Part shown: piece after piece, positions 1-64,000 of the stretch | How positions within the stretch are numbered: position 1 is the first letter of the stretch | Layout of the letters: each line of letters begins with the position of its first letter | Notes under the pieces: generated by a model | What the model was told of the DNA's origin: nothing | Seen by the model: the letters and a program-made list of their open reading frames with translations, nothing else | Database searches by the model: none | Translations under genes and position numbers: made by a program | NCBI GenBank assembly: GCA_030610885.1 | Contig: JAUWQW010000001.1 | Span: 5,317 to 69,316 of the forward strand | Reading direction: 5' to 3' | Source of the DNA: Candidatus Aminicenantes bacterium | GTDB taxonomy: Bacteria > Acidobacteriota > Aminicenantia > UBA2199 | Length of the DNA stretch: 64,000 bases

Positions 1-599
1 CAGGAACAGCAACTGCATGGGTTTTAGTTAGATATGATTTTCCATTAAAAAAGACAATTAATGCGTTGATTGATATTCCTTTTGCAATTCCAACAGTTGT
101 TACAGGAATGATGCTTATTGTTCTATGCGGCCCAAGAAGTCTAATAGGTGATTTTTTTGGAAAACATGGGATTGAAATCATTTATAATAAACCTGGTATA
201 ATTCTGGCTCTTATTTTTGTCACATTTCCATTTGTTGTGCGCTCAGTTCAGCCTGTATTGATAGAAATGGAAAGAGATATGGAAGAAGCCGCGCAAACGC
301 TTGGTGCATCTAAATTTAAAATTTTTTTCCATATTGTTCTTCCCACAATTTTTCCTTCTGTTTTAACAGGTGCAGCCCTATCGTTCAGTAGAGCTTTAGG
401 GGAGTTTGGGTCAATTGTAATTGTTGCGGGTAATATACCTATGAAAACTCAGGTTGCTTCTGTATATATTTATGGAGAAATTGAAAGTGCTAATATTCAG
501 AGCGGTTTAGGAACAGCAGTTGTACTTTTATTAAGTTCTTTTATTGTTTTAATCTTTTTGAACTTTATACAAAGATGGAGCAACAAATATGGAAAATAA
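1..599 (+). CDS. cysT: sulfate/thiosulfate ABC transporter permease CysT-like (5' end outside window)
   Basis: The frame is open from nt 3 (GTATAWVLVRYDFPLKKTINALIDIPFAIPTVV...), so the gene begins upstream of the window. It is a polytopic permease with the EAA-loop region (EEAAQTLGASKFKIFFHIVLP) typical of CysT/CysW-type ABC permeases. A second permease and a CysA-like ATPase follow. Confidence 0.75.
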   Translation, partial: GTATAWVLVRYDFPLKKTINALIDIPFAIPTVVTGMMLIVLCGPRSLIGDFFGKHGIEIIYNKPGIILALIFVTFPFVVRSVQPVLIEMERDMEEAAQTLGASKFKIFFHIVLPTIFPSVLTGAALSFSRALGEFGSIVIVAGNIPMKTQVASVYIYGEIESANIQSGLGTAVVLLLSSFIVLIFLNFIQRWSNKYGK

Positions 600-1428
600 G
601 ACTAATTGTGTAGAAATTGTACGCAAGCAAAAACAAACAGGTAAATGGATTCTCATCTCTGTTGTATTATTATGGTTTTTTGTGTTGATAATATTCCCAT
701 TAATTGGAATTGTAATGGAGACTTTTAAAAATGCAATATCTGTTATTACTTCATCCTTGAGTTCTACAGCATCTACACATGCATTCTGGTTGACAATATT
801 AATAACATTTGTAGCAGTTATTATAAATACCATTTTTGGTACTATTATGGCAATTGTTTTTGCAAAGCAGAATTTTAAGGGAAAACTTTTTTTAGAAAGT
901 TTAATTGACCTGCCTTTTGCAGTTTCTCCTATAGTAGCTGGGTTTATGTTTGTAATACTGTTTGGGCCAGGAGGATGGATAGGGAGCTGGTTTTATTCAA
1001 TGAATATAAAAATTATATATGCTCTACCTGGAATGATAATTGCGACACTTTTTGTGACACTTCCGTTTGTGGCAAAAGAGATAATACCTGTTTTAAGAGA
1101 ATTTGGAATTGAGCAGGATGAAGCTGCATTGATTCTCGGAGCTTCTCAATGGCAGATTTTCTGGAAAGTAACACTTCCATCTATAAGATGGGGATTAGCA
1201 TATGGGGTTACTCTGACAATTGCTCGTTCCATTGGAGAATTCGGAGCTGTTCTTGTTGTAAGTGGAAGTATTATAAATAAAACTCAAACTGCTACATTGC
1301 GCATACATGACCAATTTACTGATTTAAATTATGCAGGTGCTTTTTCTGCAGCTCTTATCCTTGCATTGATATCATTTATTATTCTTAATTTAATACAGTA
1401 TGCACAGAAAAGAAAGGAGAGAATTTGA
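589..1428 (+). CDS. cysW: sulfate/thiosulfate ABC transporter permease CysW-like
   Basis: 279-aa polytopic membrane protein with an EAA loop ([22 protein letters not shown]). It overlaps the previous permease by 11 nt and is followed by the ATPase, the usual cysTWA order. Confidence 0.75.
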
Positions 1429-1429
1429 A

Positions 1430-2530
1430 ATGAGTGGAATTATGGTTAAAAATATAACCAAAAAATTCGGTGATTTTGTTGCAGTTAATAATGTTAGTTT
1501 TGATGTTAGAGAGGGTGAACTTGCTGCACTTTTAGGACCAAGTGGTTCAGGGAAAAGTACATTATTAAGGGTTATAGCAGGACTGGAAAACCCAGACATG
1601 GGGCAGATTTTTTTGACAGGAAAGGATGTTACTCCATTGAGAACACAAAAAAGAAATGTGGGTTTTGTTTTTCAACATTATGCACTTTTCAAACATATGA
1701 CAGTTGAAAAGAATATTGCATTTGGCCTTGAGATTCAGAAAAAAGACAAAAAAGAGATAAAACAAAAGGTAGAAGAATTAATTGATCTTGTAAAACTTAA
1801 TGGTTACAACAAACATTATCCTTCACAGCTTTCAGGAGGGCAGCGTCAGAGAGTAGCACTTGCAAGGGCACTTGCTACAGAACCAAAAGTTCTTCTTCTT
1901 GACGAACCCTTTGGTTCTTTGGATGCTAAGGTAAGGAAAAACCTGGCTCAATGGATAAGAGATTTGCATAGCAGGGTTAATGTAACAAGTGTTTTTGTTA
2001 CACATGATCAGAACGAAGCTATAGAAATTTCTGATAAAATTATTGTAATAAATAGGGGAAAGGTTGAGCAGATTGGCAATGCAACTGATGTTTATGAACA
2101 TCCTAAATCAAAATTTGTTGCAAGTTTTGTGGGAAATGTAAATGTGATTAATGCAAACATTAAGAAAAATTATATTGTAATTACAGGAACAAAAGAAAAA
2201 ATACAATTTAAAGAGAAAACAGGAATTAATTTTCAGAACATAGTGTTGCTTATTAGGCCAGAAGATATCATTATAAAGGATAATTCAACAGAGGATACTG
2301 TGCCTTGTATTATTAATGGAATATATTATAGAGGAAGTTTCTATGAGGTTGATTTAAAAGTCGGCACTAATAATGTGAAATCACTTGTCCCTAAAGAAAA
2401 TTTTTTTAAGTTCGAATGGCAGAAAGGGGAAAAGGTATATGTCAGGTTTAGAAAATTTAAAATATTTGAAGCTTCTGAAGGTCACAAAAAGGTTCATGAA
2501 ATGCTCAAGCAACTGGGCTATATTGAATGA
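1430..2530 (+). CDS. cysA: sulfate/thiosulfate ABC transporter ATP-binding protein CysA
   Basis: Walker [13 protein letters not shown] signature [15 protein letters not shown], Walker B LLLDEPF, and a C-terminal TOBE-like extension. A Shine-Dalgarno sequence AAAGGAGAG lies 8-16 nt upstream of ATG 1430. The N-terminus [24 protein letters not shown] is CysA-like. The track ORF extends upstream to 1400, but 1430 is the likely start. Confidence 0.85.
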
Positions 2531-2602
2531 AATCTAAAACACTCTTTTTTTGTTCCAAAATTAAGGTTTTATATTATATTAATAATTATTAAAAAAATTA
2601 TA

Positions 2603-2620
2603 AAAATCATCTGTGATTTT
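2603..2620. terminator. weak AT-rich hairpin between convergent cysA and the anti-sigma gene (possible bidirectional terminator)
   Basis: Inverted repeat aaaatca-tctg-tgatttt inside the 123-nt convergent intergenic region. The stem is only 7 bp and AT-only. Confidence 0.25.
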
Positions 2621-2653
2621 ATTTGCAATTATGATTAATACTATTTTTTTTTA

Positions 2654-3346
2654 TTAAATCTTATTGATTTTTTCTAGGATAGATTCGGCTTTTCCAGAAT
2701 AGGGACTGAACATTTTGGAGAGATTATTAAATAATTTTATTGCTTCTTTCTTTTTATTTAACCTTAAAAGAGCAATTCCTTTATAATATATTGCTTCATC
2801 ATAATAAGAAGGATTAGCATTTTTTATGATTAAATTAAAAATTTTTATGGCATTTTTATATTGATCATTTAATAGATAACAGATTCCTTTGAAAAACAGT
2901 ACTTTAGGGTTATTATCAATGAATTTAATTTGGTTTAGAGTATGAAGGGACTTACTAAACTTTGTGTTATTGTAATAAATCATTGCTTGAGAAAATAACT
3001 CATTACCTGATTGGTTTCTGGTTTCACTCTCTATATACACGGGAGGTGTGAAATATGAAATTTTCAATAATATATGTTTCTGATTAGATTCTTTAATTAT
3101 AAAAATAGATGATATTAGTATTATTAAAAAAGATGAGAATATTAGTAATGGTTTAAAAACCAATCTTGGTTTTTTGCCTCTTAAGACAATTTTAACCCTT
3201 TTTTTATTTAATTTTTCATTTAATTTTAATTCAAGGTAACATTTATCACATTCAAAATAATGCTTTTCAAATTTTTCTTTTTCTTTTTCACATAGTTCTT
3301 CTCTCAAGTAACTATCAATAAGAATTGAGAATTTCTTACACTCCAT
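2654..3346 (-). CDS. anti-sigma factor, zf-HC2 zinc-finger N-terminus, one TM helix, periplasmic TPR domain
   Basis: From the internal Met the protein starts MECKKFSILIDSYLREELCEKEKEKFEKHYFECDKC. HYFECDKC is the H-x3-C-x2-C motif of zf-HC2 anti-sigma factors. A hydrophobic TM segment follows (LLIFSSFLIILISSIFII), then TPR-like repeats (AIYYKGIALLRLNKKKEAIKLFNNL). The start ATG at 3344-3346 overlaps the sigma gene stop (3336-3338) by 11 nt. The track ORF extends to 3394. Confidence 0.7.
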   Translation of the reverse strand: MECKKFSILIDSYLREELCEKEKEKFEKHYFECDKCYLELKLNEKLNKKRVKIVLRGKKPRLVFKPLLIFSSFLIILISSIFIIKESNQKHILLKISYFTPPVYIESETRNQSGNELFSQAMIYYNNTKFSKSLHTLNQIKFIDNNPKVLFFKGICYLLNDQYKNAIKIFNLIIKNANPSYYDEAIYYKGIALLRLNKKKEAIKLFNNLSKMFSPYSGKAESILEKINKI

Positions 3347-3926
3347 TTTTTCTTCTCCATATACTATATAGATCTTTTTGTTTAAAAATCTCATTTTTTA
3401 TTTTTTTTAATGCCCTTATCTTTCTAACACTAATATAATGCTTTGATTTACCTAACAATTCTGCGATTTCATCAATTTTATTTTCTTTTAGATAGAATTC
3501 CTTTAAAATTATTTTATCGAGTTCAGAGAGTTTGTTGACAAACTTATTTATTATTTGAGTCATATTTTCTGATTCGAGTCTCTCGTTCTCTTTCAAATTA
3601 TAAGATAATTCAATTGTTTGACTGAATTTTTTTTGGATGTTTATATTTTTCTTTTTTTTATAGAAATAATTGTACAAGACTCTTTTTGAAATCCCGAAGA
3701 TATATGGAGCTATATATTTATCATCAATAATTTTGTTATTCTCAATTCCATTAAAAAAAGCAGCGAAAACTTCCTGGACAAGATCTTCGTGAGAGTTTTC
3801 TCCTTTTACCCTGCATCTAAAATATGAAAAAATTCTAGAATTAAATCTATTTATTAGTTCAACCTGAATATTTTTTTCCTTATTTTTTAATCTTTCAATG
3901 CAACTTTTATTTTTTGTCATTGTCAC
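3336..3926 (-). CDS. RNA polymerase sigma-70 factor, ECF subfamily
   Basis: Region 2 (HEDLVQEVFAAFFNGIENNKII..YIAPYIFGISKRVLYNYF) and region 4 helix-turn-helix (FYLKENKIDEIAELLGKSKHYISVRKIRALKKIK) are present. Size is 196 aa. It sits directly upstream of, and overlapping, a zf-HC2 anti-sigma gene. Confidence 0.8.
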   Translation of the reverse strand: MTMTKNKSCIERLKNKEKNIQVELINRFNSRIFSYFRCRVKGENSHEDLVQEVFAAFFNGIENNKIIDDKYIAPYIFGISKRVLYNYFYKKKKNINIQKKFSQTIELSYNLKENERLESENMTQIINKFVNKLSELDKIILKEFYLKENKIDEIAELLGKSKHYISVRKIRALKKIKNEIFKQKDLYSIWRRKNGV

Positions 3927-4315
3927 ATAAAATTTTTCTCCATAGAATTATTTATATAATTTGATTCAGGAATGGTTTTTTCTCTATTTATCTCTACTTT
4001 TATATTTAGGCTGGGTTGAGCTCTGAAGTTTGTTTTAAAAAAGATTGTAGAATTGTTTGTAAAAAGTTTTTTGTCTATATATTTCAATTTATATTCCGCT
4101 CTTTTTAATTTATTAATATATATTGTTAGAAAGATAATTTCATTTAATTCTGGCTTGATTTGAAAGTTAAAATTTGAGTTATTATTAATTTTTATATAAA
4201 TGAATTTATCTATATGTACCAGAATGTCAGTGACTTTAAAATCTGGAAGGTTATTAGAGAAAATTCCTATTGTAATACTTCCAATTAAAATTAAAAAAAT
4301 TATTATTCTTTTCAT
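3923..4315 (-). CDS. hypothetical exported protein, first gene of the sigma/anti-sigma operon
   Basis: 130 aa with an N-terminal signal/TM segment (MKRIIIFLILIGSITIGIF). Its stop overlaps the sigma-factor ATG (ATGA at 3923-3926), which indicates translational coupling. Confidence 0.45.
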   Translation of the reverse strand: MKRIIIFLILIGSITIGIFSNNLPDFKVTDILVHIDKFIYIKINNNSNFNFQIKPELNEIIFLTIYINKLKRAEYKLKYIDKKLFTNNSTIFFKTNFRAQPSLNIKVEINREKTIPESNYINNSMEKNFM

Positions 4316-4399
4316 AATATTTATATATATGTTTTTATCTAAAATTTCAATATTTTAATGAGTTGAATTCTTTTTTTTTTTAGTTTAAAATTACAATAA

Positions 4400-6082
4400 A
4401 TGAGATTTGGGAGAATGTTTTTCTTATTATTTTTTTTCTTTTCTATTATTTTAAGTGGAATAAGCATAGATCAGAATAGTTTAGAGAAAAATGTAAAAGA
4501 ATCAAATAAATATTTTTCTGATACAAATGATAGCAGATATTACTATATTTCTGAAAGAATAGAAAATATTTTTTCAAGCATTATAAGATATTTTCTTTAT
4601 TTATATGATAAAACTTGTAATAAGATATTTATAGATAAAGCTCTTTATTTTAGTGAGATAAAAAAAATATATATATATAATTTAAATTCCAAAAAAAATA
4701 AAATAGATTTACTTTTTAATATAAATATTAATATAAATAAAAATGGAAAGGAATATTTTTTAATAAATAATAAATATTTGAAAAATTTATTAAGTTTAAA
4801 TTTTAGTAAAGACAAAATTAGCTTTTTTGAAAATAAACTAAATTCGTTGAATAAGGAATATTTAGAATTGATGAAACTTATTTCAGATATTCCAATTACA
4901 CTAAGATTCAAAGATTTTAATACAAAACTAATTCAAAAAAGGATGAATCCAGGTCAGTTGATAATAAAATATACTGTTTTAAAAGAAGATGTTTTTGCTT
5001 TTTATATTACTAATAAATCTATAGGTTATATTAAGCCAAAAGTTAAATATAATCAAATTTTCAAGAAAATAAAGGATCTAACTGAACCTCTTGATGATTT
5101 TAAGAGTGGTAATGTTGATTATTTAAGAATTAACTATAACCTAAACATTGCAAATTATCTATACAATATACTTCTAAGGCAAGTATTAAAAAATCACAAA
5201 AATATGGAAGAGATTTTTATCATTCCAGAGAAGGAATTATTTAAACTGCCCTTTGAAGCCCTGGTAACAGGTTTTAATGATAAAGATTTAGATCCTGAAA
5301 TTATATTCTCAGAATATAGATCTGCTAACTACTTAATACAAAAATTTACAATTTCATATTATTTTTCTCTTTTTGATATTCAAAAAAGGTTCAAAGAAAA
5401 ATACAGGAAGAAATATATTGTTACTGCATTTGGAAATCCAGTAATTGAGGATAGGCTGAGAGAAAAATCAGAGAGTATGCTAATAAATTTTAAATACTTT
5501 AACAAGATTCCCTCTTCAAGAAGAGAAATACTTGATATAAAAAGAATATTTGTTGGAAAAGAGTGTAAAATTTTTTTGGATAAAGAATTTAATAAGAGAA
5601 ATTTTGAAAGTTATGCGTCTGAGTCAAAAATAGTGCATATAGCTACACATTTCATAAATAATATTGATTTTCCTAAATATTCAGCCTTGCTCTTTTCATC
5701 AAAAGATAATAATACGCCTTTTTATTATACTTATGAAATATCTGAGTTAAAATTGAATTCTGCATTGGTGATACTAAGTGCTTGTGAAAGTTTGGAAAAG
5801 GATATACTTGGTTTAAACGGATTAAACAGTATAAGTTTTTCATTCAAAAATTCAGGTGTTAAATCTGTTATAGTGAGTATGTGGCCAGTTGATGAGTTTA
5901 GTTCAAAGTTAGTACCATTGTTTTACGAAAATTATAAAAGAGCAAAAAAATTTTCTTTAGCATTAAGGAATGCTAAACTTAAGTTAATGAAAAAAAATAT
6001 AAAATTTAAAGAAGATATAAAAATTTCACTTTCTCATCCTTTTATATGGGCAAATTATATTCTTTACAATTTTTATTTTTAA
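4400..6082 (+). CDS. secreted CHAT-domain (caspase-like, clan CD) protease
   Basis: N-terminal signal peptide (MRFGRMFFLLFFFFSIILSGIS), then an N/K/I-rich low-complexity N-terminal half. The C-terminal approximately 350 aa have the CHAT pattern: IFIIPEKELFKLPFEAL, YIVTAFGNP, IVHIATHF (catalytic His), LSACES (catalytic Cys), GVKSVIVSMWPVDEFSSKLVPLFYEN. Confidence 0.7.
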   Translation: MRFGRMFFLLFFFFSIILSGISIDQNSLEKNVKESNKYFSDTNDSRYYYISERIENIFSSIIRYFLYLYDKTCNKIFIDKALYFSEIKKIYIYNLNSKKNKIDLLFNINININKNGKEYFLINNKYLKNLLSLNFSKDKISFFENKLNSLNKEYLELMKLISDIPITLRFKDFNTKLIQKRMNPGQLIIKYTVLKEDVFAFYITNKSIGYIKPKVKYNQIFKKIKDLTEPLDDFKSGNVDYLRINYNLNIANYLYNILLRQVLKNHKNMEEIFIIPEKELFKLPFEALVTGFNDKDLDPEIIFSEYRSANYLIQKFTISYYFSLFDIQKRFKEKYRKKYIVTAFGNPVIEDRLREKSESMLINFKYFNKIPSSRREILDIKRIFVGKECKIFLDKEFNKRNFESYASESKIVHIATHFINNIDFPKYSALLFSSKDNNTPFYYTYEISELKLNSALVILSACESLEKDILGLNGLNSISFSFKNSGVKSVIVSMWPVDEFSSKLVPLFYENYKRAKKFSLALRNAKLKLMKKNIKFKEDIKISLSHPFIWANYILYNFYF

Positions 6083-6144
6083 TTAATAAAATTGAGATTT
6101 TTTTTATTTTCTTTTATTTAATATATTAGTAAGGGAGGTGTTAA

Positions 6145-8481
6145 ATGAAAAAATTTTTTCTACTATTTTTTATTTTCTTTTTATTTTTAAATCTACAATC
6201 AACAGATATAAATATTAATCCGAATCAGATTTTTGTTGGAACTAATGTTCAATTTGATTTTATTCATTCTAATATAAGTTCAATATTAAACCCTGAATGG
6301 AATTTCGGAGATAATAGCCCTAAAGCAAATGGTATATCAACAAATCATTTTTATAAAGAACCTGGCAACTATACTGTAAAATTTACCTGGTCTGAAGAGG
6401 GTGAGAATAAGGAAATCACAAAAAATATAGTAGTAGGTGATAATAGAGAAGTATCAATTGAGGGGAGTGATTTTTTTGTTGGAAGAGTTATACAGTTTAA
6501 GACAAAAAATTTTGCTAGAAGTAATTTGAAGTGGGATTTTGGTGATAGTACAATTGAAAATGCCGAGAAAAATCATAAACATAAATTTCAAAATCCAGGG
6601 AATTATACAATCAAGGTTTATGATTTTGGAGGAAATACATCTTTTGCAGTAACCTGTAATGCGAATATTCAACCAGATACCAGGAGGGTTGATATCAATC
6701 CTTCAAATGTTGTAGTAGGACAGACTGTAACAATAAAATTGATAAATTCTATGGCTACAGATGTGGAATGGAACCTTGATATGGATGTTATATTGAAGAA
6801 TTCTCCCACTATAATACAGTATAAATTTCTAGATCCTGGGAAATATGAGATTATTTGTATGATACCCAATCAGACCCCAGTAAAAAATGTTATAAATGTA
6901 AGAGAAAATAGAAGCATTGATTTAACTCAGAAATATGTGTTTGAGGGTTCAAATGTTAAATTTAGAACAAAAAATTTTAATTCTTCTAACCTGAAATGGA
7001 ATTTTGGTGATGGTACTATACAAAGTGGAGGGCAAAATGTTTCCCATATGTTTTTAAGACCAGGAAATTATTTTGTGAAAGTCTTTGATTTTGATGGAAA
7101 ATCAAAGAAGCCTGTTCAAAAGAGATTAAATGTGTTAAGAGAGAACAGAAAAATTGATTTAAAGTACCAGGTTTTGTATATAAGTTCAGAGGTTGAGATA
7201 AGAGCAAAGGATTTTAAAAGCAGTTCAATTAAATGGGATTTTGGTGATAGCAGTACACGAATGGGAAGCAACTTGATCAAGCATATTTATAAAAGAATCG
7301 GGACTTTTACAATAAAGGCAATTGATATGGGAGGTAAAGACACAAAAGAAATAATAAGACAGGTCAATGTTATTAATGATAATAGAATAATTCAATTACC
7401 TGTAGAGATAATTGCAGGTGAACCTGTTGATTTGCAACTACAGAATGCAGAAATGGGTAATTTTATATGGGAATTTAGAGATAATGAGAAAAGATCTGGA
7501 AACTTTGTGAAATCTAAAAATTTCAAATTTCCCGGTTTTCAGACAATAAAAATTGTTGATAAATCTGGTAAATATCCTGACCTTATAAAAAAGATAGATG
7601 TAAAACCAGATAAAAGAAAGCTAAAAAGTTTAATAGATTACAGCCTCCCAAATGAGACAATAAACTTTGAAGCTTTTAATTTTAAGGGGCCTGGAATTAA
7701 ATGGGATTTTGGTGATGGGACAATAAAAGAAAATGGAAATAGAAATGAAAAGCATAAGTACAGATCAATTGGGAAATATAAGGTTAAAGCAATTGATTTC
7801 AATGGTAAGAGTGCTAAGGTTTTTTCAAAAGATATATATATTAGTGAATTGTTACCTGACTTTCAGGTAAAAAGTATAGAAATTGTATTTGACAATGGGA
7901 AATATTATAGAGTAGTCCCGAAAAGAAATATGCCACCTGATTATAGTGTTAAAATAAAAGCAAAGGGAAGAGGAATAATAAAGGGTAAATGGATTCTTGA
8001 TGGTATGACTGTCGGGCTTTTTGAAATAAAGTTGAAAGAGAACCAGATAAATGTTATAAAAGGGAGAAATGTCCCAAAATTGCCTGTTATTGATTTAGGT
8101 GTCCATAATTATACTTTTGATTTTACAAATTATTCATTTAATGGGGAAATACCTAGATTAAGATATTTTGTGACTGAATCAGGAATGCTTCAAATTAAAA
8201 ACCCATTGCCTGGAGCAAAAATTCCTGAGCAAAAAACAATAAAATTAAAGTGGTCATCAGTAAAAAGGAAAGTATCCTATGAAATTGTTGTCTCTAAAAT
8301 TCCTTTTCAATTCCTGAAAGACGAACAGATTAAGTGGATTAAGCTTGAGCAAAAAAAAGAATTCAATCTTGATTTATTAAAGTATAAAAAAAATACATGG
8401 ATTTATTGGATGGTAAGAGCAGTTAATGAAAATGGTAAAGTGGTTACTACTTCTGAGCCTTCATCATTTAAAATTTTGTGA
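6145..8481 (+). CDS. secreted multi-PKD-domain protein (approximately 7 PKD repeats) with a conserved C-terminal module
   Basis: Signal peptide MKKFFLLFFIFFLFLNLQS. A Shine-Dalgarno sequence AAGGGAGG lies 7 nt upstream. There are about seven 80-88-aa repeats, each with the PKD signature W(D/N)FGDG(S/T) (WNFGDNSP, WDFGDSTIE, WNFGDGTIQ, WDFGDSSTR, WDFGDGTIKE and two degenerate copies). The C-terminal region (DNGKYYRVVPK..GIIKGKWILDG..LPVIDLGVHNY..WIYWMVRAVNENG) is shared with the gene at 10511. Confidence 0.75.
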   Translation: MKKFFLLFFIFFLFLNLQSTDININPNQIFVGTNVQFDFIHSNISSILNPEWNFGDNSPKANGISTNHFYKEPGNYTVKFTWSEEGENKEITKNIVVGDNREVSIEGSDFFVGRVIQFKTKNFARSNLKWDFGDSTIENAEKNHKHKFQNPGNYTIKVYDFGGNTSFAVTCNANIQPDTRRVDINPSNVVVGQTVTIKLINSMATDVEWNLDMDVILKNSPTIIQYKFLDPGKYEIICMIPNQTPVKNVINVRENRSIDLTQKYVFEGSNVKFRTKNFNSSNLKWNFGDGTIQSGGQNVSHMFLRPGNYFVKVFDFDGKSKKPVQKRLNVLRENRKIDLKYQVLYISSEVEIRAKDFKSSSIKWDFGDSSTRMGSNLIKHIYKRIGTFTIKAIDMGGKDTKEIIRQVNVINDNRIIQLPVEIIAGEPVDLQLQNAEMGNFIWEFRDNEKRSGNFVKSKNFKFPGFQTIKIVDKSGKYPDLIKKIDVKPDKRKLKSLIDYSLPNETINFEAFNFKGPGIKWDFGDGTIKENGNRNEKHKYRSIGKYKVKAIDFNGKSAKVFSKDIYISELLPDFQVKSIEIVFDNGKYYRVVPKRNMPPDYSVKIKAKGRGIIKGKWILDGMTVGLFEIKLKENQINVIKGRNVPKLPVIDLGVHNYTFDFTNYSFNGEIPRLRYFVTESGMLQIKNPLPGAKIPEQKTIKLKWSSVKRKVSYEIVVSKIPFQFLKDEQIKWIKLEQKKEFNLDLLKYKKNTWIYWMVRAVNENGKVVTTSEPSSFKIL

Positions 8482-8573
8482 AATGTTGAATTCAAACTTA
8501 AATAAAAAAGTTATTTTAAAATTATGTTGAAAATTTTTATATATAATATAATTATATGATTAAGGGGGAAAAT

Positions 8574-10502
8574 ATGAGGAAAATCGTTTCTGTCTTTATA
8601 TTTATTTTTTTATTTATTAATTCTTCTGTTTTGTTTTCAAAATCATTTTCACATTCAAATTATCTACCAAAAATAATAAAATCTTCTAATAAGTTAGTTA
8701 TAGAAATAGATATTTTAAGCAACAATGGGGATTTTTTTATATATTATAAAACTGAAGGGTTAAAAAATTATCAGATTAGAAAAATGAAGAATGATAAAAA
8801 TGGAAAGGTTTATTATCAATTATCCTTAAAATACCTTTATGGTAAAGGTATTGAATATTTTATTGTTAATAATGGGAATAAAGATTCAAATTCTATTTCA
8901 CCTGTTTTTACTTTCCATAATTTCACAACAAAAGAATCCCCTGAGGTTTACTTTACAAGTGAAGACTCGCAATCTACAACTTCTTCAAAGAAAAGAGAAC
9001 CTCTTTTGAAATTTCAAGGCTCATTGTCAACCGCTTCCCGTTTACATGATACTTCAGATTACCCGGGAGAGAAATTCTCTGCCAATGCCAATATGAGAGT
9101 TTATAAAAATATTAATTCAGAAAAATATCAATTTGATTTTGATTCTAACTTTACTTATATGAACCATGTTTCAGATAAAGAGAAAAAAATAAATCTTACA
9201 AGCATGATGATCAGATATAAAAGGGGAAGCCATAAAATTGAGGCTGGTGATGTTAATGTGTCATCAAACAATCAATTGGCAATGGCTGGAATTAATAAAA
9301 GAGGCTTAAATTACGAATTTAAAAGTAAGAATTTTTATTTAAATTCATTTTATACAAATTCTCAGCAGAAAACAGGGTTCGATGGCTTTGGAATCCCTTC
9401 TTCTAATGCAAGTCTTTTTGGAACAACAATTGGATTTGATATTGGTAAGACTTACAATGAAATCATTAAAATAAGGGGATTATTTTTAACAGGAAAAGAT
9501 GATCTTGATAGTAAAACAGTGGTCTCTTCGGAAGAACCCTTTAGAACAGGAAATATGTATTCTTTTTGGGGTGAGTTAAGTCCTTTTAAGAGTTATTTGA
9601 AAATATTTGGAGAGTATGCTCACTGTAATTTTGGTAAAGGACTTGATAAAGAGAGTTTAAATAAAGAGAAAGATAATGCATGGAGAGCTGGGGGTAATTT
9701 TAATTATAAAGTATTGTCTGCCAGTGTAAATTATAATAAAATCGGCAGTAAGTTTAATTCTATTGCAAATCTATTTATGCAAAATGATAGAGAGGGTTTA
9801 AGCAGTAATGTTATGTTAAATATAAAAACATTTTCCTGCAGTCTAAATTATGTAGATCAAAAAAGTTATATGGAAAGCCCGGTCCAGCCTGAGCTACATT
9901 CAAAAAATTTGATGGCAAATTTCAACTGGTTAATTGCAAATCACATAAAAATAGGAGCAGAATATGGAAAAGATAATCTAGATTATGATGAATCTACAGG
10001 ATTACAGACTGGTGGAAGTGATATGGACACATTAAAGTATGGAGCAACTCTTGGATATATTGCAGGTTCTAATGGAATAAATGTAAGGATCGGTAAAACC
10101 GAGTCTAAAACCTTTACTTCCAATATTGATGCATCTGTTTCTATTAACCTGAGGCTTGGAAAATTTCTGAGTTTTAACCCCACATTCTCATATCAAAATA
10201 CAAAAAATTTAGCTGACAACAGTACTTCTAAAATTTATAATATCTATTTAAATTCGGAACTCAGCTTTATTCCTCAATTATTCACATTATCAATTTCAGG
10301 TTCTTATAATAAAAATAAAAGCACTTCTAATGAATCAGAATCTCTTACTGCAAATGGAAATTTTAATTTTTATATGGCAAAAATATTTAAGAATAAGATC
10401 CAGCCTATACTGTCTATTAGAGCAAAGTATCAGGAAACAAAATATGGAGGTACTAAGACAGACAGTGTGGCTTTATATCTACATTTTGATCTTTCATTTT
10501 AG
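8574..10502 (+). CDS. outer-membrane beta-barrel protein (predicted)
   Basis: Signal peptide MRKIVSVFIFIFLFINSSVLFS, with a Shine-Dalgarno sequence AAGGGGGAA 4 nt upstream of ATG 8574. The protein is long, with alternating amphipathic stretches, and ends in ...LHFDLSF with a C-terminal Phe, which is typical of beta-barrel outer-membrane proteins. It lies 8 nt upstream of the second PKD gene. The track ORF starts at 8556. Confidence 0.5.
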   Translation: MRKIVSVFIFIFLFINSSVLFSKSFSHSNYLPKIIKSSNKLVIEIDILSNNGDFFIYYKTEGLKNYQIRKMKNDKNGKVYYQLSLKYLYGKGIEYFIVNNGNKDSNSISPVFTFHNFTTKESPEVYFTSEDSQSTTSSKKREPLLKFQGSLSTASRLHDTSDYPGEKFSANANMRVYKNINSEKYQFDFDSNFTYMNHVSDKEKKINLTSMMIRYKRGSHKIEAGDVNVSSNNQLAMAGINKRGLNYEFKSKNFYLNSFYTNSQQKTGFDGFGIPSSNASLFGTTIGFDIGKTYNEIIKIRGLFLTGKDDLDSKTVVSSEEPFRTGNMYSFWGELSPFKSYLKIFGEYAHCNFGKGLDKESLNKEKDNAWRAGGNFNYKVLSASVNYNKIGSKFNSIANLFMQNDREGLSSNVMLNIKTFSCSLNYVDQKSYMESPVQPELHSKNLMANFNWLIANHIKIGAEYGKDNLDYDESTGLQTGGSDMDTLKYGATLGYIAGSNGINVRIGKTESKTFTSNIDASVSINLRLGKFLSFNPTFSYQNTKNLADNSTSKIYNIYLNSELSFIPQLFTLSISGSYNKNKSTSNESESLTANGNFNFYMAKIFKNKIQPILSIRAKYQETKYGGTKTDSVALYLHFDLSF

Positions 10503-10510
10503 GAGGAACT

Positions 10511-12523
10511 ATGAAAAAGATATTAATTGTATTATGCTTTTCTTTTCTATTTTTAAATTTGTACTCAATAGAAGTAACCCCAACAGCGCCTTATTATGTT
10601 GGGAATATATTAACTTTTAGCCCAACCAATCCAGGTTCATGGAAGGGTAGACCTGTAAGGTGGATTTTTGGAGATGGAAATTCAATGCAGGTAACAGGAA
10701 GTCAAAGTGTAACTCATTATTATAAAAATCCAGGAACATATACTGTAATGTTGGTAGATTTGACTGCTACCACGACTCCAAATCCAACACAAACACGTGT
10801 TATTACAATAGATGAGGATCGAAATATTCAGATCTCAACTTCCCAACCTTATGTTGGTCAACAGATTACTTTTACAGCTATTAATTTTAATACTCCTTCA
10901 GATATTTTTTGGGAAATGGGAGATGGTACTACTTATTCCAATCAAAGCAGTATAATTAATCACACATTTTCAAATGCAGGTACATATATTGTAAAAGCAT
11001 ATGACTGGAATGGAGACACAACAACAACACCTGTAACAATTACTGTAAATGTTACTCAACCTGCTCGTAGTATTCGTATTTATTATACTTCGCAAAGCCC
11101 AAGAGTTGATCAACCAATATGTTTTGAGGCACAAAATTTCATTACATCGAGCATAGACTGGAATTTTGGTGACGGGCATGTTGTATATGGAGGAAGCGTA
11201 AAACAGACACACAGATATCAAAATCCAGGTACTTTTACAGTCACTGCAAAGGAAAATTTAGCAACAGGTCAAGGGCTTATAACTACAAGCATTACAATTT
11301 TGCCAGAAAACAGATATATTACAGTTTCTTCGCCTGAAGTGCGTATAAATGAAGAGGTTGCAATAACTGTATATAATTTTAGAGGAGATTATATATGGTG
11401 GGATTTTGGAGATGGAACACAAAAATCAGGATTACATACAGAAAGATATACTTATAGAAGATCTGGAAATTTTACTATAACAGCTCAGGATGAAAACGGA
11501 GAGAGCCAGAAGAAATTTCAGGTAAATATTATTGTAAGAGGTATTGATGATATTGTTAATATTGGAATAGCAGAGATTAAACTGGATAATGGTAAGTATT
11601 ACAAAGTTATTCCAAAAAATTCTAAAAATATTCGTGCTGTTTTGAGGATGAAAATGAGGGGTACTGGTATTGTATCTGGATATTGGATTGTAGATGGTAA
11701 TCCATATGAGTTTTTTAATGAGGTTGCTCTACAGGGAGAGTTAAAAGAGATTTATACTAAAGATGTCCCGGGACTTCCTGTTTTAGAATCAGGGATACAT
11801 ACAATAACTGTAAAATTAACAAAACCAGTTGAAGTTCCAATAACATTCCCTGTATTAAAATATTTTGTGCTCCCTTATGAAAACAAAGTTGAAATTTTAT
11901 CTCCTGATGATGGATATGTGACAAAAGAAAAAGATATTCCAGAATTTTCATGGAAAGAGCCTAAAGGTGGTTCAAAGTATAAGATTGCCTTTTCAGACTA
12001 TTTGTATCCTATATTATATAACACTAATAGACTGAAATGGATCGATGTTAATGTAAAATTGAATTATAAACCGGAACCTGATGTTTGGAAGGACATTAAA
12101 CGAAACAGATGGACATATTGGAAAGTTAAGGCACTTGATAGTAACGAGAATATAATAGCTGAAAGTGACATTCAGGATATAAAGATTGTAATAGCTTCAG
12201 CAGAGATAAGTATTAGTAAGATTACAGATCTTGATGGAAATGAGATACAAATTAATAAGAATATAAATTCTGACAAAGAGGACATTTTAGTATACGGAAG
12301 TGTTAAATACAAGGGTGATTCAAAATATCTTATACTAAGGGTTTATGCAGATAATGAACTTGTAGATCAGCTTCTTTTTAGAGATGTAAAAAAGAATGAA
12401 GAGAGATTATTTGAAACCTCAATTCCAAATAAAAAGAAAGATACTAAAGTGATATTTCAAGTTCTTAACACATCTTCTCCATCAGTTATTATAGGTATAA
12501 AAAATCTGTTTCTAAAAAAATAG
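10511..12523 (+). CDS. secreted multi-PKD-domain protein (4 PKD repeats), paralog of the gene at 6145
   Basis: Signal peptide MKKILIVLCFSFLFLNLYS. A Shine-Dalgarno sequence AGGAGG lies upstream. PKD signatures are WIFGDGNS, WEMGDGTT, WNFGDGHV and WDFGDGTQ. The C-terminal module (DNGKYYKVIPK..GIVSGYWIVDG..LPVLESGIHT..WTYWKVKALDSNEN) matches the 6145 protein. Confidence 0.75.
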   Translation: MKKILIVLCFSFLFLNLYSIEVTPTAPYYVGNILTFSPTNPGSWKGRPVRWIFGDGNSMQVTGSQSVTHYYKNPGTYTVMLVDLTATTTPNPTQTRVITIDEDRNIQISTSQPYVGQQITFTAINFNTPSDIFWEMGDGTTYSNQSSIINHTFSNAGTYIVKAYDWNGDTTTTPVTITVNVTQPARSIRIYYTSQSPRVDQPICFEAQNFITSSIDWNFGDGHVVYGGSVKQTHRYQNPGTFTVTAKENLATGQGLITTSITILPENRYITVSSPEVRINEEVAITVYNFRGDYIWWDFGDGTQKSGLHTERYTYRRSGNFTITAQDENGESQKKFQVNIIVRGIDDIVNIGIAEIKLDNGKYYKVIPKNSKNIRAVLRMKMRGTGIVSGYWIVDGNPYEFFNEVALQGELKEIYTKDVPGLPVLESGIHTITVKLTKPVEVPITFPVLKYFVLPYENKVEILSPDDGYVTKEKDIPEFSWKEPKGGSKYKIAFSDYLYPILYNTNRLKWIDVNVKLNYKPEPDVWKDIKRNRWTYWKVKALDSNENIIAESDIQDIKIVIASAEISISKITDLDGNEIQINKNINSDKEDILVYGSVKYKGDSKYLILRVYADNELVDQLLFRDVKKNEERLFETSIPNKKKDTKVIFQVLNTSSPSVIIGIKNLFLKK

Positions 12524-12541
12524 TTCTGATATAAATTGGTT

Positions 12542-13600
12542 TTATAAAAAAAATGTTAAAATCTCATTGAGGACAAGGATTTTATCGGGGTTTACAGCAA
12601 CTTTACTTTTTTTCTTAACAAGAAGGTTATTGGAAATTAAAAAATTTAGAGCATTTTTGTAATTTTCAAAATTTTTTATTGAAATCCCATCAATCATTCT
12701 TAAACCTGTTATTATTCTTCTTTTATCATGTTCTATGGTTTGTGATTCTTTATAAGGAATTTTTTTATTTTCTATTTTATTAAAATAATTGTTAAAATTA
12801 CTAAAATTTTTATAATCAATCCTATTCTCATAACTTGAGGCAGAGAGCCCTATTCCTATATAATTTTTATCCTTCCAATACTTCAAATTATGTTTTGATT
12901 GGAATCCCTTTTTGCTAAAGTTTGATACTTCGTAATGAGTATAACCAATAGATTCCAGGTAATCTTTTGTAAAGAAATATAGCTCATTATCTCTATCTTC
13001 GCTATATTTCTTTTTTTTTACTTCTTCAAGAATGTATGCTGATACATGAGGGATCTCAAAATCCTTAAGCTTTAAGAAGTTATGTTCCAGAGTTTTTTGT
13101 GTTTGTATAGGTAACCCGATTATAAAATCAAGATTGATGTTTGAAAAACCTGCATTTAAGGCATTTTCAACTGCTTGTATTGATTGTTTTACATTATGAT
13201 TTCTTTTTAAGCATACCAGATCCTTTTTAACAAAAGATTGAATTCCAATACTTAACCTATTAACCCCAATTTTTTTTATATAATTTAATTTTTTATAAGT
13301 TACATCTTCAGGATTGGCTTCTATTGTTATTTCAGCATTATTTTCAATATTGAAATATTTGTAAATGGCACTCATGATCATTGAGAGTTGTTCTTCATTC
13401 AATAGAGATGGTGAACCGCCTCCAAAATAAATTGTCTCTATTTTGTAATTCAGATTGGATCTAAGATGAATCTCTTTTACAAGATAGTTTAAATATTTAT
13501 CAACAAGCTCCTTTTCATAATTAAATTTAGTAAAATGACAATAGAAGCACTTTCTTTTACAAAATGGGAAATGTATATAGATACTTGTAAATTTTCTCAA
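12542..13600 (-). CDS. hemW: radical SAM heme chaperone HemW (HemN-like, oxygen-independent coproporphyrinogen oxidase family)
   Basis: N-terminal YIHFPFCKRKCFYCHF (CxxxCxxC radical SAM cluster motif preceded by the HemW-type YIHxPFC) and GGGSPS. The size, 352 aa, is typical of HemW/YggW. Confidence 0.75.
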   Translation of the reverse strand: MRKFTSIYIHFPFCKRKCFYCHFTKFNYEKELVDKYLNYLVKEIHLRSNLNYKIETIYFGGGSPSLLNEEQLSMIMSAIYKYFNIENNAEITIEANPEDVTYKKLNYIKKIGVNRLSIGIQSFVKKDLVCLKRNHNVKQSIQAVENALNAGFSNINLDFIIGLPIQTQKTLEHNFLKLKDFEIPHVSAYILEEVKKKKYSEDRDNELYFFTKDYLESIGYTHYEVSNFSKKGFQSKHNLKYWKDKNYIGIGLSASSYENRIDYKNFSNFNNYFNKIENKKIPYKESQTIEHDKRRIITGLRMIDGISIKNFENYKNALNFLISNNLLVKKKSKVAVNPDKILVLNEILTFFL

Positions 13601-13613
13601 TTTTGAATCTTTA

Positions 13614-15005
13614 TTATTTTACGCTTTTCCATCTAACACCATCAGAAGTGTCGATTAGTATAATTCCCTTTTCTTTTAATTCTTCTCGAATTGAATCTGC
13701 GAGTTTATAATCTTTAGTTTTACGTGCATTTTCTCTTATTTTTATCTTATTCTCTATTTCATCTTCAAGAGGAATGGATTTCTCTTCTTTTATAATTCCT
13801 ATTACAGAATTTATTCTTTTTATATAAGCAAGAACATTTTCTATATCTTTTGCTTTTAGTTCTTTTAGTTTTAAATTTATTTGATGTAAGAAATCAAAAA
13901 AAACTCCAAGAGCACCAGAGATATTTAAGTCATTGTTCATGTTTTCTCTAAACCTTGTTTCATTTTGTTTTATAATATTTGAAATATCTTCAGATTCTCC
14001 TTTTATGCTTTTTAATCCCTTTAGAGAGAAGGTAAAGTCATTTATTCTATTTAGAGAATGAATAGCTCTTTCAAGACCCTCAAATGTGAAATTAAGAGTT
14101 TTTCTGTAGTGAGTAGATAGCAGTAAATACCTTATTGCCATGGGCTTATAACCTTTTTGAATCAAATCTTCCAAAGTATAATAATTCCCAAGGGATTTTG
14201 ACATCTTTTGATTATTAACTATTAAATGCTGGCAATGTATCCAAAAGTTCACAAATTTTTCTCCTGTTGCACATTCAGCTTGTGCAATCTCATTCTCGTG
14301 ATGAGGGAATATATTGTCAACTCCTCCCATGTGAATATCAAAATGATTCCCAAGATATTTCATGCTCATTGCAGAACATTCTATATGCCAGCCAGGTCTT
14401 CCCTCTCCATATTTTGTCTTCCAATAAGGTTCATCCTCTTTTTTTCCTTTCCATAAAACAAAATCCTGAACATTTTCTTTATCATATTCGTCTGAATCAA
14501 CACTCACACCTGTTTTTAGGTTTTCTTTTAAGATATTTGCAAGTTTGCCATAACCTTTAAATTTTTCAATATTAAAGTAAACTGAATTTTCTTTTTTATA
14601 TGCATATCCATTATTTTCCAATTTTTCAATAAGCTCAACCATTTCCTTTATATGCTCTGTTGCTTTCGGATAAATATCTGCTTTTAAAATGTTTAAAGTT
14701 TTTATATCTTTAAAGAATGCCTTTAAATATTTTTCTGTGATTTCATTAATATCAACACCCAGCTCATTGGATTTTTTTATTGTTTTGTCGTCAATATCTG
14801 TTATGTTCATTATATGTTTCACATTATATCCAAAATAGATCAGGTATCTTTTAAAAAGGTCTTCAAAAACATATGATCTGAAATTTCCTATATGTGCAAA
14901 ATCATATACAGTCGGACCGCATGTATATAAACCAATCTTTCCCTTTTTTATTTCTTTAAAATCCTCTATTTTATTGTTTAAAGTATTGTAAAGTCTTAAA
15001 TTCAT
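13614..15005 (-). CDS. cysS: cysteine--tRNA ligase
   Basis: Class I aaRS HIGH motif (YTCGPTVYDFAHIGN), KMSKS motif (KMSKSLGN), and zinc-binding Cys/His (GWHIECSAM). 463 aa. Confidence 0.9.
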   Translation of the reverse strand: MNLRLYNTLNNKIEDFKEIKKGKIGLYTCGPTVYDFAHIGNFRSYVFEDLFKRYLIYFGYNVKHIMNITDIDDKTIKKSNELGVDINEITEKYLKAFFKDIKTLNILKADIYPKATEHIKEMVELIEKLENNGYAYKKENSVYFNIEKFKGYGKLANILKENLKTGVSVDSDEYDKENVQDFVLWKGKKEDEPYWKTKYGEGRPGWHIECSAMSMKYLGNHFDIHMGGVDNIFPHHENEIAQAECATGEKFVNFWIHCQHLIVNNQKMSKSLGNYYTLEDLIQKGYKPMAIRYLLLSTHYRKTLNFTFEGLERAIHSLNRINDFTFSLKGLKSIKGESEDISNIIKQNETRFRENMNNDLNISGALGVFFDFLHQINLKLKELKAKDIENVLAYIKRINSVIGIIKEEKSIPLEDEIENKIKIRENARKTKDYKLADSIREELKEKGIILIDTSDGVRWKSVK

Positions 15006-15754
15006 TTTATCTCCCTCTCTTCCCCATCTGTTCTGTTTTCAATATACCATCTGACTTGCTTACATGCTCTATCTATTACTGCTAAATCAGCATTTGTCCA
15101 GTTCGTTCTCCCCATTGCGCGTTTTAAAGAGCGATGAAAGAGTCCGTTGTTATCTTCTCTTATTTCTAAAGATTTCATCAAGCTCCAAATATTGTTTGTT
15201 ACTCTTTCGAATTTTTGCTTTGTAGCCATTTTTGGGAAATCAGCTATTTTTTTATTCTCAGTGGAGAGCTTATAAATTTCATAAAGTATAACAATTACAG
15301 CTTGAGAGAGGTTTAGAGAAGGATAGATGACAGCAGAAGGTATATAAATTAAATAATTTGCAAGTTGACTCTCATCTATTGTAACTCCTGAATCTTCCCT
15401 TCCAAATACAATAGCAATCTTTTCTTTTAAGGTTCTTGGCAAAATTAGCTCAGCTGCTTTTTCAGGTGTTATGAAATTTTTTTTCCATTTACCTTTTTTT
15501 TGTGTTGCGAGAAATACAAGAGAAATATCTGCCAGAGCATTTGAAAGCGAATCAAATTCTTGGCTTTCTTTGATAATTTCCTGAGATCTGTAGCCCATTT
15601 TTTTCTGCTCTATAACCTCTCTATAATCAACGGCTCTAACTAATCGAAGGTTTGAAATCCCCATATTTTTCATTGCTCGCACAGAAGCCCCAATATTTCC
15701 TGGATTTTTAGGCTCAATTAGCACTACATAAACATTATTTAGTTTTTTTTCCAT
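15002..15754 (-). CDS. SpoU/TrmH-family RNA 2'-O-methyltransferase (TrmJ-like)
   Basis: VVLIEPKNPGNIGASVRAMKNMGISNLRLV plus SPOUT-class motifs (IVFGREDSGV, LNLSQAVIVILYE). A C-terminal extension is typical of TrmJ. Its stop overlaps the cysS start (ATGA). Confidence 0.7.
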   Translation of the reverse strand: MEKKLNNVYVVLIEPKNPGNIGASVRAMKNMGISNLRLVRAVDYREVIEQKKMGYRSQEIIKESQEFDSLSNALADISLVFLATQKKGKWKKNFITPEKAAELILPRTLKEKIAIVFGREDSGVTIDESQLANYLIYIPSAVIYPSLNLSQAVIVILYEIYKLSTENKKIADFPKMATKQKFERVTNNIWSLMKSLEIREDNNGLFHRSLKRAMGRTNWTNADLAVIDRACKQVRWYIENRTDGEEREIK

Positions 15755-15894
15755 TATTTTACCTTTAAGCTCAATTTAGATTGAAAATTATATTATAAAA
15801 AGCTTTGTTGAGCAAGAAACCTTAAGCATTTAAATAAATACAACAGAAAATTATAAGAATTCAATTCAAAAAAATTATTATGAATATTTTCTGT

Positions 15895-16374
15895 TTACTT
15901 GATTATTGGAATGTCAATTATTTTTAATTTTACATTAAGAGTTGCTTTAATTTTGCCTTTTGAGTTTCTAAAAACTAAAATGAATGGATTGTTTTTGTTT
16001 AAACAAGGTTCTATAAAACTAATATTCTTATGATAAGGTATAGAATTGAATTTAATACTATAAGGTTGATTGGAAGATGGCATGTATGTTGGAGTAAATG
16101 TTCCTAAATTGGCAATTATCTTCCCCATCTGATGTAATTCAATAATAACCTTTTCATTAATTCCTGAACCTTCTAACACTTTTTTGATTTCAATCATTTC
16201 AAATTCTGCAAAACAGGGTTGGTTCATTATTTTTATGTTTTTTAGAGTTTTTACTGCATTTAATTTTTCCCATGAAGATTTAATTTGGAGCCTTTCAGGT
16301 TCTCTTAAAATATTAGAGAATAGGGTTAGTACAAAAAAAATAAATAAAAAAATTATAGCAATCTTTTTTCTCAT
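15895..16374 (-). CDS. hypothetical exported protein
   Basis: 159 aa with an N-terminal signal/TM segment (MRKKIAIIFLFIFFVLTLFS). I recognise no domain. Confidence 0.4.
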   Translation of the reverse strand: MRKKIAIIFLFIFFVLTLFSNILREPERLQIKSSWEKLNAVKTLKNIKIMNQPCFAEFEMIEIKKVLEGSGINEKVIIELHQMGKIIANLGTFTPTYMPSSNQPYSIKFNSIPYHKNISFIEPCLNKNNPFILVFRNSKGKIKATLNVKLKIIDIPIIK

Positions 16375-16482
16375 TCTTTATTCCTTTCTTTATATTAAAT
16401 ATAATTTATACTGAAAAAATCTCATTTTTTTTCAACTTCTTTGCAAAAAAAAAACAGATAATATTGAAGAAATTGACTTATA

Positions 16483-17778
16483 TTATTTTTTTTTCTCCAA
16501 AATTGATTTGATTTTCTTCCAGTAATTTATTCTTTCTTTAATTTTTTTCTCGAATCCCATTTTGTTTGGAATGAAAAAATCTCTTTCTTTAACTTCATTT
16601 GGAAGAGTCTCCATTGCTGTGGTTTTCTCTTTAAAATCATGCGCATACAAATAGTTTTTCCCAGCTCCCTTTTGGGAAGCAATAAAATTTGAGGGATTGA
16701 TTATATGGATTGGAACTGAAACATTTCTATACTTATCAATAATCTTTTTCATCCTTTTTTCTGTTATGTAAAGAGAATTACTTTTTGGAGCAGAAGCTAA
16801 ATAGATTGCTGCTTGTGAAAGGAAGAGGTCTCCCTCAGGAGAACCTAAATATTCATATGCATCTTTTGTGTTCAAACATAATTTTAAGGCTTCAGGGTCT
16901 GCAAATCCTATATCCTCTACTGAAATCCTTATCATTCTTCTTATTATAAAAAGGGGATCTTCTCCTCCTTCAATCATTTTGTACAACCAGAATAAAGTTG
17001 AATCAATATCGGAATTTCTTACACTTTTATGAAAAGCTGAGATGAGTTGATATCTATCATCTCCTGTTCTGTCATAAGCAGTTATCTTATTTTGTATTAT
17101 ATCCTGGATAAATTTTTTATCTATTTTTTTGTTAGCATCATACACATTAAAAATGATCTCAACTAAATTCAACAATCTTCTTGCATCTCCATTACTGTAA
17201 TTTATTATAATGTTTTTTATATCTTCACATAGATTTATTTTAACCCCTGTTTTTCTATCTATTAATTTGATTGCTTTGCTCAGGATGTTTTTTAAATCTT
17301 TTGTTTTTAATGGGAAAAATTCTAAAATTTTTATTCTTGAAAGTAGTGCTCTGTTTATTTTATAAGCCGGATTTTCAATTGTGGTTCCAATAAGTATAAT
17401 GTCTCCTCTCTCAACATAAGGTAAAAATGCATCTTGAGTATGTTTGTTAAAATGGTGTATTTCATCCACAAAAATAACCAGAGGCTTGCCCTGTATCTTT
17501 TTTACTTCAACGGATTTTTTCATTATCTTTCTGATTTCATTTATTCCTGAAACTGTTGCAGAAAATTCAATTGAGGGAAATTTCAATTCATTTACCAAAA
17601 TTCTGGACAGGGTGGTTTTGCCTGTTCCAGGGGGTCCCCAGAATATTATGGAATTTAGTCTTTTGTTTTCTATAAATGATGTTATGATTTTCTTTTTTTC
17701 AACTAAATGCTCTTGGCCTACAAACTCATTTAAATTTAAAGGTCTTAGTTTATCAGCTAATGGGAATATATCTTTCAT
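16483..17778 (-). CDS. rarA: replication-associated recombination protein A (AAA+ ATPase RarA/MgsA)
   Basis: Walker A GPPGTGKTTL, Walker B IIFVDEIHHFNK, sensor/arginine-finger regions, and the C-terminal MgsA domain (GDARRLLN, AYDRTGD..YQLISAFHKSVRNSD). The likely start is MKDIFPLADKLRP at 17776-17778, 1 nt downstream of the purL stop. The track ORF extends to 17901. Confidence 0.8.
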   Translation of the reverse strand: MKDIFPLADKLRPLNLNEFVGQEHLVEKKKIITSFIENKRLNSIIFWGPPGTGKTTLSRILVNELKFPSIEFSATVSGINEIRKIMKKSVEVKKIQGKPLVIFVDEIHHFNKHTQDAFLPYVERGDIILIGTTIENPAYKINRALLSRIKILEFFPLKTKDLKNILSKAIKLIDRKTGVKINLCEDIKNIIINYSNGDARRLLNLVEIIFNVYDANKKIDKKFIQDIIQNKITAYDRTGDDRYQLISAFHKSVRNSDIDSTLFWLYKMIEGGEDPLFIIRRMIRISVEDIGFADPEALKLCLNTKDAYEYLGSPEGDLFLSQAAIYLASAPKSNSLYITEKRMKKIIDKYRNVSVPIHIINPSNFIASQKGAGKNYLYAHDFKEKTTAMETLPNEVKERDFFIPNKMGFEKKIKERINYWKKIKSILEKKK

Positions 17779-17779
17779 T

Positions 17780-20700
17780 TTATCTAAAGTAATCAATCCC
17801 TGATTCAAATAGTTTTTGATCTTTATTTCCCGGGATGTTTTTTGAAATATTATTACCCGTTCTTTCTGAATGGCACATTTTCCCCAGAACTCTACCATCA
17901 AGGCTTGTTATTCCTTCAACTGCATTTATAGAACCATTCGGGTTAAAATTAATATCCATGTTTGGGTTTCCATTAAAATCAACATATTGAGTTGCAATCT
18001 GGCCTGCACTTATAAGTTTGTTCATTAATTGTTCATTTGCTATAAACCGACCTTCCCCATGGGAAACAGGTATTGTGTGAATATTTCCTATGTTTGAATG
18101 AATAAACCATGGTGATAGGACAGATGTTACTTTTGTTCTAACCATACGTGATATATGTCTACCTATTGTATTAAAGGTTAGAATCGGGCTCTTTTCATTC
18201 ATCTCAATTATTTCACCAAATGGTACAAGCCCTAATTTGATTAAAGCTTGAAATCCATTGCAAATGCCCAGTATTAAGCCATCTCTATGCTTCAATAGAT
18301 TCATGATTGTATCTTTTATGTTAGGGTTTCTGAATACTGCTGCAATAAATTTCCCTGCCCCTTCTGGCTCATCACCTGAGCTAAAACCTCCAGGGATTAC
18401 AATTATTTGTGAGTTATGAATCTTACTTTCAAGTTTTTTTAGAGATTGGTTAATATATTTTGGGTTTAAGTTGTTAAATACAAATATGTCAACTAAACCC
18501 CCTGCTTTTTCAAATGCTTTCGCAGTATCATACTCGCAATTTGTTCCAGGAAACACAGGTATTAAAACTCTTGGTCTTGCAATTTTACTTGGAGGTCTTT
18601 TTGTATTTCTTTTTGAGAAGCCAAGGAATTCAGCATTCTTGTCAATTTTATGATTATTTATTACTTTTGTTGGGAAAATATCTTCAAAAGGTTCTTCCCA
18701 GACTGAAATTATCTCTTCTATTGATATTCCACTTCCATTTATTTCAATACTTGCTTTTTTTTGTGTTTTCCCAAGGTTTTTATAATTTATTCCTTTGAAT
18801 ATTGTATTTACATCCTCTTTTTTATCAATTTCAACCAGAATTGAGCCATAATCAGGAGATAATATAGAAATTATATTTTGCTTATCCTTAAACTTAAATC
18901 CAATTTTATTCCCAAAGCTCATTTTACTTAACGCTTCGATAAGTCCTGCTTCTTTTACTGTTTGAGCCGATAATATTTTTCCGTTTTTAACCAATTCTGA
19001 AATCCTTGTATAATTTTTCTTCATAAGATCAAAGTAAGGCAATTCATATTTATCTCTTTCAAGTTTAATGTATATGATATAATTATCAGGTTTTTTAAAT
19101 TCAGGAGATATTACTTTGTTAATACCAATTGTATCAACAGCAAATGCAATGAGAGTTGGTGGTACGTTTAAGTCATTAAAAGTTCCTGACATGCTATCTT
19201 TTCCACCTATTGCAGCAAGATTGAGTTCTTTCATCACGTAATATGCACCTAAAAGTGCACTAAAAGGCTTACCCCATTTTTTAATATCATGTCCAAGTTT
19301 TTCGAAATACTCCTGAAAAGAGAAATGGATACTTTTATAATTTCCACCACAGGAAACTATTTTAGCAATAGCTTCAACTATTGAATATATAGCTCCATGA
19401 AAGGGACTCCATTTTGATATCCTTGGATTAAAACCAAAACTCATAACTGTTCCGGTTTTTGTGTTTTGAGGAAAAGCTGGAATTTTTGCAACCATTGCTT
19501 CAATAGGAGTTAGTTGATATTTACCGCCAAAAGGAAGGAATACACTTCCTGCTCCTATTGTAGTGTCAAATCTTTCTACTAATCCTTTTTGACTGGCTAT
19601 GTTCAAATCTCTCATATTTTCCAGCCATATGTTTTTTAAGTCAGGGGATTTATCTTTTATATATTGCGTTCTGTTTTTAAAAAAGTTGTTGTTTTTAAGA
19701 GGAGCAGATACAAATATATTGGTATTTTGTCTCTTTCCATTTGTACTAATAAACCTCCTGCTTAAGTCAACAATCTTCTTGCCTCTCCAGAACATTTTTA
19801 ATCTTTTGTCTGATGTTACCTTTGCAATTTCTACAGCTGCAAGGTTTTCTTCAAAAGCATACCTTATAAAATTTTTAGCATTTTCTTTTGAGACAACTAC
19901 TGCCATTCTCTCTTGCGATTCTGAAATTGCCAATTCAGTTCCATTAAGTCCTTTATATTTTACAGGAATCAAATCAAGATTAATCTCAATTCCTTCTGTT
20001 AGTTCTCCAACTGCTACTGATACTCCACCAGCTCCAAAGTCATTACTCTTTTTTATCATTTTAGTTACTTGAGGATTTCTAAATAATCGTTGTAATTTTC
20101 TCTCTTCTGGAGGGTTCCCCTTTTGGACTTCAGCTTCTGCAGTATATATGGATTCTTCAGTATGAGTTTTTGAAGAGCCTGTGGCTCCGCCAATTCCGTC
20201 TCGTCCTGTTTTACCTCCAACTAAGATTATTGAATCCTCTGGTTCAGGTTCTTGTCTTATAATATTTTTTTTTGGAACAGCTCCTATTACAGCTCCGACT
20301 TCCATTCTTTTAGCAATATACCCTTCATCATATATCTCAGAAACCATACCTGTTGCTAAACCTACTTGATTACCATAAGAACTGTATCCATTAGCTGCTT
20401 CAGTTGTAATTTTTTGTTGTGGGAGTTTCCCTGGGAGTGTTTCTTCTATTTTTTTTTTCGGATCTCCACTACCTGTTACTCGCATTGCCTGAAAAACGTA
20501 GGAACGTCCTGAAAGTGGGTCTCTTATAGCACCTCCCAGACATGTGGCAGCTCCTCCGAATGGCTCTATCTCTGTAGGGTGATTGTGTGTTTCATTTTTA
20601 AACATAATTAGCCATTCTTCTTTTTTATCTTCTATTTCTACATCTCTTATAATACTGCATGCATTTATCTCTCCTGATATTTCTAAATCTTTTAAGCCGC

Positions 20701-21565
20701 CTTTTTTAAGCAATTCTTTCGCATTTATTGTAGCAATGTTCATAAGTGTGATATCTTTGTCTTTATCTTTATAAATAGATTTATATGATTTTAGATATTT
20801 TTCGAAAGCTATTTTTATAGGAAAGCTGAATATAGATTTTTCTATATGTACATTTTTAATTTTTGTATTGAAAGTTGTATGTCTACAGTGGTCAGACCAA
20901 TATGTATCAAGAACTTTTATTTCTGTTATTGAGGGGTCCCTTTTTTCATCCTTTTTAAAATATTTTTGACAATACAATATATCATCAAATCTCATTGCAA
21001 GGTTCAACTCTTTTCTGAGAGCTTCGAGCTCGTTTTTATTTTTATCTGTAAACCCTATTAATATTTTAACATCATCTGGGATTATAAAATTTATTTTTAA
21101 ACTTTCAGGTTTTGCAAGATTTGCTTCTCTTGAATCAACTGGATTTATTAGATATTTTTTTATTTTTAAAATTTCTTGTTTTACTAAATCACCTTTTAAA
21201 ACATATACCTTAGCTGTGCGAACTATTGGTTTTGATTTTTTTGTGGTAATTTGAATACATTGAGCTGCAGAATCTGCCCTTTGATCGTATTGGCCTGGAA
21301 GGTATTCAATGGAAAATACTATTTCATTTTTTTCTGTTTTAAACTCTTCATTATAAACCATATCAACCGGGGGTTCTGAGAAAATTGTTCTGATTGTTCT
21401 TTTAAATTCCTCTTCTGTTATCCCAGAAATATCATATTTATTTAATATTCTTACGCTATTTAATTTTTTTATATTTAAATTTTCTCTCAGGTTTTTTAAA
21501 AGAGTTTTAGCTTCAATAGCATAATCTTCTTTTTTTTCAACGTAAATTCTCTTTATCTTGTCCAT
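17780..21565 (-). CDS. purL: phosphoribosylformylglycinamidine synthase, large single-chain form (PurS-like N-terminus, PurL AIRS domains, PurQ glutaminase C-terminus)
   Basis: The 1261-aa protein has the FGAM synthase domain order. PurL ATP-grasp-like motifs are present (GGAATCLGGAIRDPLSG, VGLATGMVSE). The C-terminal class I glutamine amidotransferase has GICNGFQAL (catalytic Cys) and HSER. Confidence 0.9.
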   Translation of the reverse strand: MDKIKRIYVEKKEDYAIEAKTLLKNLRENLNIKKLNSVRILNKYDISGITEEEFKRTIRTIFSEPPVDMVYNEEFKTEKNEIVFSIEYLPGQYDQRADSAAQCIQITTKKSKPIVRTAKVYVLKGDLVKQEILKIKKYLINPVDSREANLAKPESLKINFIIPDDVKILIGFTDKNKNELEALRKELNLAMRFDDILYCQKYFKKDEKRDPSITEIKVLDTYWSDHCRHTTFNTKIKNVHIEKSIFSFPIKIAFEKYLKSYKSIYKDKDKDITLMNIATINAKELLKKGGLKDLEISGEINACSIIRDVEIEDKKEEWLIMFKNETHNHPTEIEPFGGAATCLGGAIRDPLSGRSYVFQAMRVTGSGDPKKKIEETLPGKLPQQKITTEAANGYSSYGNQVGLATGMVSEIYDEGYIAKRMEVGAVIGAVPKKNIIRQEPEPEDSIILVGGKTGRDGIGGATGSSKTHTEESIYTAEAEVQKGNPPEERKLQRLFRNPQVTKMIKKSNDFGAGGVSVAVGELTEGIEINLDLIPVKYKGLNGTELAISESQERMAVVVSKENAKNFIRYAFEENLAAVEIAKVTSDKRLKMFWRGKKIVDLSRRFISTNGKRQNTNIFVSAPLKNNNFFKNRTQYIKDKSPDLKNIWLENMRDLNIASQKGLVERFDTTIGAGSVFLPFGGKYQLTPIEAMVAKIPAFPQNTKTGTVMSFGFNPRISKWSPFHGAIYSIVEAIAKIVSCGGNYKSIHFSFQEYFEKLGHDIKKWGKPFSALLGAYYVMKELNLAAIGGKDSMSGTFNDLNVPPTLIAFAVDTIGINKVISPEFKKPDNYIIYIKLERDKYELPYFDLMKKNYTRISELVKNGKILSAQTVKEAGLIEALSKMSFGNKIGFKFKDKQNIISILSPDYGSILVEIDKKEDVNTIFKGINYKNLGKTQKKASIEINGSGISIEEIISVWEEPFEDIFPTKVINNHKIDKNAEFLGFSKRNTKRPPSKIARPRVLIPVFPGTNCEYDTAKAFEKAGGLVDIFVFNNLNPKYINQSLKKLESKIHNSQIIVIPGGFSSGDEPEGAGKFIAAVFRNPNIKDTIMNLLKHRDGLILGICNGFQALIKLGLVPFGEIIEMNEKSPILTFNTIGRHISRMVRTKVTSVLSPWFIHSNIGNIHTIPVSHGEGRFIANEQLMNKLISAGQIATQYVDFNGNPNMDINFNPNGSINAVEGITSLDGRVLGKMCHSERTGNNISKNIPGNKDQKLFESGIDYFR

Positions 21566-21683
21566 AGATGTTTAATTCATCTCTATTGGAAATTATAGCA
21601 TATTACAATTCTGTATTAAAATTTAAGATTAGATTGTTAATGCTTTTTGTAGCTATATATACCTAATTTATTTTATAACTTTG

Positions 21684-23321
21684 TTATTTTCCCATTTCTT
21701 CAATGCGTTTTTTATCTTCTTCTCTTTGAATTTGTCTTTTTCTTAATTTTTGGAATTGTTCAATCATCTCTTTATATTTCATATCCCATTCTTTACTTTT
21801 TAAGGGCTCAGTTATTTTCTTCTGATAATAAAGCAAAGCTTTATAAGACCATGGGAATGGATTTGATGGGTTAAATTTAGTGGATTTATCAAGTGCAGCA
21901 AACCCCTTGGCAATAAGGGGACGCCTCTCTTCATCTGACATTTCATCAGGTTTTGTCTGGTAACTTTTGTTCCAGCAAACATGTCCAACTCTATAATAAG
22001 CATCAGCTAATAATTTTTTCTTTTCTTCTGGGGAATTTATACTCTCTTCTTCTGATTTTTTTATTAGTTCTTGAAATTCGTTTTTCTTGATTTCTAATTC
22101 TTTATTAGCATTTTCTAAAGAGCCCATTTCTTCTAATTGTTTTGTTTTTTCCTTCATTAGTTTTGCCTTAGCTTCTTTTGGCAGGGTTCTATTCTTCCTA
22201 AGCACATTTTCAATGAAATCTTTGATCTTATTTATATCTTCAATTTTTTGTTCAATTTTTTCAACCTCTTTTTGTAGATCCAGGGTTTCAGGATTCAAAA
22301 TAGTATAGATTCTTTTTTCATGATATTTTATTGCTTTGTTCCATTGTCTTGAATCTCCATAATATTGTGCTAAAAACAGGTATGCTTGAGGGTTCTCAGG
22401 AGTCATTTCAATTGGTTTTTTATACATCATTTCAGCTTCAGTAAGTCTTCCATGATTTAAATAAAAATGAGCTAAAGTATAATAAGATTGAGGGTTAGTT
22501 TTGGCATTCTCTAAGATAGTTAGATAACATTTCTCACTTTCTTTATAATAGTTTTCCCTTTCTTCTTTTGTCTCTGTAGCTGATGATATTCTGTCATAAA
22601 TATCACCAAGAGCTAAAACGATTTTTTTATTATTTGTAGCTTCATCTTTAAGTGGCTCTTTAAATTTTTCTGGTAAATATTCTCTTATTTTTTCATTAAA
22701 CTCATGATCTGCCTTTTCTTTAATATCTTTTTTCTTATTATTCAGGCTATTTGTTAATCTTTTTTGAAGATTTTCTATCTCTGAATTTATTTCTTCCTTA
22801 ATTTCAGGTTTGGCTTCTTGTTCTGCCTTTTTTTGCAGCTCTTCAATATTGCTGTTATACATCTGTTTTGTCTCTTCTATGGTTTTTTGCTCAATTGGTT
22901 TATACTTTAATTCAATCTCTTCTCTGATATTATCTCTTTTTTCCTGGTTTATGCTATTTATTGCTTTATTTTCTAAATCTTCAATTTTTTTATCAGAAAA
23001 TTCTCTTGCTTTAAGCAAAAAATCTAAGGCGTTTTTACCATTTTCTTTATTTTTTTCCGTGGTCTTTGATGGATTATAAAGTAAAGCATAGCTTGAGCCG
23101 ATATAGAAATATGCTACTTTAAGGTCAGGATTAAGTTCCAGTGCTTCATGGTACTCATTTATTGCTTTTTTATATTTTTCCTCTGTATAAAACGTATTTG
23201 CTTTTTTTAGATGATTGTTTGCTTTCAAGTTATCTATTTTTAGTTTTTCACACCCTGAAAAACTGGTTATAAAAAATGCGGATAAAGTTAGTACTAATAG
23301 AATTAATAAAATTTTCTTCAT
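21684..23321 (-). CDS. TPR-repeat lipoprotein with coiled-coil region
   Basis: Signal peptide with lipobox (LTLSAFFITSFSGC). TPR repeats are present (YKKAINEYHEALELNPDLKVAYFYIGSSY, AYLFLAQYYGDSRQWNKAIKYHEK). There is a long charged coiled-coil middle region. Confidence 0.6.
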   Translation of the reverse strand: MKKILLILLVLTLSAFFITSFSGCEKLKIDNLKANNHLKKANTFYTEEKYKKAINEYHEALELNPDLKVAYFYIGSSYALLYNPSKTTEKNKENGKNALDFLLKAREFSDKKIEDLENKAINSINQEKRDNIREEIELKYKPIEQKTIEETKQMYNSNIEELQKKAEQEAKPEIKEEINSEIENLQKRLTNSLNNKKKDIKEKADHEFNEKIREYLPEKFKEPLKDEATNNKKIVLALGDIYDRISSATETKEERENYYKESEKCYLTILENAKTNPQSYYTLAHFYLNHGRLTEAEMMYKKPIEMTPENPQAYLFLAQYYGDSRQWNKAIKYHEKRIYTILNPETLDLQKEVEKIEQKIEDINKIKDFIENVLRKNRTLPKEAKAKLMKEKTKQLEEMGSLENANKELEIKKNEFQELIKKSEEESINSPEEKKKLLADAYYRVGHVCWNKSYQTKPDEMSDEERRPLIAKGFAALDKSTKFNPSNPFPWSYKALLYYQKKITEPLKSKEWDMKYKEMIEQFQKLRKRQIQREEDKKRIEEMGK

Positions 23322-23414
23322 AAAATCCTCCTCTTATGTTATAAGATACTTTTATAATTTAATATTTAAAAAAAGTCAAGTTAATTTAAAAATAAAATAT
23401 CCGAAATATATATT

Positions 23415-23759
23415 TTATTTAATTTTATAAAACCACATTAAGAATAACCACAGGTCCTGAATATAAGGGATAAGTTTATTATTTAAGTAAATTTTAGTAG
23501 TTTCCTGATTTTTTACCAGTTCAAATATCTGATATAATTCTTCCACATCTTCAGGATAGAAACTAACAAATACTTTATAAAAATCACCTTTACCTTGGTC
23601 CATAAAATATTTATTTTTTTTTGCAATTGTGATTGCTTTTTCGTAATTTTTTGATAGATGTTTTTGAAATCTTATTGTGATTTTGAAATCTCTATTTGAT
23701 TTTTTTGGATTTAGAATATTCCATAATTTTTCTTCCTGGATTGTTTTTTTTGTGTCCAT
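23415..23759 (-). CDS. hypothetical protein
   Basis: 114-aa ORF upstream of the uvrD-like gene. I recognise no domain. Confidence 0.35.
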   Translation of the reverse strand: MDTKKTIQEEKLWNILNPKKSNRDFKITIRFQKHLSKNYEKAITIAKKNKYFMDQGKGDFYKVFVSFYPEDVEELYQIFELVKNQETTKIYLNNKLIPYIQDLWLFLMWFYKIK

Positions 23760-23835
23760 ATTTGTATTTTAATACAAAAAACAGATAATTTAAAGGAAAA
23801 ATGATATAGAAATTTATTGTTTCCTTGATTTTTTT

Positions 23836-25896
23836 CTAAAAAAAAATTATTTTAACAATTGAAGTATCAATTATTTTTTCTCCCTCATCAGTAAAATCAA
23901 TAAGATATTTTTCATTATTTATTTCATTTATAATTTTACCTCTGCCAAAAATAGGGTGTTTGATATACTTTTCTTCTAATTTTGGTGACTCTACTACATC
24001 TTTATGTGAAATATAATGAATAAGTTCATCAATTGAATAAACTGATTTATATAGTTTGAAGTTTATGTCAAATAGAAATTTTGAAACTCTTTCTGAATCT
24101 GACGAAACAATCAATTGATTGATTGCTCTTGTTGAAGCTACATAAAGTAATCTTCTTTCTTCTTCAATTTCTAATCTTCCTTTTCTCAGGAAAAATGGCA
24201 TATATGAACTATTTACTCCTGCAGCTATCACTGTTTTAAATTCCATTCCTTTTGCATTATGCATTGTGAGAAGATAAGCTTTTTCTTTTATTTTTTCTTT
24301 TTTTTCATTTGAATTAATGGAAATCGTATCTAAAAGGTCTGTGAAATTACCTTTTTTATTTATTAGTTCCCATTTTTTTATAAAAGCTATTAATTCTTTT
24401 ATATTTAACACTTTGCTTTCTTCACCCTTATCTTTCAAAAAATTAATATAGTTTGAATGATTTAGAACAAGTGTTAAAATTTCCGAGAATGAAAAATTAC
24501 TCTTGTTTTTATTTAAGTCGAATATTTTTTTGAATAAAGTTTTTGCTTGAAATTTTTCAGAAAAGAATCTTTTTAAGGTTACAAATAAAGATAAATTTTG
24601 CTCTGATGATTTTTTGTTTAATAATTCAATGGTTTTAGTCCCAATTCCAAGAGGCAAAAAATCAATTATTCTTAAAAAAGAGATATTGTCTTGTAAATTT
24701 ATTGACAATTTTAAAAGCGCAATACTATCTTTAACTTCTTTTCTATCAAAAAATCTGATACCTTTAATGATTTTAAATTTTATATTCTTTTTTAAAAATT
24801 CAGTTTCAAATGCCAGAGATTGTGAATTTATTCTATATAAAATAGCAACAGGGAGCATGTCAGGTCTCATCTGATTGAGTTTTATTATAAGACCAGCTAT
24901 TTTTTCAGCTTCATCTTCCTTAGAGGTTGAATTTAAAATGTATACTATATTCCCATCTTTTTTTTCAGTCCACATTATTTTTTTTCTTCTAAATAGATTT
25001 TTATCAATCAAGTTATTGGCAAAATCAAGTATCTGTTTAGTTGAGCGGTAATTCTGTTCTAATTTTATGATTTTAGTACCTGGAAAATCATTTTCAAAAT
25101 CAAAAAGAAAACGTATACTTGCGCCTCTCCATGAGTAGATTGCCTGATCATCATCTCCAACTACAGTTATTTTATTATTTTTTTGTGCAATTAATTTTAT
25201 CAATTCATATTGATTTGGGTTTGTGTCCTGAAATTCATCAACAACCACATAATTGAATTTTCTGTTGTATTTCAATTTTATATCCTCATTATTTTGAAGT
25301 AATTTAACAGTAAGGGAAATTAGATCTTCATAGTCCCATACTTTATTTTTTTTTTGAAATTTAAAGTATAATGAGAAAATTTTGATTTCATCCTCATTAA
25401 AACCTTTATCGTACAGATCATCAGGGTTATTTGGGTAAACTGAATTCATTTTTGATGAATTGATTTTTACCCTGACGCTTTCTGTCATATCATTTGTAAA
25501 ATAATTAAAATTTTCTTTTATAATGTTTTCAATTATCTTTTTTTGATCTCTGTCATCAATTATCTGCCATTCGCTATCAAACCCAAGGGCATCCCCTGAT
25601 TCTCTGAGAATTCTTAATCCGAGAGAATGGAAAGTTGAGATGTTAAATAGATTTGGGTCAATTCCTGTTAAGGACTTTATTCTATTCTTCATCTCATTTG
25701 CTGCTCTATTTGTAAATGTTACTCCAAGAAGATTGAAAGGAGAGCAGATTTCTTTTTGTACCAGATAGGCAATTTTATGAGTAATTACTTTTGTTTTACC
25801 AGATCCAGCACCAGCAATGATGAGTAAAGGCGAATCAAATAATAGTACTGCCTCTTTTTGATCAGGATTTAAATTTTCAAATAAATTATTTCCCAT
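23836..25896 (-). CDS. ATP-dependent DNA helicase, UvrD/PcrA/Rep family
   Basis: Motif I AGAGSGKT, motif II VVDEFQDTN, motif III/IV (VVGDDDQAIYSWRGA, YRSTKQILDFAN), motif VI (VASTRA). The start overlaps the pcm stop by 11 nt. Confidence 0.85.
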   Translation of the reverse strand: MGNNLFENLNPDQKEAVLLFDSPLLIIAGAGSGKTKVITHKIAYLVQKEICSPFNLLGVTFTNRAANEMKNRIKSLTGIDPNLFNISTFHSLGLRILRESGDALGFDSEWQIIDDRDQKKIIENIIKENFNYFTNDMTESVRVKINSSKMNSVYPNNPDDLYDKGFNEDEIKIFSLYFKFQKKNKVWDYEDLISLTVKLLQNNEDIKLKYNRKFNYVVVDEFQDTNPNQYELIKLIAQKNNKITVVGDDDQAIYSWRGASIRFLFDFENDFPGTKIIKLEQNYRSTKQILDFANNLIDKNLFRRKKIMWTEKKDGNIVYILNSTSKEDEAEKIAGLIIKLNQMRPDMLPVAILYRINSQSLAFETEFLKKNIKFKIIKGIRFFDRKEVKDSIALLKLSINLQDNISFLRIIDFLPLGIGTKTIELLNKKSSEQNLSLFVTLKRFFSEKFQAKTLFKKIFDLNKNKSNFSFSEILTLVLNHSNYINFLKDKGEESKVLNIKELIAFIKKWELINKKGNFTDLLDTISINSNEKKEKIKEKAYLLTMHNAKGMEFKTVIAAGVNSSYMPFFLRKGRLEIEEERRLLYVASTRAINQLIVSSDSERVSKFLFDINFKLYKSVYSIDELIHYISHKDVVESPKLEEKYIKHPIFGRGKIINEINNEKYLIDFTDEGEKIIDTSIVKIIFF

Positions 25897-26593
25897 TTAT
25901 ATTTCTTATTAATGGTACAAACCTAACAGGTATCAAATTTGTTCTCTTCAGGTTACCTTTTGTATCTTTCTCAATCAAGATCAATTCTTGAACATTTGAA
26001 GTATAGCTGACTGGTATGACCATTCTTCCGCCAACAGAAAGTTGTTCAATCAATGGAGGTGGAATGTGGTCAGGAGAACAAGTTACAATTATCCCATCAT
26101 AAGGTGCGTATTCTTTCCATCCCAGATATCCATCTCCAATTTTGAATTTAATATTTTTATAACCAAGGGATTGGATGAGTTTTTTGGCTTTTAAGCCCAG
26201 GTTTTTTTTTATCTCAATTGTATATACGTTTTTTACTAATTGAGCTAATATAGAAGCCTGATATCCTGAGCCTGTTCCAATTTCAAGAATTTTTTTATTG
26301 TACTCAGGAGCTATAATATAAGTCATTATTGCAACAATGTAGGGTTGAGATATTGTTTGGTTTTCATCAATTGGAAGTGGATAATCTCCATAAGCCATGT
26401 GTCTTAATTCAGGTTTTACAAACAAATGTCTTTTTACTTTATAAAATGCATTAAGTATTCTCTTATCAGTAATTCCTCTTTCAAGTATTTGTTTTTCAAC
26501 CATATTTTTTCTTAGAACAGTGTAATCAATTTTTTTTGGAAATATAAATTGAGATATTAAAATTAAAATTATTAAAAGGTATTTGATTTTCAT
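25886..26593 (-). CDS. pcm: protein-L-isoaspartate O-methyltransferase
   Basis: TISQPYIVAIM and the SAM-binding motif ILEIGTGSGYQASILAQL are present. The C-terminal region is typical of PCMT. Confidence 0.8.
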   Translation of the reverse strand: MKIKYLLIILILISQFIFPKKIDYTVLRKNMVEKQILERGITDKRILNAFYKVKRHLFVKPELRHMAYGDYPLPIDENQTISQPYIVAIMTYIIAPEYNKKILEIGTGSGYQASILAQLVKNVYTIEIKKNLGLKAKKLIQSLGYKNIKFKIGDGYLGWKEYAPYDGIIVTCSPDHIPPPLIEQLSVGGRMVIPVSYTSNVQELILIEKDTKGNLKRTNLIPVRFVPLIRNINGK

Positions 26594-26691
26594 AAATATA
26601 TTTTAACAGAATTGTTTATTAATATCTATATTTTAAATAAAAATATAGTATTTGACTTGAAAGTTGTTCTTACAAATATTTTATTATATTT

Positions 26692-28245
26692 TTATAAAAA
26701 ATCTTTGAATTTTATATCGTAAGTTTTAAATGTTCTTGCAAGAATCTTATTAATTTTAGCTAATGTTTGGTTATAATTAATTATAGATTGTAATGCATTT
26801 GTTTGAGCTGTAGCGTATTGACGTTGATATGTTAATACTTGGAAATTTGTTGATAACCCGACTGAAAGTTTTTTCTCTTCAGCTTTGAGTTTTTCTTTTT
26901 CTAATTTCAATGCTATTTCATTTGCTATTACCAATTTGAGGTTTGTTTGAATCTCTTTTATTGCTTGTTTTACCTCAGAATATATATTGTTTTCAACCTT
27001 TTCTAAGTTTAAAAGTGACCTTTTCATGTTGATCTTGGCCTGAGCAAATTGAGCTTTTTCTTTTGAAAAGCTCAAAGGAACAGATAGTTTGAGTCCAAAT
27101 GAGTAATTTTTGTATAAATTGGAAACAGTGTCTTTCATTGAATCCCATATATCTCTTTTAATTGCACCTATAATTTCTCTCTCTCCAGTAAATGGGTTGC
27201 CAGGGCCATATATTATCTGAGTTCCTCCCTGTCCTGTGGTGTAATAGGATGCTGTTAATTGTAGATCAGGCAGCATCTGGTTTCTTGCATATTTAACCAA
27301 TATGTTATAATTTTTTAAATCTAATTTTGATTGTTCAATATCAGGTCTATTCTGCAGGGCTTCAAGTAAAAATTCATTAAGATCAGTTTCTGTTGTTTTA
27401 ACTTCAGGTATATCAGAAGGGATAATTGTTTTATCCTGTTTACTTAGATTAAGAATCTTTTTCAGGTTCTCTTCAGCTGTTTGAATTGATTGTTCTGCTT
27501 GAATTAACTGACTTTCATATGATGCAACATCTGCTTTTGCTTCAAGTATATCGATTGGAGCTGCAATTCCGACTTTCACCTTAATTTCATTTTGTCTTAA
27601 AAGATCTTTTGATCTTTGCAGGGCTTTTTTCTTGGCATCAAGGTTCTGATATGTATAGACAAGGTTCCAATATGCATCTTCAACACTGTAGATAAGATTC
27701 AAGATATTTTCTTTTAATTTGTATTTATTTATTTTGTAATTATTTGCAGCAATATATATATCTTTTTTTGTTGAGAAAGTACCAAATCCTTTTAAAAGGG
27801 GTTGTGATAGGGAAAATGTTAAACTTGAATATAAACTTGGATTTATTGTAGAATATATACTGTTTGTCTTATAATTAGTATTACTTAAATTAATGTTTAA
27901 CACACCTCCCAATGCTATTTTCTGTTCTAACCCTAGATTTAATGATGAGCGTTCATTCGTTTGAATATCAGCACCTCCAAATATGTCAGTACTAGGTCTG
28001 TTTGTTTCTGTGCTGATTACATCTACTGTAAATTTAGGTATAAAAATTGAATCATCTATCTTTAAAGTTTCCTTTGAGTATTCCATGTTGGTTTTTTCAA
28101 TCTTAAAATCAAGGTTATTCTCTAATGCCTGATAGATAGCCTCTTTTAAAGAGATTTTATCTGTTTTGTTTTCAGCCTTTATAGAAAAACTGAATAAACT
28201 GAATAAAAGGGTTATTAGTAATATTACTTCAAATGATTTTTTCAT
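26692..28245 (-). CDS. TolC-family outer membrane efflux protein
   Basis: Signal peptide. Two tandem outer-membrane efflux protein repeats with coiled-coil and beta-strand alternation (LKEAIYQALENNLDFKIEKTN..., LNEFLLEALQNRPDIEQSKLDLKN). 517 aa. Confidence 0.75.
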   Translation of the reverse strand: MKKSFEVILLITLLFSLFSFSIKAENKTDKISLKEAIYQALENNLDFKIEKTNMEYSKETLKIDDSIFIPKFTVDVISTETNRPSTDIFGGADIQTNERSSLNLGLEQKIALGGVLNINLSNTNYKTNSIYSTINPSLYSSLTFSLSQPLLKGFGTFSTKKDIYIAANNYKINKYKLKENILNLIYSVEDAYWNLVYTYQNLDAKKKALQRSKDLLRQNEIKVKVGIAAPIDILEAKADVASYESQLIQAEQSIQTAEENLKKILNLSKQDKTIIPSDIPEVKTTETDLNEFLLEALQNRPDIEQSKLDLKNYNILVKYARNQMLPDLQLTASYYTTGQGGTQIIYGPGNPFTGEREIIGAIKRDIWDSMKDTVSNLYKNYSFGLKLSVPLSFSKEKAQFAQAKINMKRSLLNLEKVENNIYSEVKQAIKEIQTNLKLVIANEIALKLEKEKLKAEEKKLSVGLSTNFQVLTYQRQYATAQTNALQSIINYNQTLAKINKILARTFKTYDIKFKDFL

Positions 28246-28380
28246 AAAACTCCTCCATTAAAATACTAAATACGAAACTATTAAAAAAAAGTTCTATAAA
28301 TATTGAGAAAGTTAAAATAGTTGAAGGTATTGTTTTCTGTTTTACAAAATCCATAAATTGTGATATTTTCTTTTCATAAA

Positions 28381-31300
28381 ATGGATGTATATTTTGACAA
28401 ACTTGAACTGCATGGCTTTAAATCATTTCCTGAAAAAACTGTAATTAAATTTCACAGAGGTATAACTGCTGTTATTGGTCCTAATGGTTGTGGAAAAAGT
28501 AATATTGTTGATGCTGTTCTATGGGTTCTTGGTGAGCAAAGGATAAAAAATCTAAGAGGCGAAAATAATGCAGATTTAATATTTAACGGCAGCTTATCAA
28601 AAAAACCTCTTGGAATGACAGATGTGGGAGCTTTTTTTGTCAATCATGGTAAGCCATTATATATTGCAAGAAGATATTTTAGAACGGGTGAGGGTAAATA
28701 TATTTTAAATGAGAAGTTTTGTAGAAACAGGGATATACAAGATGTTTTGTTTGATCTTCATCTGGGAGGAAGAAATTATTTTATATTTGAGCAGGGAAGC
28801 ATACAGAAAGTTGTTTCATTGAAGCCTTCAGAGAAAAGAGCTCTTATTGAAGAAGCAGCGGGTATTTCTCAGTATTTAGAACGAAAACGGGGTACAGAAA
28901 ATAAATTGATTATTACAGAGCAGAATCTTGAAAATGTTGATGTGCTTATTGCTGACAAAAAAAGTAGATTGAGAGAATTAAGTAATCAGGTTAATTATAT
29001 ACAGAGATATCGCAAATTAAAAAACAAAAAAACTGATTTTTTGAAAGCCCTATTAAAGAAGAAATATGATTTTTATAAGAATGATTTTGAAACTGAAAAA
29101 TCAAAAGTAGAGAATTTTATAGACCAGGAAGCAGGTGTTGTCAAAGAAATTTCTTTCATTGAAAAAATATTATTGAATCTTGAAGAACAAAGGTGGGCAA
29201 TTGATAAAGATTTAAAGCAAAACCAAAAGGATTTTTTTATAATAAATGAGGGAATATTATCTTCGAAAAATGAGATCGAGAAATTAGATCAACAAAAAGG
29301 TTTTAATAGCCAAAAGATATTTGAAATAGAGAATTTAATAAAATCTAACAAGAAAGAGATTGTAAATTTAGAAGAAGAGGTTGAAGTTGGAGATGAAAAA
29401 ATAAATAAATTTAAATCCGAACTTGAGTTAGAGAATTCAACATATGATGGAATTAAATCTAAATTGTTGTTGTTAAATAAAAATTTAGAGAATTTTACTG
29501 AGCATGATTCTGAGATGAAATCTGACATTTTTAATACTCAAGTAGAGATTTCTAAGATTAAAAATAAAATTTATGAAATTGATAGAGGAATGGTTAGAAT
29601 TGAGAATGAGATTCAAAGTAAAGAGAAGTTTGTTGAAGAATTAAAGAATCAGATTAGTATTGATGATATAAAAAGGGTTGAAAGCAATTATAATGATTTA
29701 AATAAAAAATATAAAGAAAAAGGGGTTGATTTTACAAGAATTGAGACAGAATACAGAAAAAATGTTGAAAAAACTGAAGAATTTAGCATGAAATTGAAAA
29801 AATATGAGAATGAAATTGAGAATTACTTAAATCAAAAAAACAAGTACATTGAGATGAAGAAAAAGATCACTGAAGGTAATTTAGAAAATCCGGGTATTGA
29901 TAATTTTGGTTCTTTACAGGATTTAATTAAAGCAGAGAAAAGTCATTATAAATTACTTGAGAATTTTTATTATGATGAGATGGATTCTATAATAATTGGG
30001 CAAAATGAAGATGTTTTAAGTATAGATTTCAATAAATTTTTATTAAAAAATGATAAAAATGATAATATACCGATTGGAGTAGAAAAAGAAGAGGGTTTTG
30101 TATCATTTGTAAAGAATTTATTTGTTTTAAAAGATGAAAACTTAAAATCATATTTTAAAAATGGTGTACTTGTTGATGATTTGAGAAATGGAATAAAAAT
30201 ATTTGTAAAATATAGAATTAATGTTGTAACAAAAAACTCTGAAATAATTACATCAGATGGAATATTGATTAAAAGTAGAGAAAAAGGAATACTCGATATA
30301 ATTGCCGAAATTAGAGAGATAGATAAAAAAGTATCGGAATTAAAAAAAGAGTCAGAAACTTTAAAAACGAAATTTGAAAAAGAGAAATTAAAGGGAAAAG
30401 AATTAAAAGGAAAAATTGAAAGGGAAACCTTAGAATTAAGTAAATTGAAGGAAGAAGCTATTTTTTTGAAAACTCAGGTTGAATCAATGAAAAAAAATAG
30501 AGAAGACAACCTGAAAAGAGTTAAAATAAATAAATCTGAAATTGAATTGATTTTATTAGAAAAAAAGAAGAATCAGGATGAATTAAAATCAGCTATAAAA
30601 GAGCAGGATGCACTGGACAAGAAATATGAAGTGCTTGTTGATAAAAAAACCAGATTTGTTGAAAATGAGGAAAATACTAAAGATGAAATAAACAGAGTTG
30701 AAAAGAATTTATTAAAGAGAGAAAGTTCTATAAGTTTATTAAATGAAAAGATTAATTCTATTAATACTAATAATAACAGGTTGAAAGGAAATCGATCAAG
30801 GTTTTTAACAACTATTAAATTTAAAGAGAAAGAAGTTTTAAAACTCAACATAGATTTAGATGAAATTGATATAAAAAAGAAAAAAATAAATGAAAGCTTG
30901 GAAGGTTTGGAAATAAAAAAAGAAGATTTAGAAAATTTAATAAAAAAACAGGAACAAGATTTTAAAAATATCAACTCTAAAATAAAGGATAATTCTGAGG
31001 CTTTAACCATTAAGAGAAAGTCTCTTGAGCATATAAAAGATGATAAAAGCAGGATTGAAATCAGGATTTCATCAATAAAAAAAGATCTTTTCCAGCTTGA
31101 AGATCTATCCTTTAGGGAATTAAATACAGAATTAAAGAACATTGTGGGCTCTGTAGAAATGATGGGTTTAGAGATATCAGAGCTTGTGCAGAAAACTGAG
31201 CTTTATAATGAGAGATTAGCTAAAATGAGAGATAGCAACAAGCTGAATTTTTCAGCTGAATCCGAGCATGAAATTTTGTCAAAAGATTATAAATTCTTAA

Positions 31301-31863
31301 ATGCTCAAAAGGAAGATATTGTAAAATCAATTTGTGACATGAATGATGCAATAAAAAGGATAGATGAAGAGTCAAAAGAAAGTTTCTTTAAGGCATTTGA
31401 TGAAGTTAATAATAATTTTAAAAAAAATTTCCAAATATTATTTGAGGGTGGTGAATCTGAAATTAGTTTATTGGATAGAAATAATGTTCTAGAAACTGGG
31501 CTCGAGATAAAAGCTCAACCTCCTGGGAAGAAACTTCAAAGTTTAAGGCTACTTTCTGGAGGAGAAAAAGCCCTAACATCTTTAGCATTCTTATTTGCTT
31601 TGTTTGAGTATAGGCCTTCTCCTTTCTGCATTTTTGATGAAGTTGATGCATCTTTAGATGAGGCAAATATTCAAAGATTTCTTAAGTTTCTTCATAAACT
31701 AAAAGAAAAAACTCAATTTTTAATTATTACACATAATTTTAAGACAATGGAAGAAGCTGATTATATCTATGGTATAAGTATGGATGAAAATGGTGTTTCA
31801 ACAATTTATTCAACAAAAATGAAAGAATCAAAAAGGGAATTACTGCAAAAATCTAATAATTAA
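28381..31863 (+). CDS. smc: chromosome segregation protein SMC
   Basis: N-terminal LELHGFKSF and Walker A GPNGCGKSNIVDA. Long coiled-coil arms with a central hinge. The C-terminal signature LSGGEKALTSLAFLFALF, the D-loop FCIFDEVDASLDEAN and the H-loop ITHN are present. The ATG at 28381 (MDVYFDKLEL) is preferred over the GTG at 28360. Confidence 0.9.
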   Translation: MDVYFDKLELHGFKSFPEKTVIKFHRGITAVIGPNGCGKSNIVDAVLWVLGEQRIKNLRGENNADLIFNGSLSKKPLGMTDVGAFFVNHGKPLYIARRYFRTGEGKYILNEKFCRNRDIQDVLFDLHLGGRNYFIFEQGSIQKVVSLKPSEKRALIEEAAGISQYLERKRGTENKLIITEQNLENVDVLIADKKSRLRELSNQVNYIQRYRKLKNKKTDFLKALLKKKYDFYKNDFETEKSKVENFIDQEAGVVKEISFIEKILLNLEEQRWAIDKDLKQNQKDFFIINEGILSSKNEIEKLDQQKGFNSQKIFEIENLIKSNKKEIVNLEEEVEVGDEKINKFKSELELENSTYDGIKSKLLLLNKNLENFTEHDSEMKSDIFNTQVEISKIKNKIYEIDRGMVRIENEIQSKEKFVEELKNQISIDDIKRVESNYNDLNKKYKEKGVDFTRIETEYRKNVEKTEEFSMKLKKYENEIENYLNQKNKYIEMKKKITEGNLENPGIDNFGSLQDLIKAEKSHYKLLENFYYDEMDSIIIGQNEDVLSIDFNKFLLKNDKNDNIPIGVEKEEGFVSFVKNLFVLKDENLKSYFKNGVLVDDLRNGIKIFVKYRINVVTKNSEIITSDGILIKSREKGILDIIAEIREIDKKVSELKKESETLKTKFEKEKLKGKELKGKIERETLELSKLKEEAIFLKTQVESMKKNREDNLKRVKINKSEIELILLEKKKNQDELKSAIKEQDALDKKYEVLVDKKTRFVENEENTKDEINRVEKNLLKRESSISLLNEKINSINTNNNRLKGNRSRFLTTIKFKEKEVLKLNIDLDEIDIKKKKINESLEGLEIKKEDLENLIKKQEQDFKNINSKIKDNSEALTIKRKSLEHIKDDKSRIEIRISSIKKDLFQLEDLSFRELNTELKNIVGSVEMMGLEISELVQKTELYNERLAKMRDSNKLNFSAESEHEILSKDYKFLNAQKEDIVKSICDMNDAIKRIDEESKESFFKAFDEVNNNFKKNFQILFEGGESEISLLDRNNVLETGLEIKAQPPGKKLQSLRLLSGGEKALTSLAFLFALFEYRPSPFCIFDEVDASLDEANIQRFLKFLHKLKEKTQFLIITHNFKTMEEADYIYGISMDENGVSTIYSTKMKESKRELLQKSNN

Positions 31864-31914
31864 AAAGAAATTCTAAATCAATCAACTGAGTCTTTAATAT
31901 GATATAATTAATAT

Positions 31915-32445
31915 ATGAAATTTAAGGGTTATGTTCAGGTTTATACTGGTAATGGAAAAGGGAAGACCACCGCAGCTCTCGGACTTGCCCTTCGTGCAGC
32001 AGGAAATGATATGAGAACATACATTGCACAGTTCATGAAGAAAAGAGAGTATAATGAACTTATATCAATAAATAGATATCTAAATGAATATATTAAAATT
32101 GAGCAGTTTGGTTTACCTGAGTTTCATCACACAGGAGAAGAGCCCTCTAAAGAGGAAAAAAAGTGTGCTATGAATGGGGTTGAGGCTGTTAAAAAAGCAA
32201 TACATAGCAAAAAATATAATATTATTATTCTTGATGAAGTGAATGTGCTTCTGCATTTTAAAGTAATTGACAAAAAGTACATTTTGGAGATTATTGAAAG
32301 TAAACCAGAGAATATCGAGTTGATTTTAACAGGGCGTTATGCTCCTGAAGAGATAAAGGAAAAGGCTGATCTAATAACAGAGATGAAGGAGATAAAACAC
32401 TATTTTAAAGAGAATGTGCAAGCTAGAGAGGGAATAGAGAAATAA
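31915..32445 (+). CDS. cobO: cob(I)yrinic acid a,c-diamide / cob(I)alamin adenosyltransferase (CobO/BtuR family)
   Basis: The P-loop GNGKGKTTAALGLALRAAG and the conserved YTGRYAPEE and ILDE regions are present. 176 aa. Confidence 0.75.
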   Translation: MKFKGYVQVYTGNGKGKTTAALGLALRAAGNDMRTYIAQFMKKREYNELISINRYLNEYIKIEQFGLPEFHHTGEEPSKEEKKCAMNGVEAVKKAIHSKKYNIIILDEVNVLLHFKVIDKKYILEIIESKPENIELILTGRYAPEEIKEKADLITEMKEIKHYFKENVQAREGIEK

Positions 32446-32668
32446 ACCACTTATCTTGATTAATGTCATAAAAAATTGTAAAAATTTTTTTATTCTTACA
32501 CAGTACTTTAAACCAATGTTGTGTTTTGTGATTTAAAAATGAATCTTTTGTGCTTCTACTTAAAATTTTATCAATTGTGAATTCCTCATTTTTGTAAATG
32601 AATTTTAGGGGTTTCTCATAAAGTTTATAGCCTGAATAAGCAGACACATCAATCTCTTCTACTTTCAT
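32423..32668 (-). CDS. hypothetical small protein
   Basis: 81-aa ORF between cobO and the GYD-like gene. Its 3' end overlaps the cobO end. I recognise no motif. Confidence 0.3.
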   Translation of the reverse strand: MKVEEIDVSAYSGYKLYEKPLKFIYKNEEFTIDKILSRSTKDSFLNHKTQHWFKVLCKNKKIFTIFYDINQDKWFISLFPL

Positions 32669-32697
32669 CCAATGTGTTTAATTAAATATTATTGAAA

Positions 32698-32997
32698 CTA
32701 TTCAACCTTTTTTATCATACTTAGAAAATTAGACCAGTTCATAGCAGGCCAGGTCTCAACAGAAAGAGCTCCATTAGCTCTTGTAATCATAGAGACCTTT
32801 GAAGCTGTTTTATTATTTTCAGCCTCATAGATATCCATAAAGTCATATGGACCAAGTAGAGAATAGTGAGCAATCCATTTCACATCAGGGCACAGCCTGT
32901 CTACTTTTTTTTTCCATTCTTTTCCAATTGCTTCACGCCTTTTAAGATCTCCTGAGATTTCAGGAGTTAATTTTGTCATTAAAATATATAACTCCAT
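32698..32997 (-). CDS. GYD-domain family protein (probable)
   Basis: 99 aa. The pattern is LMTKLTPE...LLGPYDFMDIYEAEN...ANGALSVETW, with LTPE and G-x-YD at the positions expected for the GYD family. Confidence 0.45.
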   Translation of the reverse strand: MELYILMTKLTPEISGDLKRREAIGKEWKKKVDRLCPDVKWIAHYSLLGPYDFMDIYEAENNKTASKVSMITRANGALSVETWPAMNWSNFLSMIKKVE

Positions 32998-33163
32998 ATT
33001 ATTACCCCCAATAATTATAATAATTTAATTTTATAAAATATTCAATAAAAATAAATTTTATGTAAAAAATTGGATTTGGAAAACTTGGAAAGGAAGCTTT
33101 GGCTGCCCCTATAATATCTTTTAATATCATATTTTTTATGATAAAATCTTTTAGAGGAATGAA

Positions 33164-34507
33164 ATGTTAGAAAATTTATCAGGGAGATTTAATAAGGTCT
33201 TAAGATATTTGAAAGGTGAAGCAAAGATCACTGAAGATAATATAAAACAAGCACTTAGAGAGATTAAACTATCTCTATTGGAAGCTGATGTTAATTTCAA
33301 GGTTGTTAAAAATTTTATTGAAAATATAAGGGAAAAATCCCTGGGAAAAGAAGTCCAGGAGAGCTTAACTCCTTATCAGCAAGTAGTAAAAATTGTAAAG
33401 AATGAGTTAATTGAAATGCTTGGTTCTGAAGATAAAGAACTAAATAAATCTTCAAGAAAACCCTCAATTATTATGTTAGTAGGACTTCAGGGAACTGGTA
33501 AAACCACAACTGCTGGAAAATTAGCCCTTTATTTGAAAAATCAAGGTAAATCATCAATTTTATGCTCACTTGATTTGAAGAGACTTGCTGCAGGAGAGCA
33601 ATTAGAGATTATTGCAAAAGAGGTTGGTGTAAATTATTTTAAAACAGATTCCAACAACCTTAAAAATATAATAAAAGGAATAATGAAATCTTCAAGAGAA
33701 TATGGGTATGATTATGTAATAGCTGATACTGCTGGGAGACTTCATATTGATGAAGAGTTAATGAAAGAGTTGAAAAAAATAAAAGATATATTAAGTCCGG
33801 CTGAAGTGATCTTTGTTGCTGATTCTTTAACTGGTCAGGATGCTGTTAATTCAGCACAGAATTTTTCTGAAAAGCTTGGGATTGACTCTATAGCTCTCAC
33901 AAAACTGGATGCAGATGCAAGAGGTGGAGCAGCTCTTTCTATAGTAAGTGTAACAGGTAAACCAATAAAATTTATAGGTGTTGGAGAACACTATATAGAT
34001 TTTCAAAAATTTTATCCTGAGAGGTTAGCATCTAAAATTCTTGGAATGGGAGATGTGTTAACTCTGATTGAGAAAGCTGAAAAGGAATTTGATGAAAAAG
34101 AATCCGAGCTTATTGCTAAAAAGATGATGAGAGATGAATTTACTCTTGAAGATTTTAAGTTGCAATTAAATCGAGTTCAAAAACTTGGTTCAATAAGCGA
34201 TATTGTAGGTATGTTACCTAACATACCTGCAATGGGAATTGGTCAAAATATTAACAACAATCCAGATATTGATGATAAAAAAATAAAGCATTTATGTGCT
34301 ATTATAAATTCAATGACAAAAAAAGAAAGGCAAAAGCCAAAGATTTTAAATGGGAGAAGAAGACTGAGGATTTCAAAAGGTAGTGGGAGGCCTGTTCAGG
34401 AAATAAATCAACTTATTAGACAATTTTTAGATATGAAGAAATATATGAAAAAACCATTTTTTAGAAAGATGATAAAAAAATTTGACTTTTTATCAAAAAT
34501 GGGTTAA
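33164..34507 (+). CDS. ffh: signal recognition particle protein Ffh
   Basis: N domain, then the G domain with GLQGTGKTTTAGKLA, DTAGR and TKLD. The C-terminal M domain is Met/Lys-rich. The conserved ffh-rpsP context follows downstream. Confidence 0.95.
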   Translation: MLENLSGRFNKVLRYLKGEAKITEDNIKQALREIKLSLLEADVNFKVVKNFIENIREKSLGKEVQESLTPYQQVVKIVKNELIEMLGSEDKELNKSSRKPSIIMLVGLQGTGKTTTAGKLALYLKNQGKSSILCSLDLKRLAAGEQLEIIAKEVGVNYFKTDSNNLKNIIKGIMKSSREYGYDYVIADTAGRLHIDEELMKELKKIKDILSPAEVIFVADSLTGQDAVNSAQNFSEKLGIDSIALTKLDADARGGAALSIVSVTGKPIKFIGVGEHYIDFQKFYPERLASKILGMGDVLTLIEKAEKEFDEKESELIAKKMMRDEFTLEDFKLQLNRVQKLGSISDIVGMLPNIPAMGIGQNINNNPDIDDKKIKHLCAIINSMTKKERQKPKILNGRRRLRISKGSGRPVQEINQLIRQFLDMKKYMKKPFFRKMIKKFDFLSKMG

Positions 34508-34540
34508 ATTTATCATCTAATTTAAAGTGGAGAAAATTTA

Positions 34541-34783
34541 ATGGTATCAATTAGACTTACAAGAAAAGGAACAAAGCATAAGCCCCATTACAGAATTGTG
34601 GTAATTGAAAAGGAAAAGGCAAGAGACTCTAATTACTTGGATTTAATTGGATATTATAAGCCAATGTCTGATCCAGTAGAAATTAAGATTGATTTAGATA
34701 AATATAATGAATGGATAAAAAAAGGGGCAAAAGCATCTCAAACAGTAAAATCGTTAATAAAGAAAGTTAATTCTGATAATTAA
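34541..34783 (+). CDS. rpsP: 30S ribosomal protein S16
   Basis: [21 protein letters not shown] is the canonical S16 N-terminus. Confidence 0.95.
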
Positions 34784-34793
34784 GGAGGACAAA

Positions 34794-35048
34794 GTGAAAC
34801 AACTTGTTGAAACAGTATGCAAAGCATTAGTTGACAATCCGGATGAGGTTAAGGTAACTCAGATTGATGGAGAGCAAACCACAATCTTAGAATTGAGAGT
34901 TAACCAATCTGATCTTGGAAAAGTAATTGGTAAGCAGGGTAGAACTGCAAGAGCTGTCAGAACAATTCTTGCTGCTGCTGGTATGAAGCAGAGAAGAAGG
35001 TTTAACTTAGAAATCATTGAAAATTTCGAAGATCGCGAAAAACGATAA
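34794..35048 (+). CDS. KH-domain RNA-binding protein (YlqC/UPF0109 family)
   Basis: KH motif [16 protein letters not shown]. Conserved position between rpsP and rimM. Confidence 0.85.
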
Positions 35049-35054
35049 GATTAT

Positions 35055-35545
35055 TTGATTTTTTTCGGGAGAATTTCAAAAATTAGAGGAAATAAGGGGG
35101 AAGTTGTGTATACACTTTCCCCTGATTTTATTTCTCCACCCTGTAAGGAAGGGGAAGAGGTCATATTAAAATCTGAAAAACATAAAAAAAAAAACGAATT
35201 GAGTATATTAAAGTAATTCAGGGCATAAGGGTATTAAAATTCTTTGGTATAAACTCAATCAATGAAGCCTATAAACTTGTTGGATATTCGATTTGTAGTT
35301 TAAGTGAACCAGAAAGAAAAATTGAATGCAATAGTTTAATTGGTTTTAAAGTAAAAGATTTTAAAGGCGATTTATGGGGAACTTTGGAGAATATAAGAGT
35401 TAGTAGTTTAAATATAATTTTAGAGATTACATATAAGAATGATATTGTCTATGTTCCATTTAATGATATAATAAAGATTAATAAAAAAGAAAAATTAATT
35501 ATTATTGATCCTTCAGAAGGGTTAAAAGATTTAAATAAAAGATGA
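35055..35545 (+). pseudogene. rimM: ribosome maturation factor RimM, interrupted by a -1 frameshift in an A11 homopolymer (35184-35194)
   Basis: Frame 0 from TTG 35055 reads LIFFGRISKIRGNKGEVVYTLSPDFISPPCKEGEEVILKSEKHKKK, the RimM N-terminal beta-barrel. It then reaches a stop at 35214-35216. The -1 frame continues from the A-run as (K)RIEYIKVIQGIRVLKFFGINSINEAYKLVGYSICSL...LIIIDPSEGLKDL, the RimM PRC-barrel C-terminus. It ends at TGA 35543-35545, overlapping the trmD ATG. Confidence 0.7.
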
Positions 35546-36192
35546 ATTTCTCAATAGTTTCGATTTTTCCTGATATGCTAAAAAATTTTATTGCTTATGG
35601 TTTAATTGACAAAGCTATTGAAAAAAAATTGGTTAATATAGATGTTTATGATTTAAGGAATTTTACTACAAATAAGCATAAAAAGGTTGATGACAAACCC
35701 TTTGGGGGCGGTTCTGGAATGGTAATGAAGCCGGAGCCGTTTTTTAATGCTGTTAATCATATTCAAAAAAAAATGAAGGGAAAGGTTATTTTATTTTCTG
35801 CTTATGCTGAATTATTAACACAAAAAAAGGTAAAAGAACTCTCTGATGAAGATCATTTAATCCTTCTTTGTGGAAGATATGAAGGGGTTGATCAGAGGGT
35901 TATTGATGAGATTGTAGATGAGGAGATTTCAATAGGAGAGTATGTTTTAATGGGAGGAGAGGTTGCTGCTGAAGTTATTCTTGAAAGTGTGAGCAGGATG
36001 ATATATGGAGTTGTTGGAAATCCTGAATCTGTTAAAACTGATTCATTTTTTTATGATAATCAATTTGCATTTCCCCAGTATACACAACCAAGGGATTATA
36101 AAGATTTAAAAGTTCCTGAAGTTTTATTATCTGGAAATCATAGAGATATAATTGAGTGGAGGAAAAGAAATATAAAAAGGAGAAAAACATGA
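35542..36192 (+). CDS. trmD: tRNA (guanine37-N1)-methyltransferase
   Basis: MNFSIVSIFPDM, LLCGRYEGVDQRV, ISIGEYVLMGGE and LSGNH are TrmD (SPOUT) motifs. 216 aa. Confidence 0.95.
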   Translation: MNFSIVSIFPDMLKNFIAYGLIDKAIEKKLVNIDVYDLRNFTTNKHKKVDDKPFGGGSGMVMKPEPFFNAVNHIQKKMKGKVILFSAYAELLTQKKVKELSDEDHLILLCGRYEGVDQRVIDEIVDEEISIGEYVLMGGEVAAEVILESVSRMIYGVVGNPESVKTDSFFYDNQFAFPQYTQPRDYKDLKVPEVLLSGNHRDIIEWRKRNIKRRKT

Positions 36193-37844
36193 GAAAAATA
36201 GTAGAATGTGTGCCAAATTTTTCAGAAGGAAGAGATTTGTCCATTATTGATAAAATAACTACAGAAATAAAAAAAATTCCGGGCATTGTTCTTCTTGATG
36301 TTGACCCTGGAAAAGATACTAACAGGACTGTTGTGACTTTCGCAGGTTCTCCTGAGGGTGTTAAGGAAGCAGCTTTTCAAGCAATTAAAAAAGCAGCTGA
36401 ATTAATTGATATGTCTAAGCATTCAGGAGCACATCCAAGAATGGGAGCAACAGATGTTTGCCCGTTTGTACCTATTTCTGGAGTTACTATGCAAGATTGT
36501 GTTGAGATTGCAAAACATCTTGGAAAGAGAGTTGCAGAGGAGTTAAAAATACCTGTTTATCTATATGAAGAATCTGCAACTTCAGAGGAGAGAAAAAGCC
36601 TTGCATATTTAAGGGAAGGTGAGTATGAAGCTCTTTCTGAGAAATTGAAGACTGAAAAATATAAACCTGATTTTGGGAAACCAATATTTAATAGAGAATC
36701 AGGCGCAACTGCAATAGGTGCCAGAGAGTTTTTAATAGCTTACAATGTTAATTTGAATACAAGAGACGTTAAAATAGCAAGAAAAATTGCTAATCGTATT
36801 AGAGAGAAGGGTAGGACTATAAAAGATATTAAAACAGGTAAAAGAAAAAAAGTGCATGGAACACTTAAAAAAGTTAGAGCTGTTGGTTGGTATATTGAGG
36901 AATATAATATGGCTCAGATTTCTATAAACCTTTTGAACTATAAAATAACGCCTCTATACAGGGTCTTTAAGGAAGCAGAGAGATTTGCTGCAGAATTTGG
37001 TGTGAGAGCAACAGGTAGTGAACTGGTTGGATTAATTCCTCTTGAAGCGATTCTTGATGTTGGAAAGCATTACTTAATAAAACAGGGAGCTTCAACAGGA
37101 GTTTCTGAAAAAGAAATTGTAAGGACTGCAGTACAAAGTCTTGGGTTAAATGAAATATCAGAATTTAAAATGGAGCATAAAATTATTGAATACAGGTTTA
37201 AAAAGAAAGGAAAATTAGTATCAATGGGTTTATATGAATTTGCAAATGAATTAGCTTCTGATTCGCCTGCTCCTGGTGGAGGAAGTATTTCCGCTTTAAA
37301 TGGGGCACTGTCTGCTGGTTTGAGCTCAATGGTTGGAAATCTCACATATAATAAGAAAGGATATAATGAAGTAAGGGAAGAAATGATTAAAGCATCAGAG
37401 GATGCTCAAAAATTAAAAGACTTTTTTCTTGAAGCAATTGATAAAGATACAGAAGCTTTTAATATGATAATGGAAGCTTTTTCTTTACCAAAAAAGAGTG
37501 ATGAAGAAAAAGAATTAAGAAATGAAAAAATTCAAGAGGGAACAAAAAAAGCTACTTTAATTCCTTTTTCAGTTCTTGAAAAATCAAAAGAGGTTGTAAA
37601 ATTGGCTTTGTGTGTTGCTGAAAAAGGTAACAAAAATTCATTGTCAGATGCAGGAGTAGCAGGTTTGACTGCATCTGCTGCATCAGAGGGAGCTCTTTAT
37701 AATGTTATGATAAATCTTCAGAGTATTGATGATAAGGATTTTAAATCAAAATTAGCAAAAGAAGCTGTGCAGGTAAATAAAGAAGTTCAACAGGTTGTAA
37801 AAAAGATAAAAAAAGTATTAAATTCTGAGTTAAATATAGATTGA
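36189..37844 (+). CDS. bifunctional glutamate formimidoyltransferase / formimidoyltetrahydrofolate cyclodeaminase (FTCD-like)
   Basis: The N-terminus MRKIVECVPNFSEGRD is the formiminotransferase start. The C-terminal approximately 200 aa have the cyclodeaminase pattern (ASDSPAPGGGSISALNGALSAGLSSMV). The ATG at 36189 overlaps the trmD stop (ATGA). The track ORF begins 33 nt upstream. Confidence 0.75.
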   Translation: MRKIVECVPNFSEGRDLSIIDKITTEIKKIPGIVLLDVDPGKDTNRTVVTFAGSPEGVKEAAFQAIKKAAELIDMSKHSGAHPRMGATDVCPFVPISGVTMQDCVEIAKHLGKRVAEELKIPVYLYEESATSEERKSLAYLREGEYEALSEKLKTEKYKPDFGKPIFNRESGATAIGAREFLIAYNVNLNTRDVKIARKIANRIREKGRTIKDIKTGKRKKVHGTLKKVRAVGWYIEEYNMAQISINLLNYKITPLYRVFKEAERFAAEFGVRATGSELVGLIPLEAILDVGKHYLIKQGASTGVSEKEIVRTAVQSLGLNEISEFKMEHKIIEYRFKKKGKLVSMGLYEFANELASDSPAPGGGSISALNGALSAGLSSMVGNLTYNKKGYNEVREEMIKASEDAQKLKDFFLEAIDKDTEAFNMIMEAFSLPKKSDEEKELRNEKIQEGTKKATLIPFSVLEKSKEVVKLALCVAEKGNKNSLSDAGVAGLTASAASEGALYNVMINLQSIDDKDFKSKLAKEAVQVNKEVQQVVKKIKKVLNSELNID

Positions 37845-37897
37845 AATTTAGATTTCCTCAATTCAATGTAGATAGATATTTAAATAAGGGTTAGAAA

Positions 37898-39331
37898 CTA
37901 ATTTTTTTTCTTTTTGAACAGGAAACTAAAGGGTGGTTTAGTTTTTTTTGAGTGCTTATTAGTGATTTCTTCTAATCTTTTTATTGCCAGAGCATGTTCT
38001 GGGTTTACTGATAATGCCTTTTTAAAATAGTTTTCAGCACTTTTTATCATATTCTCTGAAAAATATAATTTACCCAATGCAACAAGTGGTTCTGCGTTCC
38101 ATGGATCTATATCAACTGCTTTTTTTAGGTTTTTTTCAGCTTCTCTTTTCAATGTAGACACATTCATTTGGCTAAGTCCTAACAGGAGAAAATATGATGA
38201 TCTTGAGCTATCATATTTTACAGCTTCATTCATAACAGTTGAACTTTCCCAGTATCGTTGATTATTGTATAGAGTCTTGGCTTTCCTGTAGAGGATTTTT
38301 GCCCTTTCTATTAAGTTTTCATAAGTCTTATTTTTTGTCACAAGACTTTCTTTGTCATATTTTCTCTTTTGGTCTTCATCGCGTAATGTTTCAAATGCTT
38401 GATTTATGGAAGCAAACACAAGGTTTGCGATTTCCTGTATTTCAGGTTTAGAGGTAGTAGAAATTCTATCGGGGTGATATTTTTTTGCAAGTTTGAAATA
38501 AGCATCTTTTATCTCATCTTGGGTTGCATTATTTTCTATATTAAGTAATTGATATAAGTTAATTTTGTCTAATTTTATTTTTTCGTACAATTCTAATAGT
38601 TCTTCGATATTTTGTTCAAGATTCTCATCAATTTTAATTTCATAAAAGCTTACAATATTTAAGAGGTAGAATAGAATTGTTTTTTTCCAAAAAAATTCTT
38701 CTTTTATTTTTAATTCAGAAAATATTTGGTCAATTGACCTGTTTTTAAAATCAGATAATTTTTCGTAAAATTGACAATCTTCTGTAGACAGGGATTTTTT
38801 GATATTTTCTGGAATTGAGGAAACCTCAACTGCAAGAGAAAGGAATTTGTTTTTATAAAAAGAAAAATCACTTATTTTATTAATCCCTTCATTTATTATT
38901 TCTAATAAATCAATATCAAATTTTGAATTACTTGGAATGTTCAGGACATGTGAATTGAAATCCCATTCTACAGAGGGTAGAGAAAAAGTTGATATTGCAA
39001 TGGTTTTTATTTGATGAATGAGAGCAAAGTATATATCTTTATTATTTATTATCTTTTTATTTACTAGAATCCTTCCTAAATTATCTTTTTCTCCCTCAAC
39101 TAAATCTTTAATTTCTAAGAATTGTGATTGATTTATTTTTCTTAGCTCAAGTAAAATCTCACCAAATCTTTCCTCTTTTTTTGTGGTTTTAGCAAATGCT
39201 AAGTTTCCATTAAGAAAAAATAGGATTTTAGTAAAATCATGACCTCTTATAGTTAATTCACCATTCATTTTGTTTTTTAAAATGTCTCTATAAATTATTG
39301 GAACTGGAGTTTTATTTATTTGTTTTAGCAT
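37898..39331 (-). CDS. J-domain (DnaJ-like) protein with C-terminal TPR repeats
   Basis: Internal J domain with HPD (NATQDEIKDAYFKLAKKYHPDR). C-terminal TPR repeats (AKILYRKAKTLYNNQRYWESSTVMNEAVKYD, AEPLVALGKLYFSENMIKSAENYFKKALSVNPEH). The N-terminal approximately 230 aa are uncharacterized. Confidence 0.6.
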   Translation of the reverse strand: MLKQINKTPVPIIYRDILKNKMNGELTIRGHDFTKILFFLNGNLAFAKTTKKEERFGEILLELRKINQSQFLEIKDLVEGEKDNLGRILVNKKIINNKDIYFALIHQIKTIAISTFSLPSVEWDFNSHVLNIPSNSKFDIDLLEIINEGINKISDFSFYKNKFLSLAVEVSSIPENIKKSLSTEDCQFYEKLSDFKNRSIDQIFSELKIKEEFFWKKTILFYLLNIVSFYEIKIDENLEQNIEELLELYEKIKLDKINLYQLLNIENNATQDEIKDAYFKLAKKYHPDRISTTSKPEIQEIANLVFASINQAFETLRDEDQKRKYDKESLVTKNKTYENLIERAKILYRKAKTLYNNQRYWESSTVMNEAVKYDSSRSSYFLLLGLSQMNVSTLKREAEKNLKKAVDIDPWNAEPLVALGKLYFSENMIKSAENYFKKALSVNPEHALAIKRLEEITNKHSKKTKPPFSFLFKKKKN

Positions 39332-39622
39332 AATTTCTATAAGATTTCAGTCATCTCCTTCATTTTATATTATTATAGATTTAACTTTTTGTCAATTCAA
39401 CTTTATATTTGGTTTTTATTTAAATATAAGGAATAATTTTCTGTATTTATTAAATACTATAATGAAATTTCATATAAAACTTGACAAAATTTTAATTTTG
39501 TTTTATTAAAGTCTTGTGTAGGTTAAGTTTTTTACTAAAATGGGAGGTTGATATCCTCATTTATTTTATATGTAAAAAGTTTAATAAGGATGAATTATAT
39601 CGAGTATATTTAGGAGATTAAA

Positions 39623-40852
39623 ATGAAAAAAATCATTTATTTCTTTATTATTATGATGTTTTTTATAGTTCTTTTTTCAAAGGATCAAAAGAAGAAATAT
39701 AGTATTACTAAAGCTTATTCTTATAAAGAAGCTTCTCTTTTGATTTCTGAAACCGATTTGAACTGTACTTTTTTTATAAGAGAAAAGATAAAAAAAGATA
39801 TTGTAATCATTGGTGCAAAACAAATGGATTTAAGCAGAGAAGGATATTCTAATGGAGACAAGCTTTTTATTAATAAAGGGTCTGCTGATGGTTTACATAA
39901 AGGTGATATTTTTATGGTTCTTGAAAAAGGTCATAGTATATCCAATCCATTTAAAATACTGAAGAGTCTTGGCACTTATTATTTAAAGAAATCTCTTGCA
40001 GAGGTTTTTTATACTTATCCAGATAAATCTATAATCACCTTAATAAATGGATGTAATGCTGTAAATATTGGAGATATGTTAATTCCTTATAAAAAAGAAG
40101 AGATTGAATTTAAGAAAAAAGCTGAATATAAAAAATGCATACTCCCTAAATCGAAAGTCAAAGGGAAAGTTGTTTATATTGATTTATATACAAATTTTCA
40201 AAAGGAAATTGCAAGTACTTCAAGTTACATAGCTGTTGATTTAGGTAAAGCTATGGTAAAAAAAGGAGACTTCTTATTATTTTATAAAATGCTCAATAAA
40301 AAGCTCCCACCTGTAATAATTGGAACTGGAATTGTAATTAATGCACAGAATACAAATTCAACTGTTAAGATTTTAGACTCTGCATCTTGTATTGAATTAG
40401 GCACACTTGTAATTTTATTACCTGAAATAGAGCAGGAACAACCATTAAAAGAAGGTGAGAGTATTCCTATTGTGGAGGCTCTTAAAAAGGAGAAAGAGGC
40501 TGGAAAAATAGAATCTGTAGAACTAAATATTTTGTTTGGAATTGGTGAACATGAAATTAATGAAAAGTATAAGGATGAACTTAATAAGATTAAAGAGTTT
40601 ATAAGTGATAAATCTCAGTATGTTATAATTTTAAGAGGTTATGCTTGTAGTATAGGAGAGTTTGAATATAATTTAAAATTATCTCAAGAACGAGTGGAAA
40701 ATGTGAAGAGTTTTTTAATAAAAGAATATGGAATTGATGAAAATCTTGTTGAAACTTACTATTATGGTGAAAAAGAATCCATATATGATGATAGCATAGA
40801 ATTTGAGAGAAGAAAAAATAGGCGAGTAAATATTGAAGTAACTGGAAAATGA
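39623..40852 (+). CDS. OmpA-family protein (C-terminal OmpA/MotB peptidoglycan-binding domain)
   Basis: Signal peptide. C-terminal OmpA-like domain (ILRGYACSIGEFEYNLKLSQERVENVKSFL..YGEKESIYDDSIEFERRKNRRVNIEV). Confidence 0.7.
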   Translation: MKKIIYFFIIMMFFIVLFSKDQKKKYSITKAYSYKEASLLISETDLNCTFFIREKIKKDIVIIGAKQMDLSREGYSNGDKLFINKGSADGLHKGDIFMVLEKGHSISNPFKILKSLGTYYLKKSLAEVFYTYPDKSIITLINGCNAVNIGDMLIPYKKEEIEFKKKAEYKKCILPKSKVKGKVVYIDLYTNFQKEIASTSSYIAVDLGKAMVKKGDFLLFYKMLNKKLPPVIIGTGIVINAQNTNSTVKILDSASCIELGTLVILLPEIEQEQPLKEGESIPIVEALKKEKEAGKIESVELNILFGIGEHEINEKYKDELNKIKEFISDKSQYVIILRGYACSIGEFEYNLKLSQERVENVKSFLIKEYGIDENLVETYYYGEKESIYDDSIEFERRKNRRVNIEVTGK

Positions 40853-41442
40853 AAAAAGTGATTAAATCTTTTCTGTCAATTTTAGTTTGTTTCTTTTTTA
40901 TATTAAATTTGTCTTGTATGAGTCTTTATAGTAAAGGTGATGTTGATCTTGTAAAACTTAAAAAAAAGGAAGAAGAAAGGAGAAAGAAATTAAAAAAACC
41001 GAAACTTATTGTTAACAATGCTAATGTAAATACAATCAAAGTTCCTGTAAAAAAATATAGTTTTATTCAAATGGAGTCTGTTGAAGATGATGAACAAGAA
41101 AAACAAAGCAAGAAGGAACCTAATGGAAAAATAGAGAAAAAAGAGCCAAAAGATCCTGAGAAAACAAGAGAATATTGGCAGGAACTTAAAAAGAAATTGG
41201 AGTTTGATATAAGGACCTTAGAAGAGGGAGTTAGAAATGATCAGCTTAGGCTTAATAAAATGTATAGTGATTATTATTCCATGAGTTTACCTTTTCAAAA
41301 GATTAATATAAAAGATCAGATTGATAAGTTTTCAGATTTGTTGGAAAAAGATAAACTAAAATTACAAAATCTCAAGAAAGATATGGATTCACTTTCTGAT
41401 AAAGCAAGAAAGGCAGGTGTACCCCCAGGATGGATTAGGTAG
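40849..41442 (+). CDS. hypothetical lipoprotein, lysine/glutamate-rich coiled-coil
   Basis: Signal peptide with lipobox (LNLSCMS). Overlaps the ompA-family gene stop (ATGA). I recognise no domain. Confidence 0.4.
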   Translation: MKKVIKSFLSILVCFFFILNLSCMSLYSKGDVDLVKLKKKEEERRKKLKKPKLIVNNANVNTIKVPVKKYSFIQMESVEDDEQEKQSKKEPNGKIEKKEPKDPEKTREYWQELKKKLEFDIRTLEEGVRNDQLRLNKMYSDYYSMSLPFQKINIKDQIDKFSDLLEKDKLKLQNLKKDMDSLSDKARKAGVPPGWIR

Positions 41443-41510
41443 TAACCTGCATTTTTAGGATTTTTTTTACAAAAAATTATTGAGTAAAATCTATCAAATG
41501 AGGAATTACA

Positions 41511-42548
41511 ATGTATCCTGCTATTGAATGGAAAAATAATAAGGTTTATATGATTGATCAGAGGTTATTGCCATTGGAGGAGAAATTTATTGAACACTCA
41601 AAATATACTGAAGTTGCACAAAGTATAAAAAACATGGTTGTTCGAGGTGCACCAGCAATTGGGGTTGCTGCTGCTATGGGAATTGCCTTAGGTGTTTTAA
41701 ATGAAAATAAAAATTATTTAAAGGAGTTTCCTAAGATAATAAAAGTTATTTCTTCAACCAGACCTACTGCTGTAAATCTTTTCTGGGCAGTGGAAAGAAT
41801 GAAAAGGGTTTTTAATGAATTTAATTATGATTATGATATTTTAAAAAGGAAAATGGTTGAAGAAGCATTGTGTATTGATAAAGAAGATGTGAAAATTAAC
41901 AAGAAAATTGGTAAAAATGGCGAGGTTCTATTAAAGTCGGGTCAAAGAGTTTTAACTCATTGCAATGCGGGTGCTCTTGCAACTGCTGGATATGGAACTG
42001 CACTTGGAGTGATAAGAGCTGCTTATGAGAATAAAAAAGATATTTTAGTTATTGCTGGTGAAACAAGACCTTATTTACAGGGAGCAAGGTTAACTGTTTG
42101 GGAGTTACAAAAAGATAATATTCCTGTAAAACTAATAACTGATAATATGGCTGGATATCTTATGTCTAAAGGCTTGATAGATGCTGTTATTGTTGGTGCG
42201 GATCGTATTGCAGCAAATGGAGATACTGCAAATAAAATAGGGACATATTCATTGGCAATTCTTGCTAAATTCCATAAAATTCCCTTTTATATTGCAGCTC
42301 CTATATCAACAATTGATTTTTCAATTACATCAGGCAAAGAAATCCCAATTGAGCAGAGGCCTAAACATGAGGTGATTAATTTTAGAAATCAAAGAATTGC
42401 TTCACCTGAAACACAGGTATATAATCCTGCTTTTGATGTTACACCAAATAATTTAATCAGCGCAATTATAACGGAAAAAAGGGTTATTTATCCATGTTTT
42501 AAAAAAGAGATAAAAAAATTAAAGTTAATTGAACAAAATGCCTTATGA
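41511..42548 (+). CDS. mtnA: S-methyl-5-thioribose-1-phosphate isomerase (eIF-2B alpha/beta/delta-like family)
   Basis: MtnA-type motifs are present: IDQRLLP, VRGAPAIGVAAA, VLTHCNAGALAT, RPYLQGARLT, GADRIAANGDTANKIGTY. Confidence 0.8.
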   Translation: MYPAIEWKNNKVYMIDQRLLPLEEKFIEHSKYTEVAQSIKNMVVRGAPAIGVAAAMGIALGVLNENKNYLKEFPKIIKVISSTRPTAVNLFWAVERMKRVFNEFNYDYDILKRKMVEEALCIDKEDVKINKKIGKNGEVLLKSGQRVLTHCNAGALATAGYGTALGVIRAAYENKKDILVIAGETRPYLQGARLTVWELQKDNIPVKLITDNMAGYLMSKGLIDAVIVGADRIAANGDTANKIGTYSLAILAKFHKIPFYIAAPISTIDFSITSGKEIPIEQRPKHEVINFRNQRIASPETQVYNPAFDVTPNNLISAIITEKRVIYPCFKKEIKKLKLIEQNAL

Positions 42549-42585
42549 TTTCGTATAACTTTAAGATTATAAATAAGGAGTGCTT

Positions 42586-44727
42586 ATGAAAAAAAATTTT
42601 ATTATTTTATTTATATTATTTAGCCTTACTCTATTTGTTTTTGGAGAGGAAGGAATGTGGCAGTTAAATCAGCTAAAAGGATTAAATCTGCAAAAAAAAG
42701 GCTTGAAAATTGATATTTCAGAAATCTATAGTCCGGACAAACCCTGCATTGCAGATGCTATTGTTTTACTTGGAGGGGGGACTTCTGAATTAATCTCTTC
42801 TGATGGACTCATATTAACAAATCACCATGTGGCTTTTGGAGCTGTTCAACGTGCATCTATAAAAGGAACAGATTTTGTTACGAAGGGATTTCTTGCTAAG
42901 TCCTATAAAGATGAAATTGAAGCTCTTGGATATACGGCAAGTATTCTCCAGAAAATGGAAGATGTCACAAATCAATTTGTTAAGTTTAAGAGAATAAAGG
43001 ATCTTGTTAAACGTAAAAAGGAAATAGAAAGGAAGATAAAAAAGATAACTGATAAAATTGAGAAGGGTAAAGATGATATAAGAGCAACAATTGCAAGAAT
43101 GTATGAGGGTAAACAGTATATTTTGTTTGTGCACAAACGTTTTGATGATATTCGTGTTGTTTATGTACCACCTAAGGCAATTGGAAATTATGGAGGAGAT
43201 ATTGATAATTGGATGTGGCCACGTCATACAGGTGATTTTTCTTTTTTGAGGATTTATATGGCTCCTGATGGGTCAGGTAGAAAGTATAACAAGGAAAATG
43301 TACCATATAAACCGAAATATTGGCTAAAAATAGCAAAAGATAATTTAAAAGATGGAGATTTTACTTTTATTATGGGATACCCTGGAAGGACCAGCCGATA
43401 TAGAACATCTTATTCAGTTGATGAAAATTTAAACCATGTATACCCAACCAGGATTAAATTATATAAAGAGCTTATTGATTTGTTAGAGAAATATGGTAAG
43501 GATTCAATGATTGCAAAGATGAAGGTGTCAGGATTCATTAAGGGATTGAATAATGGTATGAAGAATTATCAGGGTAAAATTGAAGATATGAACCGTATAA
43601 ATTATTTGCAGAAGAAAATAGAACAGGAAAAGAAATTCATGGCTTTTTTGAATGAGAACAAGAAATTGAAGAAAAAGTATGGAAAAGCTCTTGAAAAAAT
43701 AAAAGTGCTTTATGAAATAAATAAAAAGACCAGAGATCATGATGAATTATTCTCCATGTTTGGCTTTTTAGGCGGTACAGTTCCTGGAATGGGTATTCAG
43801 ATATATAATACTGCAAGAGAGAGAGAGAAACCAAAGAAATTGCGTGACCCGAGATTTTCTGAAAAGGATATAAAGAGAGCTGTTTCACGTCTTCAATTTA
43901 GATTTATGTCTTTTTATGAACCTTCAGATAAGGCTTTTTTAAATAAAACTTTGAAAATGGCTTCCAAGCTCCCGGAAAGTTCACGAATTAAGGGCTTAGA
44001 TTATATTTTAAAGAATAAAACTAAGGCAATAGAGCAGTTTGTAGATAAGTCATACAAGAATACCAAACTTAAAGATGTGAAATATGTAAAGTCTCTTTTC
44101 AATAAGACTGTAAAAGAATTAGAAGCATTGGATGATCCTTTTATAAATATGGGCAAGAGCCTTTATGCTGAGAAAGAGGAGCTTCGTAAACGTAATGAGA
44201 AATTTAATGCAAATATAACTGAATTAAGAAAACAATACATCTCAGCACTTTCAAAATGGAAAGGTGAGACTATTTATTCTGATGCAAACAGAACCATTCG
44301 TTTTACATATGGAAATGTTGAAGGCTATAGCCCAAAAGATGCAGTTTACTATGCTCCATTTACAACTTTTAAAGGTATTGTAGAAAAAGATACTGGTAAA
44401 TCCCCATTTGATATGCCCAAGGCTTTAAGGCAACTTTATGAAAAAAAGGATTTTGGAAAATGGAAAGATCCAATTTTGAATGATGTACCTGTAGATTTTC
44501 TTCATAAATGTGATATAACGGGTGGAAATAGCGGAAGTCCTGTTTTAAATGCAAATGGTGAATTGATTGGTATTGCATTTGATGGAAACTGGGAAGCTAT
44601 GAATAGTGATTGGGAATTTAATGAAGCTAAACAGAGAACAATTTCTGTTGATGTGCGTTATGTTATGTTTATTACTGAAAAATTGGGAAAAGCTGATCGC
44701 ATTTTAAAAGAGGTCGGATTAAAATAA
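42586..44727 (+). CDS. S46-family dipeptidyl-peptidase (DPP7/DPP11-like serine peptidase)
   Basis: Signal peptide then GEEGMWQLNQL, the S46 N-terminal hallmark. Catalytic His region TNHHV. C-terminal GGNSGSPVLNANGELIGIAFDGNWE (catalytic Ser). AAGGAG lies 7 nt upstream of ATG 42586. The track starts at GTG 42580. Confidence 0.85.
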   Translation: MKKNFIILFILFSLTLFVFGEEGMWQLNQLKGLNLQKKGLKIDISEIYSPDKPCIADAIVLLGGGTSELISSDGLILTNHHVAFGAVQRASIKGTDFVTKGFLAKSYKDEIEALGYTASILQKMEDVTNQFVKFKRIKDLVKRKKEIERKIKKITDKIEKGKDDIRATIARMYEGKQYILFVHKRFDDIRVVYVPPKAIGNYGGDIDNWMWPRHTGDFSFLRIYMAPDGSGRKYNKENVPYKPKYWLKIAKDNLKDGDFTFIMGYPGRTSRYRTSYSVDENLNHVYPTRIKLYKELIDLLEKYGKDSMIAKMKVSGFIKGLNNGMKNYQGKIEDMNRINYLQKKIEQEKKFMAFLNENKKLKKKYGKALEKIKVLYEINKKTRDHDELFSMFGFLGGTVPGMGIQIYNTAREREKPKKLRDPRFSEKDIKRAVSRLQFRFMSFYEPSDKAFLNKTLKMASKLPESSRIKGLDYILKNKTKAIEQFVDKSYKNTKLKDVKYVKSLFNKTVKELEALDDPFINMGKSLYAEKEELRKRNEKFNANITELRKQYISALSKWKGETIYSDANRTIRFTYGNVEGYSPKDAVYYAPFTTFKGIVEKDTGKSPFDMPKALRQLYEKKDFGKWKDPILNDVPVDFLHKCDITGGNSGSPVLNANGELIGIAFDGNWEAMNSDWEFNEAKQRTISVDVRYVMFITEKLGKADRILKEVGLK

Positions 44728-44750
44728 CACCCCATTATTATACATATAAA

Positions 44751-44787
44751 GGGAGGTAGAAGATAAATCTTCTACCTCCCTTTTACT
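44751..44787 (+). terminator. rho-independent terminator after the S46 peptidase gene
   Basis: Perfect 13-bp stem GGGAGGTAGAAGA-taaa-TCTTCTACCTCCC, followed by TTTTACTTT. Confidence 0.75.
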
Positions 44788-44924
44788 TTATTCACAAATA
44801 TAATATTCAAAATCTTATAAAAAACACACATATTTATTGAAATCCATATATATATCATATAATATTTAAATTATGTCTGAAAAGAAATTTTGTATAAGTT
44901 ATAATTTCAGACACATATGCAAGT

Positions 44925-46475
44925 TTGAGTGTAATGTTTAATAAAAAGCTTTCATTTCTTATAGGAACAATAATCATTTTAATGATCATTATGGCATACC
45001 TTTCAGCCCTCAATATTTACCTTAGGGGAGATGACTTTGAATGGCTCAACTCAATATACGGTTGTTGGGAACAGCCATTAAGTTTATTTTCGACAATCAA
45101 CAATTTTTTCAGACCAATGGTTAAGCTTTCTTACCTATTGAATTATACTCTGTTTGGCACAAATACCCCTTTTTATGCAGCAACAACAATCTTGATTCAC
45201 CTTGGGAATGTTTTATTATTGTATATCTTGATTTTGAGAATCACACGCAGAATAATTCCTGCTTCAATCACCTCACTTGTTTTTGGTATTTCCCCGCTAT
45301 ACAGCGAAATTACTTTATGGTCAGCAGCAAGGCCGGACTCTATTATGCTTTTATTTATACTAAGCTCTTTAATCGTAGTAGCCAAACCCGGGAAACAAAT
45401 TAAAAAAAGGGATTTTTTCCTATTATTTATATTTGGATTAGGGGCAGCTTGTTCAAAAGAAACCTGGATTATCCTTCCCTTTGTTTTAATAAGTTTTCTG
45501 ATTTTAATAAAAAAGTATACAATTAGAGATGCAGTAAAGAGCTCTTTTGTGATTATCTTTTTGTTAATATTATATCTGGTTTTTTTTATAGTAGTGCCTA
45601 TAATTTCAAATGCTCCTTCTCCAACAAATTATGCTGACTATGACATGAATTACGGATTGAAAAAAGTAGGGTATTTAATTTTTAAATATACTGGATTTGG
45701 GAATTTATATACGGGTGAAATCTGGCAAATATTGCTTGTTTTTGTATCATTTAGTGGGTTTGGGTTTTTACTCTTTTGTCAAAAAAATAGACTGGCTTTC
45801 TGGGGTATGGCTTTTATGATTCTTTCAATGCTTCCCACTATTCTTATAAAGTATGCACCATCTCGATATAACTATCTTCCTCTTATGGGATTCTATATAA
45901 TGGTAATTGCCTTTTTTGAAAAAGGGATAGAATGGTTATCAAAAAAGTATAAAATTAAGAAAATTTATATATCAATCGTTATTATTACTACCTTAGTCTT
46001 TTATTTATCTTTTCAGTATATTATGTTGCAATGGGAAATAAAAGACTATAAATATTTTGGAAATTCACACAAACAAGTGGTTAATATGTATAATAAGGTA
46101 AAAGATAAATTATCTCTCAATCAACCTATAATTTTTATAAATGCAGGCACTAAAAAAGCTGTAAGTGAAGCGTCACAAAGTGTTCAAGGATATTCCAAAT
46201 TATTATTTGTAAGAAGGCATGGAATATGGCAGATGGTCTATCTTGCTTCTCTGGCAAATTTTTCAGGGAAACCTTTCAAGTATTTGATGATCCCTATTCC
46301 CAAAAAGGAATTGGAAAGTGTAATTAAAGGAAAGTTTAGAGTACTTGTATTTAAAGATAATGGTTTTTCTTTTACTGAAAAATATAATACAAGCCTTAAA
46401 GAATTCTATAATAGATATCACTGCCTTCCAGATCAAGTCAAGGCTCTACAGTTTGTAAACATAAAAAGAGAATGA
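44925..46475 (+). CDS. polytopic membrane protein, GT-C fold PMT/TMTC (DUF1736-type) glycosyltransferase-like, no TPR domain
   Basis: After TM1 there is a DD motif (YLRGDDFEWLNS), then FRPMVKLSYLLNYTLFGTNTPFYAATTILIHLGNVLLLYIL. This is the same pattern as the TMTC-like protein at 55736 (YMPIVILSHTVEFHFFNLNPLPYHTHNLILHLINCILIFYL). There are more than 10 predicted TM helices and a C-terminal soluble domain. Confidence 0.5.
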   Translation: MSVMFNKKLSFLIGTIIILMIIMAYLSALNIYLRGDDFEWLNSIYGCWEQPLSLFSTINNFFRPMVKLSYLLNYTLFGTNTPFYAATTILIHLGNVLLLYILILRITRRIIPASITSLVFGISPLYSEITLWSAARPDSIMLLFILSSLIVVAKPGKQIKKRDFFLLFIFGLGAACSKETWIILPFVLISFLILIKKYTIRDAVKSSFVIIFLLILYLVFFIVVPIISNAPSPTNYADYDMNYGLKKVGYLIFKYTGFGNLYTGEIWQILLVFVSFSGFGFLLFCQKNRLAFWGMAFMILSMLPTILIKYAPSRYNYLPLMGFYIMVIAFFEKGIEWLSKKYKIKKIYISIVIITTLVFYLSFQYIMLQWEIKDYKYFGNSHKQVVNMYNKVKDKLSLNQPIIFINAGTKKAVSEASQSVQGYSKLLFVRRHGIWQMVYLASLANFSGKPFKYLMIPIPKKELESVIKGKFRVLVFKDNGFSFTEKYNTSLKEFYNRYHCLPDQVKALQFVNIKRE

Positions 46476-46498
46476 ATGAAATTCAAATGAGTAGTTAA

Positions 46499-47218
46499 AT
46501 GAAAAAAAATAAAATATTAATTATTATTCCCACTTTTAATGAATGTGGAAATATCAGTATTCTTATGAAACAGATCATTGAAACCGTTTCTAATATTGAT
46601 ATCTTAGTGATTGATGATGATTCCTTTGATGGAACTGCACAGGAAGTAATGGCTTTTTCAAAAGTTACTAAAACAAAAATTGATATTATTGTCCGAAAAG
46701 GAGTTCGAGGCCTTGGGACTGCATATACAACAGGATTCAAATATGGATTGAAGCATCAATATGATGTGATCATCACAATGGATGCAGATCTCTCTCATAA
46801 TCCAGATCATTTACCTGCTTTCCTGGATGCTATTGAGAAATATGATATAGTTGTAGGGTCGAGGTATATTAAACATGGTGGAACGATCAACTGGAGGATC
46901 CGCCGCATTTTATTAAGTTGGCTTGCCAATAAATTTGCCAGGTTTGTATTAGGACTGGGAGGACATGATCTAACATCAGGTTTTCGAGCTTATGGTAGAT
47001 CTATTCTTGAAACAATTGATCTGGATAAAATAAAGTCAAATGGATATTCTTATCTTGTTGAGATGCTTTTTCTTACAAAGAAAAGGGGTGCTCAGATCAC
47101 AGAAATCCCAATTATCTTTGTGGACCGCACAATGGGTAAATCAAAGATATCCAAGCAAGAGATATACAGGGGAGCCTTTACATTGTTGCGTCTCCGCTTT
47201 TTTAGTCATGAACGTTAA
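46499..47218 (+). CDS. GT2-family polyprenyl-phosphate sugar synthase (Dpm1-like dolichol/polyprenol-phosphate mannosyltransferase), soluble form
   Basis: ILIIIPTFNECGNI, DDDSFDGT and DADLSHNP are the GT-A DxD region. 239 aa with no TM segment, typical of a Dpm1/Ppm1 catalytic subunit. Confidence 0.75.
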   Translation: MKKNKILIIIPTFNECGNISILMKQIIETVSNIDILVIDDDSFDGTAQEVMAFSKVTKTKIDIIVRKGVRGLGTAYTTGFKYGLKHQYDVIITMDADLSHNPDHLPAFLDAIEKYDIVVGSRYIKHGGTINWRIRRILLSWLANKFARFVLGLGGHDLTSGFRAYGRSILETIDLDKIKSNGYSYLVEMLFLTKKRGAQITEIPIIFVDRTMGKSKISKQEIYRGAFTLLRLRFFSHER

Positions 47219-48125
47219 TCTAAAATTTGTCAGATGTCCGCTTTGTAATCATAATAACACCCGGCTTATCTATCCAGCAACATCAAAATCCAATCAAATA
47301 AAGCACAAAGACTCTTATATATGTACGAGCACAGGTTTATCAAATCATGGTGATATTGTTCAATGTAAGAACTGTAAAATGGTTTATAATAATCCTCAGC
47401 CAGATGCGGATCAATTGATAAATTTCTATAAAGAGGTTGTGGATCCATCCTATATACTACAGAGTAAAGGAAGGGAACTTACATTTAAACATACTATCAG
47501 TCAACTTCAAGAATACATGAAACCACCCGGGAATTTGCTTGATGTTGGATGTTATACTGGAATTTTTATGGAGACTGCAATTGCTTCAGGTTGGACAGTC
47601 TATGGTGTAGAATTGAGTTCATGGGCAGCATCAATTGCACAGAAATTGGGAAAAGGGGCTGTATTTGAGTGTGCTCTTGATCAGATCCAATTACATTCAT
47701 CCAGTATGGATGTAGTTACAATGTGGGATGTAATTGAACACCTTTCTAAACCAACACAAATTTTAAAAAAGGTTGCTTCTTTGCTCCGGCCAGGTGGTAT
47801 TTTGGCATTAAGTACATATATGATTGATAGTTGGGCAGTAAAAGTGCTTGGAAGAAGATATCCTTTTTTTATGGATATGCATGTTGTTCATTTTTCAAGA
47901 GATACTCTATCTCGTATGTTATGTATGTTGGGTTTTGAAATCCTAAGTATAAGAAAACATAAGCGTACGATTATACTGGATTATCTTTTGGACAGGACAT
48001 GGAATTTATTACCTGTGTTAAAACCAATGCTCAAACCTTTAGCTCGCTGTCAATTGATTAAAAAGCCAATAAATCTTAGCTTTATGGGACTTGTAAATGT
48101 CTATGCGCGCAAAAAAAATTCTTAA
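47208..48125 (+). CDS. class I SAM-dependent methyltransferase with N-terminal Cys4 zinc ribbon
   Basis: The zinc ribbon is CPLCNHNN...CKNCKM. The SAM-binding motif is LLDVGCYTGIFMETAIASGWTVYGVELS. Motif II is VVTMWDVIEHL. ATG 47208 overlaps the upstream GT2 gene by 11 nt. The track ORF from 47040 is an out-of-frame overlap artifact. Confidence 0.7.
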   Translation: MNVNLKFVRCPLCNHNNTRLIYPATSKSNQIKHKDSYICTSTGLSNHGDIVQCKNCKMVYNNPQPDADQLINFYKEVVDPSYILQSKGRELTFKHTISQLQEYMKPPGNLLDVGCYTGIFMETAIASGWTVYGVELSSWAASIAQKLGKGAVFECALDQIQLHSSSMDVVTMWDVIEHLSKPTQILKKVASLLRPGGILALSTYMIDSWAVKVLGRRYPFFMDMHVVHFSRDTLSRMLCMLGFEILSIRKHKRTIILDYLLDRTWNLLPVLKPMLKPLARCQLIKKPINLSFMGLVNVYARKKNS

Positions 48126-48209
48126 ATTTTTTAAAACATTTCTCTGAAACCCTGTACAATTAATAAATTCGTTTTGCTTTTATGGGAAAAATTTAATAGA
48201 ATTGTAAGT

Positions 48210-49481
48210 ATGAAAAAATTTTCAGTAGATCTTATTGAGGATAATTTTTTTCATGATTTCACTTATGATTCATATAATAGAAAAGAGTATATTTTTAAGA
48301 AAAAAACGGGAATATTAAAAAGAGAATATAATGAAAGCTGGCTTAGCAGTTCTTTTGAGTTAAACTCAATAAATGATGCAAAAGCATATATTTCAAAGGG
48401 TTTTAAATCTTCAAGTTTTAAAAACTTTAAAACCAATAACATTGAGTTTAGCCCAGGTAAAGTGTTAAGAGACAATGAATTTATTTTAAATTTTTTACGA
48501 TCACTTGATTTAAAAGAATGGAAGATCGTATTTAGAGTAAAGGCATTAAACCGCCTTATTATTAACAATAAAAATAAAGGATTGAGAAATGGATTTACAC
48601 ATTATAGTATTATAATAAAATTAAAATTAAATAACTGTAGAAATTACATTGAGATTGGAGAGGGATCAACTGGTAGCTTTAAATTCAATCAAACAGGGCT
48701 TAGCTTGAGAATAAAAGATGTGATTAATAATCATAATAATAAAATAAAAAATGATTTTAAGGATAGAATTCCAGTAATTCTGAACTCAGGTGATGGAGGT
48801 ATAATCTTTCATGAAATCCTTGGGCATTCATTAGAGGTTGATTATATTTATCAAAAGTTGTCTCCAATATCAATATATGATGTGGGACATCAAATAATAT
48901 CAAAAAATGTAAATTTAGTTGCTGATTACGAAGGAGATATGTTTTTCTCAAACAGAATGTGTGATGATGAAGGAGTATCCTCAAAATCTTCTATGTTAGT
49001 TGAGAATGGAATATTAAGGAACTTTATTTCAGACATTTATTATAAAAATCTGTTAAATATAAAAAATTCTGGTTATTCAAGGGTAGAAGATTTTTCAAAA
49101 GTTCCAATGCCGAGAATGTTTGCAATTTACTTAAAACCAGGCCCCTATAATGCTCAAGAGTTAATTGAATCAACAAAATATGGAATATATGCAAAAGAAT
49201 TTGGTGAGGGAAAAACTTATTTTAATAAAAATTCATTTTTCTTTAATATAAAAGAGGCATATTTGATTGAAAATGGTAAACTTACTTCTCCTCTTGGTGA
49301 TGTTATTGTGAAAGGAAATATTATGGAAACCTTAAACTCAGTTGATATGGTAGCTGATGATTTCAGATATGACAAGGGTATCAGTTATTGTTTCAAGAAT
49401 GGCCAGACATTAAATGTCAGGGTTGGTCAACCAACAGTTAAGATAAATAACCTTTTTGTTAAAAGTGGTTTAAATGATTGA
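48210..49481 (+). CDS. tldD: TldD-family metalloprotease
   Basis: TldD/PmbA fold with HExxxH (FHEILGHSLE) and the conserved GxC..DDEG region (MCDDEGVSS). An alternative TTG start lies at 48174. Confidence 0.7.
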   Translation: MKKFSVDLIEDNFFHDFTYDSYNRKEYIFKKKTGILKREYNESWLSSSFELNSINDAKAYISKGFKSSSFKNFKTNNIEFSPGKVLRDNEFILNFLRSLDLKEWKIVFRVKALNRLIINNKNKGLRNGFTHYSIIIKLKLNNCRNYIEIGEGSTGSFKFNQTGLSLRIKDVINNHNNKIKNDFKDRIPVILNSGDGGIIFHEILGHSLEVDYIYQKLSPISIYDVGHQIISKNVNLVADYEGDMFFSNRMCDDEGVSSKSSMLVENGILRNFISDIYYKNLLNIKNSGYSRVEDFSKVPMPRMFAIYLKPGPYNAQELIESTKYGIYAKEFGEGKTYFNKNSFFFNIKEAYLIENGKLTSPLGDVIVKGNIMETLNSVDMVADDFRYDKGISYCFKNGQTLNVRVGQPTVKINNLFVKSGLND

Positions 49482-50766
49482 GAAAATACTCTTACAAGGA
49501 AAAGCTGCCGGGTTTTCAACAGTTGAGGTTTTCCATGAAAAAAGGGAGAAACAGGAATATGAGAAACTTTTAGATTATAATGCTTCTCATTTCGTAAAGA
49601 ATGATAATATATCAGTCAGAGCTTTCTGGGAATTTGGAGAGCCTGTTGGATTTAATTTGTCAAAACCTGATATAAAATCAATTAAAACAGGATTTTCAAG
49701 TGTTTGTTCTTTAAATATTCCAGGAAGAAATAAAAATTATGCATATTTATTACCCTCACATGCTCAAAAAGTAAAGATAAATATTTTTGATGATTCTATA
49801 AAAAGCTTTGATATAAAGAAATTTGATGAGTTAGTAGAAAAGATCAAAGAAATTCTTGTATCTTTTCCAGGGCTTTCTCTAAAAAGAATTAAGTTTTTTA
49901 AAGTGTTAAAGAAATGTTATATTTCAAATACTAAATGGCTTAATGCTAAATATAAAAAAACAAATTTCAACCTGACTATTAATTTTGAATATAAAAATAA
50001 TTCAATTGAAATAAGTGAGAATGAGATCTATTTTAATCGAATAAATCCATTCAGAATGATTTCAAGAGCGTTTAATTTATTAAATTCTCTTACAGATAAT
50101 AATATACATATCAAAAAAGATTGTGCTTTAATATTTTCTCCTGAAGCATCTGTTTTTGTCTTAAGAGAGTTTTCTGATAATTTTTGTTTAAGCTTTGAAG
50201 GGAGTTTAAAAAAAATAAGTTTCCCATCAGTATTAAGTATTATTGAAAATCCTAATCTGGATTATCAGACTGGTTCTGTGCCGTTTGATGATGAAGGCGT
50301 TCAATCAGGAGAAAGATATTTAGTAAATAAGGGTGTTTTTTTGGATCGGATTTCAGATATAAAGAGAGCTTTTTACAACAAAAGAGCTTGTTCTACAGGT
50401 AATGGTTTTAGGAGTGATAAGTCAATATTTCCATTTCCAAGGTTTTCCAACTTTTTCATTAAACCTTCGGTTTTAAGTTTAAATAAATTAATGATGGATG
50501 CAGGAAAAGGTATTCTTGTTTCTTTAATTAAATTAAAAAATATTGAGAATGATGAATGGATGTTTTCTGCATATGGTTACAGGTTTGAAAATGGAGATAT
50601 CAATGAGCCTGTCCATTTTTACTTTAAAACCTCTTTTTTTTCATATTTTCTGAATATATTAAAAGTATCAAAAGAGATAAAATTTTTTAATATAAATTAT
50701 AATATTGGATCTCCATATTTGCTGGTTAATGCAAAGCATTTGTATGAAAGTGTTCTTCAAATTTAA
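49474..50766 (+). CDS. TldE/PmbA-family protein, partner of TldD
   Basis: Second TldD/PmbA-family paralog, lacking HExxxH. Conserved PFDDEGVQS region. It overlaps tldD by 8 nt, the usual TldD/TldE pairing. Confidence 0.6.
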   Translation: MIEKILLQGKAAGFSTVEVFHEKREKQEYEKLLDYNASHFVKNDNISVRAFWEFGEPVGFNLSKPDIKSIKTGFSSVCSLNIPGRNKNYAYLLPSHAQKVKINIFDDSIKSFDIKKFDELVEKIKEILVSFPGLSLKRIKFFKVLKKCYISNTKWLNAKYKKTNFNLTINFEYKNNSIEISENEIYFNRINPFRMISRAFNLLNSLTDNNIHIKKDCALIFSPEASVFVLREFSDNFCLSFEGSLKKISFPSVLSIIENPNLDYQTGSVPFDDEGVQSGERYLVNKGVFLDRISDIKRAFYNKRACSTGNGFRSDKSIFPFPRFSNFFIKPSVLSLNKLMMDAGKGILVSLIKLKNIENDEWMFSAYGYRFENGDINEPVHFYFKTSFFSYFLNILKVSKEIKFFNINYNIGSPYLLVNAKHLYESVLQI

Positions 50767-50814
50767 GTGTTATTCTGTATGTAATGTAATTAACTAATTA
50801 AGAATCAGAGCAAT

Positions 50815-51831
50815 TTATGTACATAGCTTTTTTATATTCAAAAATTCTTCATTAGCTTCATATATTAGATCTTCTATTAATTTTTTTACAGGCTTTATTT
50901 CATTTATAAGCCCTACACTCTGTCCAGCCATTAATGAACCATGTTCAATGTCTCCCTCCTGCACAGCTTTCCTTAATGCTCCGATCCAGAAATTTTCCAC
51001 TTGGAATTGAGCCTCTAATCGTGATATTTCATTGTTTTTCATTTTTCTAAGTAAATTGAGCTGTAAATTCCCAAAATCTTCAATGCCTTTGTTTTTTAAT
51101 GCTCTTACTGCTACAACTGGTAGAGATGAGTCATATTGTGGAGTGGCAAAGGCTTCCCTTGCTCTTGCTGTTTTGAATTTTTCTTTGAATGCTGGATGTG
51201 CAGGACTCTCTTCTGCCATTGCAAATATTGTTCCCATCTGAACTCCGGAAGCACCCATTAAAAAGAGATGGCAGATCATTTTACCTGTAGCAATCCCACC
51301 TGCAATAAAAATGGGAATTTCAGGGAATTTGAAAAGTACTTGCTGTATTAGAACAATAGTTGAAACATGGCCTATATGTCCACCTGCTTCAGAACCTTCG
51401 AGAATTAATGCGTCGGCTCCATAATCGATCATACGTGTTGCAATCGATTCAGTTGATGCAAAACAAAGGACTTTAGCTCCAGCCTGTTTTGCTATCTTTA
51501 CTTCATTTTTTCTTGGGAAGCTTCCAGCAAATACTATAAATGGGGCTCCCATATTGCTTGCTTTATTTAAATGTTCTAAATAATTAGGTGATATTGTTAT
51601 TAAATTTACTGCAAAGTTTGCTTTTTCTTTCTTTAAAATTTTTATCTCATTTTCAAAAATACTTACAGGCATATTACCTGCAGCAAGAACTCCAAAGCCT
51701 CCAGCATTGCTAACTGCTCTTACAAGGTTTGAATTACTTATCCATGTCATAGCTCCTGAAATTAAAGGGTAATCAACCTTAAGAAACTTTTGACCTCTTT
51801 TCCAAAATTTTAGATCTTTTAAATTTTTCAT
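50815..51831 (-). CDS. NMO-family FMN-dependent oxidoreductase (FabK-like enoyl-ACP reductase II / nitronate monooxygenase family)
   Basis: GAMTWISNSNLVRAVSNAGGFGVLAAG, GGHIGHVST and IAGGIATGKM are motifs of the TIM-barrel FMN-binding NMO family. Confidence 0.65.
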   Translation of the reverse strand: MKNLKDLKFWKRGQKFLKVDYPLISGAMTWISNSNLVRAVSNAGGFGVLAAGNMPVSIFENEIKILKKEKANFAVNLITISPNYLEHLNKASNMGAPFIVFAGSFPRKNEVKIAKQAGAKVLCFASTESIATRMIDYGADALILEGSEAGGHIGHVSTIVLIQQVLFKFPEIPIFIAGGIATGKMICHLFLMGASGVQMGTIFAMAEESPAHPAFKEKFKTARAREAFATPQYDSSLPVVAVRALKNKGIEDFGNLQLNLLRKMKNNEISRLEAQFQVENFWIGALRKAVQEGDIEHGSLMAGQSVGLINEIKPVKKLIEDLIYEANEEFLNIKKLCT

Positions 51832-51974
51832 TTGTAAATTTTATCAAAAGATTTGTTTATTGTAAAATAAAATTTTTTTTAAAATTGTGACAATTTTTGT
51901 CTATATAAGTAACATATTTTATGATTTTTTATATTTATTTTTATCAAAAGACCTATTAAATGGGAATATTGCTT

Positions 51975-51991
51975 TTGGTATGATAATTGCT
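51975..51991 (+). promoter_or_regulatory. candidate sigma-54 (-24/-12) promoter for the pilin gene
   Basis: TTGGTATGATAATTGCT matches TGGCAC-N5-TTGCW at TGG (51976-78) and TTGC (51987-90), with correct 12-nt GG-to-GC spacing. The predicted transcription start is near 52002. The Shine-Dalgarno sequence AAGGAGG lies at 52015-52021, upstream of ATG 52029. Confidence 0.4.
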
Positions 51992-52028
51992 ACATTATAA
52001 GTGTAAAATTTAAAAAGGAGGTCTTTTT

Positions 52029-52493
52029 ATGAGAAAAATAATGAAAAGCAAAAAGGGTTTTACTTTGATTGAGCTGTTAATCGTTATTGCAATTATTGGT
52101 ATTATTGCAGCTATTGCTATTCCAAATCTATTAACTGCTCTTCAGAAAGCTAAACAGAAAGCAACAATGGGTGATATGAAATCTATTGGAACTGCTGTTG
52201 AGTCTTATATGACTGATAATTATTTGGCACCAGGTACTATTACTGACGCTGATATTACAGTTTTTTACATGAAAAAAATACCAATTTCAGATGGATGGGG
52301 TAATGGATGGAACTATACAAGAGGCGGAACAGCTTTCGATGAATATTCAATCGGTTCAGGTGGAAGAGACGGAAGTTTTGGCGGTTTTGGTCAGTTTCAG
52401 ACAGTACCTTACATTGTAAATACTCTGTCTGGTTTTGACAATGATATCATCTTTTCGAATGGAACTTATACTTTCGGTCCAAGAGTAAAATAA
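52029..52493 (+). CDS. prepilin-type N-terminal cleavage/methylation domain protein (type IV pilin or GspG-like major pseudopilin)
   Basis: Class III signal peptide MRKIMKSKKG|FTLIELLIVIAIIGIIAAIAIP, with Gly-1, Phe+1 and Glu+5. GspG-like LTALQKAKQKATMGDMKSIGTAVESYMTDNYLAP. No Cys residues. Strong Shine-Dalgarno sequence and its own terminator. Confidence 0.8.
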   Translation: MRKIMKSKKGFTLIELLIVIAIIGIIAAIAIPNLLTALQKAKQKATMGDMKSIGTAVESYMTDNYLAPGTITDADITVFYMKKIPISDGWGNGWNYTRGGTAFDEYSIGSGGRDGSFGGFGQFQTVPYIVNTLSGFDNDIIFSNGTYTFGPRVK

Positions 52494-52507
52494 TTTAAAA
52501 ATCCTTA

Positions 52508-53950
52508 ATGAAAAAAAGCAGCTGGATGATTGTTCCAGCTGCTTTTTTTTTTCTCTTTAATTTTTCTATAAGTTCATATAAAACTCTCTTTTTTTTACGT
52601 TTAATATATTTTCTCTTTTTGATTTTTCTCTTCTTTTTTTTAAGAAGATTCAATTTGAAAAGGATACTTATACCAATTGTCGGGGGAATTTCTCTAATTT
52701 TGTTTGTATATGGTATCCTTCAAAAATTTATTCTGTTTCCTTATTATTTAAGAAACTTAGGTAATGAAAATAATTTCTATTTCCAGGCTTTTAAAACAAG
52801 ATTGGAGACAGGAAGAGTTTTCTCATTGTTCACATTACCCTCTCTGTATGCAATTATATGTGCAGTATTGATCTTATTTATTTTTCACTATTTTTTAAAA
52901 TCAAAAAAAAATAAGATTTTTTGGGCTATATTATTAATTTTAGGTATAATCAATATAGTTTTAACCCAATCTTTTGGGGGAATCTTATATTTATCCATTG
53001 GTATTTTAATTTATCTCTTCTTATCAAGAATTTTAAGTTTCAAGTATCTTGCACCTGTTATTATGGTTTTATTTCTCTTTTTTTTCATAGTAACAGGATT
53101 AAGATATTCAGAGGCAAAAGAACTCGAACCTGTTAAATTAAGATTCTCAAACTGGAAACAGGCTTATAGAGCAATAAAATCAAGCCCCATTTTGGGAATA
53201 GGGCTTGGGAATTATGAATCAAAAATCTCTTATTTTACTTTTACCGGAGAGGCAAAGTCTGTTTATGCACATAATTTTTTCCTTCAGTTTATTTCAGAAC
53301 TGGGCGTAATTATTTCTCTTTTTATTTTACTGATTTTATTTTTGTCAAAAAAGAGGCTAAAACCTGAAAATTCTAACGAAAAGGTTTTGTATATTTCAGC
53401 TTTCATTATTATGTTAGTGTATAATTTAATTGATATTGGGTTTTATTTCTTTTCTGCTGGAATAATAACTGTTGTGCTTGTTTCTCAAATATATGAAAAA
53501 AAGAATAAAAAGTATAAACTAAACCTTGGTATTCTTATATTATTATCAATTTGTTTAATGGTGCAAACTTTTTCGGATAATTATCAAAAAAAAGCCAGTT
53601 TTCTTTTAAGTCAAAAGAGTTTTGAAGAAGCGGAAATTTATTATAAAAAGAGTCTTAAAATAAATCCATTTAATTTTAAATCTTTAACTGGTTTGGGAAA
53701 CATCAATTTCATTAAGAACAACTATTTGGAATCTGAAAAGTATCTAAATAGATCATTGAAACTATATCCGGATTCTGCTTTTGCTAATTACTTGAAGTCA
53801 AGGCTTGATTTTAAGAAGGAACACTTTTTGAATTCTTTATATCGCGCAAATTTAGCATTTAATAAAAACAGATTAAATTTTGAATACAAGAGGTGGTATG
53901 AGTTTATCAAGAATAATACACAAATTGAACTCAGTAAAACAGGAATTTGA
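52508..53950 (+). CDS. O-antigen ligase (Wzy_C) family membrane protein fused to C-terminal TPR repeats (candidate O-oligosaccharyltransferase)
   Basis: About 10 TM helices with the Wzy_C loop motif (YAHNFFLQFISELGVI). C-terminal TPR repeats (FEEAEIYYKKSLKINPFNFKSLTGLGNINFIKNNYLESEKYLNRSLKLYPDS). The annotated ATG 52508 lies inside the pilin terminator hairpin. The true start may be downstream, for example the in-frame TTG near 52661 (LKRILIPIVGG). Confidence 0.55.
   Translation: MKKSSWMIVPAAFFFLFNFSISSYKTLFFLRLIYFLFLIFLFFFLRRFNLKRILIPIVGGISLILFVYGILQKFILFPYYLRNLGNENNFYFQAFKTRLETGRVFSLFTLPSLYAIICAVLILFIFHYFLKSKKNKIFWAILLILGIINIVLTQSFGGILYLSIGILIYLFLSRILSFKYLAPVIMVLFLFFFIVTGLRYSEAKELEPVKLRFSNWKQAYRAIKSSPILGIGLGNYESKISYFTFTGEAKSVYAHNFFLQFISELGVIISLFILLILFLSKKRLKPENSNEKVLYISAFIIMLVYNLIDIGFYFFSAGIITVVLVSQIYEKKNKKYKLNLGILILLSICLMVQTFSDNYQKKASFLLSQKSFEEAEIYYKKSLKINPFNFKSLTGLGNINFIKNNYLESEKYLNRSLKLYPDSAFANYLKSRLDFKKEHFLNSLYRANLAFNKNRLNFEYKRWYEFIKNNTQIELSKTGI
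52517..52553 (+). terminator. rho-independent terminator after the pilin gene (bidirectional A-run/T-run flanks)
   Basis: AAAAAAA-AGCAGCTGG-atgattgtt-CCAGCTGCT-TTTTTTTTTTT. The 9-bp GC-rich stem is followed by 11 T. Confidence 0.75.
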
Positions 53951-55709
53951 ATTTTTTATAATTCTGAGTTGGATTCTTTTTTTTCCTAAAAAGGAATCTC
54001 TCTTCTATTTTTTGATATTTGCACTTTTAATTATTTTATTTTCTATTAGAAATATTTATTCAATCAAAAATATAGTAGAATCTTTATTTTTGTATGTTCT
54101 TGTATTTTTAAACTTATTATTCATAATCAGTATATTTTTTTCCTCATATAAACTCAAGTCAATTCTTCTGCTTTTAGACATTTTTCTTATTTGTATTTAT
54201 TTTGCATTATTTTTTTATGATAAAAATGATGAACAAAAATATTTCTTTTTGATTTTGTATTTAATATCTCTTTTTTCTATTATAAATATTCTTAATTATT
54301 CTTTTTCAATATTTGAGGAGAAAAATCTTTTTTTCTCAAATCCAATCATGCAGGGGCTTATTTCTGGTATTGGTTTGCTTATAGCTTTTTATTATATATT
54401 AAAAAGATTCGATTGGATTTTCTTTGTATTAATGATTTTAAATTTAGCAGGAGTTTTTGTTTCAGCCTCAAAAGCAGCTTTTATAGGAGTTGTGATTTTT
54501 TCTTTTGTATTGATCATTCTTAAAAGAAAGAGATTAATCCCTTTCTTAATAATCCTTATTATATTGACATTTATTATTCCAAATCCCATAAAAAATATGT
54601 TTGAGTTTTCATTAACAAAGGACCCATATGCTTTTAATAGGATCGATATATGGAAAATGTCTATAAATATTTTTAAAGATAATTTTTTGTATGGTGTAGG
54701 ACTCGGAAATTTTTCCGAGGTTTCAAAAAAATACAATTTTAAGCAAACAAAAGGACCTGCAAATTATTTCAAGGTTCCTCGAATTCCTCACAATGATTAT
54801 TTAAAGCTTTTGTGTGAAACAGGTATATTTGGATTGATAATTTTACTTCTATTTATATTTTTTATTTTAAGAAAGATATTTTCCTCTTCTTTATTTAATA
54901 TATCAAAAATAATAATCCTTTATTTATTATTTAATGCATTTTTGTTTAATATAATGTTTCATACATTTTTCTTTTTTATGTTTATCTTTTTGTTGAAAAA
55001 TTTATTCGAGGAAAATATTAGTTTTAAGAGTATAAACGGAAATTTTAAATTAATATTTTCACTTTTATTAATTTTTATTTTTTTAGTTGGCTATTTTGTC
55101 CCTTATATATCCAATAATTTAATTGAAAGGTCAAAAAAGAGTAAGAATATCATAGAAGCCTTCAAACTATTGAAGAGATCAGAGTATTTAAACCCTTTAG
55201 ATTATCGGGTATATTATCGCAAGTCTTTACTGCACTATAATTATTTTGAGAGAAAATCGGATCTGGATTCTTTTTCTTATGCTTTGAGAAATATAAAAAA
55301 AACTCAGATGTTGAATAAGCATTTTATTGAGTCTTATTTATTAGAATCTGATTTATATCTTGAGGTATTAAAAAAAGAACTTAAGTATATTTCTATGGAT
55401 AAGGAGATAATTGCTCCTTTAATTAAAGCTGAGTTTTATGCACCATTCGATCCATTCATTAAATTAAAAAAGGCTAAAATTTATTTTGAATTTAATAATA
55501 AAAATCTTGCAAAAAGAGAGGCTATAAAAGCTTTAGATATAGAACCGGAGTTTATTTCAGCCCTATATTTTCTTCACAATAGATTTAATTATTTTTCTGA
55601 TGAGGAAAAATTTAAAAATAGGATAGATAAAATTTTAGCTAAAGCTAAAAAATTAGATTATCAACATGGAACCTATTTGGATAATTTATTTAAGGTCCCA
55701 CAGAAATAA
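53898..55709 (+). CDS. second O-antigen ligase (Wzy_C) family membrane protein with C-terminal TPR-like region
   Basis: Polytopic, with the Wzy_C motif IPHNDYLKLLCETGIFGL. C-terminal TPR-like helical repeats (EAFKLLKRSEYLNPLDYRVYYRKSLLHYNYF..., AKREAIKALDIEPEFISALYFLHN). It overlaps the upstream paralog by about 50 nt. The start is uncertain (ATG 53898 or TTG 53880). Confidence 0.55.
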   Translation: MSLSRIIHKLNSVKQEFEFFIILSWILFFPKKESLFYFLIFALLIILFSIRNIYSIKNIVESLFLYVLVFLNLLFIISIFFSSYKLKSILLLLDIFLICIYFALFFYDKNDEQKYFFLILYLISLFSIINILNYSFSIFEEKNLFFSNPIMQGLISGIGLLIAFYYILKRFDWIFFVLMILNLAGVFVSASKAAFIGVVIFSFVLIILKRKRLIPFLIILIILTFIIPNPIKNMFEFSLTKDPYAFNRIDIWKMSINIFKDNFLYGVGLGNFSEVSKKYNFKQTKGPANYFKVPRIPHNDYLKLLCETGIFGLIILLLFIFFILRKIFSSSLFNISKIIILYLLFNAFLFNIMFHTFFFFMFIFLLKNLFEENISFKSINGNFKLIFSLLLIFIFLVGYFVPYISNNLIERSKKSKNIIEAFKLLKRSEYLNPLDYRVYYRKSLLHYNYFERKSDLDSFSYALRNIKKTQMLNKHFIESYLLESDLYLEVLKKELKYISMDKEIIAPLIKAEFYAPFDPFIKLKKAKIYFEFNNKNLAKREAIKALDIEPEFISALYFLHNRFNYFSDEEKFKNRIDKILAKAKKLDYQHGTYLDNLFKVPQK

Positions 55710-55735
55710 AATAGAGAATTTAATACGAAGAATGT

Positions 55736-57484
55736 TTATTTGTGTTTAATATTTCTTTTGTTATGGTTAAGTTTTGAAATCTTTTTATATATTATTTTTA
55801 GTTTATCATTTGATTGTTCTTTTTTATAAATTTCTATTAAACAATAGTAAGAGGGGAGAAACTTAGGATTAATCTTGATTGTTGAATTAAAATCAGAGAT
55901 AGCCTGTTTAAAATTGCACTTGTCACTATATGCAATTGCTCTATTAAAGTAAGCTATAATATAATTTGGAGCAAGTTCTATAGCAGAACTATAATCTCTT
56001 ATTGCAAAATCCAGTTTGCTTTTCTTTGCATAAGCAAATCCACGATTATTAAATGCTTTTGCATATCTTGGATTTAACTCAATTGACTTATTATAATCTT
56101 TTATTGCCTTTTCATAATTGGCCTTATTACTGTATGCAAGGCCTCTATTATAAAAGGTTTCATAATTAGGGTGAATTTTTAGAGCCATACTAAAATCTGA
56201 AATAGCATTGTTTATATACCCTTTTTTTGCAAAAGCTGATCCTCTATTGTCATAAACAATATGAGTTGGGTAACTTTTAAGAGCATCATTCCATAATGTT
56301 ATATCATTTTTCCATACATGGCATTTTTGCCAGCTCAAGAAGGATAAAGTGAATAAGATTCCACTTAGAAATATTAACAATGGTATCCTTACTAACCATT
56401 TTTTCTTAAATTTTTTGTTAAATAAATCAATTAGTAATTTGCTTATTAAATAGAATATCCCAATAGAAGATATATAAGTATATCTGTCAGCATGTGGGAA
56501 ACCGTCTAATATAAGTGGGATTATTGGAATTAGCGTGATTAGTAAAAAAAGAAATCCAAAAATAAATTCTCTTCTGTATTTATTTGAAAAGTAGATTATA
56601 ATAATCAGAACAACTATTGTAAGAACAAAAACAGTAAGTGGGTTTGGGAAAATTTCATTAGCATGGATAGGATAACGTGGTGATAGCTTTAAAGGTAAAA
56701 ATATTTTGCTTAAATAAAAGGGTACACTAATTAAAACGTTTAAAATACGCTCTGAAATCGTTAAATATGTAGGTGGCTGGTCAATTTTCAGAACCCACAT
56801 TCCAATTATACCAAAGATAAATGAGATTTCAAAAAAGGGAACTTTTTCAATTATTTTTTTTTTATTTATATTTCCTTCAAAATAGAAATCAAAAAGTATT
56901 AATATTAAAGGGAAGATTACAGTTGTGATTTTCGATAATAAAGCAAATATAAAAATGATTAGACTAAAATAAAAAAAAATCCTTTTTTTTGGTTTTTCTC
57001 TATAAATCAGGTAAAGTATTAAAGCTATTAAAAGGAAAATTGAACTAATAAGGTCCTTTCTATCTGAAATCCATGCAACTGATTCTACACGCAGGGGGTG
57101 AACTCCCCAGAGAAGTGTTGTTAAAAGAGATATTGAATAGGATTTACTTAATATTAAAATTAGATAAAATATGAGTATACAATTAATGAGATGAAGAATA
57201 AGATTGTGTGTGTGATAAGGAAGGGGATTGAGATTGAAGAAATGAAATTCTACTGTGTGTGATAAAATTACTATTGGCATATAGAGCCCCAAAAATGTAG
57301 AAGTAAAAATATTTTTCAGGTTTTTAAACGAGAGTTCTCTTATTGATTGATTTTGTGTGACATAAGCCTGGTCATCCCAATTGAGAAAACCATTATTTAA
57401 TGATGGAAGAAAAACAAGAGTAGTTATTATCAATATAAAACAGATTGAAATCAACCTTTTTGTAGATGAGCTCATTTTTATCAT
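55736..57484 (-). CDS. TMTC-like protein: GT-C fold PMT/DUF1736-type membrane glycosyltransferase domain fused to C-terminal TPR repeats (candidate protein O-mannosyltransferase)
   Basis: N-terminal polytopic domain with DD in loop 1 (NGFLNWDDQAYVTQN) and YMPIVILSHTVEFHFFNLNPLPYHTHNLILHLINCILIFYL. Four or more C-terminal canonical TPRs (YDNRGSAFAKKGYINNAISDFSMALKIHPNYETFYNRGLAYSNKANYEKAIKDYNKSIELNPRYAKAFNNRGFAYAK...). Confidence 0.6.
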   Translation of the reverse strand: MIKMSSSTKRLISICFILIITTLVFLPSLNNGFLNWDDQAYVTQNQSIRELSFKNLKNIFTSTFLGLYMPIVILSHTVEFHFFNLNPLPYHTHNLILHLINCILIFYLILILSKSYSISLLTTLLWGVHPLRVESVAWISDRKDLISSIFLLIALILYLIYREKPKKRIFFYFSLIIFIFALLSKITTVIFPLILILFDFYFEGNINKKKIIEKVPFFEISFIFGIIGMWVLKIDQPPTYLTISERILNVLISVPFYLSKIFLPLKLSPRYPIHANEIFPNPLTVFVLTIVVLIIIIYFSNKYRREFIFGFLFLLITLIPIIPLILDGFPHADRYTYISSIGIFYLISKLLIDLFNKKFKKKWLVRIPLLIFLSGILFTLSFLSWQKCHVWKNDITLWNDALKSYPTHIVYDNRGSAFAKKGYINNAISDFSMALKIHPNYETFYNRGLAYSNKANYEKAIKDYNKSIELNPRYAKAFNNRGFAYAKKSKLDFAIRDYSSAIELAPNYIIAYFNRAIAYSDKCNFKQAISDFNSTIKINPKFLPSYYCLIEIYKKEQSNDKLKIIYKKISKLNHNKRNIKHK

Positions 57485-57566
57485 TATAAAAGAATTTTAA
57501 AGAAAAATAAAATTATGAGTGTTTATATAAAAGTAGATAGAAGAATTGGTAATCTAAAAAAAATAT

Positions 57567-59423
57567 TTATTGGCTTATATAACTGATTTTAAAAACAAAG
57601 AGATTGTTTTTTCTGAAAATCGGTTTTAGAGTTCTTATAAAAGAGGAGAATTTTTTTAATTCATTTTCACTCATTCTTTTATAATCTTTTTGCAGGCGTA
57701 TGAATTCTCCCATATTAAATATAATGAAATTGATTTTGTCTTTTTTTAATTCATTAATAAATTCTTTTTTATTATTACTATTTTTTAAATATCTTTTCAA
57801 AATTGAGTAGTCATATGGAGAAGATACCTGATAGGCACGCTTTAGATAAAAGTTCCTGGATTCTCCCACAATAAGGATTTTTGACTCCTTTGTGGAGTTT
57901 TTATTGATAAAAGATATTGCAGGATAGGTTGGGAAGGTTAAAGTTTTGTATTCTTCAATGCTGAGCTTTCCTGAAAAGAGATAATATGAGCGAAAAATGC
58001 GCTCCATCAAAGCAAAAGATGTTAAGAGATTTAAAAATATAATGATAAAAAAGATATATTTTATGATCTTTTTTGATTGAGATTCATAAGCAATTACAAC
58101 ATATATTGATAGAAATAAAAAAGAAATATACCAGCAACGAATACTCATCTTAAAAAAAGCTCCCGCAAAAATCGTTAATAGAGAAAATATAAGTAAGAAG
58201 TAATTTTTTTCTTTTTTTAGTATAAGAAATGGTAAAAAAATCAAAAATAAAGCTCCAATAATTCCACCTGAGCCTAATTGGGAAAATGATATGTTGTAAG
58301 GGAATTTAATCACATCCTTGAAAGAGTGAAACACCTTGCTTGTATCTTTTGTCATTACAGCAGACCTTGAGGAATCCCAGAATTCACTTTTAAAAGAGTT
58401 GTGGAAAAATGGGAAAACGGGATTATTTGTAAAATTGTAATTTTTTATCATTAATGGCAATAGTATTCCTAAAACAATCAATCCGAAGATAATTGCTTTT
58501 TTTGAATCAAACCATTTTTCTTTTATAAATATGGCAATGAAAAAGATTCCCAGGGGAATTATATTTGTGTATTTCACACCTATACTGAAGCCCCAGAATA
58601 TAGCAGATATGTTCACCCTTTTTTTTAAAAAATATTTTATGCCAATAAAAATGAAAAACGCACTTAAAAGATCATTCTTAACTATTGATATAAGGAACAC
58701 ACTCATTGGCATAGAGATTATGGTTAATAATAATATGTTTCTTTTCTTTATTTTAAAATTTTCAATTGCAAAATCTATAATAGAAAATATTAAGATAATT
58801 CCTATAAAAAAGTGGAAAAAACGTGGGACCATATCTCCAGCAAAAACAGATGGTATTAATGAGATCTCATAATAGATAGAGGTGTTTGCGTATAAAAATT
58901 GTAGGGCTGAAATAAATCCCGAATTTTGAAGATAAAGGTTTGGTATTCCAAGGTGAAAAACTAAGGTGTCATAAAAAGAGGATGGAAGAGAAGCATATAT
59001 TAATGGGAAAACGAAAATAAGGTATTCAAGGGATGGTCTTTTAATAAAAGAATTTATTGTTTTATAAAAATTTGATTTATGATTTTTAATAATAAAAAAG
59101 AGAATTATTACTGGAATTAGATAAAAGAGTATAATTATCCAGGCTGAGAGAATTTTGAAGAATGATATTATAAAGAAGAAAAATGTTGTGAAAATTAATC
59201 CTGTGCCAAAGCTTTCTAATACTCCGATTTTTCCCTTATTAAAAAATTTTATAAAGAAAAAACCATAGATGAATATTTCAAAAATTAATAAAAGAGCCTT
59301 TAGAAAAGGAAGAATTACATAAATAGGGTATCTAAGGAAAAGTGCATTGATGGTTACTAAAATTGCAAAAATAATAAGAATATTTATTATAAATTTATTG
59401 GATTTGATATTATCAATATTCAT
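57567..59423 (-). CDS. large polytopic integral membrane protein, function unknown (possibly another GT-C-like enzyme)
   Basis: 618 aa with more than 12 hydrophobic segments across the whole length. I recognise no soluble domain. Co-oriented and closely spaced with the downstream radical SAM/GT2 genes. Confidence 0.4.
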   Translation of the reverse strand: MNIDNIKSNKFIINILIIFAILVTINALFLRYPIYVILPFLKALLLIFEIFIYGFFFIKFFNKGKIGVLESFGTGLIFTTFFFFIISFFKILSAWIIILFYLIPVIILFFIIKNHKSNFYKTINSFIKRPSLEYLIFVFPLIYASLPSSFYDTLVFHLGIPNLYLQNSGFISALQFLYANTSIYYEISLIPSVFAGDMVPRFFHFFIGIILIFSIIDFAIENFKIKKRNILLLTIISMPMSVFLISIVKNDLLSAFFIFIGIKYFLKKRVNISAIFWGFSIGVKYTNIIPLGIFFIAIFIKEKWFDSKKAIIFGLIVLGILLPLMIKNYNFTNNPVFPFFHNSFKSEFWDSSRSAVMTKDTSKVFHSFKDVIKFPYNISFSQLGSGGIIGALFLIFLPFLILKKEKNYFLLIFSLLTIFAGAFFKMSIRCWYISFLFLSIYVVIAYESQSKKIIKYIFFIIIFLNLLTSFALMERIFRSYYLFSGKLSIEEYKTLTFPTYPAISFINKNSTKESKILIVGESRNFYLKRAYQVSSPYDYSILKRYLKNSNNKKEFINELKKDKINFIIFNMGEFIRLQKDYKRMSENELKKFSSFIRTLKPIFRKNNLFVFKISYISQ

Positions 59424-59428
59424 ATTTT

Positions 59429-60862
59429 CTATTTAGTTTTTCTCATAAAAATCACTTTAAGCCCTGCTTTTGTCTTTCTTTTAAATTCTCCAAAAGAGCT
59501 TACTTTGAACAGATTTTTAATTATATAGGAAGGCCTTGTGTAGAATGTTTTGTACCCTTTTATAAGGAGCTTTTCAAGCTCTTGTCTTGTGAAATTTTCT
59601 TCCCAGCATGGAGGTTCAAAATTTTCATCCGGGTTCTCAGCAAATTCTTTCCATACATCATTTTTAAAAACCCCTTTTGATAAACCCTGTATATAAATAT
59701 CTGTTGCAGGAAATGGAGTAAGTATGGTCATATGAACAAAATCAGGTTTTAACCATTTTGATACTCTGAAAGTTTCAAAAATATCTTCTATTGTTTCATC
59801 AGGAGAACCTATCATAAAGTAAGCTAAAGTCTGGATTTTATATTTTTTTGTGAGTACGAATATTTCTTTTGCTTTTTGTAATGTAATACCCTTTCTCAAA
59901 ACTTTGAGAATTTTTTCTGTTCCTGCTTCAATGCCATAATGTATTCCTCTACATCCCGCCTTTTTTAATAATTGCAATAATTCTTCATCAAGAGTATCGA
60001 CTCGAGCTCTTATATCAAAGCCAATATCAAGGTCTTTTTTTATTATTAATTCACATATTCTCTTTACTCTATCTTTTCTTACTGTAAAAGTGTCGTCATA
60101 AACTAAGAATTCATGTATTCCCAGTTTCAAACATTCCTCAATCTCTTGTACAACTCGTTCAGCACTCATTGCCCTGAATATGTTTCCAAGATGAGGTCTA
60201 TTGCAAAATGAGCATTTATATGGGCATCCTCTGCTTGTGAAAAGCGTTGTTATTGGTGTTCTTTTGGCTAAAATGGAGGTGTATTTTTTATATGGAGTTA
60301 ATTCTCTTTTTGGAAAAGGGAGTTTATCAAGTTCATTTTCAGGAATTAGTACAGGCAATCCTGTGTGTACTATTGTCCCATCCTTGTTCTTATATACAAG
60401 CCCTTTTATGTCCTTTAATTTTTTAAAATCATATATATTATCAATAAGTTTAGCAAATATCTTTTCACCTTCACCCAAAACCACGAAATCAACACCTTTG
60501 ATGTTTATAGTTTCTCTTGCATATATATTTACATGAGGTCCGCCAAGAACTAATTTACATTCAGGTTTTATCTTTTTTACAATATTTATGGTTTTTATAA
60601 CATCAATAAGTGTAAATGTCATTGCTGTTATTCCCACTACTTCAAAATCTGTGTGTTTTATTCTTTGTTCCAAAGAAGCATAGGTTAATTCTTCTACTTG
60701 AGAATCAATTACATATACTTTGTGTGCTGTTTTTTCGAGTAAATAACCTGCAAGGAATAAAAGCCCCAGAGGCGGATTGTATCCTCTTTCTGATTCTATT
60801 ATAGATGGGTTATTCCCCATTAATTCATTAAAAGAGGGTGGATTGATAAGTAATATATTCAT
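59429..60862 (-). CDS. B12-binding domain radical SAM protein (class B radical SAM, candidate methyltransferase/sugar-modifying enzyme)
   Basis: N-terminal cobalamin-binding Rossmann-like region (ILLINPP...PPLGLLFLAGYL), then a radical SAM core with LFTSRGCPYKCSFCN (CxxxCxxC). 477 aa. Confidence 0.8.
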   Translation of the reverse strand: MNILLINPPSFNELMGNNPSIIESERGYNPPLGLLFLAGYLLEKTAHKVYVIDSQVEELTYASLEQRIKHTDFEVVGITAMTFTLIDVIKTINIVKKIKPECKLVLGGPHVNIYARETINIKGVDFVVLGEGEKIFAKLIDNIYDFKKLKDIKGLVYKNKDGTIVHTGLPVLIPENELDKLPFPKRELTPYKKYTSILAKRTPITTLFTSRGCPYKCSFCNRPHLGNIFRAMSAERVVQEIEECLKLGIHEFLVYDDTFTVRKDRVKRICELIIKKDLDIGFDIRARVDTLDEELLQLLKKAGCRGIHYGIEAGTEKILKVLRKGITLQKAKEIFVLTKKYKIQTLAYFMIGSPDETIEDIFETFRVSKWLKPDFVHMTILTPFPATDIYIQGLSKGVFKNDVWKEFAENPDENFEPPCWEENFTRQELEKLLIKGYKTFYTRPSYIIKNLFKVSSFGEFKRKTKAGLKVIFMRKTK

Positions 60863-60873
60863 TTTATATGATG

Positions 60874-61737
60874 CTAATTGTTCCTTTTATTTATCATATC
60901 TGCAAGCATTCCTATAGCAAGTATTTGAATAGATGAGATAAAAAGTATTGAAACAGTTGTATCCAATATTTTGGGAAGAGCTAAATAGCTATATATAAAA
61001 ACTATTAAAGAGATTAAAAGCAAAATTAAGCTAACAGGAACAAATATTTTTAGAGGATTAAAATACATTACTGTTCTGATAATGAGTTGAATAAAGTTTA
61101 ATGTATCACGTATTGGTCTTATCTTACTTTTACCCTTTCTTTTCATGTAGTTTATTGGAATATATTTAATTTGCATATCATTGGTTAACATTGCAAGTGT
61201 TATTGTGGTTGTAAAGGAAAAACCATTTGGTAAGATTTTGAAAAATCTTAAAGCATCTTCTTTTTTAAAAAGCCTGAGCCCTGAATTTATGTCTGGAATT
61301 TTAAATCCAGCAAGGTAATTTGCTAATTTTCCTATAAACCATTTTGCTGGTTTCCTTATAATTGGGATTTTTACACTTTTCCCTGTCCTGGAACCTACAA
61401 CCATATCATAATTTTTGATTTTATTATACATTTCAGGAATCTTTTCTATTGGGTAAGTGCCGTCAGCATCAGTAATTGCAATTACATTATATTTACTTTT
61501 TTTAATTCCTGATTTTATGGATGCTCCATATCCCATATTTCGTTCATGTTCAATTAAATTGAAGTTTATCTTACTCTGTTTTAGAGTTTTGTTTGTATTA
61601 TCTGTTGAACCATCGTTAACAATAATAATTTCATAATTTTTTAGATCACTCTTTTTGAGAATAGTATCTATTTTGGTAATTGTTTTTTTTATATTTTTTT
61701 CTTCATTATAAACAGGTACTATTATTGATAAGCTCAA
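60874..61737 (-). CDS. GT2-family polyprenyl-phosphate glycosyltransferase (GtrB/ArnC/Dpm1-like) with C-terminal TM helices
   Basis: LSIIVPVYNEEKNI, VNDGSTDNT and DADGTYP are GT-A motifs. There are two C-terminal TM helices (LKIFVPVSLILLLISLIVFIY, ILFISSIQILAIGMLA), typical of membrane-anchored polyprenyl-P-sugar synthases. Confidence 0.8.
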   Translation of the reverse strand: MSLSIIVPVYNEEKNIKKTITKIDTILKKSDLKNYEIIIVNDGSTDNTNKTLKQSKINFNLIEHERNMGYGASIKSGIKKSKYNVIAITDADGTYPIEKIPEMYNKIKNYDMVVGSRTGKSVKIPIIRKPAKWFIGKLANYLAGFKIPDINSGLRLFKKEDALRFFKILPNGFSFTTTITLAMLTNDMQIKYIPINYMKRKGKSKIRPIRDTLNFIQLIIRTVMYFNPLKIFVPVSLILLLISLIVFIYSYLALPKILDTTVSILFISSIQILAIGMLADMINKRNN

Positions 61738-61782
61738 AAAAGCCTCCTTTTTTGTTGAAACTTCTTATAAATTTATTTAGAT

Positions 61783-62421
61783 CTATTCTATTACCCATCT
61801 AATTACCTCGAATGTTTCCGCAAAATCTGTTCCAATTTGAGTACCTCTTGTTTTTGCCCAACTTATAACAAAATCTTCTGTTGCATAGTGTTTGTCTTTT
61901 TGTGAATTGTATGCTTTTAAAGCAAAAACCTTTTTTTCTATATGCTTTTTATTAAGTTTAACAAACATATTCGTATGAAATGTAATGTTATTCCATGGAA
62001 GTTCATACCCCACAATGCTCACCTGTTTGAAAGCCCTTATACTTTCCATAGCAACTGTTTGATGATCTTGATGAAGGTCATTGGGAGATGGGATGAAAAC
62101 CAGGTCAGGTTTAATATCTCTTTTTATTTTGACTAATTCTTCTAAGATCTCCTGTCTGATATAATTTAATTTCCTGACCTCATAATTATAGATTATCAAG
62201 TTATTTTTTGGAATACCAAGGCGTTTTGTTGCCTCTTTTACCTCTGTTTTAAGAATATCTTTAGGCCATCCATGGGGAAGTGATTCTTCAGCAGTTGAAA
62301 ATGCAGTATAGTAAACCTGTTTGCCCTGTTCAATAAATTTTGATATTGTACCGCCACACCCGAATTCTCCATCATCTGTGTGTGGAGCTAAGATAAGAAT
62401 TCTTTTAAAACTTTCTTTCAT
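61783..62421 (-). CDS. PIG-L/LmbE-family N-acetylglucosaminyl deacetylase
   Basis: ILILAPHTDDGEFGCGGT and the HQDH zinc-binding region (DLHQDHQTVAM). 212 aa. Confidence 0.8.
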   Translation of the reverse strand: MKESFKRILILAPHTDDGEFGCGGTISKFIEQGKQVYYTAFSTAEESLPHGWPKDILKTEVKEATKRLGIPKNNLIIYNYEVRKLNYIRQEILEELVKIKRDIKPDLVFIPSPNDLHQDHQTVAMESIRAFKQVSIVGYELPWNNITFHTNMFVKLNKKHIEKKVFALKAYNSQKDKHYATEDFVISWAKTRGTQIGTDFAETFEVIRWVIE

Positions 62422-62448
62422 TTTTCCCCCAGAAATTTTTCATAATAA

Positions 62449-63078
62449 TTAAAAATCATATAAATCCTTTTTATAGCAGAAAAGAATAAAATCATGAGGT
62501 ATGTATGTGTGATCAAATCTTACATTTCTACAGAATTCAAAGGTTTTTGAAATAATTTTAACAGGATCATAATAGAATGTTTCTTTATTTGGTCTTTTTG
62601 TTAATGAAGATGTCATAGAAATAGCAATGCCTATATTTGCTGTTTCATACATTTTTTTGATCAGTTTCATGGTTATATCAGTATTCGAATTTCCTTCAAA
62701 TCTAAGGTTTAATGGACCTATGGAAATGATGTAATCAAAAGTTTCATTCATCTCTTTTTCAATGATATCATGAACAAAAAAATGATTTTGTAATTCTGGA
62801 TACTTTCTTTTTGCAGCTTCGATCATATGCTTATTAATATCAATACCAGTATAGTCTGTATGTATCCCGTGTTGTTTTAAAAAACCATAAAATCCACCAA
62901 TTCCACACCCCACATCAAGTATTCTTTTATTGTTGAAATTGCCTAATTCCAATATTTTCTCAAATCTTTTTAAATGAGAGATTTCTGATTGTGCAACTGA
63001 ATGATGCTCATCTGAAGAACTTTTTAAAGTATTTGAAAAGAATCTAATGTTTTGTTCTTTTATTTTTTTATAATTCAC
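62449..63078 (-). CDS. class I SAM-dependent methyltransferase
   Basis: Motif I ILDVGCGIGGF, motif II (YTGIDINKHMIEAAKRK) and motif III (FDYIISIGPL). Confidence 0.75.
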   Translation of the reverse strand: MNYKKIKEQNIRFFSNTLKSSSDEHHSVAQSEISHLKRFEKILELGNFNNKRILDVGCGIGGFYGFLKQHGIHTDYTGIDINKHMIEAAKRKYPELQNHFFVHDIIEKEMNETFDYIISIGPLNLRFEGNSNTDITMKLIKKMYETANIGIAISMTSSLTKRPNKETFYYDPVKIISKTFEFCRNVRFDHTYIPHDFILFCYKKDLYDF

Positions 63079-63081
63079 TTT

Positions 63082-63801
63082 TTATGCTTCCTTTTCTATT
63101 AAAATTTTACCACTTTCATAGCCTAAATTAAATAACAGATCAATAATTGATAAACCCGGGATAAATTGACCCCATAATTGATTATATTCCGGATGCTTAA
63201 AATCATACACAATTAGTTCAATGTCATTCTTTTTAAATAGTTCTTTTTTTTGATATCTCTGCCCCCCAAATCCTGAAACATATTGTTTTGCACCAATTGA
63301 ATTACAGATTGAGATAAGCTTTTCTGTTGATTTCCCCTTTATATCTTTTAATTCAGAGGATTTGATAGTATTGGTTTTTATGTTCAGTTCATTAGCCAGC
63401 CATTTTAATAGATCAATATTTAAATCTACAAGAAATTTGTGATTTTTGTTTATTATATTTTCAAAATCATAGAAATATTTTTTAAAATGTAGAGCCTTTG
63501 CATAATTGGTTTTTATTGTTCCTAAAACCTTTTTTCCCCATTTGATATTATTTTCAATTTCAACTTCAGAAATAAGTTGTGGGTAGCGTCCCTTCTGTTT
63601 CACAGGTATGGTTAGCCATTGATCGCTTTTAATAGTTTTTATTTTAACCCTGCTAATAATACTTCCCTTTGTAAACTGAACATCATCAAGAAAGACAAAT
63701 GTATCACATTTAGACCATTTGTAAAAAAAACCAAGCCATGGCATAAAATTTGGTTGATGGATTCCTGCACACAGAGACTTTTTATTATTTTTCATATTCA
63801 T
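63082..63801 (-). CDS. WbqC-like family protein (polysaccharide biosynthesis-associated)
   Basis: GIHQPNFMPWLGFFYKWSKCDTFVFLDDVQFTKGS is the WbqC-family N-terminal signature. The start overlaps the upstream GT1 gene end. Confidence 0.65.
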   Translation of the reverse strand: MNMKNNKKSLCAGIHQPNFMPWLGFFYKWSKCDTFVFLDDVQFTKGSIISRVKIKTIKSDQWLTIPVKQKGRYPQLISEVEIENNIKWGKKVLGTIKTNYAKALHFKKYFYDFENIINKNHKFLVDLNIDLLKWLANELNIKTNTIKSSELKDIKGKSTEKLISICNSIGAKQYVSGFGGQRYQKKELFKKNDIELIVYDFKHPEYNQLWGQFIPGLSIIDLLFNLGYESGKILIEKEA

Positions 63802-64000
63802 CTAATATGTTTCTCAATAATATGTCCAGGTTTTTTAATTGTGATTCTGTGGAGTAATTTTTGATTTTTTGAGGATCAGGTATTATAGAGCTACATAGAT
63901 CAGGTTTTGTTACTAAGTCAAATATAAGGTCAGATATTTCTTTTGGCTTTTGGGGGTGAACAACCCATCCTGTTTTTGTATCTTCAATTATATCAGCAAG
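63785..64000 (-). CDS. glycosyltransferase family 1 (3' end only; gene continues beyond window end)
   Basis: The minus-strand frame is open from the window edge: ...LADIIEDTKTGWVVHPQKPKEISDLIFDLV...LLRNILDEYEK*. This is the typical GT1 C-terminal region. The stop is at 63785-63787. Confidence 0.55.
   Translation of the reverse strand, partial: LADIIEDTKTGWVVHPQKPKEISDLIFDLVTKPDLCSSIIPDPQKIKNYSTESQLKNLDILLRNILDEYEK

Follow-up and report, generated by a model that had tools for sequence, protein, structure and literature searches.

Among described systems, the closest to the locus reported here is the DdvA/DdvS pair of Myxococcus, in which DdvA unites a zinc anti-sigma domain, a transmembrane (TM) helix and a periplasmic TPR-CHAT region in a single polypeptide; DdvA-like fusions have been reported in Myxococcota and one Comamonas species only (PMC11506125). 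CHAT and ECF regulation also meet in Craspase of type III-E CRISPR, a cytoplasmic, RNA-guided system comprising the Cas7-11-bound TPR-CHAT protease Csx29, Csx30 and CASP-sigma (PMC10028731). More generally, ECF pathways that work by regulated intramembrane proteolysis include DegS-RseA-RseB-RseP-sigmaE, PrsW/RsiW and Prc with FecR-type anti-sigma factors (PMC10028731, PMC11506125). Finally, CHAT, subtilase and carboxypeptidase genes occur near ECF54 sigma factors, for which proteolytic control has been suggested (PMC8999054), and this actinobacterial group has been described as having no anti-sigma factor (PMC7826278).

We analysed a seven-gene locus of an uncultured Aminicenantes bacterium, contained in a window of 64,000 nucleotides (the whole stretch of DNA examined, to which all coordinates refer). 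Open reading frame checks and profile searches confirmed the genes, domains and spacings described in a previous sequence-only reading, with positions and gaps exact and two starts revised: homolog alignment moved that of the anti-sigma factor to Met17 (window 3346), and the barrel protein probably begins at Met7 (8574; 642 aa), with AGGAG upstream. The features are as follows:

2654-3394, minus strand: anti-sigma factor open reading frame (from Met17, 2654..3346, 230 aa)
3014..3061, minus strand: codons of the juxtamembrane motif ISYFTPPVYIESETRN, anti-sigma residues 96-111, between TM helix and TPR domain
3336..3926, minus strand: ECF (group IV) sigma factor, 194-196 aa, overlapping or abutting both adjoining genes
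3923..4315, minus strand: small exported protein, 130 aa, signal peptide, first gene of the sigma operon
4363..4391, plus strand: CHAT promoter of sigma-70 type, TTGAAT-N17-TAAAAT, ending 8 nt before the ATG (window scan)
4400..6082, plus strand: exported CHAT protease, 560 aa
6094..6120, plus strand: promoter-like GAGATT-N15-TATTTA in the CHAT-PKD spacer
6145..8481, plus strand: PKD protein A, 778 aa, signal peptide
8527..8555, plus strand: sigma-70-like TTGAAA-N17-AATTAT before the barrel gene (window scan)
8556..10502, plus strand: outer-membrane barrel protein, 648 aa open reading frame, signal peptide
10511..12523, plus strand: PKD protein B, 670 aa, signal peptide

Gaps of 84 nt (small protein to CHAT), 62 nt (CHAT to PKD A), 74 nt (PKD A to barrel) and 8 nt (barrel to PKD B) separate the genes. 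The earlier domain calls (CHAT, PKD, zf-HC2, sigma factor) all hold in profile searches, with Sigma70_r2 just under its cut-off. Pfam and NCBIfam profiles place the sigma factor (196 aa) in the ECF (group IV) sigma-70 family, with matches to TIGR02937 sigma70-ECF (61.2 bits, cut-off 42.9), Sigma70_r4 (residues 131-177, 25.8 bits, cut-off 24.1) and Sigma70_r2 (residues 24-92, 23.5 bits, slightly below the cut-off of 24). Its predicted cognate partner is encoded by the zf-HC2 gene overlapping its 3' end, and the pair is kept across all related loci. The anti-sigma factor consists of an N-terminal CHCC zinc-binding domain (zf-HC2, 23.2 bits, cut-off 22.2), a single TM helix (about residues 66-84) and, on the periplasmic side, a TPR domain (TPR_2, 34.5 bits; TPR_6 also matches); Cys3 and His29-x3-Cys33-x2-Cys36, invariant across 17 aligned anti-sigma sequences, mark it as a ZAS protein. 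The small exported protein shows conserved PDF, KRAEYK, KTNFR and PESxxxNN motifs in 25 loci and possibly adopts a CARDB-like Ig fold, judging from sub-threshold CARDB matches (E 0.05-0.12). It is missing in some type II loci (L015, L038, L043), and its gene occurs in sigma operons without an adjoining CHAT gene (L050, L051, L055, L057, L062).

The CHAT protein comprises a signal peptide, a helical N-terminal region and a CHAT domain at residues 250-556 (PF12770, 150 bits, cut-off 24, E 1.2e-43), with a predicted fold nearest to Csx29, separase and DdvA. Its predicted catalytic dyad, His417 (5648-5650) and Cys462 (5783-5785), is invariant in 58 of 58 aligned homologs, distant members included, and Sec-type signal peptides are found throughout the family, again including the distant operons. 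By these features the protein looks catalytically competent and extracytoplasmic; the substrate preference of CHAT proteases is not known to be predictable from sequence, which weighs against naming a target for it. A quite unlikely alternative is that CHAT acts without proteolysis, as a periplasmic sensor or partner switch whose helical/TPR part binds the TPR domain of the anti-sigma factor and alters its conformation or makes it more or less susceptible to a different site-1 protease. TPR or helical repeats in both proteins would suit such an arrangement, as would the captured resting state of the DdvA CHAT domain, in which the active site is incomplete and for which cleavage is undemonstrated (PMC11506125), but the invariant dyad argues that catalysis is retained in this family.

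The sigma/anti-sigma/CHAT trio looks like a two-protein version of DdvA, the only known CHAT-bearing anti-sigma factor. Here, however, the 230-aa anti-sigma factor and the 560-aa CHAT protein, which has a signal peptide of its own, are separate and divergently transcribed, and the module further includes a PKD-barrel-PKD cassette as well as the small exported protein. A DdvA-type fusion can be rejected, as the anti-sigma factor stops after its TPR domain and none of its 65 homologs, all of 228-249 aa, is fused to CHAT (PF12770). A profile search of the PDB came back empty, with no detectable sequence similarity to DdvA. The split form occurs in Aminicenantes and in metagenomic contigs of unassigned origin. 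The statement in the sequence-only reading that no described envelope system of this composition was known thus stands in part: DdvA is a fused precedent for the trio (PMC11506125), whereas the PKD-barrel-PKD part appears to have no previous description.

In contrast to Craspase, CHAT is exported and no cas genes accompany it, and the Csx30 of Craspase does not belong to the ZAS/TM anti-sigma factors. PADLOC detected no defence genes among the seven module proteins, giving only weak, sub-threshold CasR-like matches on the sigma factor, and no Cas7-11/gRAMP, Csx30 or Csx31; together with the export signal of CHAT, this rejects Craspase membership. Among the remaining large ORFs of the window, 29 were annotated with Pfam and showed housekeeping genes only, so that control of a CBASS/CRISPR-Cas island, a DdvA feature, is likewise rejected. 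FecA-FecR-FecI cell-surface signalling was discarded as well, with Pfam and NCBIfam finding no TonB_dep_Rec, Plug, STN or FecR domain in any of the seven proteins. The module resembles ECF54 in having a CHAT-domain gene in a conserved ECF sigma neighbourhood, but its canonical ZAS anti-sigma factor sets it apart from ECF54 as that group is described.

To what extent the trio belongs together can be judged from its distribution. Seen from the CHAT side, 30 loci, each from a different GTDB species, were informative, and in 29 of them genes for an ECF sigma factor and a zf-HC2/TPR anti-sigma factor adjoin. From the anti-sigma side, the close family has a divergent CHAT gene in 10 of 15 informative metagenomic loci, and the distant family forms co-directional ECF, anti-sigma and TPR-CHAT operons in 19 of 24 metagenomic loci. 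All type I loci share a single conserved core-genome syntenic block beside genes of fatty-acid synthesis and type IV pili, so their count overstates independent support. The linkage is not obligatory: CHAT occurs without an adjoining sigma module (L004, L007, L039), the sigma/anti-sigma operon has no adjoining CHAT gene in 5 of the 15 close-family loci (L055, L057, L061, L062, L116), and protein look-ups found the sigma operon with no CHAT alongside at L050 and L051. The identical genes flanking all type I loci, and the separability of the trio in some genomes, would be compatible with coincidental adjacency, or with synteny kept through shared ancestry without functional coupling. We regard this explanation as extremely improbable, because the trio appears in three gene orders, the convergent one in Ignavibacteriaceae-type and other contigs (L045, L047, L048), and type II loci occupy at least four distinct genomic contexts. 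Moreover, the trio recurs across families with 20-25% identity in anti-sigma and CHAT alike, including FCB-type metagenomic contigs (L045, L047, L048). The earlier proposal that the sigma/anti-sigma pair and CHAT belong together is therefore upheld.

By contrast, the earlier placement of CHAT under presumptive ECF control finds no support in its promoter. TTG(C/A)A(A/T)-N16/17-TA(T/A)AAT precedes CHAT in 21 of 23 loci (0.38 expected in shuffles), at 8 nt from the ATG or, in two loci, 7 nt; the gene has no Shine-Dalgarno sequence and its mRNA is essentially leaderless. Given this conserved consensus promoter of housekeeping type, CHAT looks like a constitutive input rather than an output of the regulon. 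The motif ahead of the first PKD gene is another one, GAGATA-N15-TATnTA. The gene content of the proposed four-gene operon is correct, although a single transcript is not assured, in view of the promoter-like elements before the first PKD and barrel genes. The GAGATT-N15-TATTTA element is, tentatively, a candidate ECF-dependent promoter for the PKD-barrel-PKD genes. Of 10 type II loci, 9 have a GAGA(T/C)N element ahead of the first PKD gene (its background is 0.00114 per nt per strand), and in most of them, by eye, a TAT-type -10-like hexamer follows after 15-16 nt. The same motif also stands before sigma operons at about 22 type I-like loci, and a window search gave 4 matches against 0.85 expected. 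The window's own subfamily lacks the motif ahead of the sigma operon, making its assignment to this sigma factor tentative. Before the barrel gene, TTGAAA-N17-AATTAT is a possible, weakly evidenced internal promoter in this AT-rich genome; the PKD A-barrel spacers of other loci contain comparable TTGnnA, T-run and TATATA elements.

These promoter and distribution data bear on whether CHAT might instead be an effector or maturation protease that processes the PKD proteins or further envelope proteins, for instance by trimming them so that they assemble with the barrel, with the ECF/anti-sigma pair merely regulating the neighbourhood. In favour of this, the PKD-barrel-PKD genes always follow CHAT in type II loci, even where no sigma module adjoins (L004), conserved Arg residues lie at the PKD repeat boundaries (D/E-N-R-x-I), and CHAT of the distant operons shares a transcript with the sigma factor, alongside which it could be autoregulated. 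We nonetheless consider an effector role unlikely: most loci, among them type I loci, the soil-metagenome operons and L045, L047 and L048, pair CHAT with sigma/anti-sigma genes and contain no PKD or barrel gene (cassette in 8 of 33 loci), CHAT is served by a conserved promoter of its own, of housekeeping type, and in the fused DdvA the CHAT domain is part of the anti-sigma factor itself (PMC11506125).

Accordingly, of the two CHAT roles raised in the sequence-only reading, cleavage of the anti-sigma factor is now better supported than PKD processing, given the persistence of the trio without PKD genes in many loci and the conservation of a juxtamembrane Arg motif. In ISYFTPPVYIESETRN, Pro102, Glu108 and Arg110 are invariant in the alignment of the close anti-sigma family, and PPxY-x4-hydrophobic-Arg is retained in most aligned distant relatives (20-25% identity), which are encoded in operons with a TPR-CHAT gene. 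This conservation makes the motif a candidate CHAT docking or cleavage site; its occurrence in an anti-sigma factor without an adjoining CHAT gene (L050) counts against the cleavage reading.

The PKD-barrel-PKD cassette is conserved at L004, L011, L015, L018, L035, L038, L041, L043, L052, L069 and L071. PKD protein A (PKD_4, E 5e-45, 151.9 bits, cut-off 27) was said to contain seven PKD repeats; seven of W-x-F-G-D type can be counted by eye, but two are degenerate and Pfam detects five. PKD protein B (PKD_4, E 4.9e-27, 94.2 bits, cut-off 27) has four repeats. The two are paralogous (E 6e-58) and have a C-terminal region of about 210 aa in common, with an additional segment of about 110 aa at the C-terminus of B. 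The barrel protein is a predicted outer-membrane protein: beyond its signal peptide, the structural model shows an N-terminal beta-sandwich (about residues 30-120), a disordered linker and a closed antiparallel beta-barrel of 26 strands ending in a C-terminal Phe. It has no Pfam or NCBIfam match at E up to 0.1, and membership of the MtrB/PioB, usher or TonB-dependent receptor families was rejected, its structural likeness being generic to large barrels. It differs from the barrels of MtrCAB, LptDE and FimD/PapC in belonging to no shared sequence family, in having no haem motifs, plug or usher domains, and in having PKD proteins as partners. The cassette is, in our reading, an Aminicenantes-specific add-on and possibly the output of the module; a sheath or translocon role for the barrel is speculation.

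PKD-rich surface proteins and large barrels are frequent phage receptors, and the cassette could accordingly serve as receptor, decoy or shield in a module sensing phages or other surface threats like DdvA/DdvS, a role compatible with the proteolytic mechanism. Both characterised CHAT/ECF links belong to defence systems (PMC11506125, PMC10028731). The negative PADLOC result on the seven proteins, the housekeeping content of the remaining window and the core-genome setting of type I loci speak against an anti-phage role, to which we assign a small probability.

Returning to anti-sigma cleavage, we infer all functional steps from the observed or computed gene content, domains, predicted folds, export signals, dyad, linkage and promoter elements. 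We propose, with slightly less than an even chance of being right, a three-component envelope signalling system to which the cassette is joined, in which CHAT acts on the anti-sigma factor and thereby frees the sigma factor. CHAT would be made constitutively from its leaderless housekeeping-type promoter and reside in the periplasm. Upon a signal, its target would be the periplasmic portion of the anti-sigma factor, which it would most likely cut, as a site-1 protease, near PPxY-x4-hydrophobic-Arg, after which intramembrane proteolysis would liberate the sigma factor to activate its targets, the PKD-barrel-PKD genes being candidates through GAGATA-N15-TATnTA. Such a pathway would resemble DegS-RseA-RseB-RseP-sigmaE in its periplasmic site-1 protease, single-pass anti-sigma factor, site-2 protease and sigma release, but its protease is a clan CD CHAT cysteine protease rather than a serine protease or metalloprotease, and the protease gene adjoins that of the presumed substrate. 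The small exported protein, encoded within the sigma operon like RseB although without similarity to it, could modulate the anti-sigma step in the manner of RseB acting on RseA. In a more tentative and rather unlikely extension, the module would represent a widespread new ECF class in which a free periplasmic CHAT protease of the separase/craspase type serves a ZAS-TM-TPR anti-sigma factor as its dedicated site-1 protease, cutting at PPxY-x4-hydrophobic-Arg, and which in Aminicenantes would be joined to a new outer-membrane machine, a 26-strand barrel carrying one of the paralogous PKD proteins on each face, in an MtrCAB-like arrangement.

The sequence-only reading held up as an observation: an ORF check found the seven open reading frames of the module and the gaps of 84, 62, 74 and 8 nt at the coordinates that it had reported, and profile searches upheld each of its domain assignments. 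The features are as follows.

Features of the module in the window

2654-3394, minus strand: anti-sigma factor; zf-HC2 and TPRs in profile searches
3336-3926, minus strand: ECF sigma factor; TIGR02937 at 61.2 bits (cut-off 42.9)
3923-4315, minus strand: small exported protein, 130 aa
4400-6082, plus strand: CHAT protein; PF12770 at 150 bits (E 1.2e-43)
6094-6120, plus strand: GAGATA-type element before the first PKD gene
6145-8481, plus strand: PKD protein A; profile searches
8556-10502, plus strand: barrel protein, 648 aa
10511-12523, plus strand: PKD protein B; profile searches

Alignment with homologs shifts the start of the anti-sigma factor to Met17 (window position 3346, 230 aa), and by the same approach the barrel protein probably starts at Met7 (8574). 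The two PKD proteins are indeed paralogs (E 6e-58), with a non-PKD C-terminal region common to both; PKD protein B has an additional C-terminal domain of ~110 aa (residues ~561-670, window 12191-12523), missing from PKD protein A and without a match to a known family. Searches with curated-family profiles returned no match for the small protein or the barrel protein. For the small protein, a profile search against PDB sequences and Pfam gave CARDB at sub-threshold level only (E 0.05-0.12), and matches to MEF2 and lysyl oxidase were dismissed as spurious. Members of the barrel family carry neither a Pfam domain nor a functional name; in the window protein, an N-terminal beta-sandwich domain (residues ~30-120, window 8640-8915), which matches no known family, precedes a disordered linker.

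Scanning one genome per GTDB species from the CHAT side recovered 37 loci, mostly labeled Aminicenantes or Acidobacteriota, with some other, possibly mistaken labels; among named genomes, the closest CHAT match (81% identity) comes from a Candidatus Aminicenantes MAG. Iterated HMMs built from the window proteins were run against ORFs called in the recovered loci. Anti-sigma and ECF genes adjoin CHAT in 29 of the 30 loci with sufficient upstream DNA, usually along with the small-protein gene, for which counts rest on first-round HMM matches, the iterated HMM having drifted to 125 and been set aside. Type I loci encode a short CHAT protein (~529 aa) without PKD genes, and type II loci (8 of 33 informative ones) encode a TPR-CHAT protein of 800-920 aa followed by PKD-barrel-PKD. 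The window CHAT is nearest to type II (49% identity), with most of the TPR region lost. All type I loci occupy a single syntenic block, flanked by genes for fatty-acid synthesis on one side and the pilMNO-secretin genes on the other, and therefore are not independent evidence; the type II loci lie in at least four different contexts, with the sigma module mostly kept. CHAT genes without an adjacent sigma module were found at three loci (L004, L007 and L039), and these orphans occur with or without the PKD cassette. One type II locus has a 2.2-kb insertion between the barrel gene and the second PKD gene (L015:16935-19178), holding an extra gene (ORF cluster 60) that is also present downstream of the cassette in another locus, L018.

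The reciprocal test was a metagenome scan with the anti-sigma alignment. Within the close anti-sigma family, a divergent CHAT gene is present in 10 of 15 informative loci and absent in 5. Protein look-ups added two loci without CHAT (L050, L051) and one with the full cassette (L052), and sigma operons that bear the small-protein gene without adjacent CHAT comprise L050, L051, L055, L057 and L062. Unexpectedly, a co-directional operon for an ECF sigma factor, a zf-HC2/TPR anti-sigma factor and a TPR-CHAT protein of 900-1290 aa is the arrangement at 19 of 24 informative loci of distantly related anti-sigma factors (20-25% identity), with the domains upheld by Pfam and with signal peptides or lipoboxes in most of the CHAT proteins inspected. 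These three-gene operons, located on metagenome contigs (L080-L130, e.g., L085:9393-14497 and L123:931-5609), appear to be undescribed. A third gene order, with CHAT convergent with or divergent from the genes for an ECF sigma factor and a TM-TPR protein, was found in an Ignavibacteriaceae MAG and two contigs with T9SS cargo genes (L045, L047, L048). On one of these, a contig of unassigned origin with SprB/CHU_C-type genes (L048:336-7860), the TPR-CHAT gene faces a gene string for ECF-like and TM-TPR proteins, two paralogous exported proteins, a papain-like Peptidase_C1 and a 997-aa Peptidase_C14 (caspase-family) protein, which may form a multi-protease envelope cascade. An in-family Rosetta stone search of the anti-sigma family found no CHAT fusions.

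Thus, the trio of ECF sigma, anti-sigma and CHAT genes recurs over several families, gene orders and contexts, as a frequent and not an obligatory association. The sequence-only reading had noted that a linkage conserved nowhere would be coincidental; it proved recurrent, and we consider the trio very likely to be a real functional unit.

A sigma-70 consensus scan over the region found 70 sites versus 66.8 expected and was uninformative at the ~28% GC of this genome; comparative intergenic alignment was needed instead. The architecture of the ~85-nt region between the small-protein and CHAT genes is unchanged from 28% to >60% GC. On the CHAT strand, TTG(C/A)A(A/T), N16/17 and TA(T/A)AAT are present in 21 of 23 loci, compared to an average of 0.38 loci for shuffled sequences; the distance from the -10 hexamer to the CHAT ATG is 8 nt in 19 of the 23 loci and 7 nt in two, without a Shine-Dalgarno sequence. 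Judging from this alignment, CHAT appears to have a consensus housekeeping-type promoter and an essentially leaderless mRNA. The same leaderless layout is seen at window 4316-4399 and in the intergenic regions of L005 and L016-L044. The -35 hexamer of many loci is TTGCAA; this palindrome could be shared by promoters that point in opposite directions, one per strand. In some loci only, an ECF-like element, GCAAC-N16-CGT, overlaps the promoter upstream of CHAT. The conserved housekeeping-type promoter argues against the ECF control of CHAT that had been proposed with such a promoter named as contrary evidence; of that interpretation, the domains and the linkage of the trio stand. We read CHAT instead as an input component that is putatively constitutive.

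A further element, GAGA(T/C)A-N15/16-TAT(N)TA, is non-canonical and has a different distribution. Of 10 type II loci, 9 have GAGA(T/C)N (the first element; background rate 0.00114 per nt per strand) ahead of the first PKD gene, followed in most by a TAT-type hexamer, and it is there in L004, a locus without an adjacent sigma gene. In ~22 type I-like loci, the element also stands before the sigma operon, always at the same distance, and L018 and L041 have it in front of both units. This distribution fits an ECF-dependent promoter; assignment to this particular sigma factor is tentative because neither the sigma operon of the window, with only a degenerate TAGATA, nor those of its subfamily are preceded by the motif. 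This absence also rules the element out as a sign that the window operon regulates itself. It is possible that an unlinked regulator reads the element.

GAGAT-N16/17-TATNTA has two further matches on the minus strand of the window. The match at 3365-3392 lies inside the sigma gene, at its 3' end and shortly before the start of the anti-sigma gene (3346). The match at 16396-16423 is followed after 22 nt by an unannotated ORF of 159 aa (15895-16374), the first in a string of SpoU-methylase, cysS and radical-SAM genes. Both extra matches may be due to chance (4 in the window versus 0.85 expected). A sigma-70-like element precedes the barrel gene, and therefore the four genes described as an operon, the order and gaps of which are as reported, may comprise more than one transcription unit, leaving a single transcript in doubt.

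The rest of the window (~28% GC) consists of ordinary chromosomal genes (purL, cysS, uvrD, smc, ffh, trmD, TolC-like, OmpA-family), which identify the host as a diderm and place the locus outside any obvious mobile island. The window itself belongs to a JGI metagenome contig of 180,703 bp (L053, 100% identity). Its AT-richest part is the CHAT gene region (window 4001-6000; GC 0.22, compared to ~0.27-0.33 elsewhere). Rfam gave no match anywhere in the window, and no tandem repeats were detected in the module region. Across all seven proteins, PADLOC returned two weak CasR-like matches, both on the sigma factor; by this analysis, none of the module proteins belongs to a defense system. A PmbA/TldD metallopeptidase pair (48174-50766) and a Peptidase_S46 (dipeptidyl-peptidase 7-like) gene (42580-44727), unrelated to the module, fit the peptide fermentation by which Aminicenantes are usually said to live; no cultured representative of this phylum is known.

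A literature search for CHAT with ECF or anti-sigma factors yielded three lines of work only: the Myxococcus anti-sigma/ECF sigma pair DdvA/DdvS, craspase and ECF54. In craspase, Csx29 cleaves Csx30, an inhibitor of CASP-sigma (PMC10028731); ECF54 sigma factors, according to a review note, have no anti-sigma factors and have CHAT genes nearby (PMC8999054, PMC7826278). DdvA is, according to its authors, the one characterized anti-sigma factor that bears a TPR-CHAT domain, and DdvA-like fusions are confined to Myxococcota and one Comamonas species; protease and presumed substrate share one polypeptide, self-cleavage is a hypothesis, and the proposed target is the flexible linker that joins the TM helix to TPR-CHAT (PMC11506125). 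The window module has the identical domain inventory and the same proposed mode of action, whereas its domains are split over two proteins and its locus lacks defense genes (PADLOC on the module proteins). The likeness of CHAT to DdvA and Csx29 is at the fold level only, and the CHAT alignment profile had no matches, DdvA included, among PDB sequences; because the fusion test fails, the window locus is not a member of the DdvA family. The literature search found no paper in which Aminicenantes and CHAT appear together, and given this silence and the lack of a Pfam domain or functional name for the barrel, we regard the PKD-barrel-PKD cassette as undescribed.

The anti-sigma factor contains, between its TM helix and its TPR domain, the segment ISYFTPPVYIESETRN, in which the close family shows no variation at Pro102, Glu108 and Arg110. 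Most of the distant relatives aligned share the pattern hydrophobic-x-x-F-(D/E/T)-P-P-x-Y-x4-hydrophobic-R-(G/N/S), and several of them have a long Pro/Ser/Ala-rich linker between motif and membrane. We infer that this juxtamembrane motif is a candidate docking or cleavage site for CHAT. The exported, constitutive CHAT protease would act on the ZAS-TM-TPR anti-sigma factor, and this action would free the ECF sigma factor. A split, DdvA-like regulated-proteolysis system of this kind is the reading of the module with the most support, one that we rate just short of even, and the Aminicenantes-specific PKD-barrel-PKD outer-membrane cassette is its probable output or accessory.

Aminicenantes species loci with the split version number in the dozens, and metagenomic contigs of unassigned origin have it too; this breadth suggests that CHAT-based sigma control is a general solution for envelope signaling and not a myxobacterial oddity. 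With a natural two-protein version, the autoproteolysis hypothesis for DdvA would become a simple question of cleavage in trans. CHAT proteases are best known from the context of cytoplasmic defense, and the module would show exported caspase-like proteases operating beyond it, while bringing to notice a conserved outer-membrane family that consists of a predicted 26-strand barrel and two PKD partners.

Follow-up and report, generated by a model that had tools for sequence, protein, structure and literature searches.

The window, which here means the whole analysed stretch of 64,000 nucleotides from a Candidatus Aminicenantes bacterium, harbours a gene for a CHAT protein at 4400-6082 (+). The open reading frame codes for 560 amino acids, its stop codon being included in these coordinates. 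Upstream, on the opposite strand, a sigma operon is found; downstream, on the same strand, an operon for PKD-repeat proteins.

The sigma operon begins with a gene (3923-4315, −) for a small exported protein of 130 amino acids. Its AlphaFold2 (AF2) model (pLDDT 90) is a CARDB-like β-sandwich, the best folds in the PDB being the CARDB structures 3idu and 2kl6 (E about 9e-4). A common 'LPDF-V' start had made the protein a candidate relative of a domain of the PKD proteins; the idea was abandoned after an insignificant hmmsearch. The second gene (3336-3926, −) encodes an ECF sigma factor, which matches TIGR02937 (sigma70-ECF) with 61 bits at a cut-off of 42.9 and contains Sigma70_r2 and Sigma70_r4.

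Then follows a Class-I zinc-binding anti-sigma factor with a CHCC motif (2654-3346, −). The preliminary description of this DNA had placed TPRs here, and rightly so: the gene, as open reading frame 2654-3394 (−), shows a zf-HC2 match, one transmembrane segment (residues ~79-101 of 246) and C-terminal, i.e., periplasmic, TPRs. By comparison with homologues, whose first residues are MKCxEF, translation probably starts at M17 of that frame; C19/H45/C49/C52, the ligands of the CHCC motif, are conserved. Next to the membrane, on the periplasmic side, an alignment of 30 anti-sigma factors revealed the motif F-x-P-P-[VL]-Y-x3-E-x-R-[GN] (FTPPVYIESETRNQ; 3011-3052, −), in which the Arg is invariant. 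The anti-sigma factors of two further loci, L042 and L043, have a similar x-T-R-[GS] after the transmembrane segment. The motif might be a site of recognition or cleavage. Separase, a relative of the CHAT proteases, cuts after the Arg of ExxR (PMC11506125), a specificity that resembles E-x-R-[GN].

The downstream operon (6145-12523, +) comprises a first PKD-repeat protein (PKD1, 6145-8481), a protein of 648 amino acids (8556-10502) and a second PKD-repeat protein (10511-12523), the repeats being recognized by Pfam. The 648-residue protein ends in ...LHFDLSF and is called a putative outer-membrane protein by its signal peptide and this C-terminal pattern only. NCBIfam holds no specific family for it, for the 130-residue protein or for the CHAT protein. 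A TolC-like OEP encoded at 26692-28245 indicates that the envelope is diderm.

The CHAT protein

The protein matches the Pfam CHAT family PF12770 with E = 1.2e-43 and 150 bits, the curated cut-off being 24 bits. The match is full-length: residues 250-556 (5147-6067, +) correspond to positions 3-287 of the 289 of the profile. In the AF2 model (pTM 0.79), pLDDT exceeds 90 across most of residues 170-560, and the confident caspase-like fold begins at about residue 175-186, thus earlier than Pfam's 250. It occupies residues ~175-560 (4922-6079, +). The C-terminal 350 or so residues had already been assigned to CHAT; the identity stands, the extent has to be corrected to about 385. When the model was compared to the PDB by Foldseek, Csx29/TPR-CHAT ranked first (5e-14), followed by DdvA (2e-10), separase (1e-8) and caspase-8 (8e-4); two of the top matches, Csx29 and separase, are the structures against which the domain was to be aligned.

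At the sequence level the relatives are harder to find. A single-sequence phmmer search of the PDB yielded nothing useful and a profile of the whole family was dominated by generic TPR matches; DdvA and Sb TPR-CHAT were reached by a CHAT-only profile alone. Similarity to DdvA is confined to the active half (31 bits). There, His417 (HIAT-H-F, codon 5648-5650, +) and Cys462 (LSA-C-ES, codon 5783-5785, +) coincide residue for residue with H862 and C907, the named dyad of DdvA (PMC11506125), and they also align to the CHG and GACE motifs of Sb TPR-CHAT. H413, H417 and C462 are invariant in family alignments of 42 and 16 sequences. The catalytic residues previously read from IVHIATHF and LSACES are therefore confirmed as family-invariant and as lying on the DdvA positions. 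Judged by its sequence, the gene is that of a CHAT caspase-like protease with an intact predicted dyad, H417/C462.

The N-terminus looks like an export signal, as had been proposed. Heuristic analysis of residues 1-22 (4400-4465, +), MRFGR plus a hydrophobic stretch, finds two positive residues, some 16-18 uncharged hydrophobic ones and a candidate cleavage site between G-I-S and I-D-Q. The same pattern recurs in 54 of 72 family members starting with Met. A heuristic scan for further membrane-spanning segments in the protein was negative. Whether the predicted signal is cleaved or stays as an N-in anchor, the CHAT domain should be extracytoplasmic.

The N-terminal half had been considered unusual and of low complexity. 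It is neither. Its content of N+K+I is 40%, compared to 38% in the sigma factor, 44% in the small protein and 35% in the anti-sigma factor, and the DNA around the locus has 22-25% GC. Residues 29-558 align to about 313-851 of homologues of 850-950 amino acids, with identities of 34% (46-98), 24% (99-169) and 46% (170-249) in the N-terminal half. Residues ~42-165 (4523-4894, +) form what we call the pre-CHAT module: in the AF2 model, two confident long helices at 42-97 give way to a variable linker, also helical. The long forms have the homologous segment right behind their TPRs. Among 1.84 billion representatives the module gave only 22 matches, each just ahead of a CHAT core. The N-terminal half is an ordinary helical module, conserved and lineage-specific, of a genome very rich in AT. 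This is a likely trap for annotators, since conserved modules in AT-rich genomes can resemble low-complexity sequence.

The long homologues, from Aminicenantes and Acidobacteriota (e.g., P0008 and P0013), are annotated merely as 'CHAT domain-containing protein'. They are true homologues, with 45-50% identity over residues 29-558, and share the pre-CHAT module, the dyad, the signal peptide and often the same sigma/anti-sigma and PKD neighbours. They differ by some 300-400 extra N-terminal residues with TPRs, whereas in the short, 560-residue form the signal peptide directly joins the pre-CHAT module. Pfam indeed detects no TPR in the latter at E ≤ 0.1, in line with the preliminary description; ahead of CHAT the AF2 model retains a helical remnant of about 120 residues. 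The TPRs of the long forms stop exactly where the alignment to the short form starts, so that their pre-CHAT module sits between TPR array and CHAT core. In the trees, the short form nests inside long-form clades, which means secondary loss of the TPRs. The 560-residue protein is a derived, TPR-deleted form of ancestral Aminicenantes members with an additional N-terminal TPR array.

This history bears on the proposed split sensor/protease, in which the TPR sensor that CHAT usually carries would have moved onto the anti-sigma factor. A CHAT protein devoid of Pfam TPRs next to an anti-sigma factor that has them, both presumably periplasmic, invites such a reading. At eight loci (L013, L016, L028, L030, L031, L033, L034 and L041), however, TPRs are present on both proteins; the notion that TPR-less CHAT is restricted to loci where the anti-sigma factor brings the TPRs is thereby rejected. 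Nor are the anti-sigma TPRs specifically similar to the CHAT arrays (all E > 0.05), which also disposes of their homology, and with the short form nested within the long ones the anti-sigma TPR is older than the loss. Relocation is thus very improbable. As an evolutionary statement the proposal is contradicted; it could survive only in a functional sense, the anti-sigma TPR compensating for the lost one. What did hold up is a functional coupling of the two proteins, supported by their linkage at 31 of 36 loci (see below).

Linkage, promoters and the downstream operon

CHAT lies beside an ECF sigma factor and a zf-HC2/TM/TPR anti-sigma factor in 31 of the 36 loci of uncultured Aminicenantes with enough flanking sequence. 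These are genomes of distinct species, and their CHAT proteins span 32-98% identity. Five related loci (L002, L005, L012, L037 and L039) have CHAT without an adjacent sigma factor. In Calditrichaceae (Calditrichota) and KSB1, the components are arranged as a co-directional operon, sigma → anti-sigma → CHAT, and CHAT there has a C-terminal transmembrane anchor, which puts it at the membrane. The link between CHAT and the anti-sigma factor is thus no coincidence of this window, and a functional coupling is supported. The pairing with a membrane signalling switch, the ECF sigma/anti-sigma pair, in about 30 related uncultured bacteria suggests that CHAT is probably the protease that operates this switch.

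The CARDB-like gene is distributed differently: every one of the 23 short-form loci has it, as do two of nine long-form ones (L016 and L010). One may ask whether the CARDB-like protein is the primary partner of CHAT, being either its substrate or an inhibitor in the manner of securin; the pair would sense the signal and pass its output by binding to the anti-sigma TPR, the anti-sigma factor itself staying uncleaved. TPR domains are generally binders of peptides or proteins. That the small gene is the first of the sigma operon and that its product is a confident exported β-sandwich would fit. It is missing, however, from L042 and L043 and from the basal long-form clade, which has sigma, anti-sigma and CHAT, and hence is not essential to the core mechanism; moreover, phylogeny explains its distribution as well as function does. 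We regard this possibility as improbable.

The promoters, which are assigned on consensus alone, fall into two classes. CHAT has a sigma70-type one (4363-4391, +), consisting of TTGAAT (4363-4368), a 17-nt spacer and TAAAAT (4386-4391). It ends 8 nt before the ATG, which makes the transcript near-leaderless, and TTG(A/C)AA-N17-TATAAT is kept upstream of CHAT in 16 of 16 aligned loci. A conserved sigma70-type promoter of its own suits a constitutively present upstream protease better than an output of the sigma factor. A classical ECF promoter (AAC...CGT) is absent from the divergent intergenic region; sigma70-like and GAGAT elements are found there instead. The GAGAT elements make up the second class, nnGAGAT-N17/18-TATnTA. 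In the window, one of them, TTGAGAT (6092-6098, +), precedes the PKD operon. Its position is fixed at 45-51 nt before the ATG of PKD1 in 8-9 of 10 loci. In the type-A loci, about 20 in number, which have CHAT and the sigma module but no PKD genes nearby, it is found 34-35 nt before the start of the sigma operon. By chance, 0.12-0.16 such elements are expected per region. The bare hexamer TGAGAT occurs no more often in the window than expected (53 versus 55), and only occurrences at a fixed position carry weight. A single genome (L016) has the element at both operons; in the window, the copy before the sigma operon is degenerate.

In 13 other loci, too, the PKD operon lies downstream of CHAT, in the order CHAT, PKD, ~640 residues, PKD, with short gaps and on one strand, and in L005 it follows CHAT with no sigma factor within 10 kb. 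PKD proteins are therefore candidate alternative substrates. Type IX secretion may offer an analogue, the clan-CD enzyme PorU working with PorV. By that analogy, CHAT would act in the envelope on the PKD surface proteins, as their maturase or in the manner of a sortase, together with the putative outer-membrane protein, and the part of the sigma/anti-sigma pair would be no more than to control the surface operon. Heuristics see export signals on all four products. The type-A loci, however, do without the PKD genes; the promoters of CHAT and PKD1 are separate and of different kinds; and Pfam and NCBIfam show neither C-terminal domains of the type IX kind nor homology to PorU or PorV. We consider this explanation unlikely.

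A putative site-1 protease and its known relatives

In our main reading, CHAT would work in trans in the periplasm, as a DdvA-like site-1 protease that cuts the anti-sigma factor. We put the probability of this reading at roughly 45%. CHAT would meet the TPR/juxtamembrane region of the anti-sigma factor in the periplasm and, upon some envelope signal, clip the periplasmic part, possibly at the conserved E-x-R-[GN], the candidate point being the bond between FTPPVYIESETR and N. This cut would license an RseP-type intramembrane cleavage and thereby release the sigma factor, which would then transcribe from GAGAT-type promoters, in the window that of the PKD/outer-membrane/PKD operon. The CARDB-like protein might be a co-sensor, an inhibitor or a substrate. 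The whole arrangement would correspond, divided in trans between two polypeptides, to DdvA of Myxococcus, where anti-sigma, TPR and CHAT form one chain.

Several observations argue for the site-1 reading: the dyad, the export signal and the topology of the anti-sigma factor (N-terminal zf-HC2, one transmembrane segment, C-terminal TPR); the 31/36 linkage and the independent gene order in which Calditrichaceae and KSB1 have the three components; the precedents of DdvA and Csx29 for CHAT acting on sigma control; the sigma70-type promoter of CHAT as opposed to the position-fixed GAGAT before sigma and PKD operons; and the juxtamembrane motif with its invariant Arg, the residue after which separase cuts. 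Against it stand that cleavage of the anti-sigma factor is pure inference, that dyad mutants of DdvA had no phenotype under the conditions tested (PMC11506125), that the five related CHAT loci lack an adjacent sigma factor, that in one of them, L005, CHAT is nevertheless followed by the PKD operon, and that GAGAT is found at both operons in L016 only and is degenerate before the sigma operon of the window. A wider claim can be made only tentatively, namely that Aminicenantes, Calditrichota and KSB1 share a class of envelope signalling that spans several phyla and has not been described before, in which a trans-acting CHAT site-1 protease would cut after the Arg of E-x-R-[GN] and the sigma factor would drive a PKD/outer-membrane operon via GAGAT.

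To our knowledge, CHAT proteases are abundant in bacteria and substrates are known for only a handful of them. Both characterised prokaryotic cases, craspase and DdvA, feed into the control of sigma factors (PMC10028731, PMC11506125), and both are related to defence. Could the module then regulate an anti-phage defence island, as DdvA/DdvS does? Hardly. PADLOC found no defence families among seven module proteins, only weak generic sigma matches, the locus is bordered by housekeeping genes (sulfate ABC transporter, radical SAM, CysS, PurL, UvrD, SMC and Ffh), and the putative regulon consists of PKD/outer-membrane proteins. The defence-island reading was rejected on the first two grounds, and we consider it scarcely credible.

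The nearest relative in organization is DdvA/DdvS of Myxococcus xanthus (PDB 8ROT/8RW5). DdvA is a CHCC anti-sigma factor that bears a periplasmic TPR-CHAT part, for which self-cleavage at site 1 ahead of RseP has been proposed; autoproteolysis is unproven, and such anti-sigma factors were found by the authors only in Myxococcota and one Comamonas (PMC11506125). Both systems have an adjacent ECF sigma factor (in the window in one operon with the anti-sigma factor), a CHCC zinc-binding single-pass anti-sigma factor, a periplasmic TPR and a CHAT domain with a His-Cys dyad, the location being predicted for the window. The differences are obvious. In the window, CHAT is not the C-terminus of the anti-sigma factor but a separate exported protein without a TPR array of its own, and its chain has neither zf-HC2 nor an internal transmembrane segment, which, like the TPR, belong to another gene, on the other strand; the periplasmic part of the anti-sigma factor comprises only about 145 residues of TPR; a CARDB-like partner is added; the context is housekeeping genes and a PKD/outer-membrane operon instead of the CBASS/CRISPR island of DdvA; and the host belongs to the Aminicenantes, not to the Myxococcota. 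With protease and putative substrate on separate polypeptides, the CHAT-as-site-1-protease idea, unproven for DdvA, would become amenable to a direct test in vitro. If the mechanism is true, the two-protein version is also the easier one experimentally, since enzyme and substrate can simply be mixed.

Csx29 of the type III-E craspase (PDB 8EEX, 8D9F, 7Y8T) provides the best structural matches (Foldseek 5e-14 to 1e-12), and the dyad motifs align. Its substrate Csx30, which it cleaves, inhibits an ECF-like sigma factor (PMC10028731). Csx29, however, is cytoplasmic, is activated by RNA via Cas7-11 and has a TPR array, whereas the CHAT protein of the window carries an export signal. No Cas7-11/gRAMP, Csx30/Csx31, CRISPR array or other cas context was detected, either among the module proteins (by PADLOC) or in the parts sampled from the rest of the window.

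DegS and PrsW perform on RseA and RsiW, respectively, what is proposed here for CHAT: they remove the ectodomain so that S2P can act (PMC11506125, PMC10028731). Their fold and class are unrelated (serine or metallo proteases versus a clan-CD cysteine protease), and their genes do not usually neighbour those of the sigma/anti-sigma pair. Separase shares the fold and the His-Cys dyad and cleaves after Arg in an acidic motif (cited in PMC11506125). In contrast to the CHAT protein of the window, it is eukaryotic, cytoplasmic or nuclear, huge and regulated by securin; the relationship is one of fold only, not of sequence.

In the literature searched, no paper pairs 'CHAT domain' with 'Aminicenantes', and CHAT goes unmentioned in the main text of the ECF re-classification paper. 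Here, about 30 uncultured species, as well as members of two other phyla, have separate genes for an ECF sigma factor, a zinc anti-sigma factor with a periplasmic TPR and a periplasmic CHAT protein. If the proposed mechanism is true, caspase-like site-1 proteolysis is a more general route to ECF activation than currently recognized.

The CHAT domain, its dyad and its predicted export

The open reading frame at 4400..6082 (+) encodes a CHAT protease of 560 amino acids, a bona fide member of its family by every measure of sequence and fold. Its match to the Pfam profile PF12770 (residues 250-556, E=1.2e-43, 150 bits at a cut-off of 24 bits) covers profile positions 3-287 of 289; searches of NCBIfam and PADLOC added no specific family. 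In the AlphaFold2 model (42-sequence alignment, pTM 0.79), confidence is very high throughout the part beyond about residue 170. The best fold matches of this model in the PDB are, in this order, the craspase TPR-CHAT/Csx29 (5e-14 to 1e-12), the Myxococcus xanthus anti-sigma factor DdvA (2e-10), separases (1e-8) and caspase-8 (8e-4). When a CHAT-only family profile is compared with PDB sequences, HIAT-H417-F falls on ...LAT-H862-G of DdvA and LSA-C462-ES on ...LAA-C907-E. H862 and C907 are the catalytic dyad of DdvA (PMC11506125). The family alignments show no variation at H413, H417 or C462. Because of this correspondence and the invariance, the intact dyad H417/C462 is confirmed at the level of sequence, the catalytic histidine being H417, not H413. 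The preliminary description, which had claimed a CHAT domain with an intact His/Cys dyad, was right in both respects.

The sole hydrophobic segment is N-terminal. MRFGR is followed by about 16-18 uncharged residues, and a candidate cleavage site lies between G-I-S and I-D-Q, positions -3 and -1 being occupied by small residues. This n(+)/h-region start is common to short and long homologues; under a strict heuristic it is recognised in 54 of the 72 sequences that begin with M. By such a heuristic reading of N-termini the CHAT domain would be extracytoplasmic, behind either a cleaved signal or an uncleaved N-in anchor; the export signal postulated earlier is thereby borne out as a pattern kept in the family. 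A TolC-like outer-membrane factor encoded in the window is consistent with a diderm envelope.

Origin of the short form

The N-terminal half had been called an unusual low-complexity region. This view fails. N/K/I residues make up 40% of it, compared with 38% of the sigma factor, 35% of the anti-sigma factor and 44% of the small neighbouring ORF, and local sequence entropy is comparable. Since the neighbours are so similar, the bias reads as genome composition, not as a special domain. Moreover, the region aligns to a conserved module of long homologues. The reported absence of TPRs is correct: by domain content the protein is not a TPR-CHAT.

Residues 29-558 align at 45-50% identity with residues ~313-851 of homologues of 850-950 amino acids from Candidatus Aminicenantes/Acidobacteriota, which are annotated merely as 'CHAT domain-containing protein'. 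Pfam TPRs fill the extra N-terminal 300-400 residues of these long forms and stop exactly where the alignment starts. By segment, identity to the long forms is 34% (46-98), 24% (99-169) and 46% (170-249), the last value equalling that of the Pfam core. The model has helices over residues 42-165, with two long ones confident at 42-97, and its beta-rich CHAT fold begins at about residue 186, well ahead of residue 250, where Pfam places it. Residues 23-249 by themselves, searched exhaustively, matched just 22 representatives in 1.84 billion, all directly N-terminal to a CHAT core. In neighbour-joining trees the short clade of the window is nested within TPR-bearing long forms, and at least two further independent short clades are seen. 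From this nesting, combined with the alignment, search and model, we read the protein as a secondary TPR-deletion variant that still has its signal peptide, together with a 'pre-CHAT' module specific to the lineage.

The sigma module, the PKD operon and their promoters

Upstream of the CHAT gene, an operon of three genes runs divergently. Its first gene (3923-4315, -) encodes a small exported protein of 130 amino acids with conserved PDF-V-DI...FRTNFR...ESN-NN motifs. Neither a Pfam match nor a relationship with the PKD proteins was found for it; its model is a beta-sandwich (pLDDT 90) with CARDB domains as best PDB matches (3idu/2kl6, E~9e-4, TM 0.54-0.62). An ECF sigma factor (3336-3926, -; TIGR02937) and a zf-HC2 anti-sigma factor (2654-3394, -) follow. 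The anti-sigma factor has a single TM, with TPRs towards its C-terminus, and its probable start is M17 (nt 3346, codon 3344-3346), which yields 230 amino acids as in its homologues. Its CHCC zinc motif (C19, H45, C49, C52) is conserved, a ligand type reported for DdvA (PMC11506125). The TPRs are predicted to be periplasmic, as is a strongly conserved juxtamembrane motif, F-x-P-P-[VL]-Y-x3-E-x-R-[GN] (3011-3052, -).

On the 3' side lies an operon for a PKD-repeat protein, a 648-aa protein and another PKD-repeat protein (6145-12523, +; PKD by Pfam). Outside their PKD repeats, the two PKD proteins share a C-terminal region of ~200 aa. The 648-aa protein has a signal peptide, no family match and a C-terminal ...YLHFDLSF resembling an outer-membrane beta-signal; it is a putative outer-membrane protein. 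Two more TPR proteins of the window, one of 545 aa (21684-23321, -) and a DUF4388-DnaJ-TPR protein of 477 aa (37898-39331, -), have no obvious tie to the CHAT module. No part of the window is richer in AT than the sigma/anti-sigma/CHAT segment (2001-6000; 22-25% GC vs 26-34% elsewhere), although the GC content drops again, to 23%, at 54001-56000.

We compared 56 related loci, whose ORFs were screened by BLAST and then with HMMs made from the window's neighbours. The sigma/anti-sigma pair adjoins CHAT in 31 of the 36 loci with a CHAT identity of >=32% and enough upstream sequence, and this adjacency is conserved across species and phyla. The window type, short CHAT with sigma module and PKD operon, recurs in L001 and L006. 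Eight loci (L013, L016, L028, L030, L031, L033, L034, L041) combine a long TPR-CHAT with sigma, anti-sigma and PKD operon, mostly without the small protein. The PKD operon is kept in 13 loci besides the window. In L005 a long CHAT is accompanied by the PKD operon only, which would suit a CHAT protease that matures PKD surface proteins, the sigma pair being merely regulatory. Roughly 20 loci, however, have the small protein and the sigma pair next to a short CHAT of ~529 aa without any PKD genes, and we consider such a role, the main alternative to a protease of the anti-sigma factor, rather unlikely. Elsewhere the long CHAT is solitary (L002, L037, L039).

L042 (Calditrichaceae, 1444-6329) and L043 (KSB1, 6453-11254) have ECF sigma, zf-HC2/TM/TPR anti-sigma and TPR-CHAT genes, in this order, in a single operon read in one direction. 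Their CHAT proteins are distant (25-28% identity, ~1044 aa, signal peptide and C-terminal TM anchor), and x-T-R-[GS] occurs near the position of the juxtamembrane motif. In view of these operons and the conserved adjacency, the triad is old and recurrent; long TPR-CHAT with sigma/anti-sigma is its ancestral state. In simple ORF calls, the CHAT frame looks split in some loci (L038 9995-11585, ORFs of 254 and 278 aa) and abnormally extended in others (loci concerned: L038, L032 9908-12490, L022, L036); frameshifts, pseudogenes or errors of assembly may account for this. L002 (CP070627.1, a 9.1 Mb Aminicenantes genome) has its CHAT paralogue, P0013, beside an integrase and a homologue of the small protein, P0106, elsewhere, which suggests several CHAT modules per genome.

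The divergent intergenic region measures ~85 bp, and the window CHAT gene has no Shine-Dalgarno sequence. TTG(A/C)AA-N17-TATAAT ends 8 nt 5' of the CHAT ATG in 16/16 aligned loci; the window's match to this consensus is TTGAAT-N17-TAAAAT (4363-4399, +, up to the ATG). This implies a sigma70-type promoter and a probably leaderless or near-leaderless mRNA. A different element, nnGAGA[TC]-N17/18-TATnTA, stands at a fixed distance 5' of the sigma operon in 16 of 24 loci (those without PKD genes plus L016; L003, L014-L027, L016 etc.) and 5' of the first PKD gene in 8-9 of 10 (window copy 6092-6098), the chance expectation being 0.12-0.16 per region. Because its GAGA is invariant and its first bases vary, unlike a sigma70 -35, it is a candidate promoter recognised by the ECF sigma factor. 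It stays a lead, since both operons bear it in L016 only and the copy at the window's sigma operon is degenerate (TTAGATA).

Possible mechanism and known systems

A split sensor/protease, with the TPRs on the anti-sigma factor, had been envisaged. Functional coupling of CHAT with the TPR anti-sigma factor is strongly supported by synteny. Relocation of the TPRs is not supported: long-CHAT loci with the sigma pair have TPRs on both proteins, the TPR of the anti-sigma factor shares no specific similarity with the CHAT arrays, and in the trees it predates the loss of the CHAT TPR.

Inactivation of a single-pass anti-sigma factor commonly begins when a site-1 protease cuts its ectodomain, and RseP-type site-2 cleavage follows. 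For DdvA, the periplasmic TPR-CHAT is a proposed self-acting site-1 protease (PMC11506125). Csx29 cleaves the sigma inhibitor Csx30 (PMC10028731). By context and precedent, the window CHAT, made constitutively from its own promoter, might act in trans on the anti-sigma factor as a site-1, or signal-processing, protease; the freed sigma factor would then transcribe GAGAT-type promoters, including that of the PKD/outer-membrane operon. To this tentative proposal as a whole we assign a probability of about 0.45.

Apart from the DdvA paper (PMC11506125), our literature search found none that ties CHAT, sigma factor and periplasm together, and the main text of the ECF re-classification paper does not mention CHAT. 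DdvA is described there as the only characterised anti-sigma factor with a TPR-CHAT, its homologues being found solely in Myxococcota and one Comamonas (PMC11506125). Taken alone, we rate the window protein as an ordinary CHAT family member; the module as a whole carries the new arrangement. In contrast to DdvA-type anti-sigma factors, the CHAT chain has neither ZAS domain nor TM; in contrast to craspase, it is predicted to be exported and has no cas context. The synteny proved robust, and having protease and presumed substrate on separate chains makes a site-1 step of the DdvA type testable.

Follow-up and report, generated by a model that had tools for sequence, protein, structure and literature searches.

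The region between positions 44,925 and 64,000 of the window (the whole 64-kb stretch of DNA analysed, from an uncultivated bacterium that is probably of Aminicenantes type) is a chromosomal neighbourhood in which three or more envelope-glycosylation modules can be separated, three unrelated genes lying between them (Table 1). It is a patchwork of several envelope-sugar modules, not a single island. In module 2, a prepilin, a Wzy_C-TPR and a second Wzy_C gene form an operon that is invariant in about 50 other loci, which strongly backs a link between the pilin and the Wzy_C enzymes. By analogy with known systems, the two ligase-like membrane enzymes most likely transfer sugars onto this pilin. 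The wider reading, in which a pilin with dedicated TfpO/PglL-like O-oligosaccharyltransferases lies beside Gtr/Arn-type modules (a lipid-linked sugar synthase plus a GT-C), is tentative, and our confidence in it falls a little short of even.

Table 1. Modules, genes and signals of the region, with supporting matches or remarks.
Feature	Positions	Strand	Remarks
Module 1	44925-48125	+	GT-C, GT2, methyltransferase
GT-C glycosyltransferase, 516 aa	44925-46475	+	Putative TMTC-type catalytic membrane domain
Soluble GT2, 239 aa	46499-47218	+	Pfam Glycos_transf_2 E 8e-27
Class I SAM methyltransferase, 305 aa	47208-48125	+	Pfam Methyltransf_23 E 4e-25
TldD	48174-49481	+	Pfam PmbA_TldD_3rd E 1e-43
PmbA	49474-50766	+	Pfam PmbA_TldD_3rd E 3e-28
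NMO/FabK-like FMN enzyme	50815-51831	-	Pfam NMO E 2e-47
Module 2	51976-55709	+	Prepilin, two Wzy_C-family genes; sole invariant unit
Sigma-54-type -24/-12 promoter element TGGTATGATAATTGCT	51976-51991	+	53 nt 5' of pilin start codon
Prepilin, 154 aa	52029-52493	+	Pfam N_methyl E 4e-10, T2SSG E 9e-8
Wzy_C-family membrane enzyme, 480 aa, C-terminal TPRs	52508-53950	+	Pfam Wzy_C E 2e-15, TPR_1/2/8
Intrinsic-terminator-like hairpin	52510-52550	+	17-bp stem and T-run, directly 3' of pilin gene
Second Wzy_C-family membrane enzyme	53898-55709	+	603 aa as called; Pfam Wzy_C E 9e-21
Module 3	55736 to beyond 64000	-	GT-Cs, radical SAM, GT2, deacetylase, methyltransferase, WbqC, GT1
TMTC-like GT-C glycosyltransferase, 582 aa	55736-57484	-	~11 TM helices, then roughly six C-terminal TPRs
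DUF8201 protein, 618 aa	57567-59423	-	Predicted GT-C fold, C-terminal alpha/beta domain
B12-binding (class B) radical SAM enzyme, 477 aa	59429-60862	-	Pfam B12-binding and Radical_SAM
Membrane-anchored GT2, 287 aa	60874-61737	-	Pfam Glycos_transf_2 E 7e-30
PIG-L/LmbE deacetylase	61783-62421	-	Pfam PIG-L E 9e-21
SAM methyltransferase	62449-63078	-	Pfam Methyltransf_25 E 8e-12
WbqC-like protein	63082-63801	-	Pfam WbqC E 3e-74
GT1/GT4 glycosyltransferase, 415 aa	63800-64000	-	3' end only; gene cut by window end (L001 gene table)

Organisation of the Region

The original prediction had described a contiguous island of about 19 kb acting as one integrated multi-pathway system, a description that comparison with other genomes does not support. 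The block is split mid-way by the TldD, PmbA and NMO/FabK-like genes (48174-51831), which the prediction had passed over and which have no glycosylation role; its base composition equals that of the flanks (GC 0.286 versus 0.289); and beyond the same species only sub-modules are found again, namely the pilin triad, a GT2-B12 radical SAM-DUF8201 set and a GT-C-GT2-methyltransferase set. Dispersal in related genomes, which the prediction had itself named as evidence against it, is largely what was observed: CP070627, a complete Aminicenantes genome, has some 320 kb between the triad and a DUF8201 gene, and for the GT-C-TPR family none of 80 genome loci shows a homologue of the pilin or of Wzy_C in the flanks that were fetched.

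Other elements of the prediction fared better. Most of its gene assignments stand, and two were not confirmed by the tests it had named. Of a nearby wzx/wzz set, which it had named as evidence against itself, profile searches found neither gene in the window and Pfam annotation found neither among the called genes of the 3.7 kb past its end. Genes for pilus or secretion machinery, for a flippase or for an initiating phosphoglycosyltransferase are likewise absent from the window. Profile searches agreed with the families proposed for the radical SAM, PIG-L, both methyltransferase, WbqC, prepilin and Wzy_C genes, and the GT1 gene is present, truncated at the window end. Periplasmic glycosylation machinery is abundant, with three GT-Cs, two polyprenyl-phosphate-sugar-synthase-like GT2s and two Wzy_C enzymes. 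Three large membrane enzymes bear TPRs or a TPR-like domain, in line with the earlier count, although such enzymes number five (two Wzy_C and three GT-C) and not four.

The Pilin Gene and Its Signals

The prepilin combines a class III signal peptide (KKG|FTLIE) with a globular domain that is GspG-like, and scores 68.6 bits against TIGR01710 (GspG), under the NCBIfam cut-off of 88.85. The motifs DGWG, YS..S.GRD and NDI.FSNG are conserved among 69 distinct orthologues, which end in K or R almost without exception and in Ser/Thr in no case.

A strong Shine-Dalgarno sequence (AAGGAGG) precedes the gene. The pilin had been credited with a promoter and a terminator of its own; the terminator is conserved, and the promoter is present but of the sigma-54 type, not sigma-70. 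The element TGGTATGATAATTGCT is the sole match of its kind in the 64 kb of the window, where 0.21 matches would be expected, and a sigma-54 element lies upstream of 52 of the 62 orthologous pilin genes (background 0.023 per 170 nt). A sigma-70 promoter was rejected, as sigma-70-like matches were not above chance.

The terminator is real and conserved. Its hairpin, which lies across the opening 14 codons of the Wzy_C ORF as annotated, has a dG of -24.9 in the window copy and a z of about -7 to -10 in near-identical copies from the same species. In an alignment of 37 distinct copies from orthologous loci, pairing holds in 88.7% of cells and five pairs show compensatory changes; none of 500 shuffles attained the covariation score.

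The Two Wzy_C-Family Enzymes and the Conserved Triad

C-terminal TPRs had been claimed for both Wzy_C proteins. In the 480-aa enzyme they are found by Pfam at residues ~354-445 (PDB TPR matches span 354-442), whereas Pfam finds none in the second. The C-terminal domain of the latter matches the TPRs of the GT-C-TPR family in hhalign (probability 95.3%, E 2e-8), and is, judging from this alignment, a divergent TPR-like domain visible only by profile-profile comparison. The second gene overlaps the preceding one by 53 nt, and an alternative TTG start at 53880 would give 609 aa. Crude hydropathy and a positive-inside argument suggest that the TPR domains of both enzymes are periplasmic.

Orthologues of the 480-aa enzyme, mostly named Aminicenantes, share 45-62% identity with it. 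Among those from other species at 35% identity or above, the pilin gene directly precedes the orthologue in 41/41 loci and the second Wzy_C gene directly follows it in 36/36. In three Aminicenantes-type contigs the triad comes after prs-rplY-rpsF-rpsR-rplI-dnaB, a context unlike that of the window; because it is kept intact in differing genomic contexts, the triad moves as a unit. In 9 of 58 other loci it is flanked by GT-C genes, which belong to three subfamilies (for instance three such genes in L095, five in L147, and a TMEM260-like gene in L086 and L087). This proximity may be due to chance, since GT-C-TPR genes are multi-copy.

Proposed Role of the Triad

The prepilin gene would be sigma-54-driven, strongly translated and ended at the intrinsic terminator, with read-through leading to expression of the two overlapping Wzy_C-family enzymes. 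In the most likely mechanism, drawn from the likeness to pilA-tfpO, PglL/PglS and TfpM, one or both of them would be O-oligosaccharyltransferases moving an undecaprenyl-pyrophosphate-linked glycan onto an internal Ser/Thr of the pilin, and perhaps onto other proteins, with the TPR domain holding the protein acceptor. Wzy_C O-oligosaccharyltransferases beside a pilin substrate have precedents, a pilin link being found for 21 of 31 PglL homologues (PMC3643930); PMC9829042 gives a summary of TfpO, TfpM, PglS and PglL.

On the other hand, O-oligosaccharyltransferases, WaaL ligases and Wzy polymerases are inseparable by sequence alone (PMC3643930), and roles in LPS or exopolysaccharide may apply instead. 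Their sole solved relative found is the WaaL-type ligase 7TPG, matched weakly both by the 480-aa family profile (E 0.008, over the catalytic loop) and by the second enzyme (E 0.0046), and a search for the PglL_A motif (PF15864) detected none. TfpO and TfpM use a C-terminal Ser/Thr, whereas the pilin here is GspG-like and lacks one, which also counts against its glycosylation. We know of no glycosylated GspG-type pseudopilin. The retention of two Wzy_C genes together in all loci and the lack of pilus, secretion, flippase and initiating functions in the window weigh in the same direction, and the 80 GT-C-TPR loci count against the wider reading. Nevertheless, the unvarying positions of the pilin and the second Wzy_C argue for a link to the pilin, and the conserved sigma-54 element and covarying terminator of the pilin gene also count in favour of the proposed role.

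The GT-C Modules

Two DUF1736/PMT-like GT-Cs had been predicted. Neither DUF1736 nor PMT_2 matches the 516-aa or the 582-aa protein in Pfam, even at E<=10; Pfam finds only TPRs in the latter, and the former gives no direct match by sequence in Pfam, NCBIfam or the PDB. Their GT-C nature is nevertheless indicated by four lines of comparison, from which both are assigned as TMTC-like GT-C paralogues. The 516-aa protein matches the 582-aa family profile in hhalign (probability 99.1%, E 6.5e-19, 317 columns), with the motifs GDD, PLxxE, SKE(T) and SRYxY in common; it also matches a PMT_2 gene of L005 (30% identity, E 4e-11), as does the 582-aa protein; some of the at least 1400 homologues of the latter carry PMT_2 or an O-mannosyltransferase name; and both proteins carry TMTC motifs, the invariant residues of the 582-aa family (D37 D38, H129 P130 E134, K185, R334, Y337) corresponding to motifs M1, M3, M4 and M7 (PMC7801869). 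The proposed likeness of the TPR-fused protein to TMTC holds for motifs and architecture, with TM helices to residue 390 and TPR helices after it in the AF2 model (pLDDT 90.6). The 516-aa protein lacks TPRs and ends in a soluble tail of ~145 aa.

The 618-aa protein, formerly of unknown function, is predicted to be a third GT-C-fold glycosyltransferase. Its homologues carry PF26626 (DUF8201), it weakly matches the LIC_10190 family (NCBIfam), and the top 22 PDB matches of its AF2 model (pLDDT 87.9) in Foldseek are all GT-C enzymes, including DPY19, STT3, ALG12/9, PglB, AftD and ArnT (5F15; TM 0.49/0.55).

The soluble and membrane-anchored GT2s were rightly distinguished, as both hold Glycos_transf_2 and hydrophobicity agrees: no hydrophobic segment was found in the 239-aa protein, and the 287-aa protein has a C-terminal anchor at ~residues 222-283. 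The former is a candidate Dpm1/PpgS/ArnC-like polyprenyl-phosphate-sugar synthase (best NCBIfam matches AglJ, PpgS, dolichyl-P-hexose transferase and ArnC, all under cut-off), and the latter a candidate AglJ/PgfS/GtrB/ArnC-like one (AglJ and PgfS align over its full length, under cut-off). The radical SAM enzyme best matches HpnJ (205 bits) and BchE (202 bits), both far under their cut-offs.

Modules 1 and 3 would be Gtr/Arn-type two-step periplasmic glycosylation sets. The GT2 would load a sugar onto polyprenyl phosphate at the cytoplasmic face. Modification of this sugar may follow, in module 1 through the methyltransferase and in module 3 through the B12 radical SAM enzyme and the PIG-L deacetylase; after flipping, the GT-C (516-aa TMTC-type, DUF8201 or TMTC-like with TPRs) would transfer the single sugar to an acceptor, which may be a protein. 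Pilin glycosylation requires TfpW (bioRxiv 10.1101/2020.04.19.049825), a GT-C whose gene lies downstream of pilA and whose C-terminal TPR domain is periplasmic, and by analogy with it and with TMTC the most plausible targets of the TPR-bearing GT-C are proteins. The upstream GT-Bs, UDP-GlcNAc 2-epimerase and WbqC would assemble a lipid-linked oligosaccharide, a possible supply for the Wzy_C enzymes; such cross-talk between modules, like the donors and acceptors, is what we infer.

Parts of these sets occur together elsewhere. The methyltransferase, whose gene shares its first 11 nt with the end of the GT2 gene and whose gene call is present in L001, is found again with GT2 and PMT_2 in L005. 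A GT2-radical SAM-(methyltransferase)-DUF8201 cassette occurs in L170 (58/67/55% identity for GT2, radical SAM and DUF8201), GT2 adjoins DUF8201 in L003, L004 and L005, and GT2 adjoins tandem GT-C-TPR paralogues in L173 and L174. Past the window end, the L001 genes include the UDP-GlcNAc 2-epimerase (Pfam Epimerase_2 E 1e-107) and two more GT-B glycosyltransferases, and Glyco_trans_1_4 is also matched among them (Pfam).

Genomic setting and modular organization

The 19-kb block at 44925-64000 is a species-specific juxtaposition of separable modules. It had been proposed as one contiguous and integrated glycosylation island; instead, it is split by tldD, pmbA, and an NMO/FabK-like gene, and dispersal in related genomes, which speaks against a single island, was largely found. 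The related loci used for comparison (designated by L and a number) were drawn from three sets, namely the GT-C-TPR family in GTDB genomes, the homologues of DUF8201, and the homologues of the 480-aa Wzy_C protein (Wzy_C-480). Genes of the block other than the triad of prepilin and two Wzy_C genes accompany this triad only in contigs of the same species (L090-L092 and L106), and the complete genome CP070627 has its triad ~320 kb away from a DUF8201 gene. Since outside the species only sub-modules are conserved, and these are dispersed, the block is read as juxtaposed modules and not as one island. This case warns that a visually coherent "island" in an annotation can be a species-specific juxtaposition of independent modules.

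Base composition does not set the block apart from its flanks either. The GC content is 0.286 in the block versus 0.289 in the remainder of the window (28.8% overall), and the GC3 values overlap, so horizontal acquisition of an island was rejected. GC falls to 0.23-0.24 over both Wzy_C genes (53000-56000), where GC3 (0.21-0.25) is like that of other genes; this dip is due to membrane sequence rich in Phe, Ile, Leu, and Lys, and not to foreign origin.

The window matches the 80-kb metagenome contig NODE_20 of ENA ERZ25746585, with sister contigs of 172-181 kb holding the same genes, and the nearest named homologues of three different proteins (50-60% identity) come from MAGs of Candidatus Aminicenantes or Acidobacteriota, to which the host is therefore probably related. 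Ordinary chromosomal genes make up the upstream flank, with an ABC transporter, CHAT/PKD proteins, cysS, purL, uvrD, smc, cobA, ffh, trmD, FTCD, a dnaJ-like gene, an OmpA-domain protein, an mtnA-like gene, and an S46 peptidase. A strong terminator-like hairpin 3' of the S46 peptidase gene (16-bp stem with 7 GC pairs) marks the left transcriptional boundary of module 1.

Most gene assignments of the original prediction were borne out by profile searches, which match a soluble GT2 enzyme and one anchored in the membrane at its C-terminus, a pair of SAM methyltransferases, a B12-binding radical SAM enzyme, a PIG-L deacetylase, WbqC, the prepilin, and two Wzy_C proteins; the GT1 gene is also present, cut off by the window end. 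Of the genes expected in a Wzx/Wzy-dependent O-antigen locus, no wzx, wzz, or initiating phosphoglycosyltransferase was found, either in the scanned window ORFs (Pfam and profile searches) or in genes called over the 3.7 kb past the window end (Pfam annotation only).

Positions of the features discussed, in the window unless a related locus is named
Feature	Locus	Position	Strand	Remark
ECF-type sigma factor with zf-HC2/TPR anti-sigma-like gene	window	2654-3926	opposite	
CHAT-domain protease-like protein, two large PKD-repeat proteins, 648-aa protein	window	4400-12523		648-aa protein without family match
Terminator-like hairpin	window	44748-44783		3' of S46 peptidase gene
Module 1	window	44925-48125		516-aa GT-C, GT2, methyltransferase
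516-aa GT-C	window	44925-46475	+	
305-aa methyltransferase, Cys-rich start	window	47208-47400		
tldD/pmbA pair	window	48174-50766	same as module 1	
tldD, pmbA, NMO/FabK-like gene	window	48174-51831		
Sigma-54-type element	window	51976-51991		
Prepilin	window	52029-52493		triad
Wzy_C-480	window	52508-53950		triad
Hairpin and T-run	window	52510-52550		
Module 3	window	55736 to beyond 64000	-	
582-aa TMTC-like GT-C-TPR	window	55736-57484	-	
618-aa DUF8201	window	57567-59423	-	
GT2-B12 radical SAM-(methyltransferase)-DUF8201 cassette	window	57567-61737		
The same cassette	L170	2967-7836		
Tandem GT-C-TPR array	L173	4923-16286		with one small GT2
Tandem GT-C-TPR array	L174	3874-11508		with one small GT2
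TMEM260-like GT-C	L086	13392-14942		PF11028
TMEM260-like GT-C	L087	15294-16844		PF11028
TMEM260-like GT-C	L142			PF11028
TMEM260-like GT-C	L144			PF11028
TMEM260-like GT-C	L172	7926-9464		PF11028

The pilin-Wzy_C triad

By profile score (57.6 bits for the 480-aa and 74.7 bits for the 609-aa protein, with a cut-off of 31.7), both enzymes of the triad are assigned to the polytopic Wzy_C superfamily (PF04932), which comprises WaaL, PglL, TfpO, and Wzy. Their genes overlap by 53 nt, and Wzy_C-480 follows the pilin gene after 14 nt. Among Wzy_C-480 orthologues of at least 35% identity from other species, at loci with enough sequence, the pilin gene lies immediately upstream in 41/41 cases, and the second Wzy_C gene immediately downstream in 36/36; below 35% identity, each figure falls to 5/13. 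A metagenome scan added 80 loci for Wzy_C-480 homologues. Extra pilin copies are often present in the triad, and in three long Aminicenantes-type contigs it directly follows prs-rplY-rpsF-rpsR-rplI-dnaB.

Both Wzy_C proteins had been predicted to hold C-terminal TPRs. For the 480-aa protein these are recognized by Pfam; in the second, Pfam finds none, and the kinship appears by profile comparison only, where 39 orthologous C-terminal domains match the TPRs of the GT-C-TPR family with a probability of 95.3% (E 2e-8). TPR or TPR-like domains are present in three of five membrane enzymes of the block. The PglL_A motif (PF15864), which separates PglL from WaaL (PMC3643930), is absent from both proteins at E<=10; this is weak evidence here, because the model was built on proteobacterial sequences and the host phylum is distant. 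The only match of either protein to a solved structure is a weak one to the WaaL structure 7TPG (E 0.0046 and 0.0081). No NCBIfam ligase family matches either protein, and no waa, wzx, or wzz genes neighbor the triad in the window or in three related loci (L086-L088).

The pilin is a 154-aa protein with a class III signal peptide (KKG↓FTLIE, with G-1, F+1, and E+5), the N_methyl motif of Pfam, and a GspG-like globular part, scoring 68.6 against the cut-off of 88.85 of the GspG equivalog TIGR01710. Among 69 distinct orthologues, the motifs DGWG, YS..S.GRD, and NDI.FSNG are shared, and nearly all end in Lys or Arg, as does the window pilin (...GPRVK). The gene order of TfpO/TfpM-type enzymes, directly 3' of the pilin gene, is found throughout the 41 orthologous loci, and their C-terminal Ser/Thr acceptor in none of the 69 pilins, where the conserved Ser/Thr residues are internal (S107, S110, S143, and T148). 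No pilus assembly machinery is encoded within the window.

Upstream of the pilin gene lies the element TGGTATGATAATTGCT, which fits the sigma-54 GG-N10-GC rule and is the sole match of this type in the window, 53 nt before the start codon. Of 62 orthologous pilin genes, 52 have such a sigma-54 -24/-12 element in front of them, mostly at a distance of 43-55 nt from the start codon; the background rate is 0.023 per 170 nt. Such promoters are typical of pilA genes, and their conservation implies that the pilin, like proteobacterial pilA, is controlled by RpoN together with an enhancer-binding activator. The pilin had been predicted to have its own promoter and terminator. The promoter element is indeed conserved, and its type is sigma-54; sigma-70 matches are at chance level (123 versus 115±8 expected), in a scan that is uninformative because the DNA is 29% GC, and a sigma-70 promoter was dropped. 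The terminator is real: a 17-bp hairpin with a T-run lies directly 3' of the pilin stop codon, is present in about 42/47 loci (dG -21 to -32), and shows 88.7% of cells paired over 37 distinct copies, with compensatory changes in five pairs. Its covariation score is reached by 0/500 shuffles, and shifted registers collapse.

The annotated Wzy_C-480 ORF overlaps this hairpin over its first 14 codons; an ATG at 52526 is located in the hairpin loop, and several orthologous loci (e.g., L110, L113, and L116) have no ATG before the hairpin. The true start of Wzy_C-480 may thus lie downstream of the annotated one, and the conserved "N-terminus" MKKSGW..PAAFF may partly reflect RNA constraint. Taken together, the promoter, an AAGGAGG ribosome-binding site downstream of the sigma-54 element, the terminator, and the gene overlap portray a structural pilin that is abundant and regulated by sigma-54, with attenuated read-through reaching the genes of two enzymes. 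A comparable abundant-pilin arrangement is known from pilA loci.

GT-C genes of three subfamilies (TMTC-like, TMEM260-like, and DUF8201) flank the triad in 9/58 other loci, which may be due to chance, as these families are multi-copy. Several can occur at once, with three in L095 and five in L147. In other genomes, a 512-516-aa TMEM260-like GT-C (PF11028, about 24-25 bits, at the gathering score) lies convergent to or near the triad, in the place that the TMTC-like GT-C-TPR gene has in the window.

TMTC-like, probable GT-C proteins

The 516-aa and 582-aa proteins had been predicted as two DUF1736/PMT-like GT-C enzymes. Neither PMT_2 nor DUF1736 is matched in Pfam, the latter even at E<=10, so the family labels fell away, and a GT-C nature is suggested by paralogy, homologues, and motifs. 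As judged by hhalign, their membrane domains are clear paralogues (probability 99.1%, E 6.5e-19). Some homologues carry PMT_2 or bear the name O-mannosyltransferase, and both proteins match the PMT_2 gene of the related locus L005 (E 5e-16 and 4e-11). Of 19 members of the GT-C-TPR family, two hold PMT_2 (PF13231; best E 1.7e-7), and none holds DUF1736 (PF08409) at E<=0.1. Sequence searches of the PDB gave nothing useful for the 516-aa and 618-aa proteins or for the N-terminal part of the 582-aa one, and a profile of the GT-C domain had no PDB match.

In an alignment of 43 sequences, D37, D38, H129, P130, E134, K185, R334, and Y337 are invariant, which correspond to the TMTC motifs M1, M3, M4, and M7 and to the HP..E segment (PMC7801869). 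The TMTC motifs M2 (SHKSYRP), M3 (RxD), M4 (KE[TQ]xxT), and M7 (ERxxY) have partial equivalents in Y68-x-P70, R142-K-D144, K185, and D333-R334-x-x-Y337, as compared by eye with the published motifs (PMC7801869). The 516-aa paralogue keeps the DD motif and reads KET at M4, and lacks TPRs. In the 582-aa protein, where Pfam recognizes TPRs, the membrane part of the AF2 model (pLDDT 90.6) extends to residue 390 and gives way to 12 TPR helices; fold searches with the full model were dominated by the TPR domain. This architecture, with a DD motif in the first extracytoplasmic loop and ~11 TM helices and then TPRs, is that of TMTC proteins. No conserved DW (M5) was found in the TM7-TM8 loop of the 43-sequence alignment, and, with the DUF1736 loop and its DW motif unrecognizable, the proteins are called TMTC-like and not filed as TMTC members.

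The first search returned at least 1400 homologues of the GT-C-TPR family, and at least 600 GTDB genome stretches from many phyla bear the family motif. Among the best 80 of these, with flanks of up to 10 kb per side, 12-16 have a GT2 gene nearby, and homologues of the pilin, Wzy_C, PIG-L, and WbqC are absent from all of them. The nearest database homologue of the 582-aa protein belongs to a row of three or four GT-C-TPR paralogues, arranged in tandem with a small GT2 next to them, as if a single donor synthase supplied several transferases that differ in acceptor.

DUF8201, the GT2 enzymes, and the B12 radical SAM cassette

The 618-aa protein had been described as a polytopic membrane protein of unknown function. 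It belongs to DUF8201 and is predicted to adopt a GT-C fold: the top 22 Foldseek PDB matches of its AF2 model (pLDDT 87.9) are all GT-C proteins (E down to 6.5e-5), including DPY19, STT3, ALG12/9, ArnT (5F15; TM 0.49/0.55), PglB, and AftD. With this fold match, the region would encode three GT-C and two Wzy_C enzymes. The GT-C-TPR and DUF8201 families show no significant hhalign match to each other (probability 6%). Among related loci, DUF8201 homologues are solitary (L002 and L171), lie beside a GT2 gene (L003 and L004), or belong to GT-C-rich clusters (L005 and L172); in L005, a GT9 heptosyltransferase-like gene stands beside the GT-C, GT2, and DUF8201 genes.

Both GT2 proteins hold a GT2 domain, best match polyprenyl-phosphate glycosyl synthases of the Dpm1/GtrB/ArnC/AglJ type, and have a GT-C gene adjacent; since all NCBIfam equivalog scores are below the cut-offs, they are assigned at the subgroup level only. 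One of them belongs to a cassette whose order and orientation are kept in L170, away from any triad, with identities to the window genes of 58/67/55% for GT2, radical SAM enzyme (its best conserved member), and DUF8201. This conservation marks the cassette as a unit and suggests a novel radical modification of a lipid-linked sugar. A hopanoid pathway of the HpnI/K/J type was rejected for the GT2, PIG-L, and radical SAM genes: the radical SAM enzyme matches BchE and HpnJ about equally well, far below the cut-offs of both, no HpnI-type match was seen, and PIG-L is absent from the conserved cassette in L170.

In module 1, the 305-aa methyltransferase, whose start shares 11 nt with the 3' end of the GT2 gene, has a zinc-ribbon-like, Cys-rich start (CPLC...C..CKNC). 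The tldD/pmbA pair follows this module directly 3', after a 48-nt gap. In a Synergistia MAG (L007), a GT-C-TPR gene, pmbA, tldD, and a GT2 gene also occur within 12 kb, which may be a coincidence.

Similarities to known systems

The triad resembles the pilin-linked Wzy_C O-oligosaccharyltransferases, exemplified by pilA-tfpO (PilO) from P. aeruginosa 1244, TfpM from Moraxella, PglS/ComP from Acinetobacter, and PglL, where a polytopic Wzy_C enzyme is likewise encoded directly 3' of a prepilin on the same strand and the pilin gene likewise forms a unit of strong expression that ends in a terminator of its own. The two tandem Wzy_C proteins of unequal size (480 and about 605 aa) recall tfpO/pglL pairs, and Harding et al. 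(2015) reportedly described pilA-tfpO-pglL in tandem in A. nosocomialis M2. TfpO has 440-470 aa and PglL 550-600 aa, and the acceptor of TfpO and TfpM is the C-terminal Ser/Thr of the pilin (PMC9829042). Both window enzymes bear C-terminal TPR or TPR-like domains, such as have not been described for TfpO, TfpM, PglL, or PglS; unlike the TfpO/TfpM substrates, the window pilin is GspG-like and ends in Lys/Arg rather than Ser or Thr; and, unlike proteobacterial PglL, the window enzymes lack PglL_A and probably belong to an Aminicenantes lineage. With WaaL from Cupriavidus metallidurans (7TPG) they share, through weak matches, a Wzy_C domain with an Arg-rich periplasmic loop and the His motif AHN, but they hold extra C-terminal TM and TPR parts, and their context is a pilin operon instead of an LPS core cluster.

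TfpW from P. aeruginosa Pa5196/PA7 is a GT-C protein with a C-terminal TPR, encoded beside pilA and needed for pilin glycosylation (bioRxiv 10.1101/2020.04.19.049825). By description, the 582-aa protein resembles it in the DDx of the first periplasmic loop, ~11 TM helices, a periplasmic C-terminal TPR, and a pilin gene as neighbor. However, the 582-aa gene does not directly follow the pilin but converges on the triad, and pilin adjacency is not conserved, most family members being nowhere near a pilin; in L095, a GT-C-TPR relative of 40% identity does precede the pilin. Genes of a D-arabinofuranose pathway were not seen.

The metazoan protein O-mannosyltransferases TMTC1-4 combine an N-terminal GT-C domain of ~11 TM helices with lumenal TPRs, periplasmic in the bacterial case. 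The window protein shares with them M1 (DD) and shows, by eye, partial equivalents of M2 (Y-x-P-L), M3 (RxD), M4 (K), and M7 ((E/D)RxxY), together with an HP..E segment, LLWGVHPLRVE, that resembles LLFAVHPIHT of TMTC3. On the other hand, the DUF1736 loop and the DW of M5 are undetectable, the 516-aa paralogue has no TPR, and the donor would be a bacterial polyprenyl-phosphate sugar. A likeness to TMEM260 comes from other Aminicenantes, which carry TMEM260-like GT-C genes (PF11028) beside the triad.

GtrA/B/C, ArnC/D/E/F/T, CsbB/YfhO, and actinobacterial Ppm1/Pmt are three-component periplasmic glycosylation systems. Like them, the block has, twice, a GT2 synthase beside a GT-C gene, and, as in Arn, tailoring enzymes lie between GT2 and GT-C, with a PIG-L deacetylase recalling ArnD. 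In contrast to these systems, no GtrA/ArnEF-type flippase was recognized here, the GT-C partners come from the uncharacterized DUF8201 and TMTC-like families, and a B12 radical SAM enzyme is conserved in the GT2-DUF8201 cassette, for which we know of no precedent in Gtr/Arn-type systems.

Proposed mechanism and alternative explanations

In every characterized case, pilin-adjacent Wzy_C enzymes (TfpO/PilO, TfpM, and PglS) are O-oligosaccharyltransferases for that pilin (PMC9829042), and 21/31 predicted PglL homologues are pilin-linked (PMC3643930). By analogy with these precedents, O-glycosylation of the pilin by the Wzy_C enzymes is considered the best explanation for the triad. The acceptor would be an internal Ser/Thr, as none of the pilins ends in either of these residues, and the Wzy_C TPR domains could act as acceptor-binding modules. 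A K/R-rich loop before the last TM helix suggests that they are periplasmic, through a positive-inside argument confined to that helix, as the crude hydropathy segmentation behind it is too noisy for a real topology. In modules 1 and 3, following Gtr/Arn logic, the GT2 enzymes would make a polyprenyl-phosphate sugar, tailoring enzymes would modify it, and GT-C enzymes would transfer it in the periplasm, while the epimerase and the GT-B transferases beyond the window end, with WbqC, could build an oligosaccharide. A protein acceptor is plausible for the TPR-bearing GT-C by analogy with TMTC and TfpW; all these donors and acceptors are inferred.

The triad could instead serve LPS or exopolysaccharide synthesis, the Wzy_C pair being WaaL and/or Wzy, the pilin merely co-transcribed, and the GT2 and GT-C sets decorating lipid A, LPS core, O-antigen, or another glycan like ArnC/ArnT and GtrB/GtrC. 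Such decoration is also known from the Lgm system of Bordetella, and the pairing of GT2, deacetylase, and GT-C mirrors Arn/Lgm logic. This account, unlikely but to be taken seriously, agrees with the WaaL structure as sole solved relative of both Wzy_C proteins, albeit by weak matches, with the absence of PglL_A, with the surface-polysaccharide-like content of module 3 (WbqC, UDP-GlcNAc 2-epimerase, and GT-B transferases), with LPS genes in Aminicenantes (LpxK, KdtA-like, and lipid A acyltransferase), and with the heptosyltransferase-like neighbor in L005. However, the pilin stands invariably just before the Wzy_C pair in differing genomic contexts, which can hardly be accounted for unless their functions are linked; WaaL genes usually reside in clusters for the core oligosaccharide; wzx, wzz, wza, and waa core genes are absent beside the triad in the window and in L086-L088; and TPR fusions are typical of protein-binding modules. 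Alternatively, the GspG-like pilin might be a machine part rather than a substrate, in pseudopilus-assisted polymerization, ligation, or secretion of a polysaccharide, comparable to the pseudopilin-dependent Hps system of cyanobacteria. A pilin that is not of the classical type IVa, its faint NCBIfam match to the HpsC pseudopilin (E 0.067), the frequent extra pilin copies, and the inclusion of polymerases among Wzy_C proteins would fit; but the Wzy_C proteins match no Hps glycosyltransferase or ligase family, no secretin, ATPase, or platform genes are nearby, and the sigma-54 promoter, strong ribosome-binding site, and terminator are the signature of an abundant structural pilin. This export role is regarded as very unlikely.

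That the whole block is one co-inherited, multi-pathway protein O-glycosylation island, with five membrane enzymes acting on envelope proteins, is highly unlikely and has the least support among the readings. The modules do lie side by side in this species (L091 and L092), several GT-C subfamilies recur near the triad (L095, L118, L147, L086, and L087), and three of the five membrane enzymes hold TPR or TPR-like domains; but three unrelated genes interrupt the block, a compositional signature is lacking, homologues of the pilin and of Wzy_C are absent from the flanks (up to 10 kb per side) of all 80 best genome loci with a GT-C-TPR gene, and the dispersal in related genomes, with ~320 kb between triad and DUF8201 gene in CP070627 and the L170 cassette away from any triad, largely contradicts it. 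A further extension of pilin O-glycosylation, which we regard as very unlikely, would make the triad, invariant across Aminicenantes-like bacteria, a new class of TPR-guided O-oligosaccharyltransferase pair for a GspG-type pilin, with neighboring TMTC-like, TMEM260-like, and DUF8201 GT-C proteins as protein O-glycosyltransferases for the same filament or for envelope proteins. The donor would then be a B12 radical-SAM-modified lipid-linked sugar, and the metazoan TMTC and TMEM260 branches would gain a bacterial counterpart.

Novelty and implications

Counterparts of each ingredient are known, namely O-oligosaccharyltransferases of the Wzy_C type that are linked to pilins, TfpW, systems combining GT2 with GT-C, and TMTC homologues in prokaryotes, the last already noted (PMC7801869). 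Within the searchable literature, four things appear to be new: a phylum-wide operon in which a GspG-type pilin is joined by two Wzy_C enzymes with TPRs, the conserved sigma-54 promoter and terminator of this operon, a GT-C fold for the DUF8201 family, and the GT2-B12 radical SAM-DUF8201 cassette. The literature search found no functional studies of bacterial TMTC-like enzymes or of a pseudopilin combined with an O-antigen ligase, and nothing useful on WbqC function.

If pilin glycosylation holds, the triad would extend pilin-linked O-oligosaccharyltransferases beyond Proteobacteria, and TPR-bearing Wzy_C enzymes, whose acceptor recognition may be modular, could serve bioconjugate engineering. 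Environmental bacteria are very rich in uncharacterized GT-C genes of the TMTC-like and TMEM260-like kinds; tying one to an acceptor, such as the adjoining pilin, would make a bacterial origin of the TMTC and TMEM260 branches testable. The GT2-B12 radical SAM-DUF8201 cassette, in turn, would hint at a new lipid-linked-sugar modification.

Outside the block, the first 13 kb of the window hold two further groups of genes, one with CHAT and PKD domains and one with an ECF-type sigma factor, whose positions are listed in the table.
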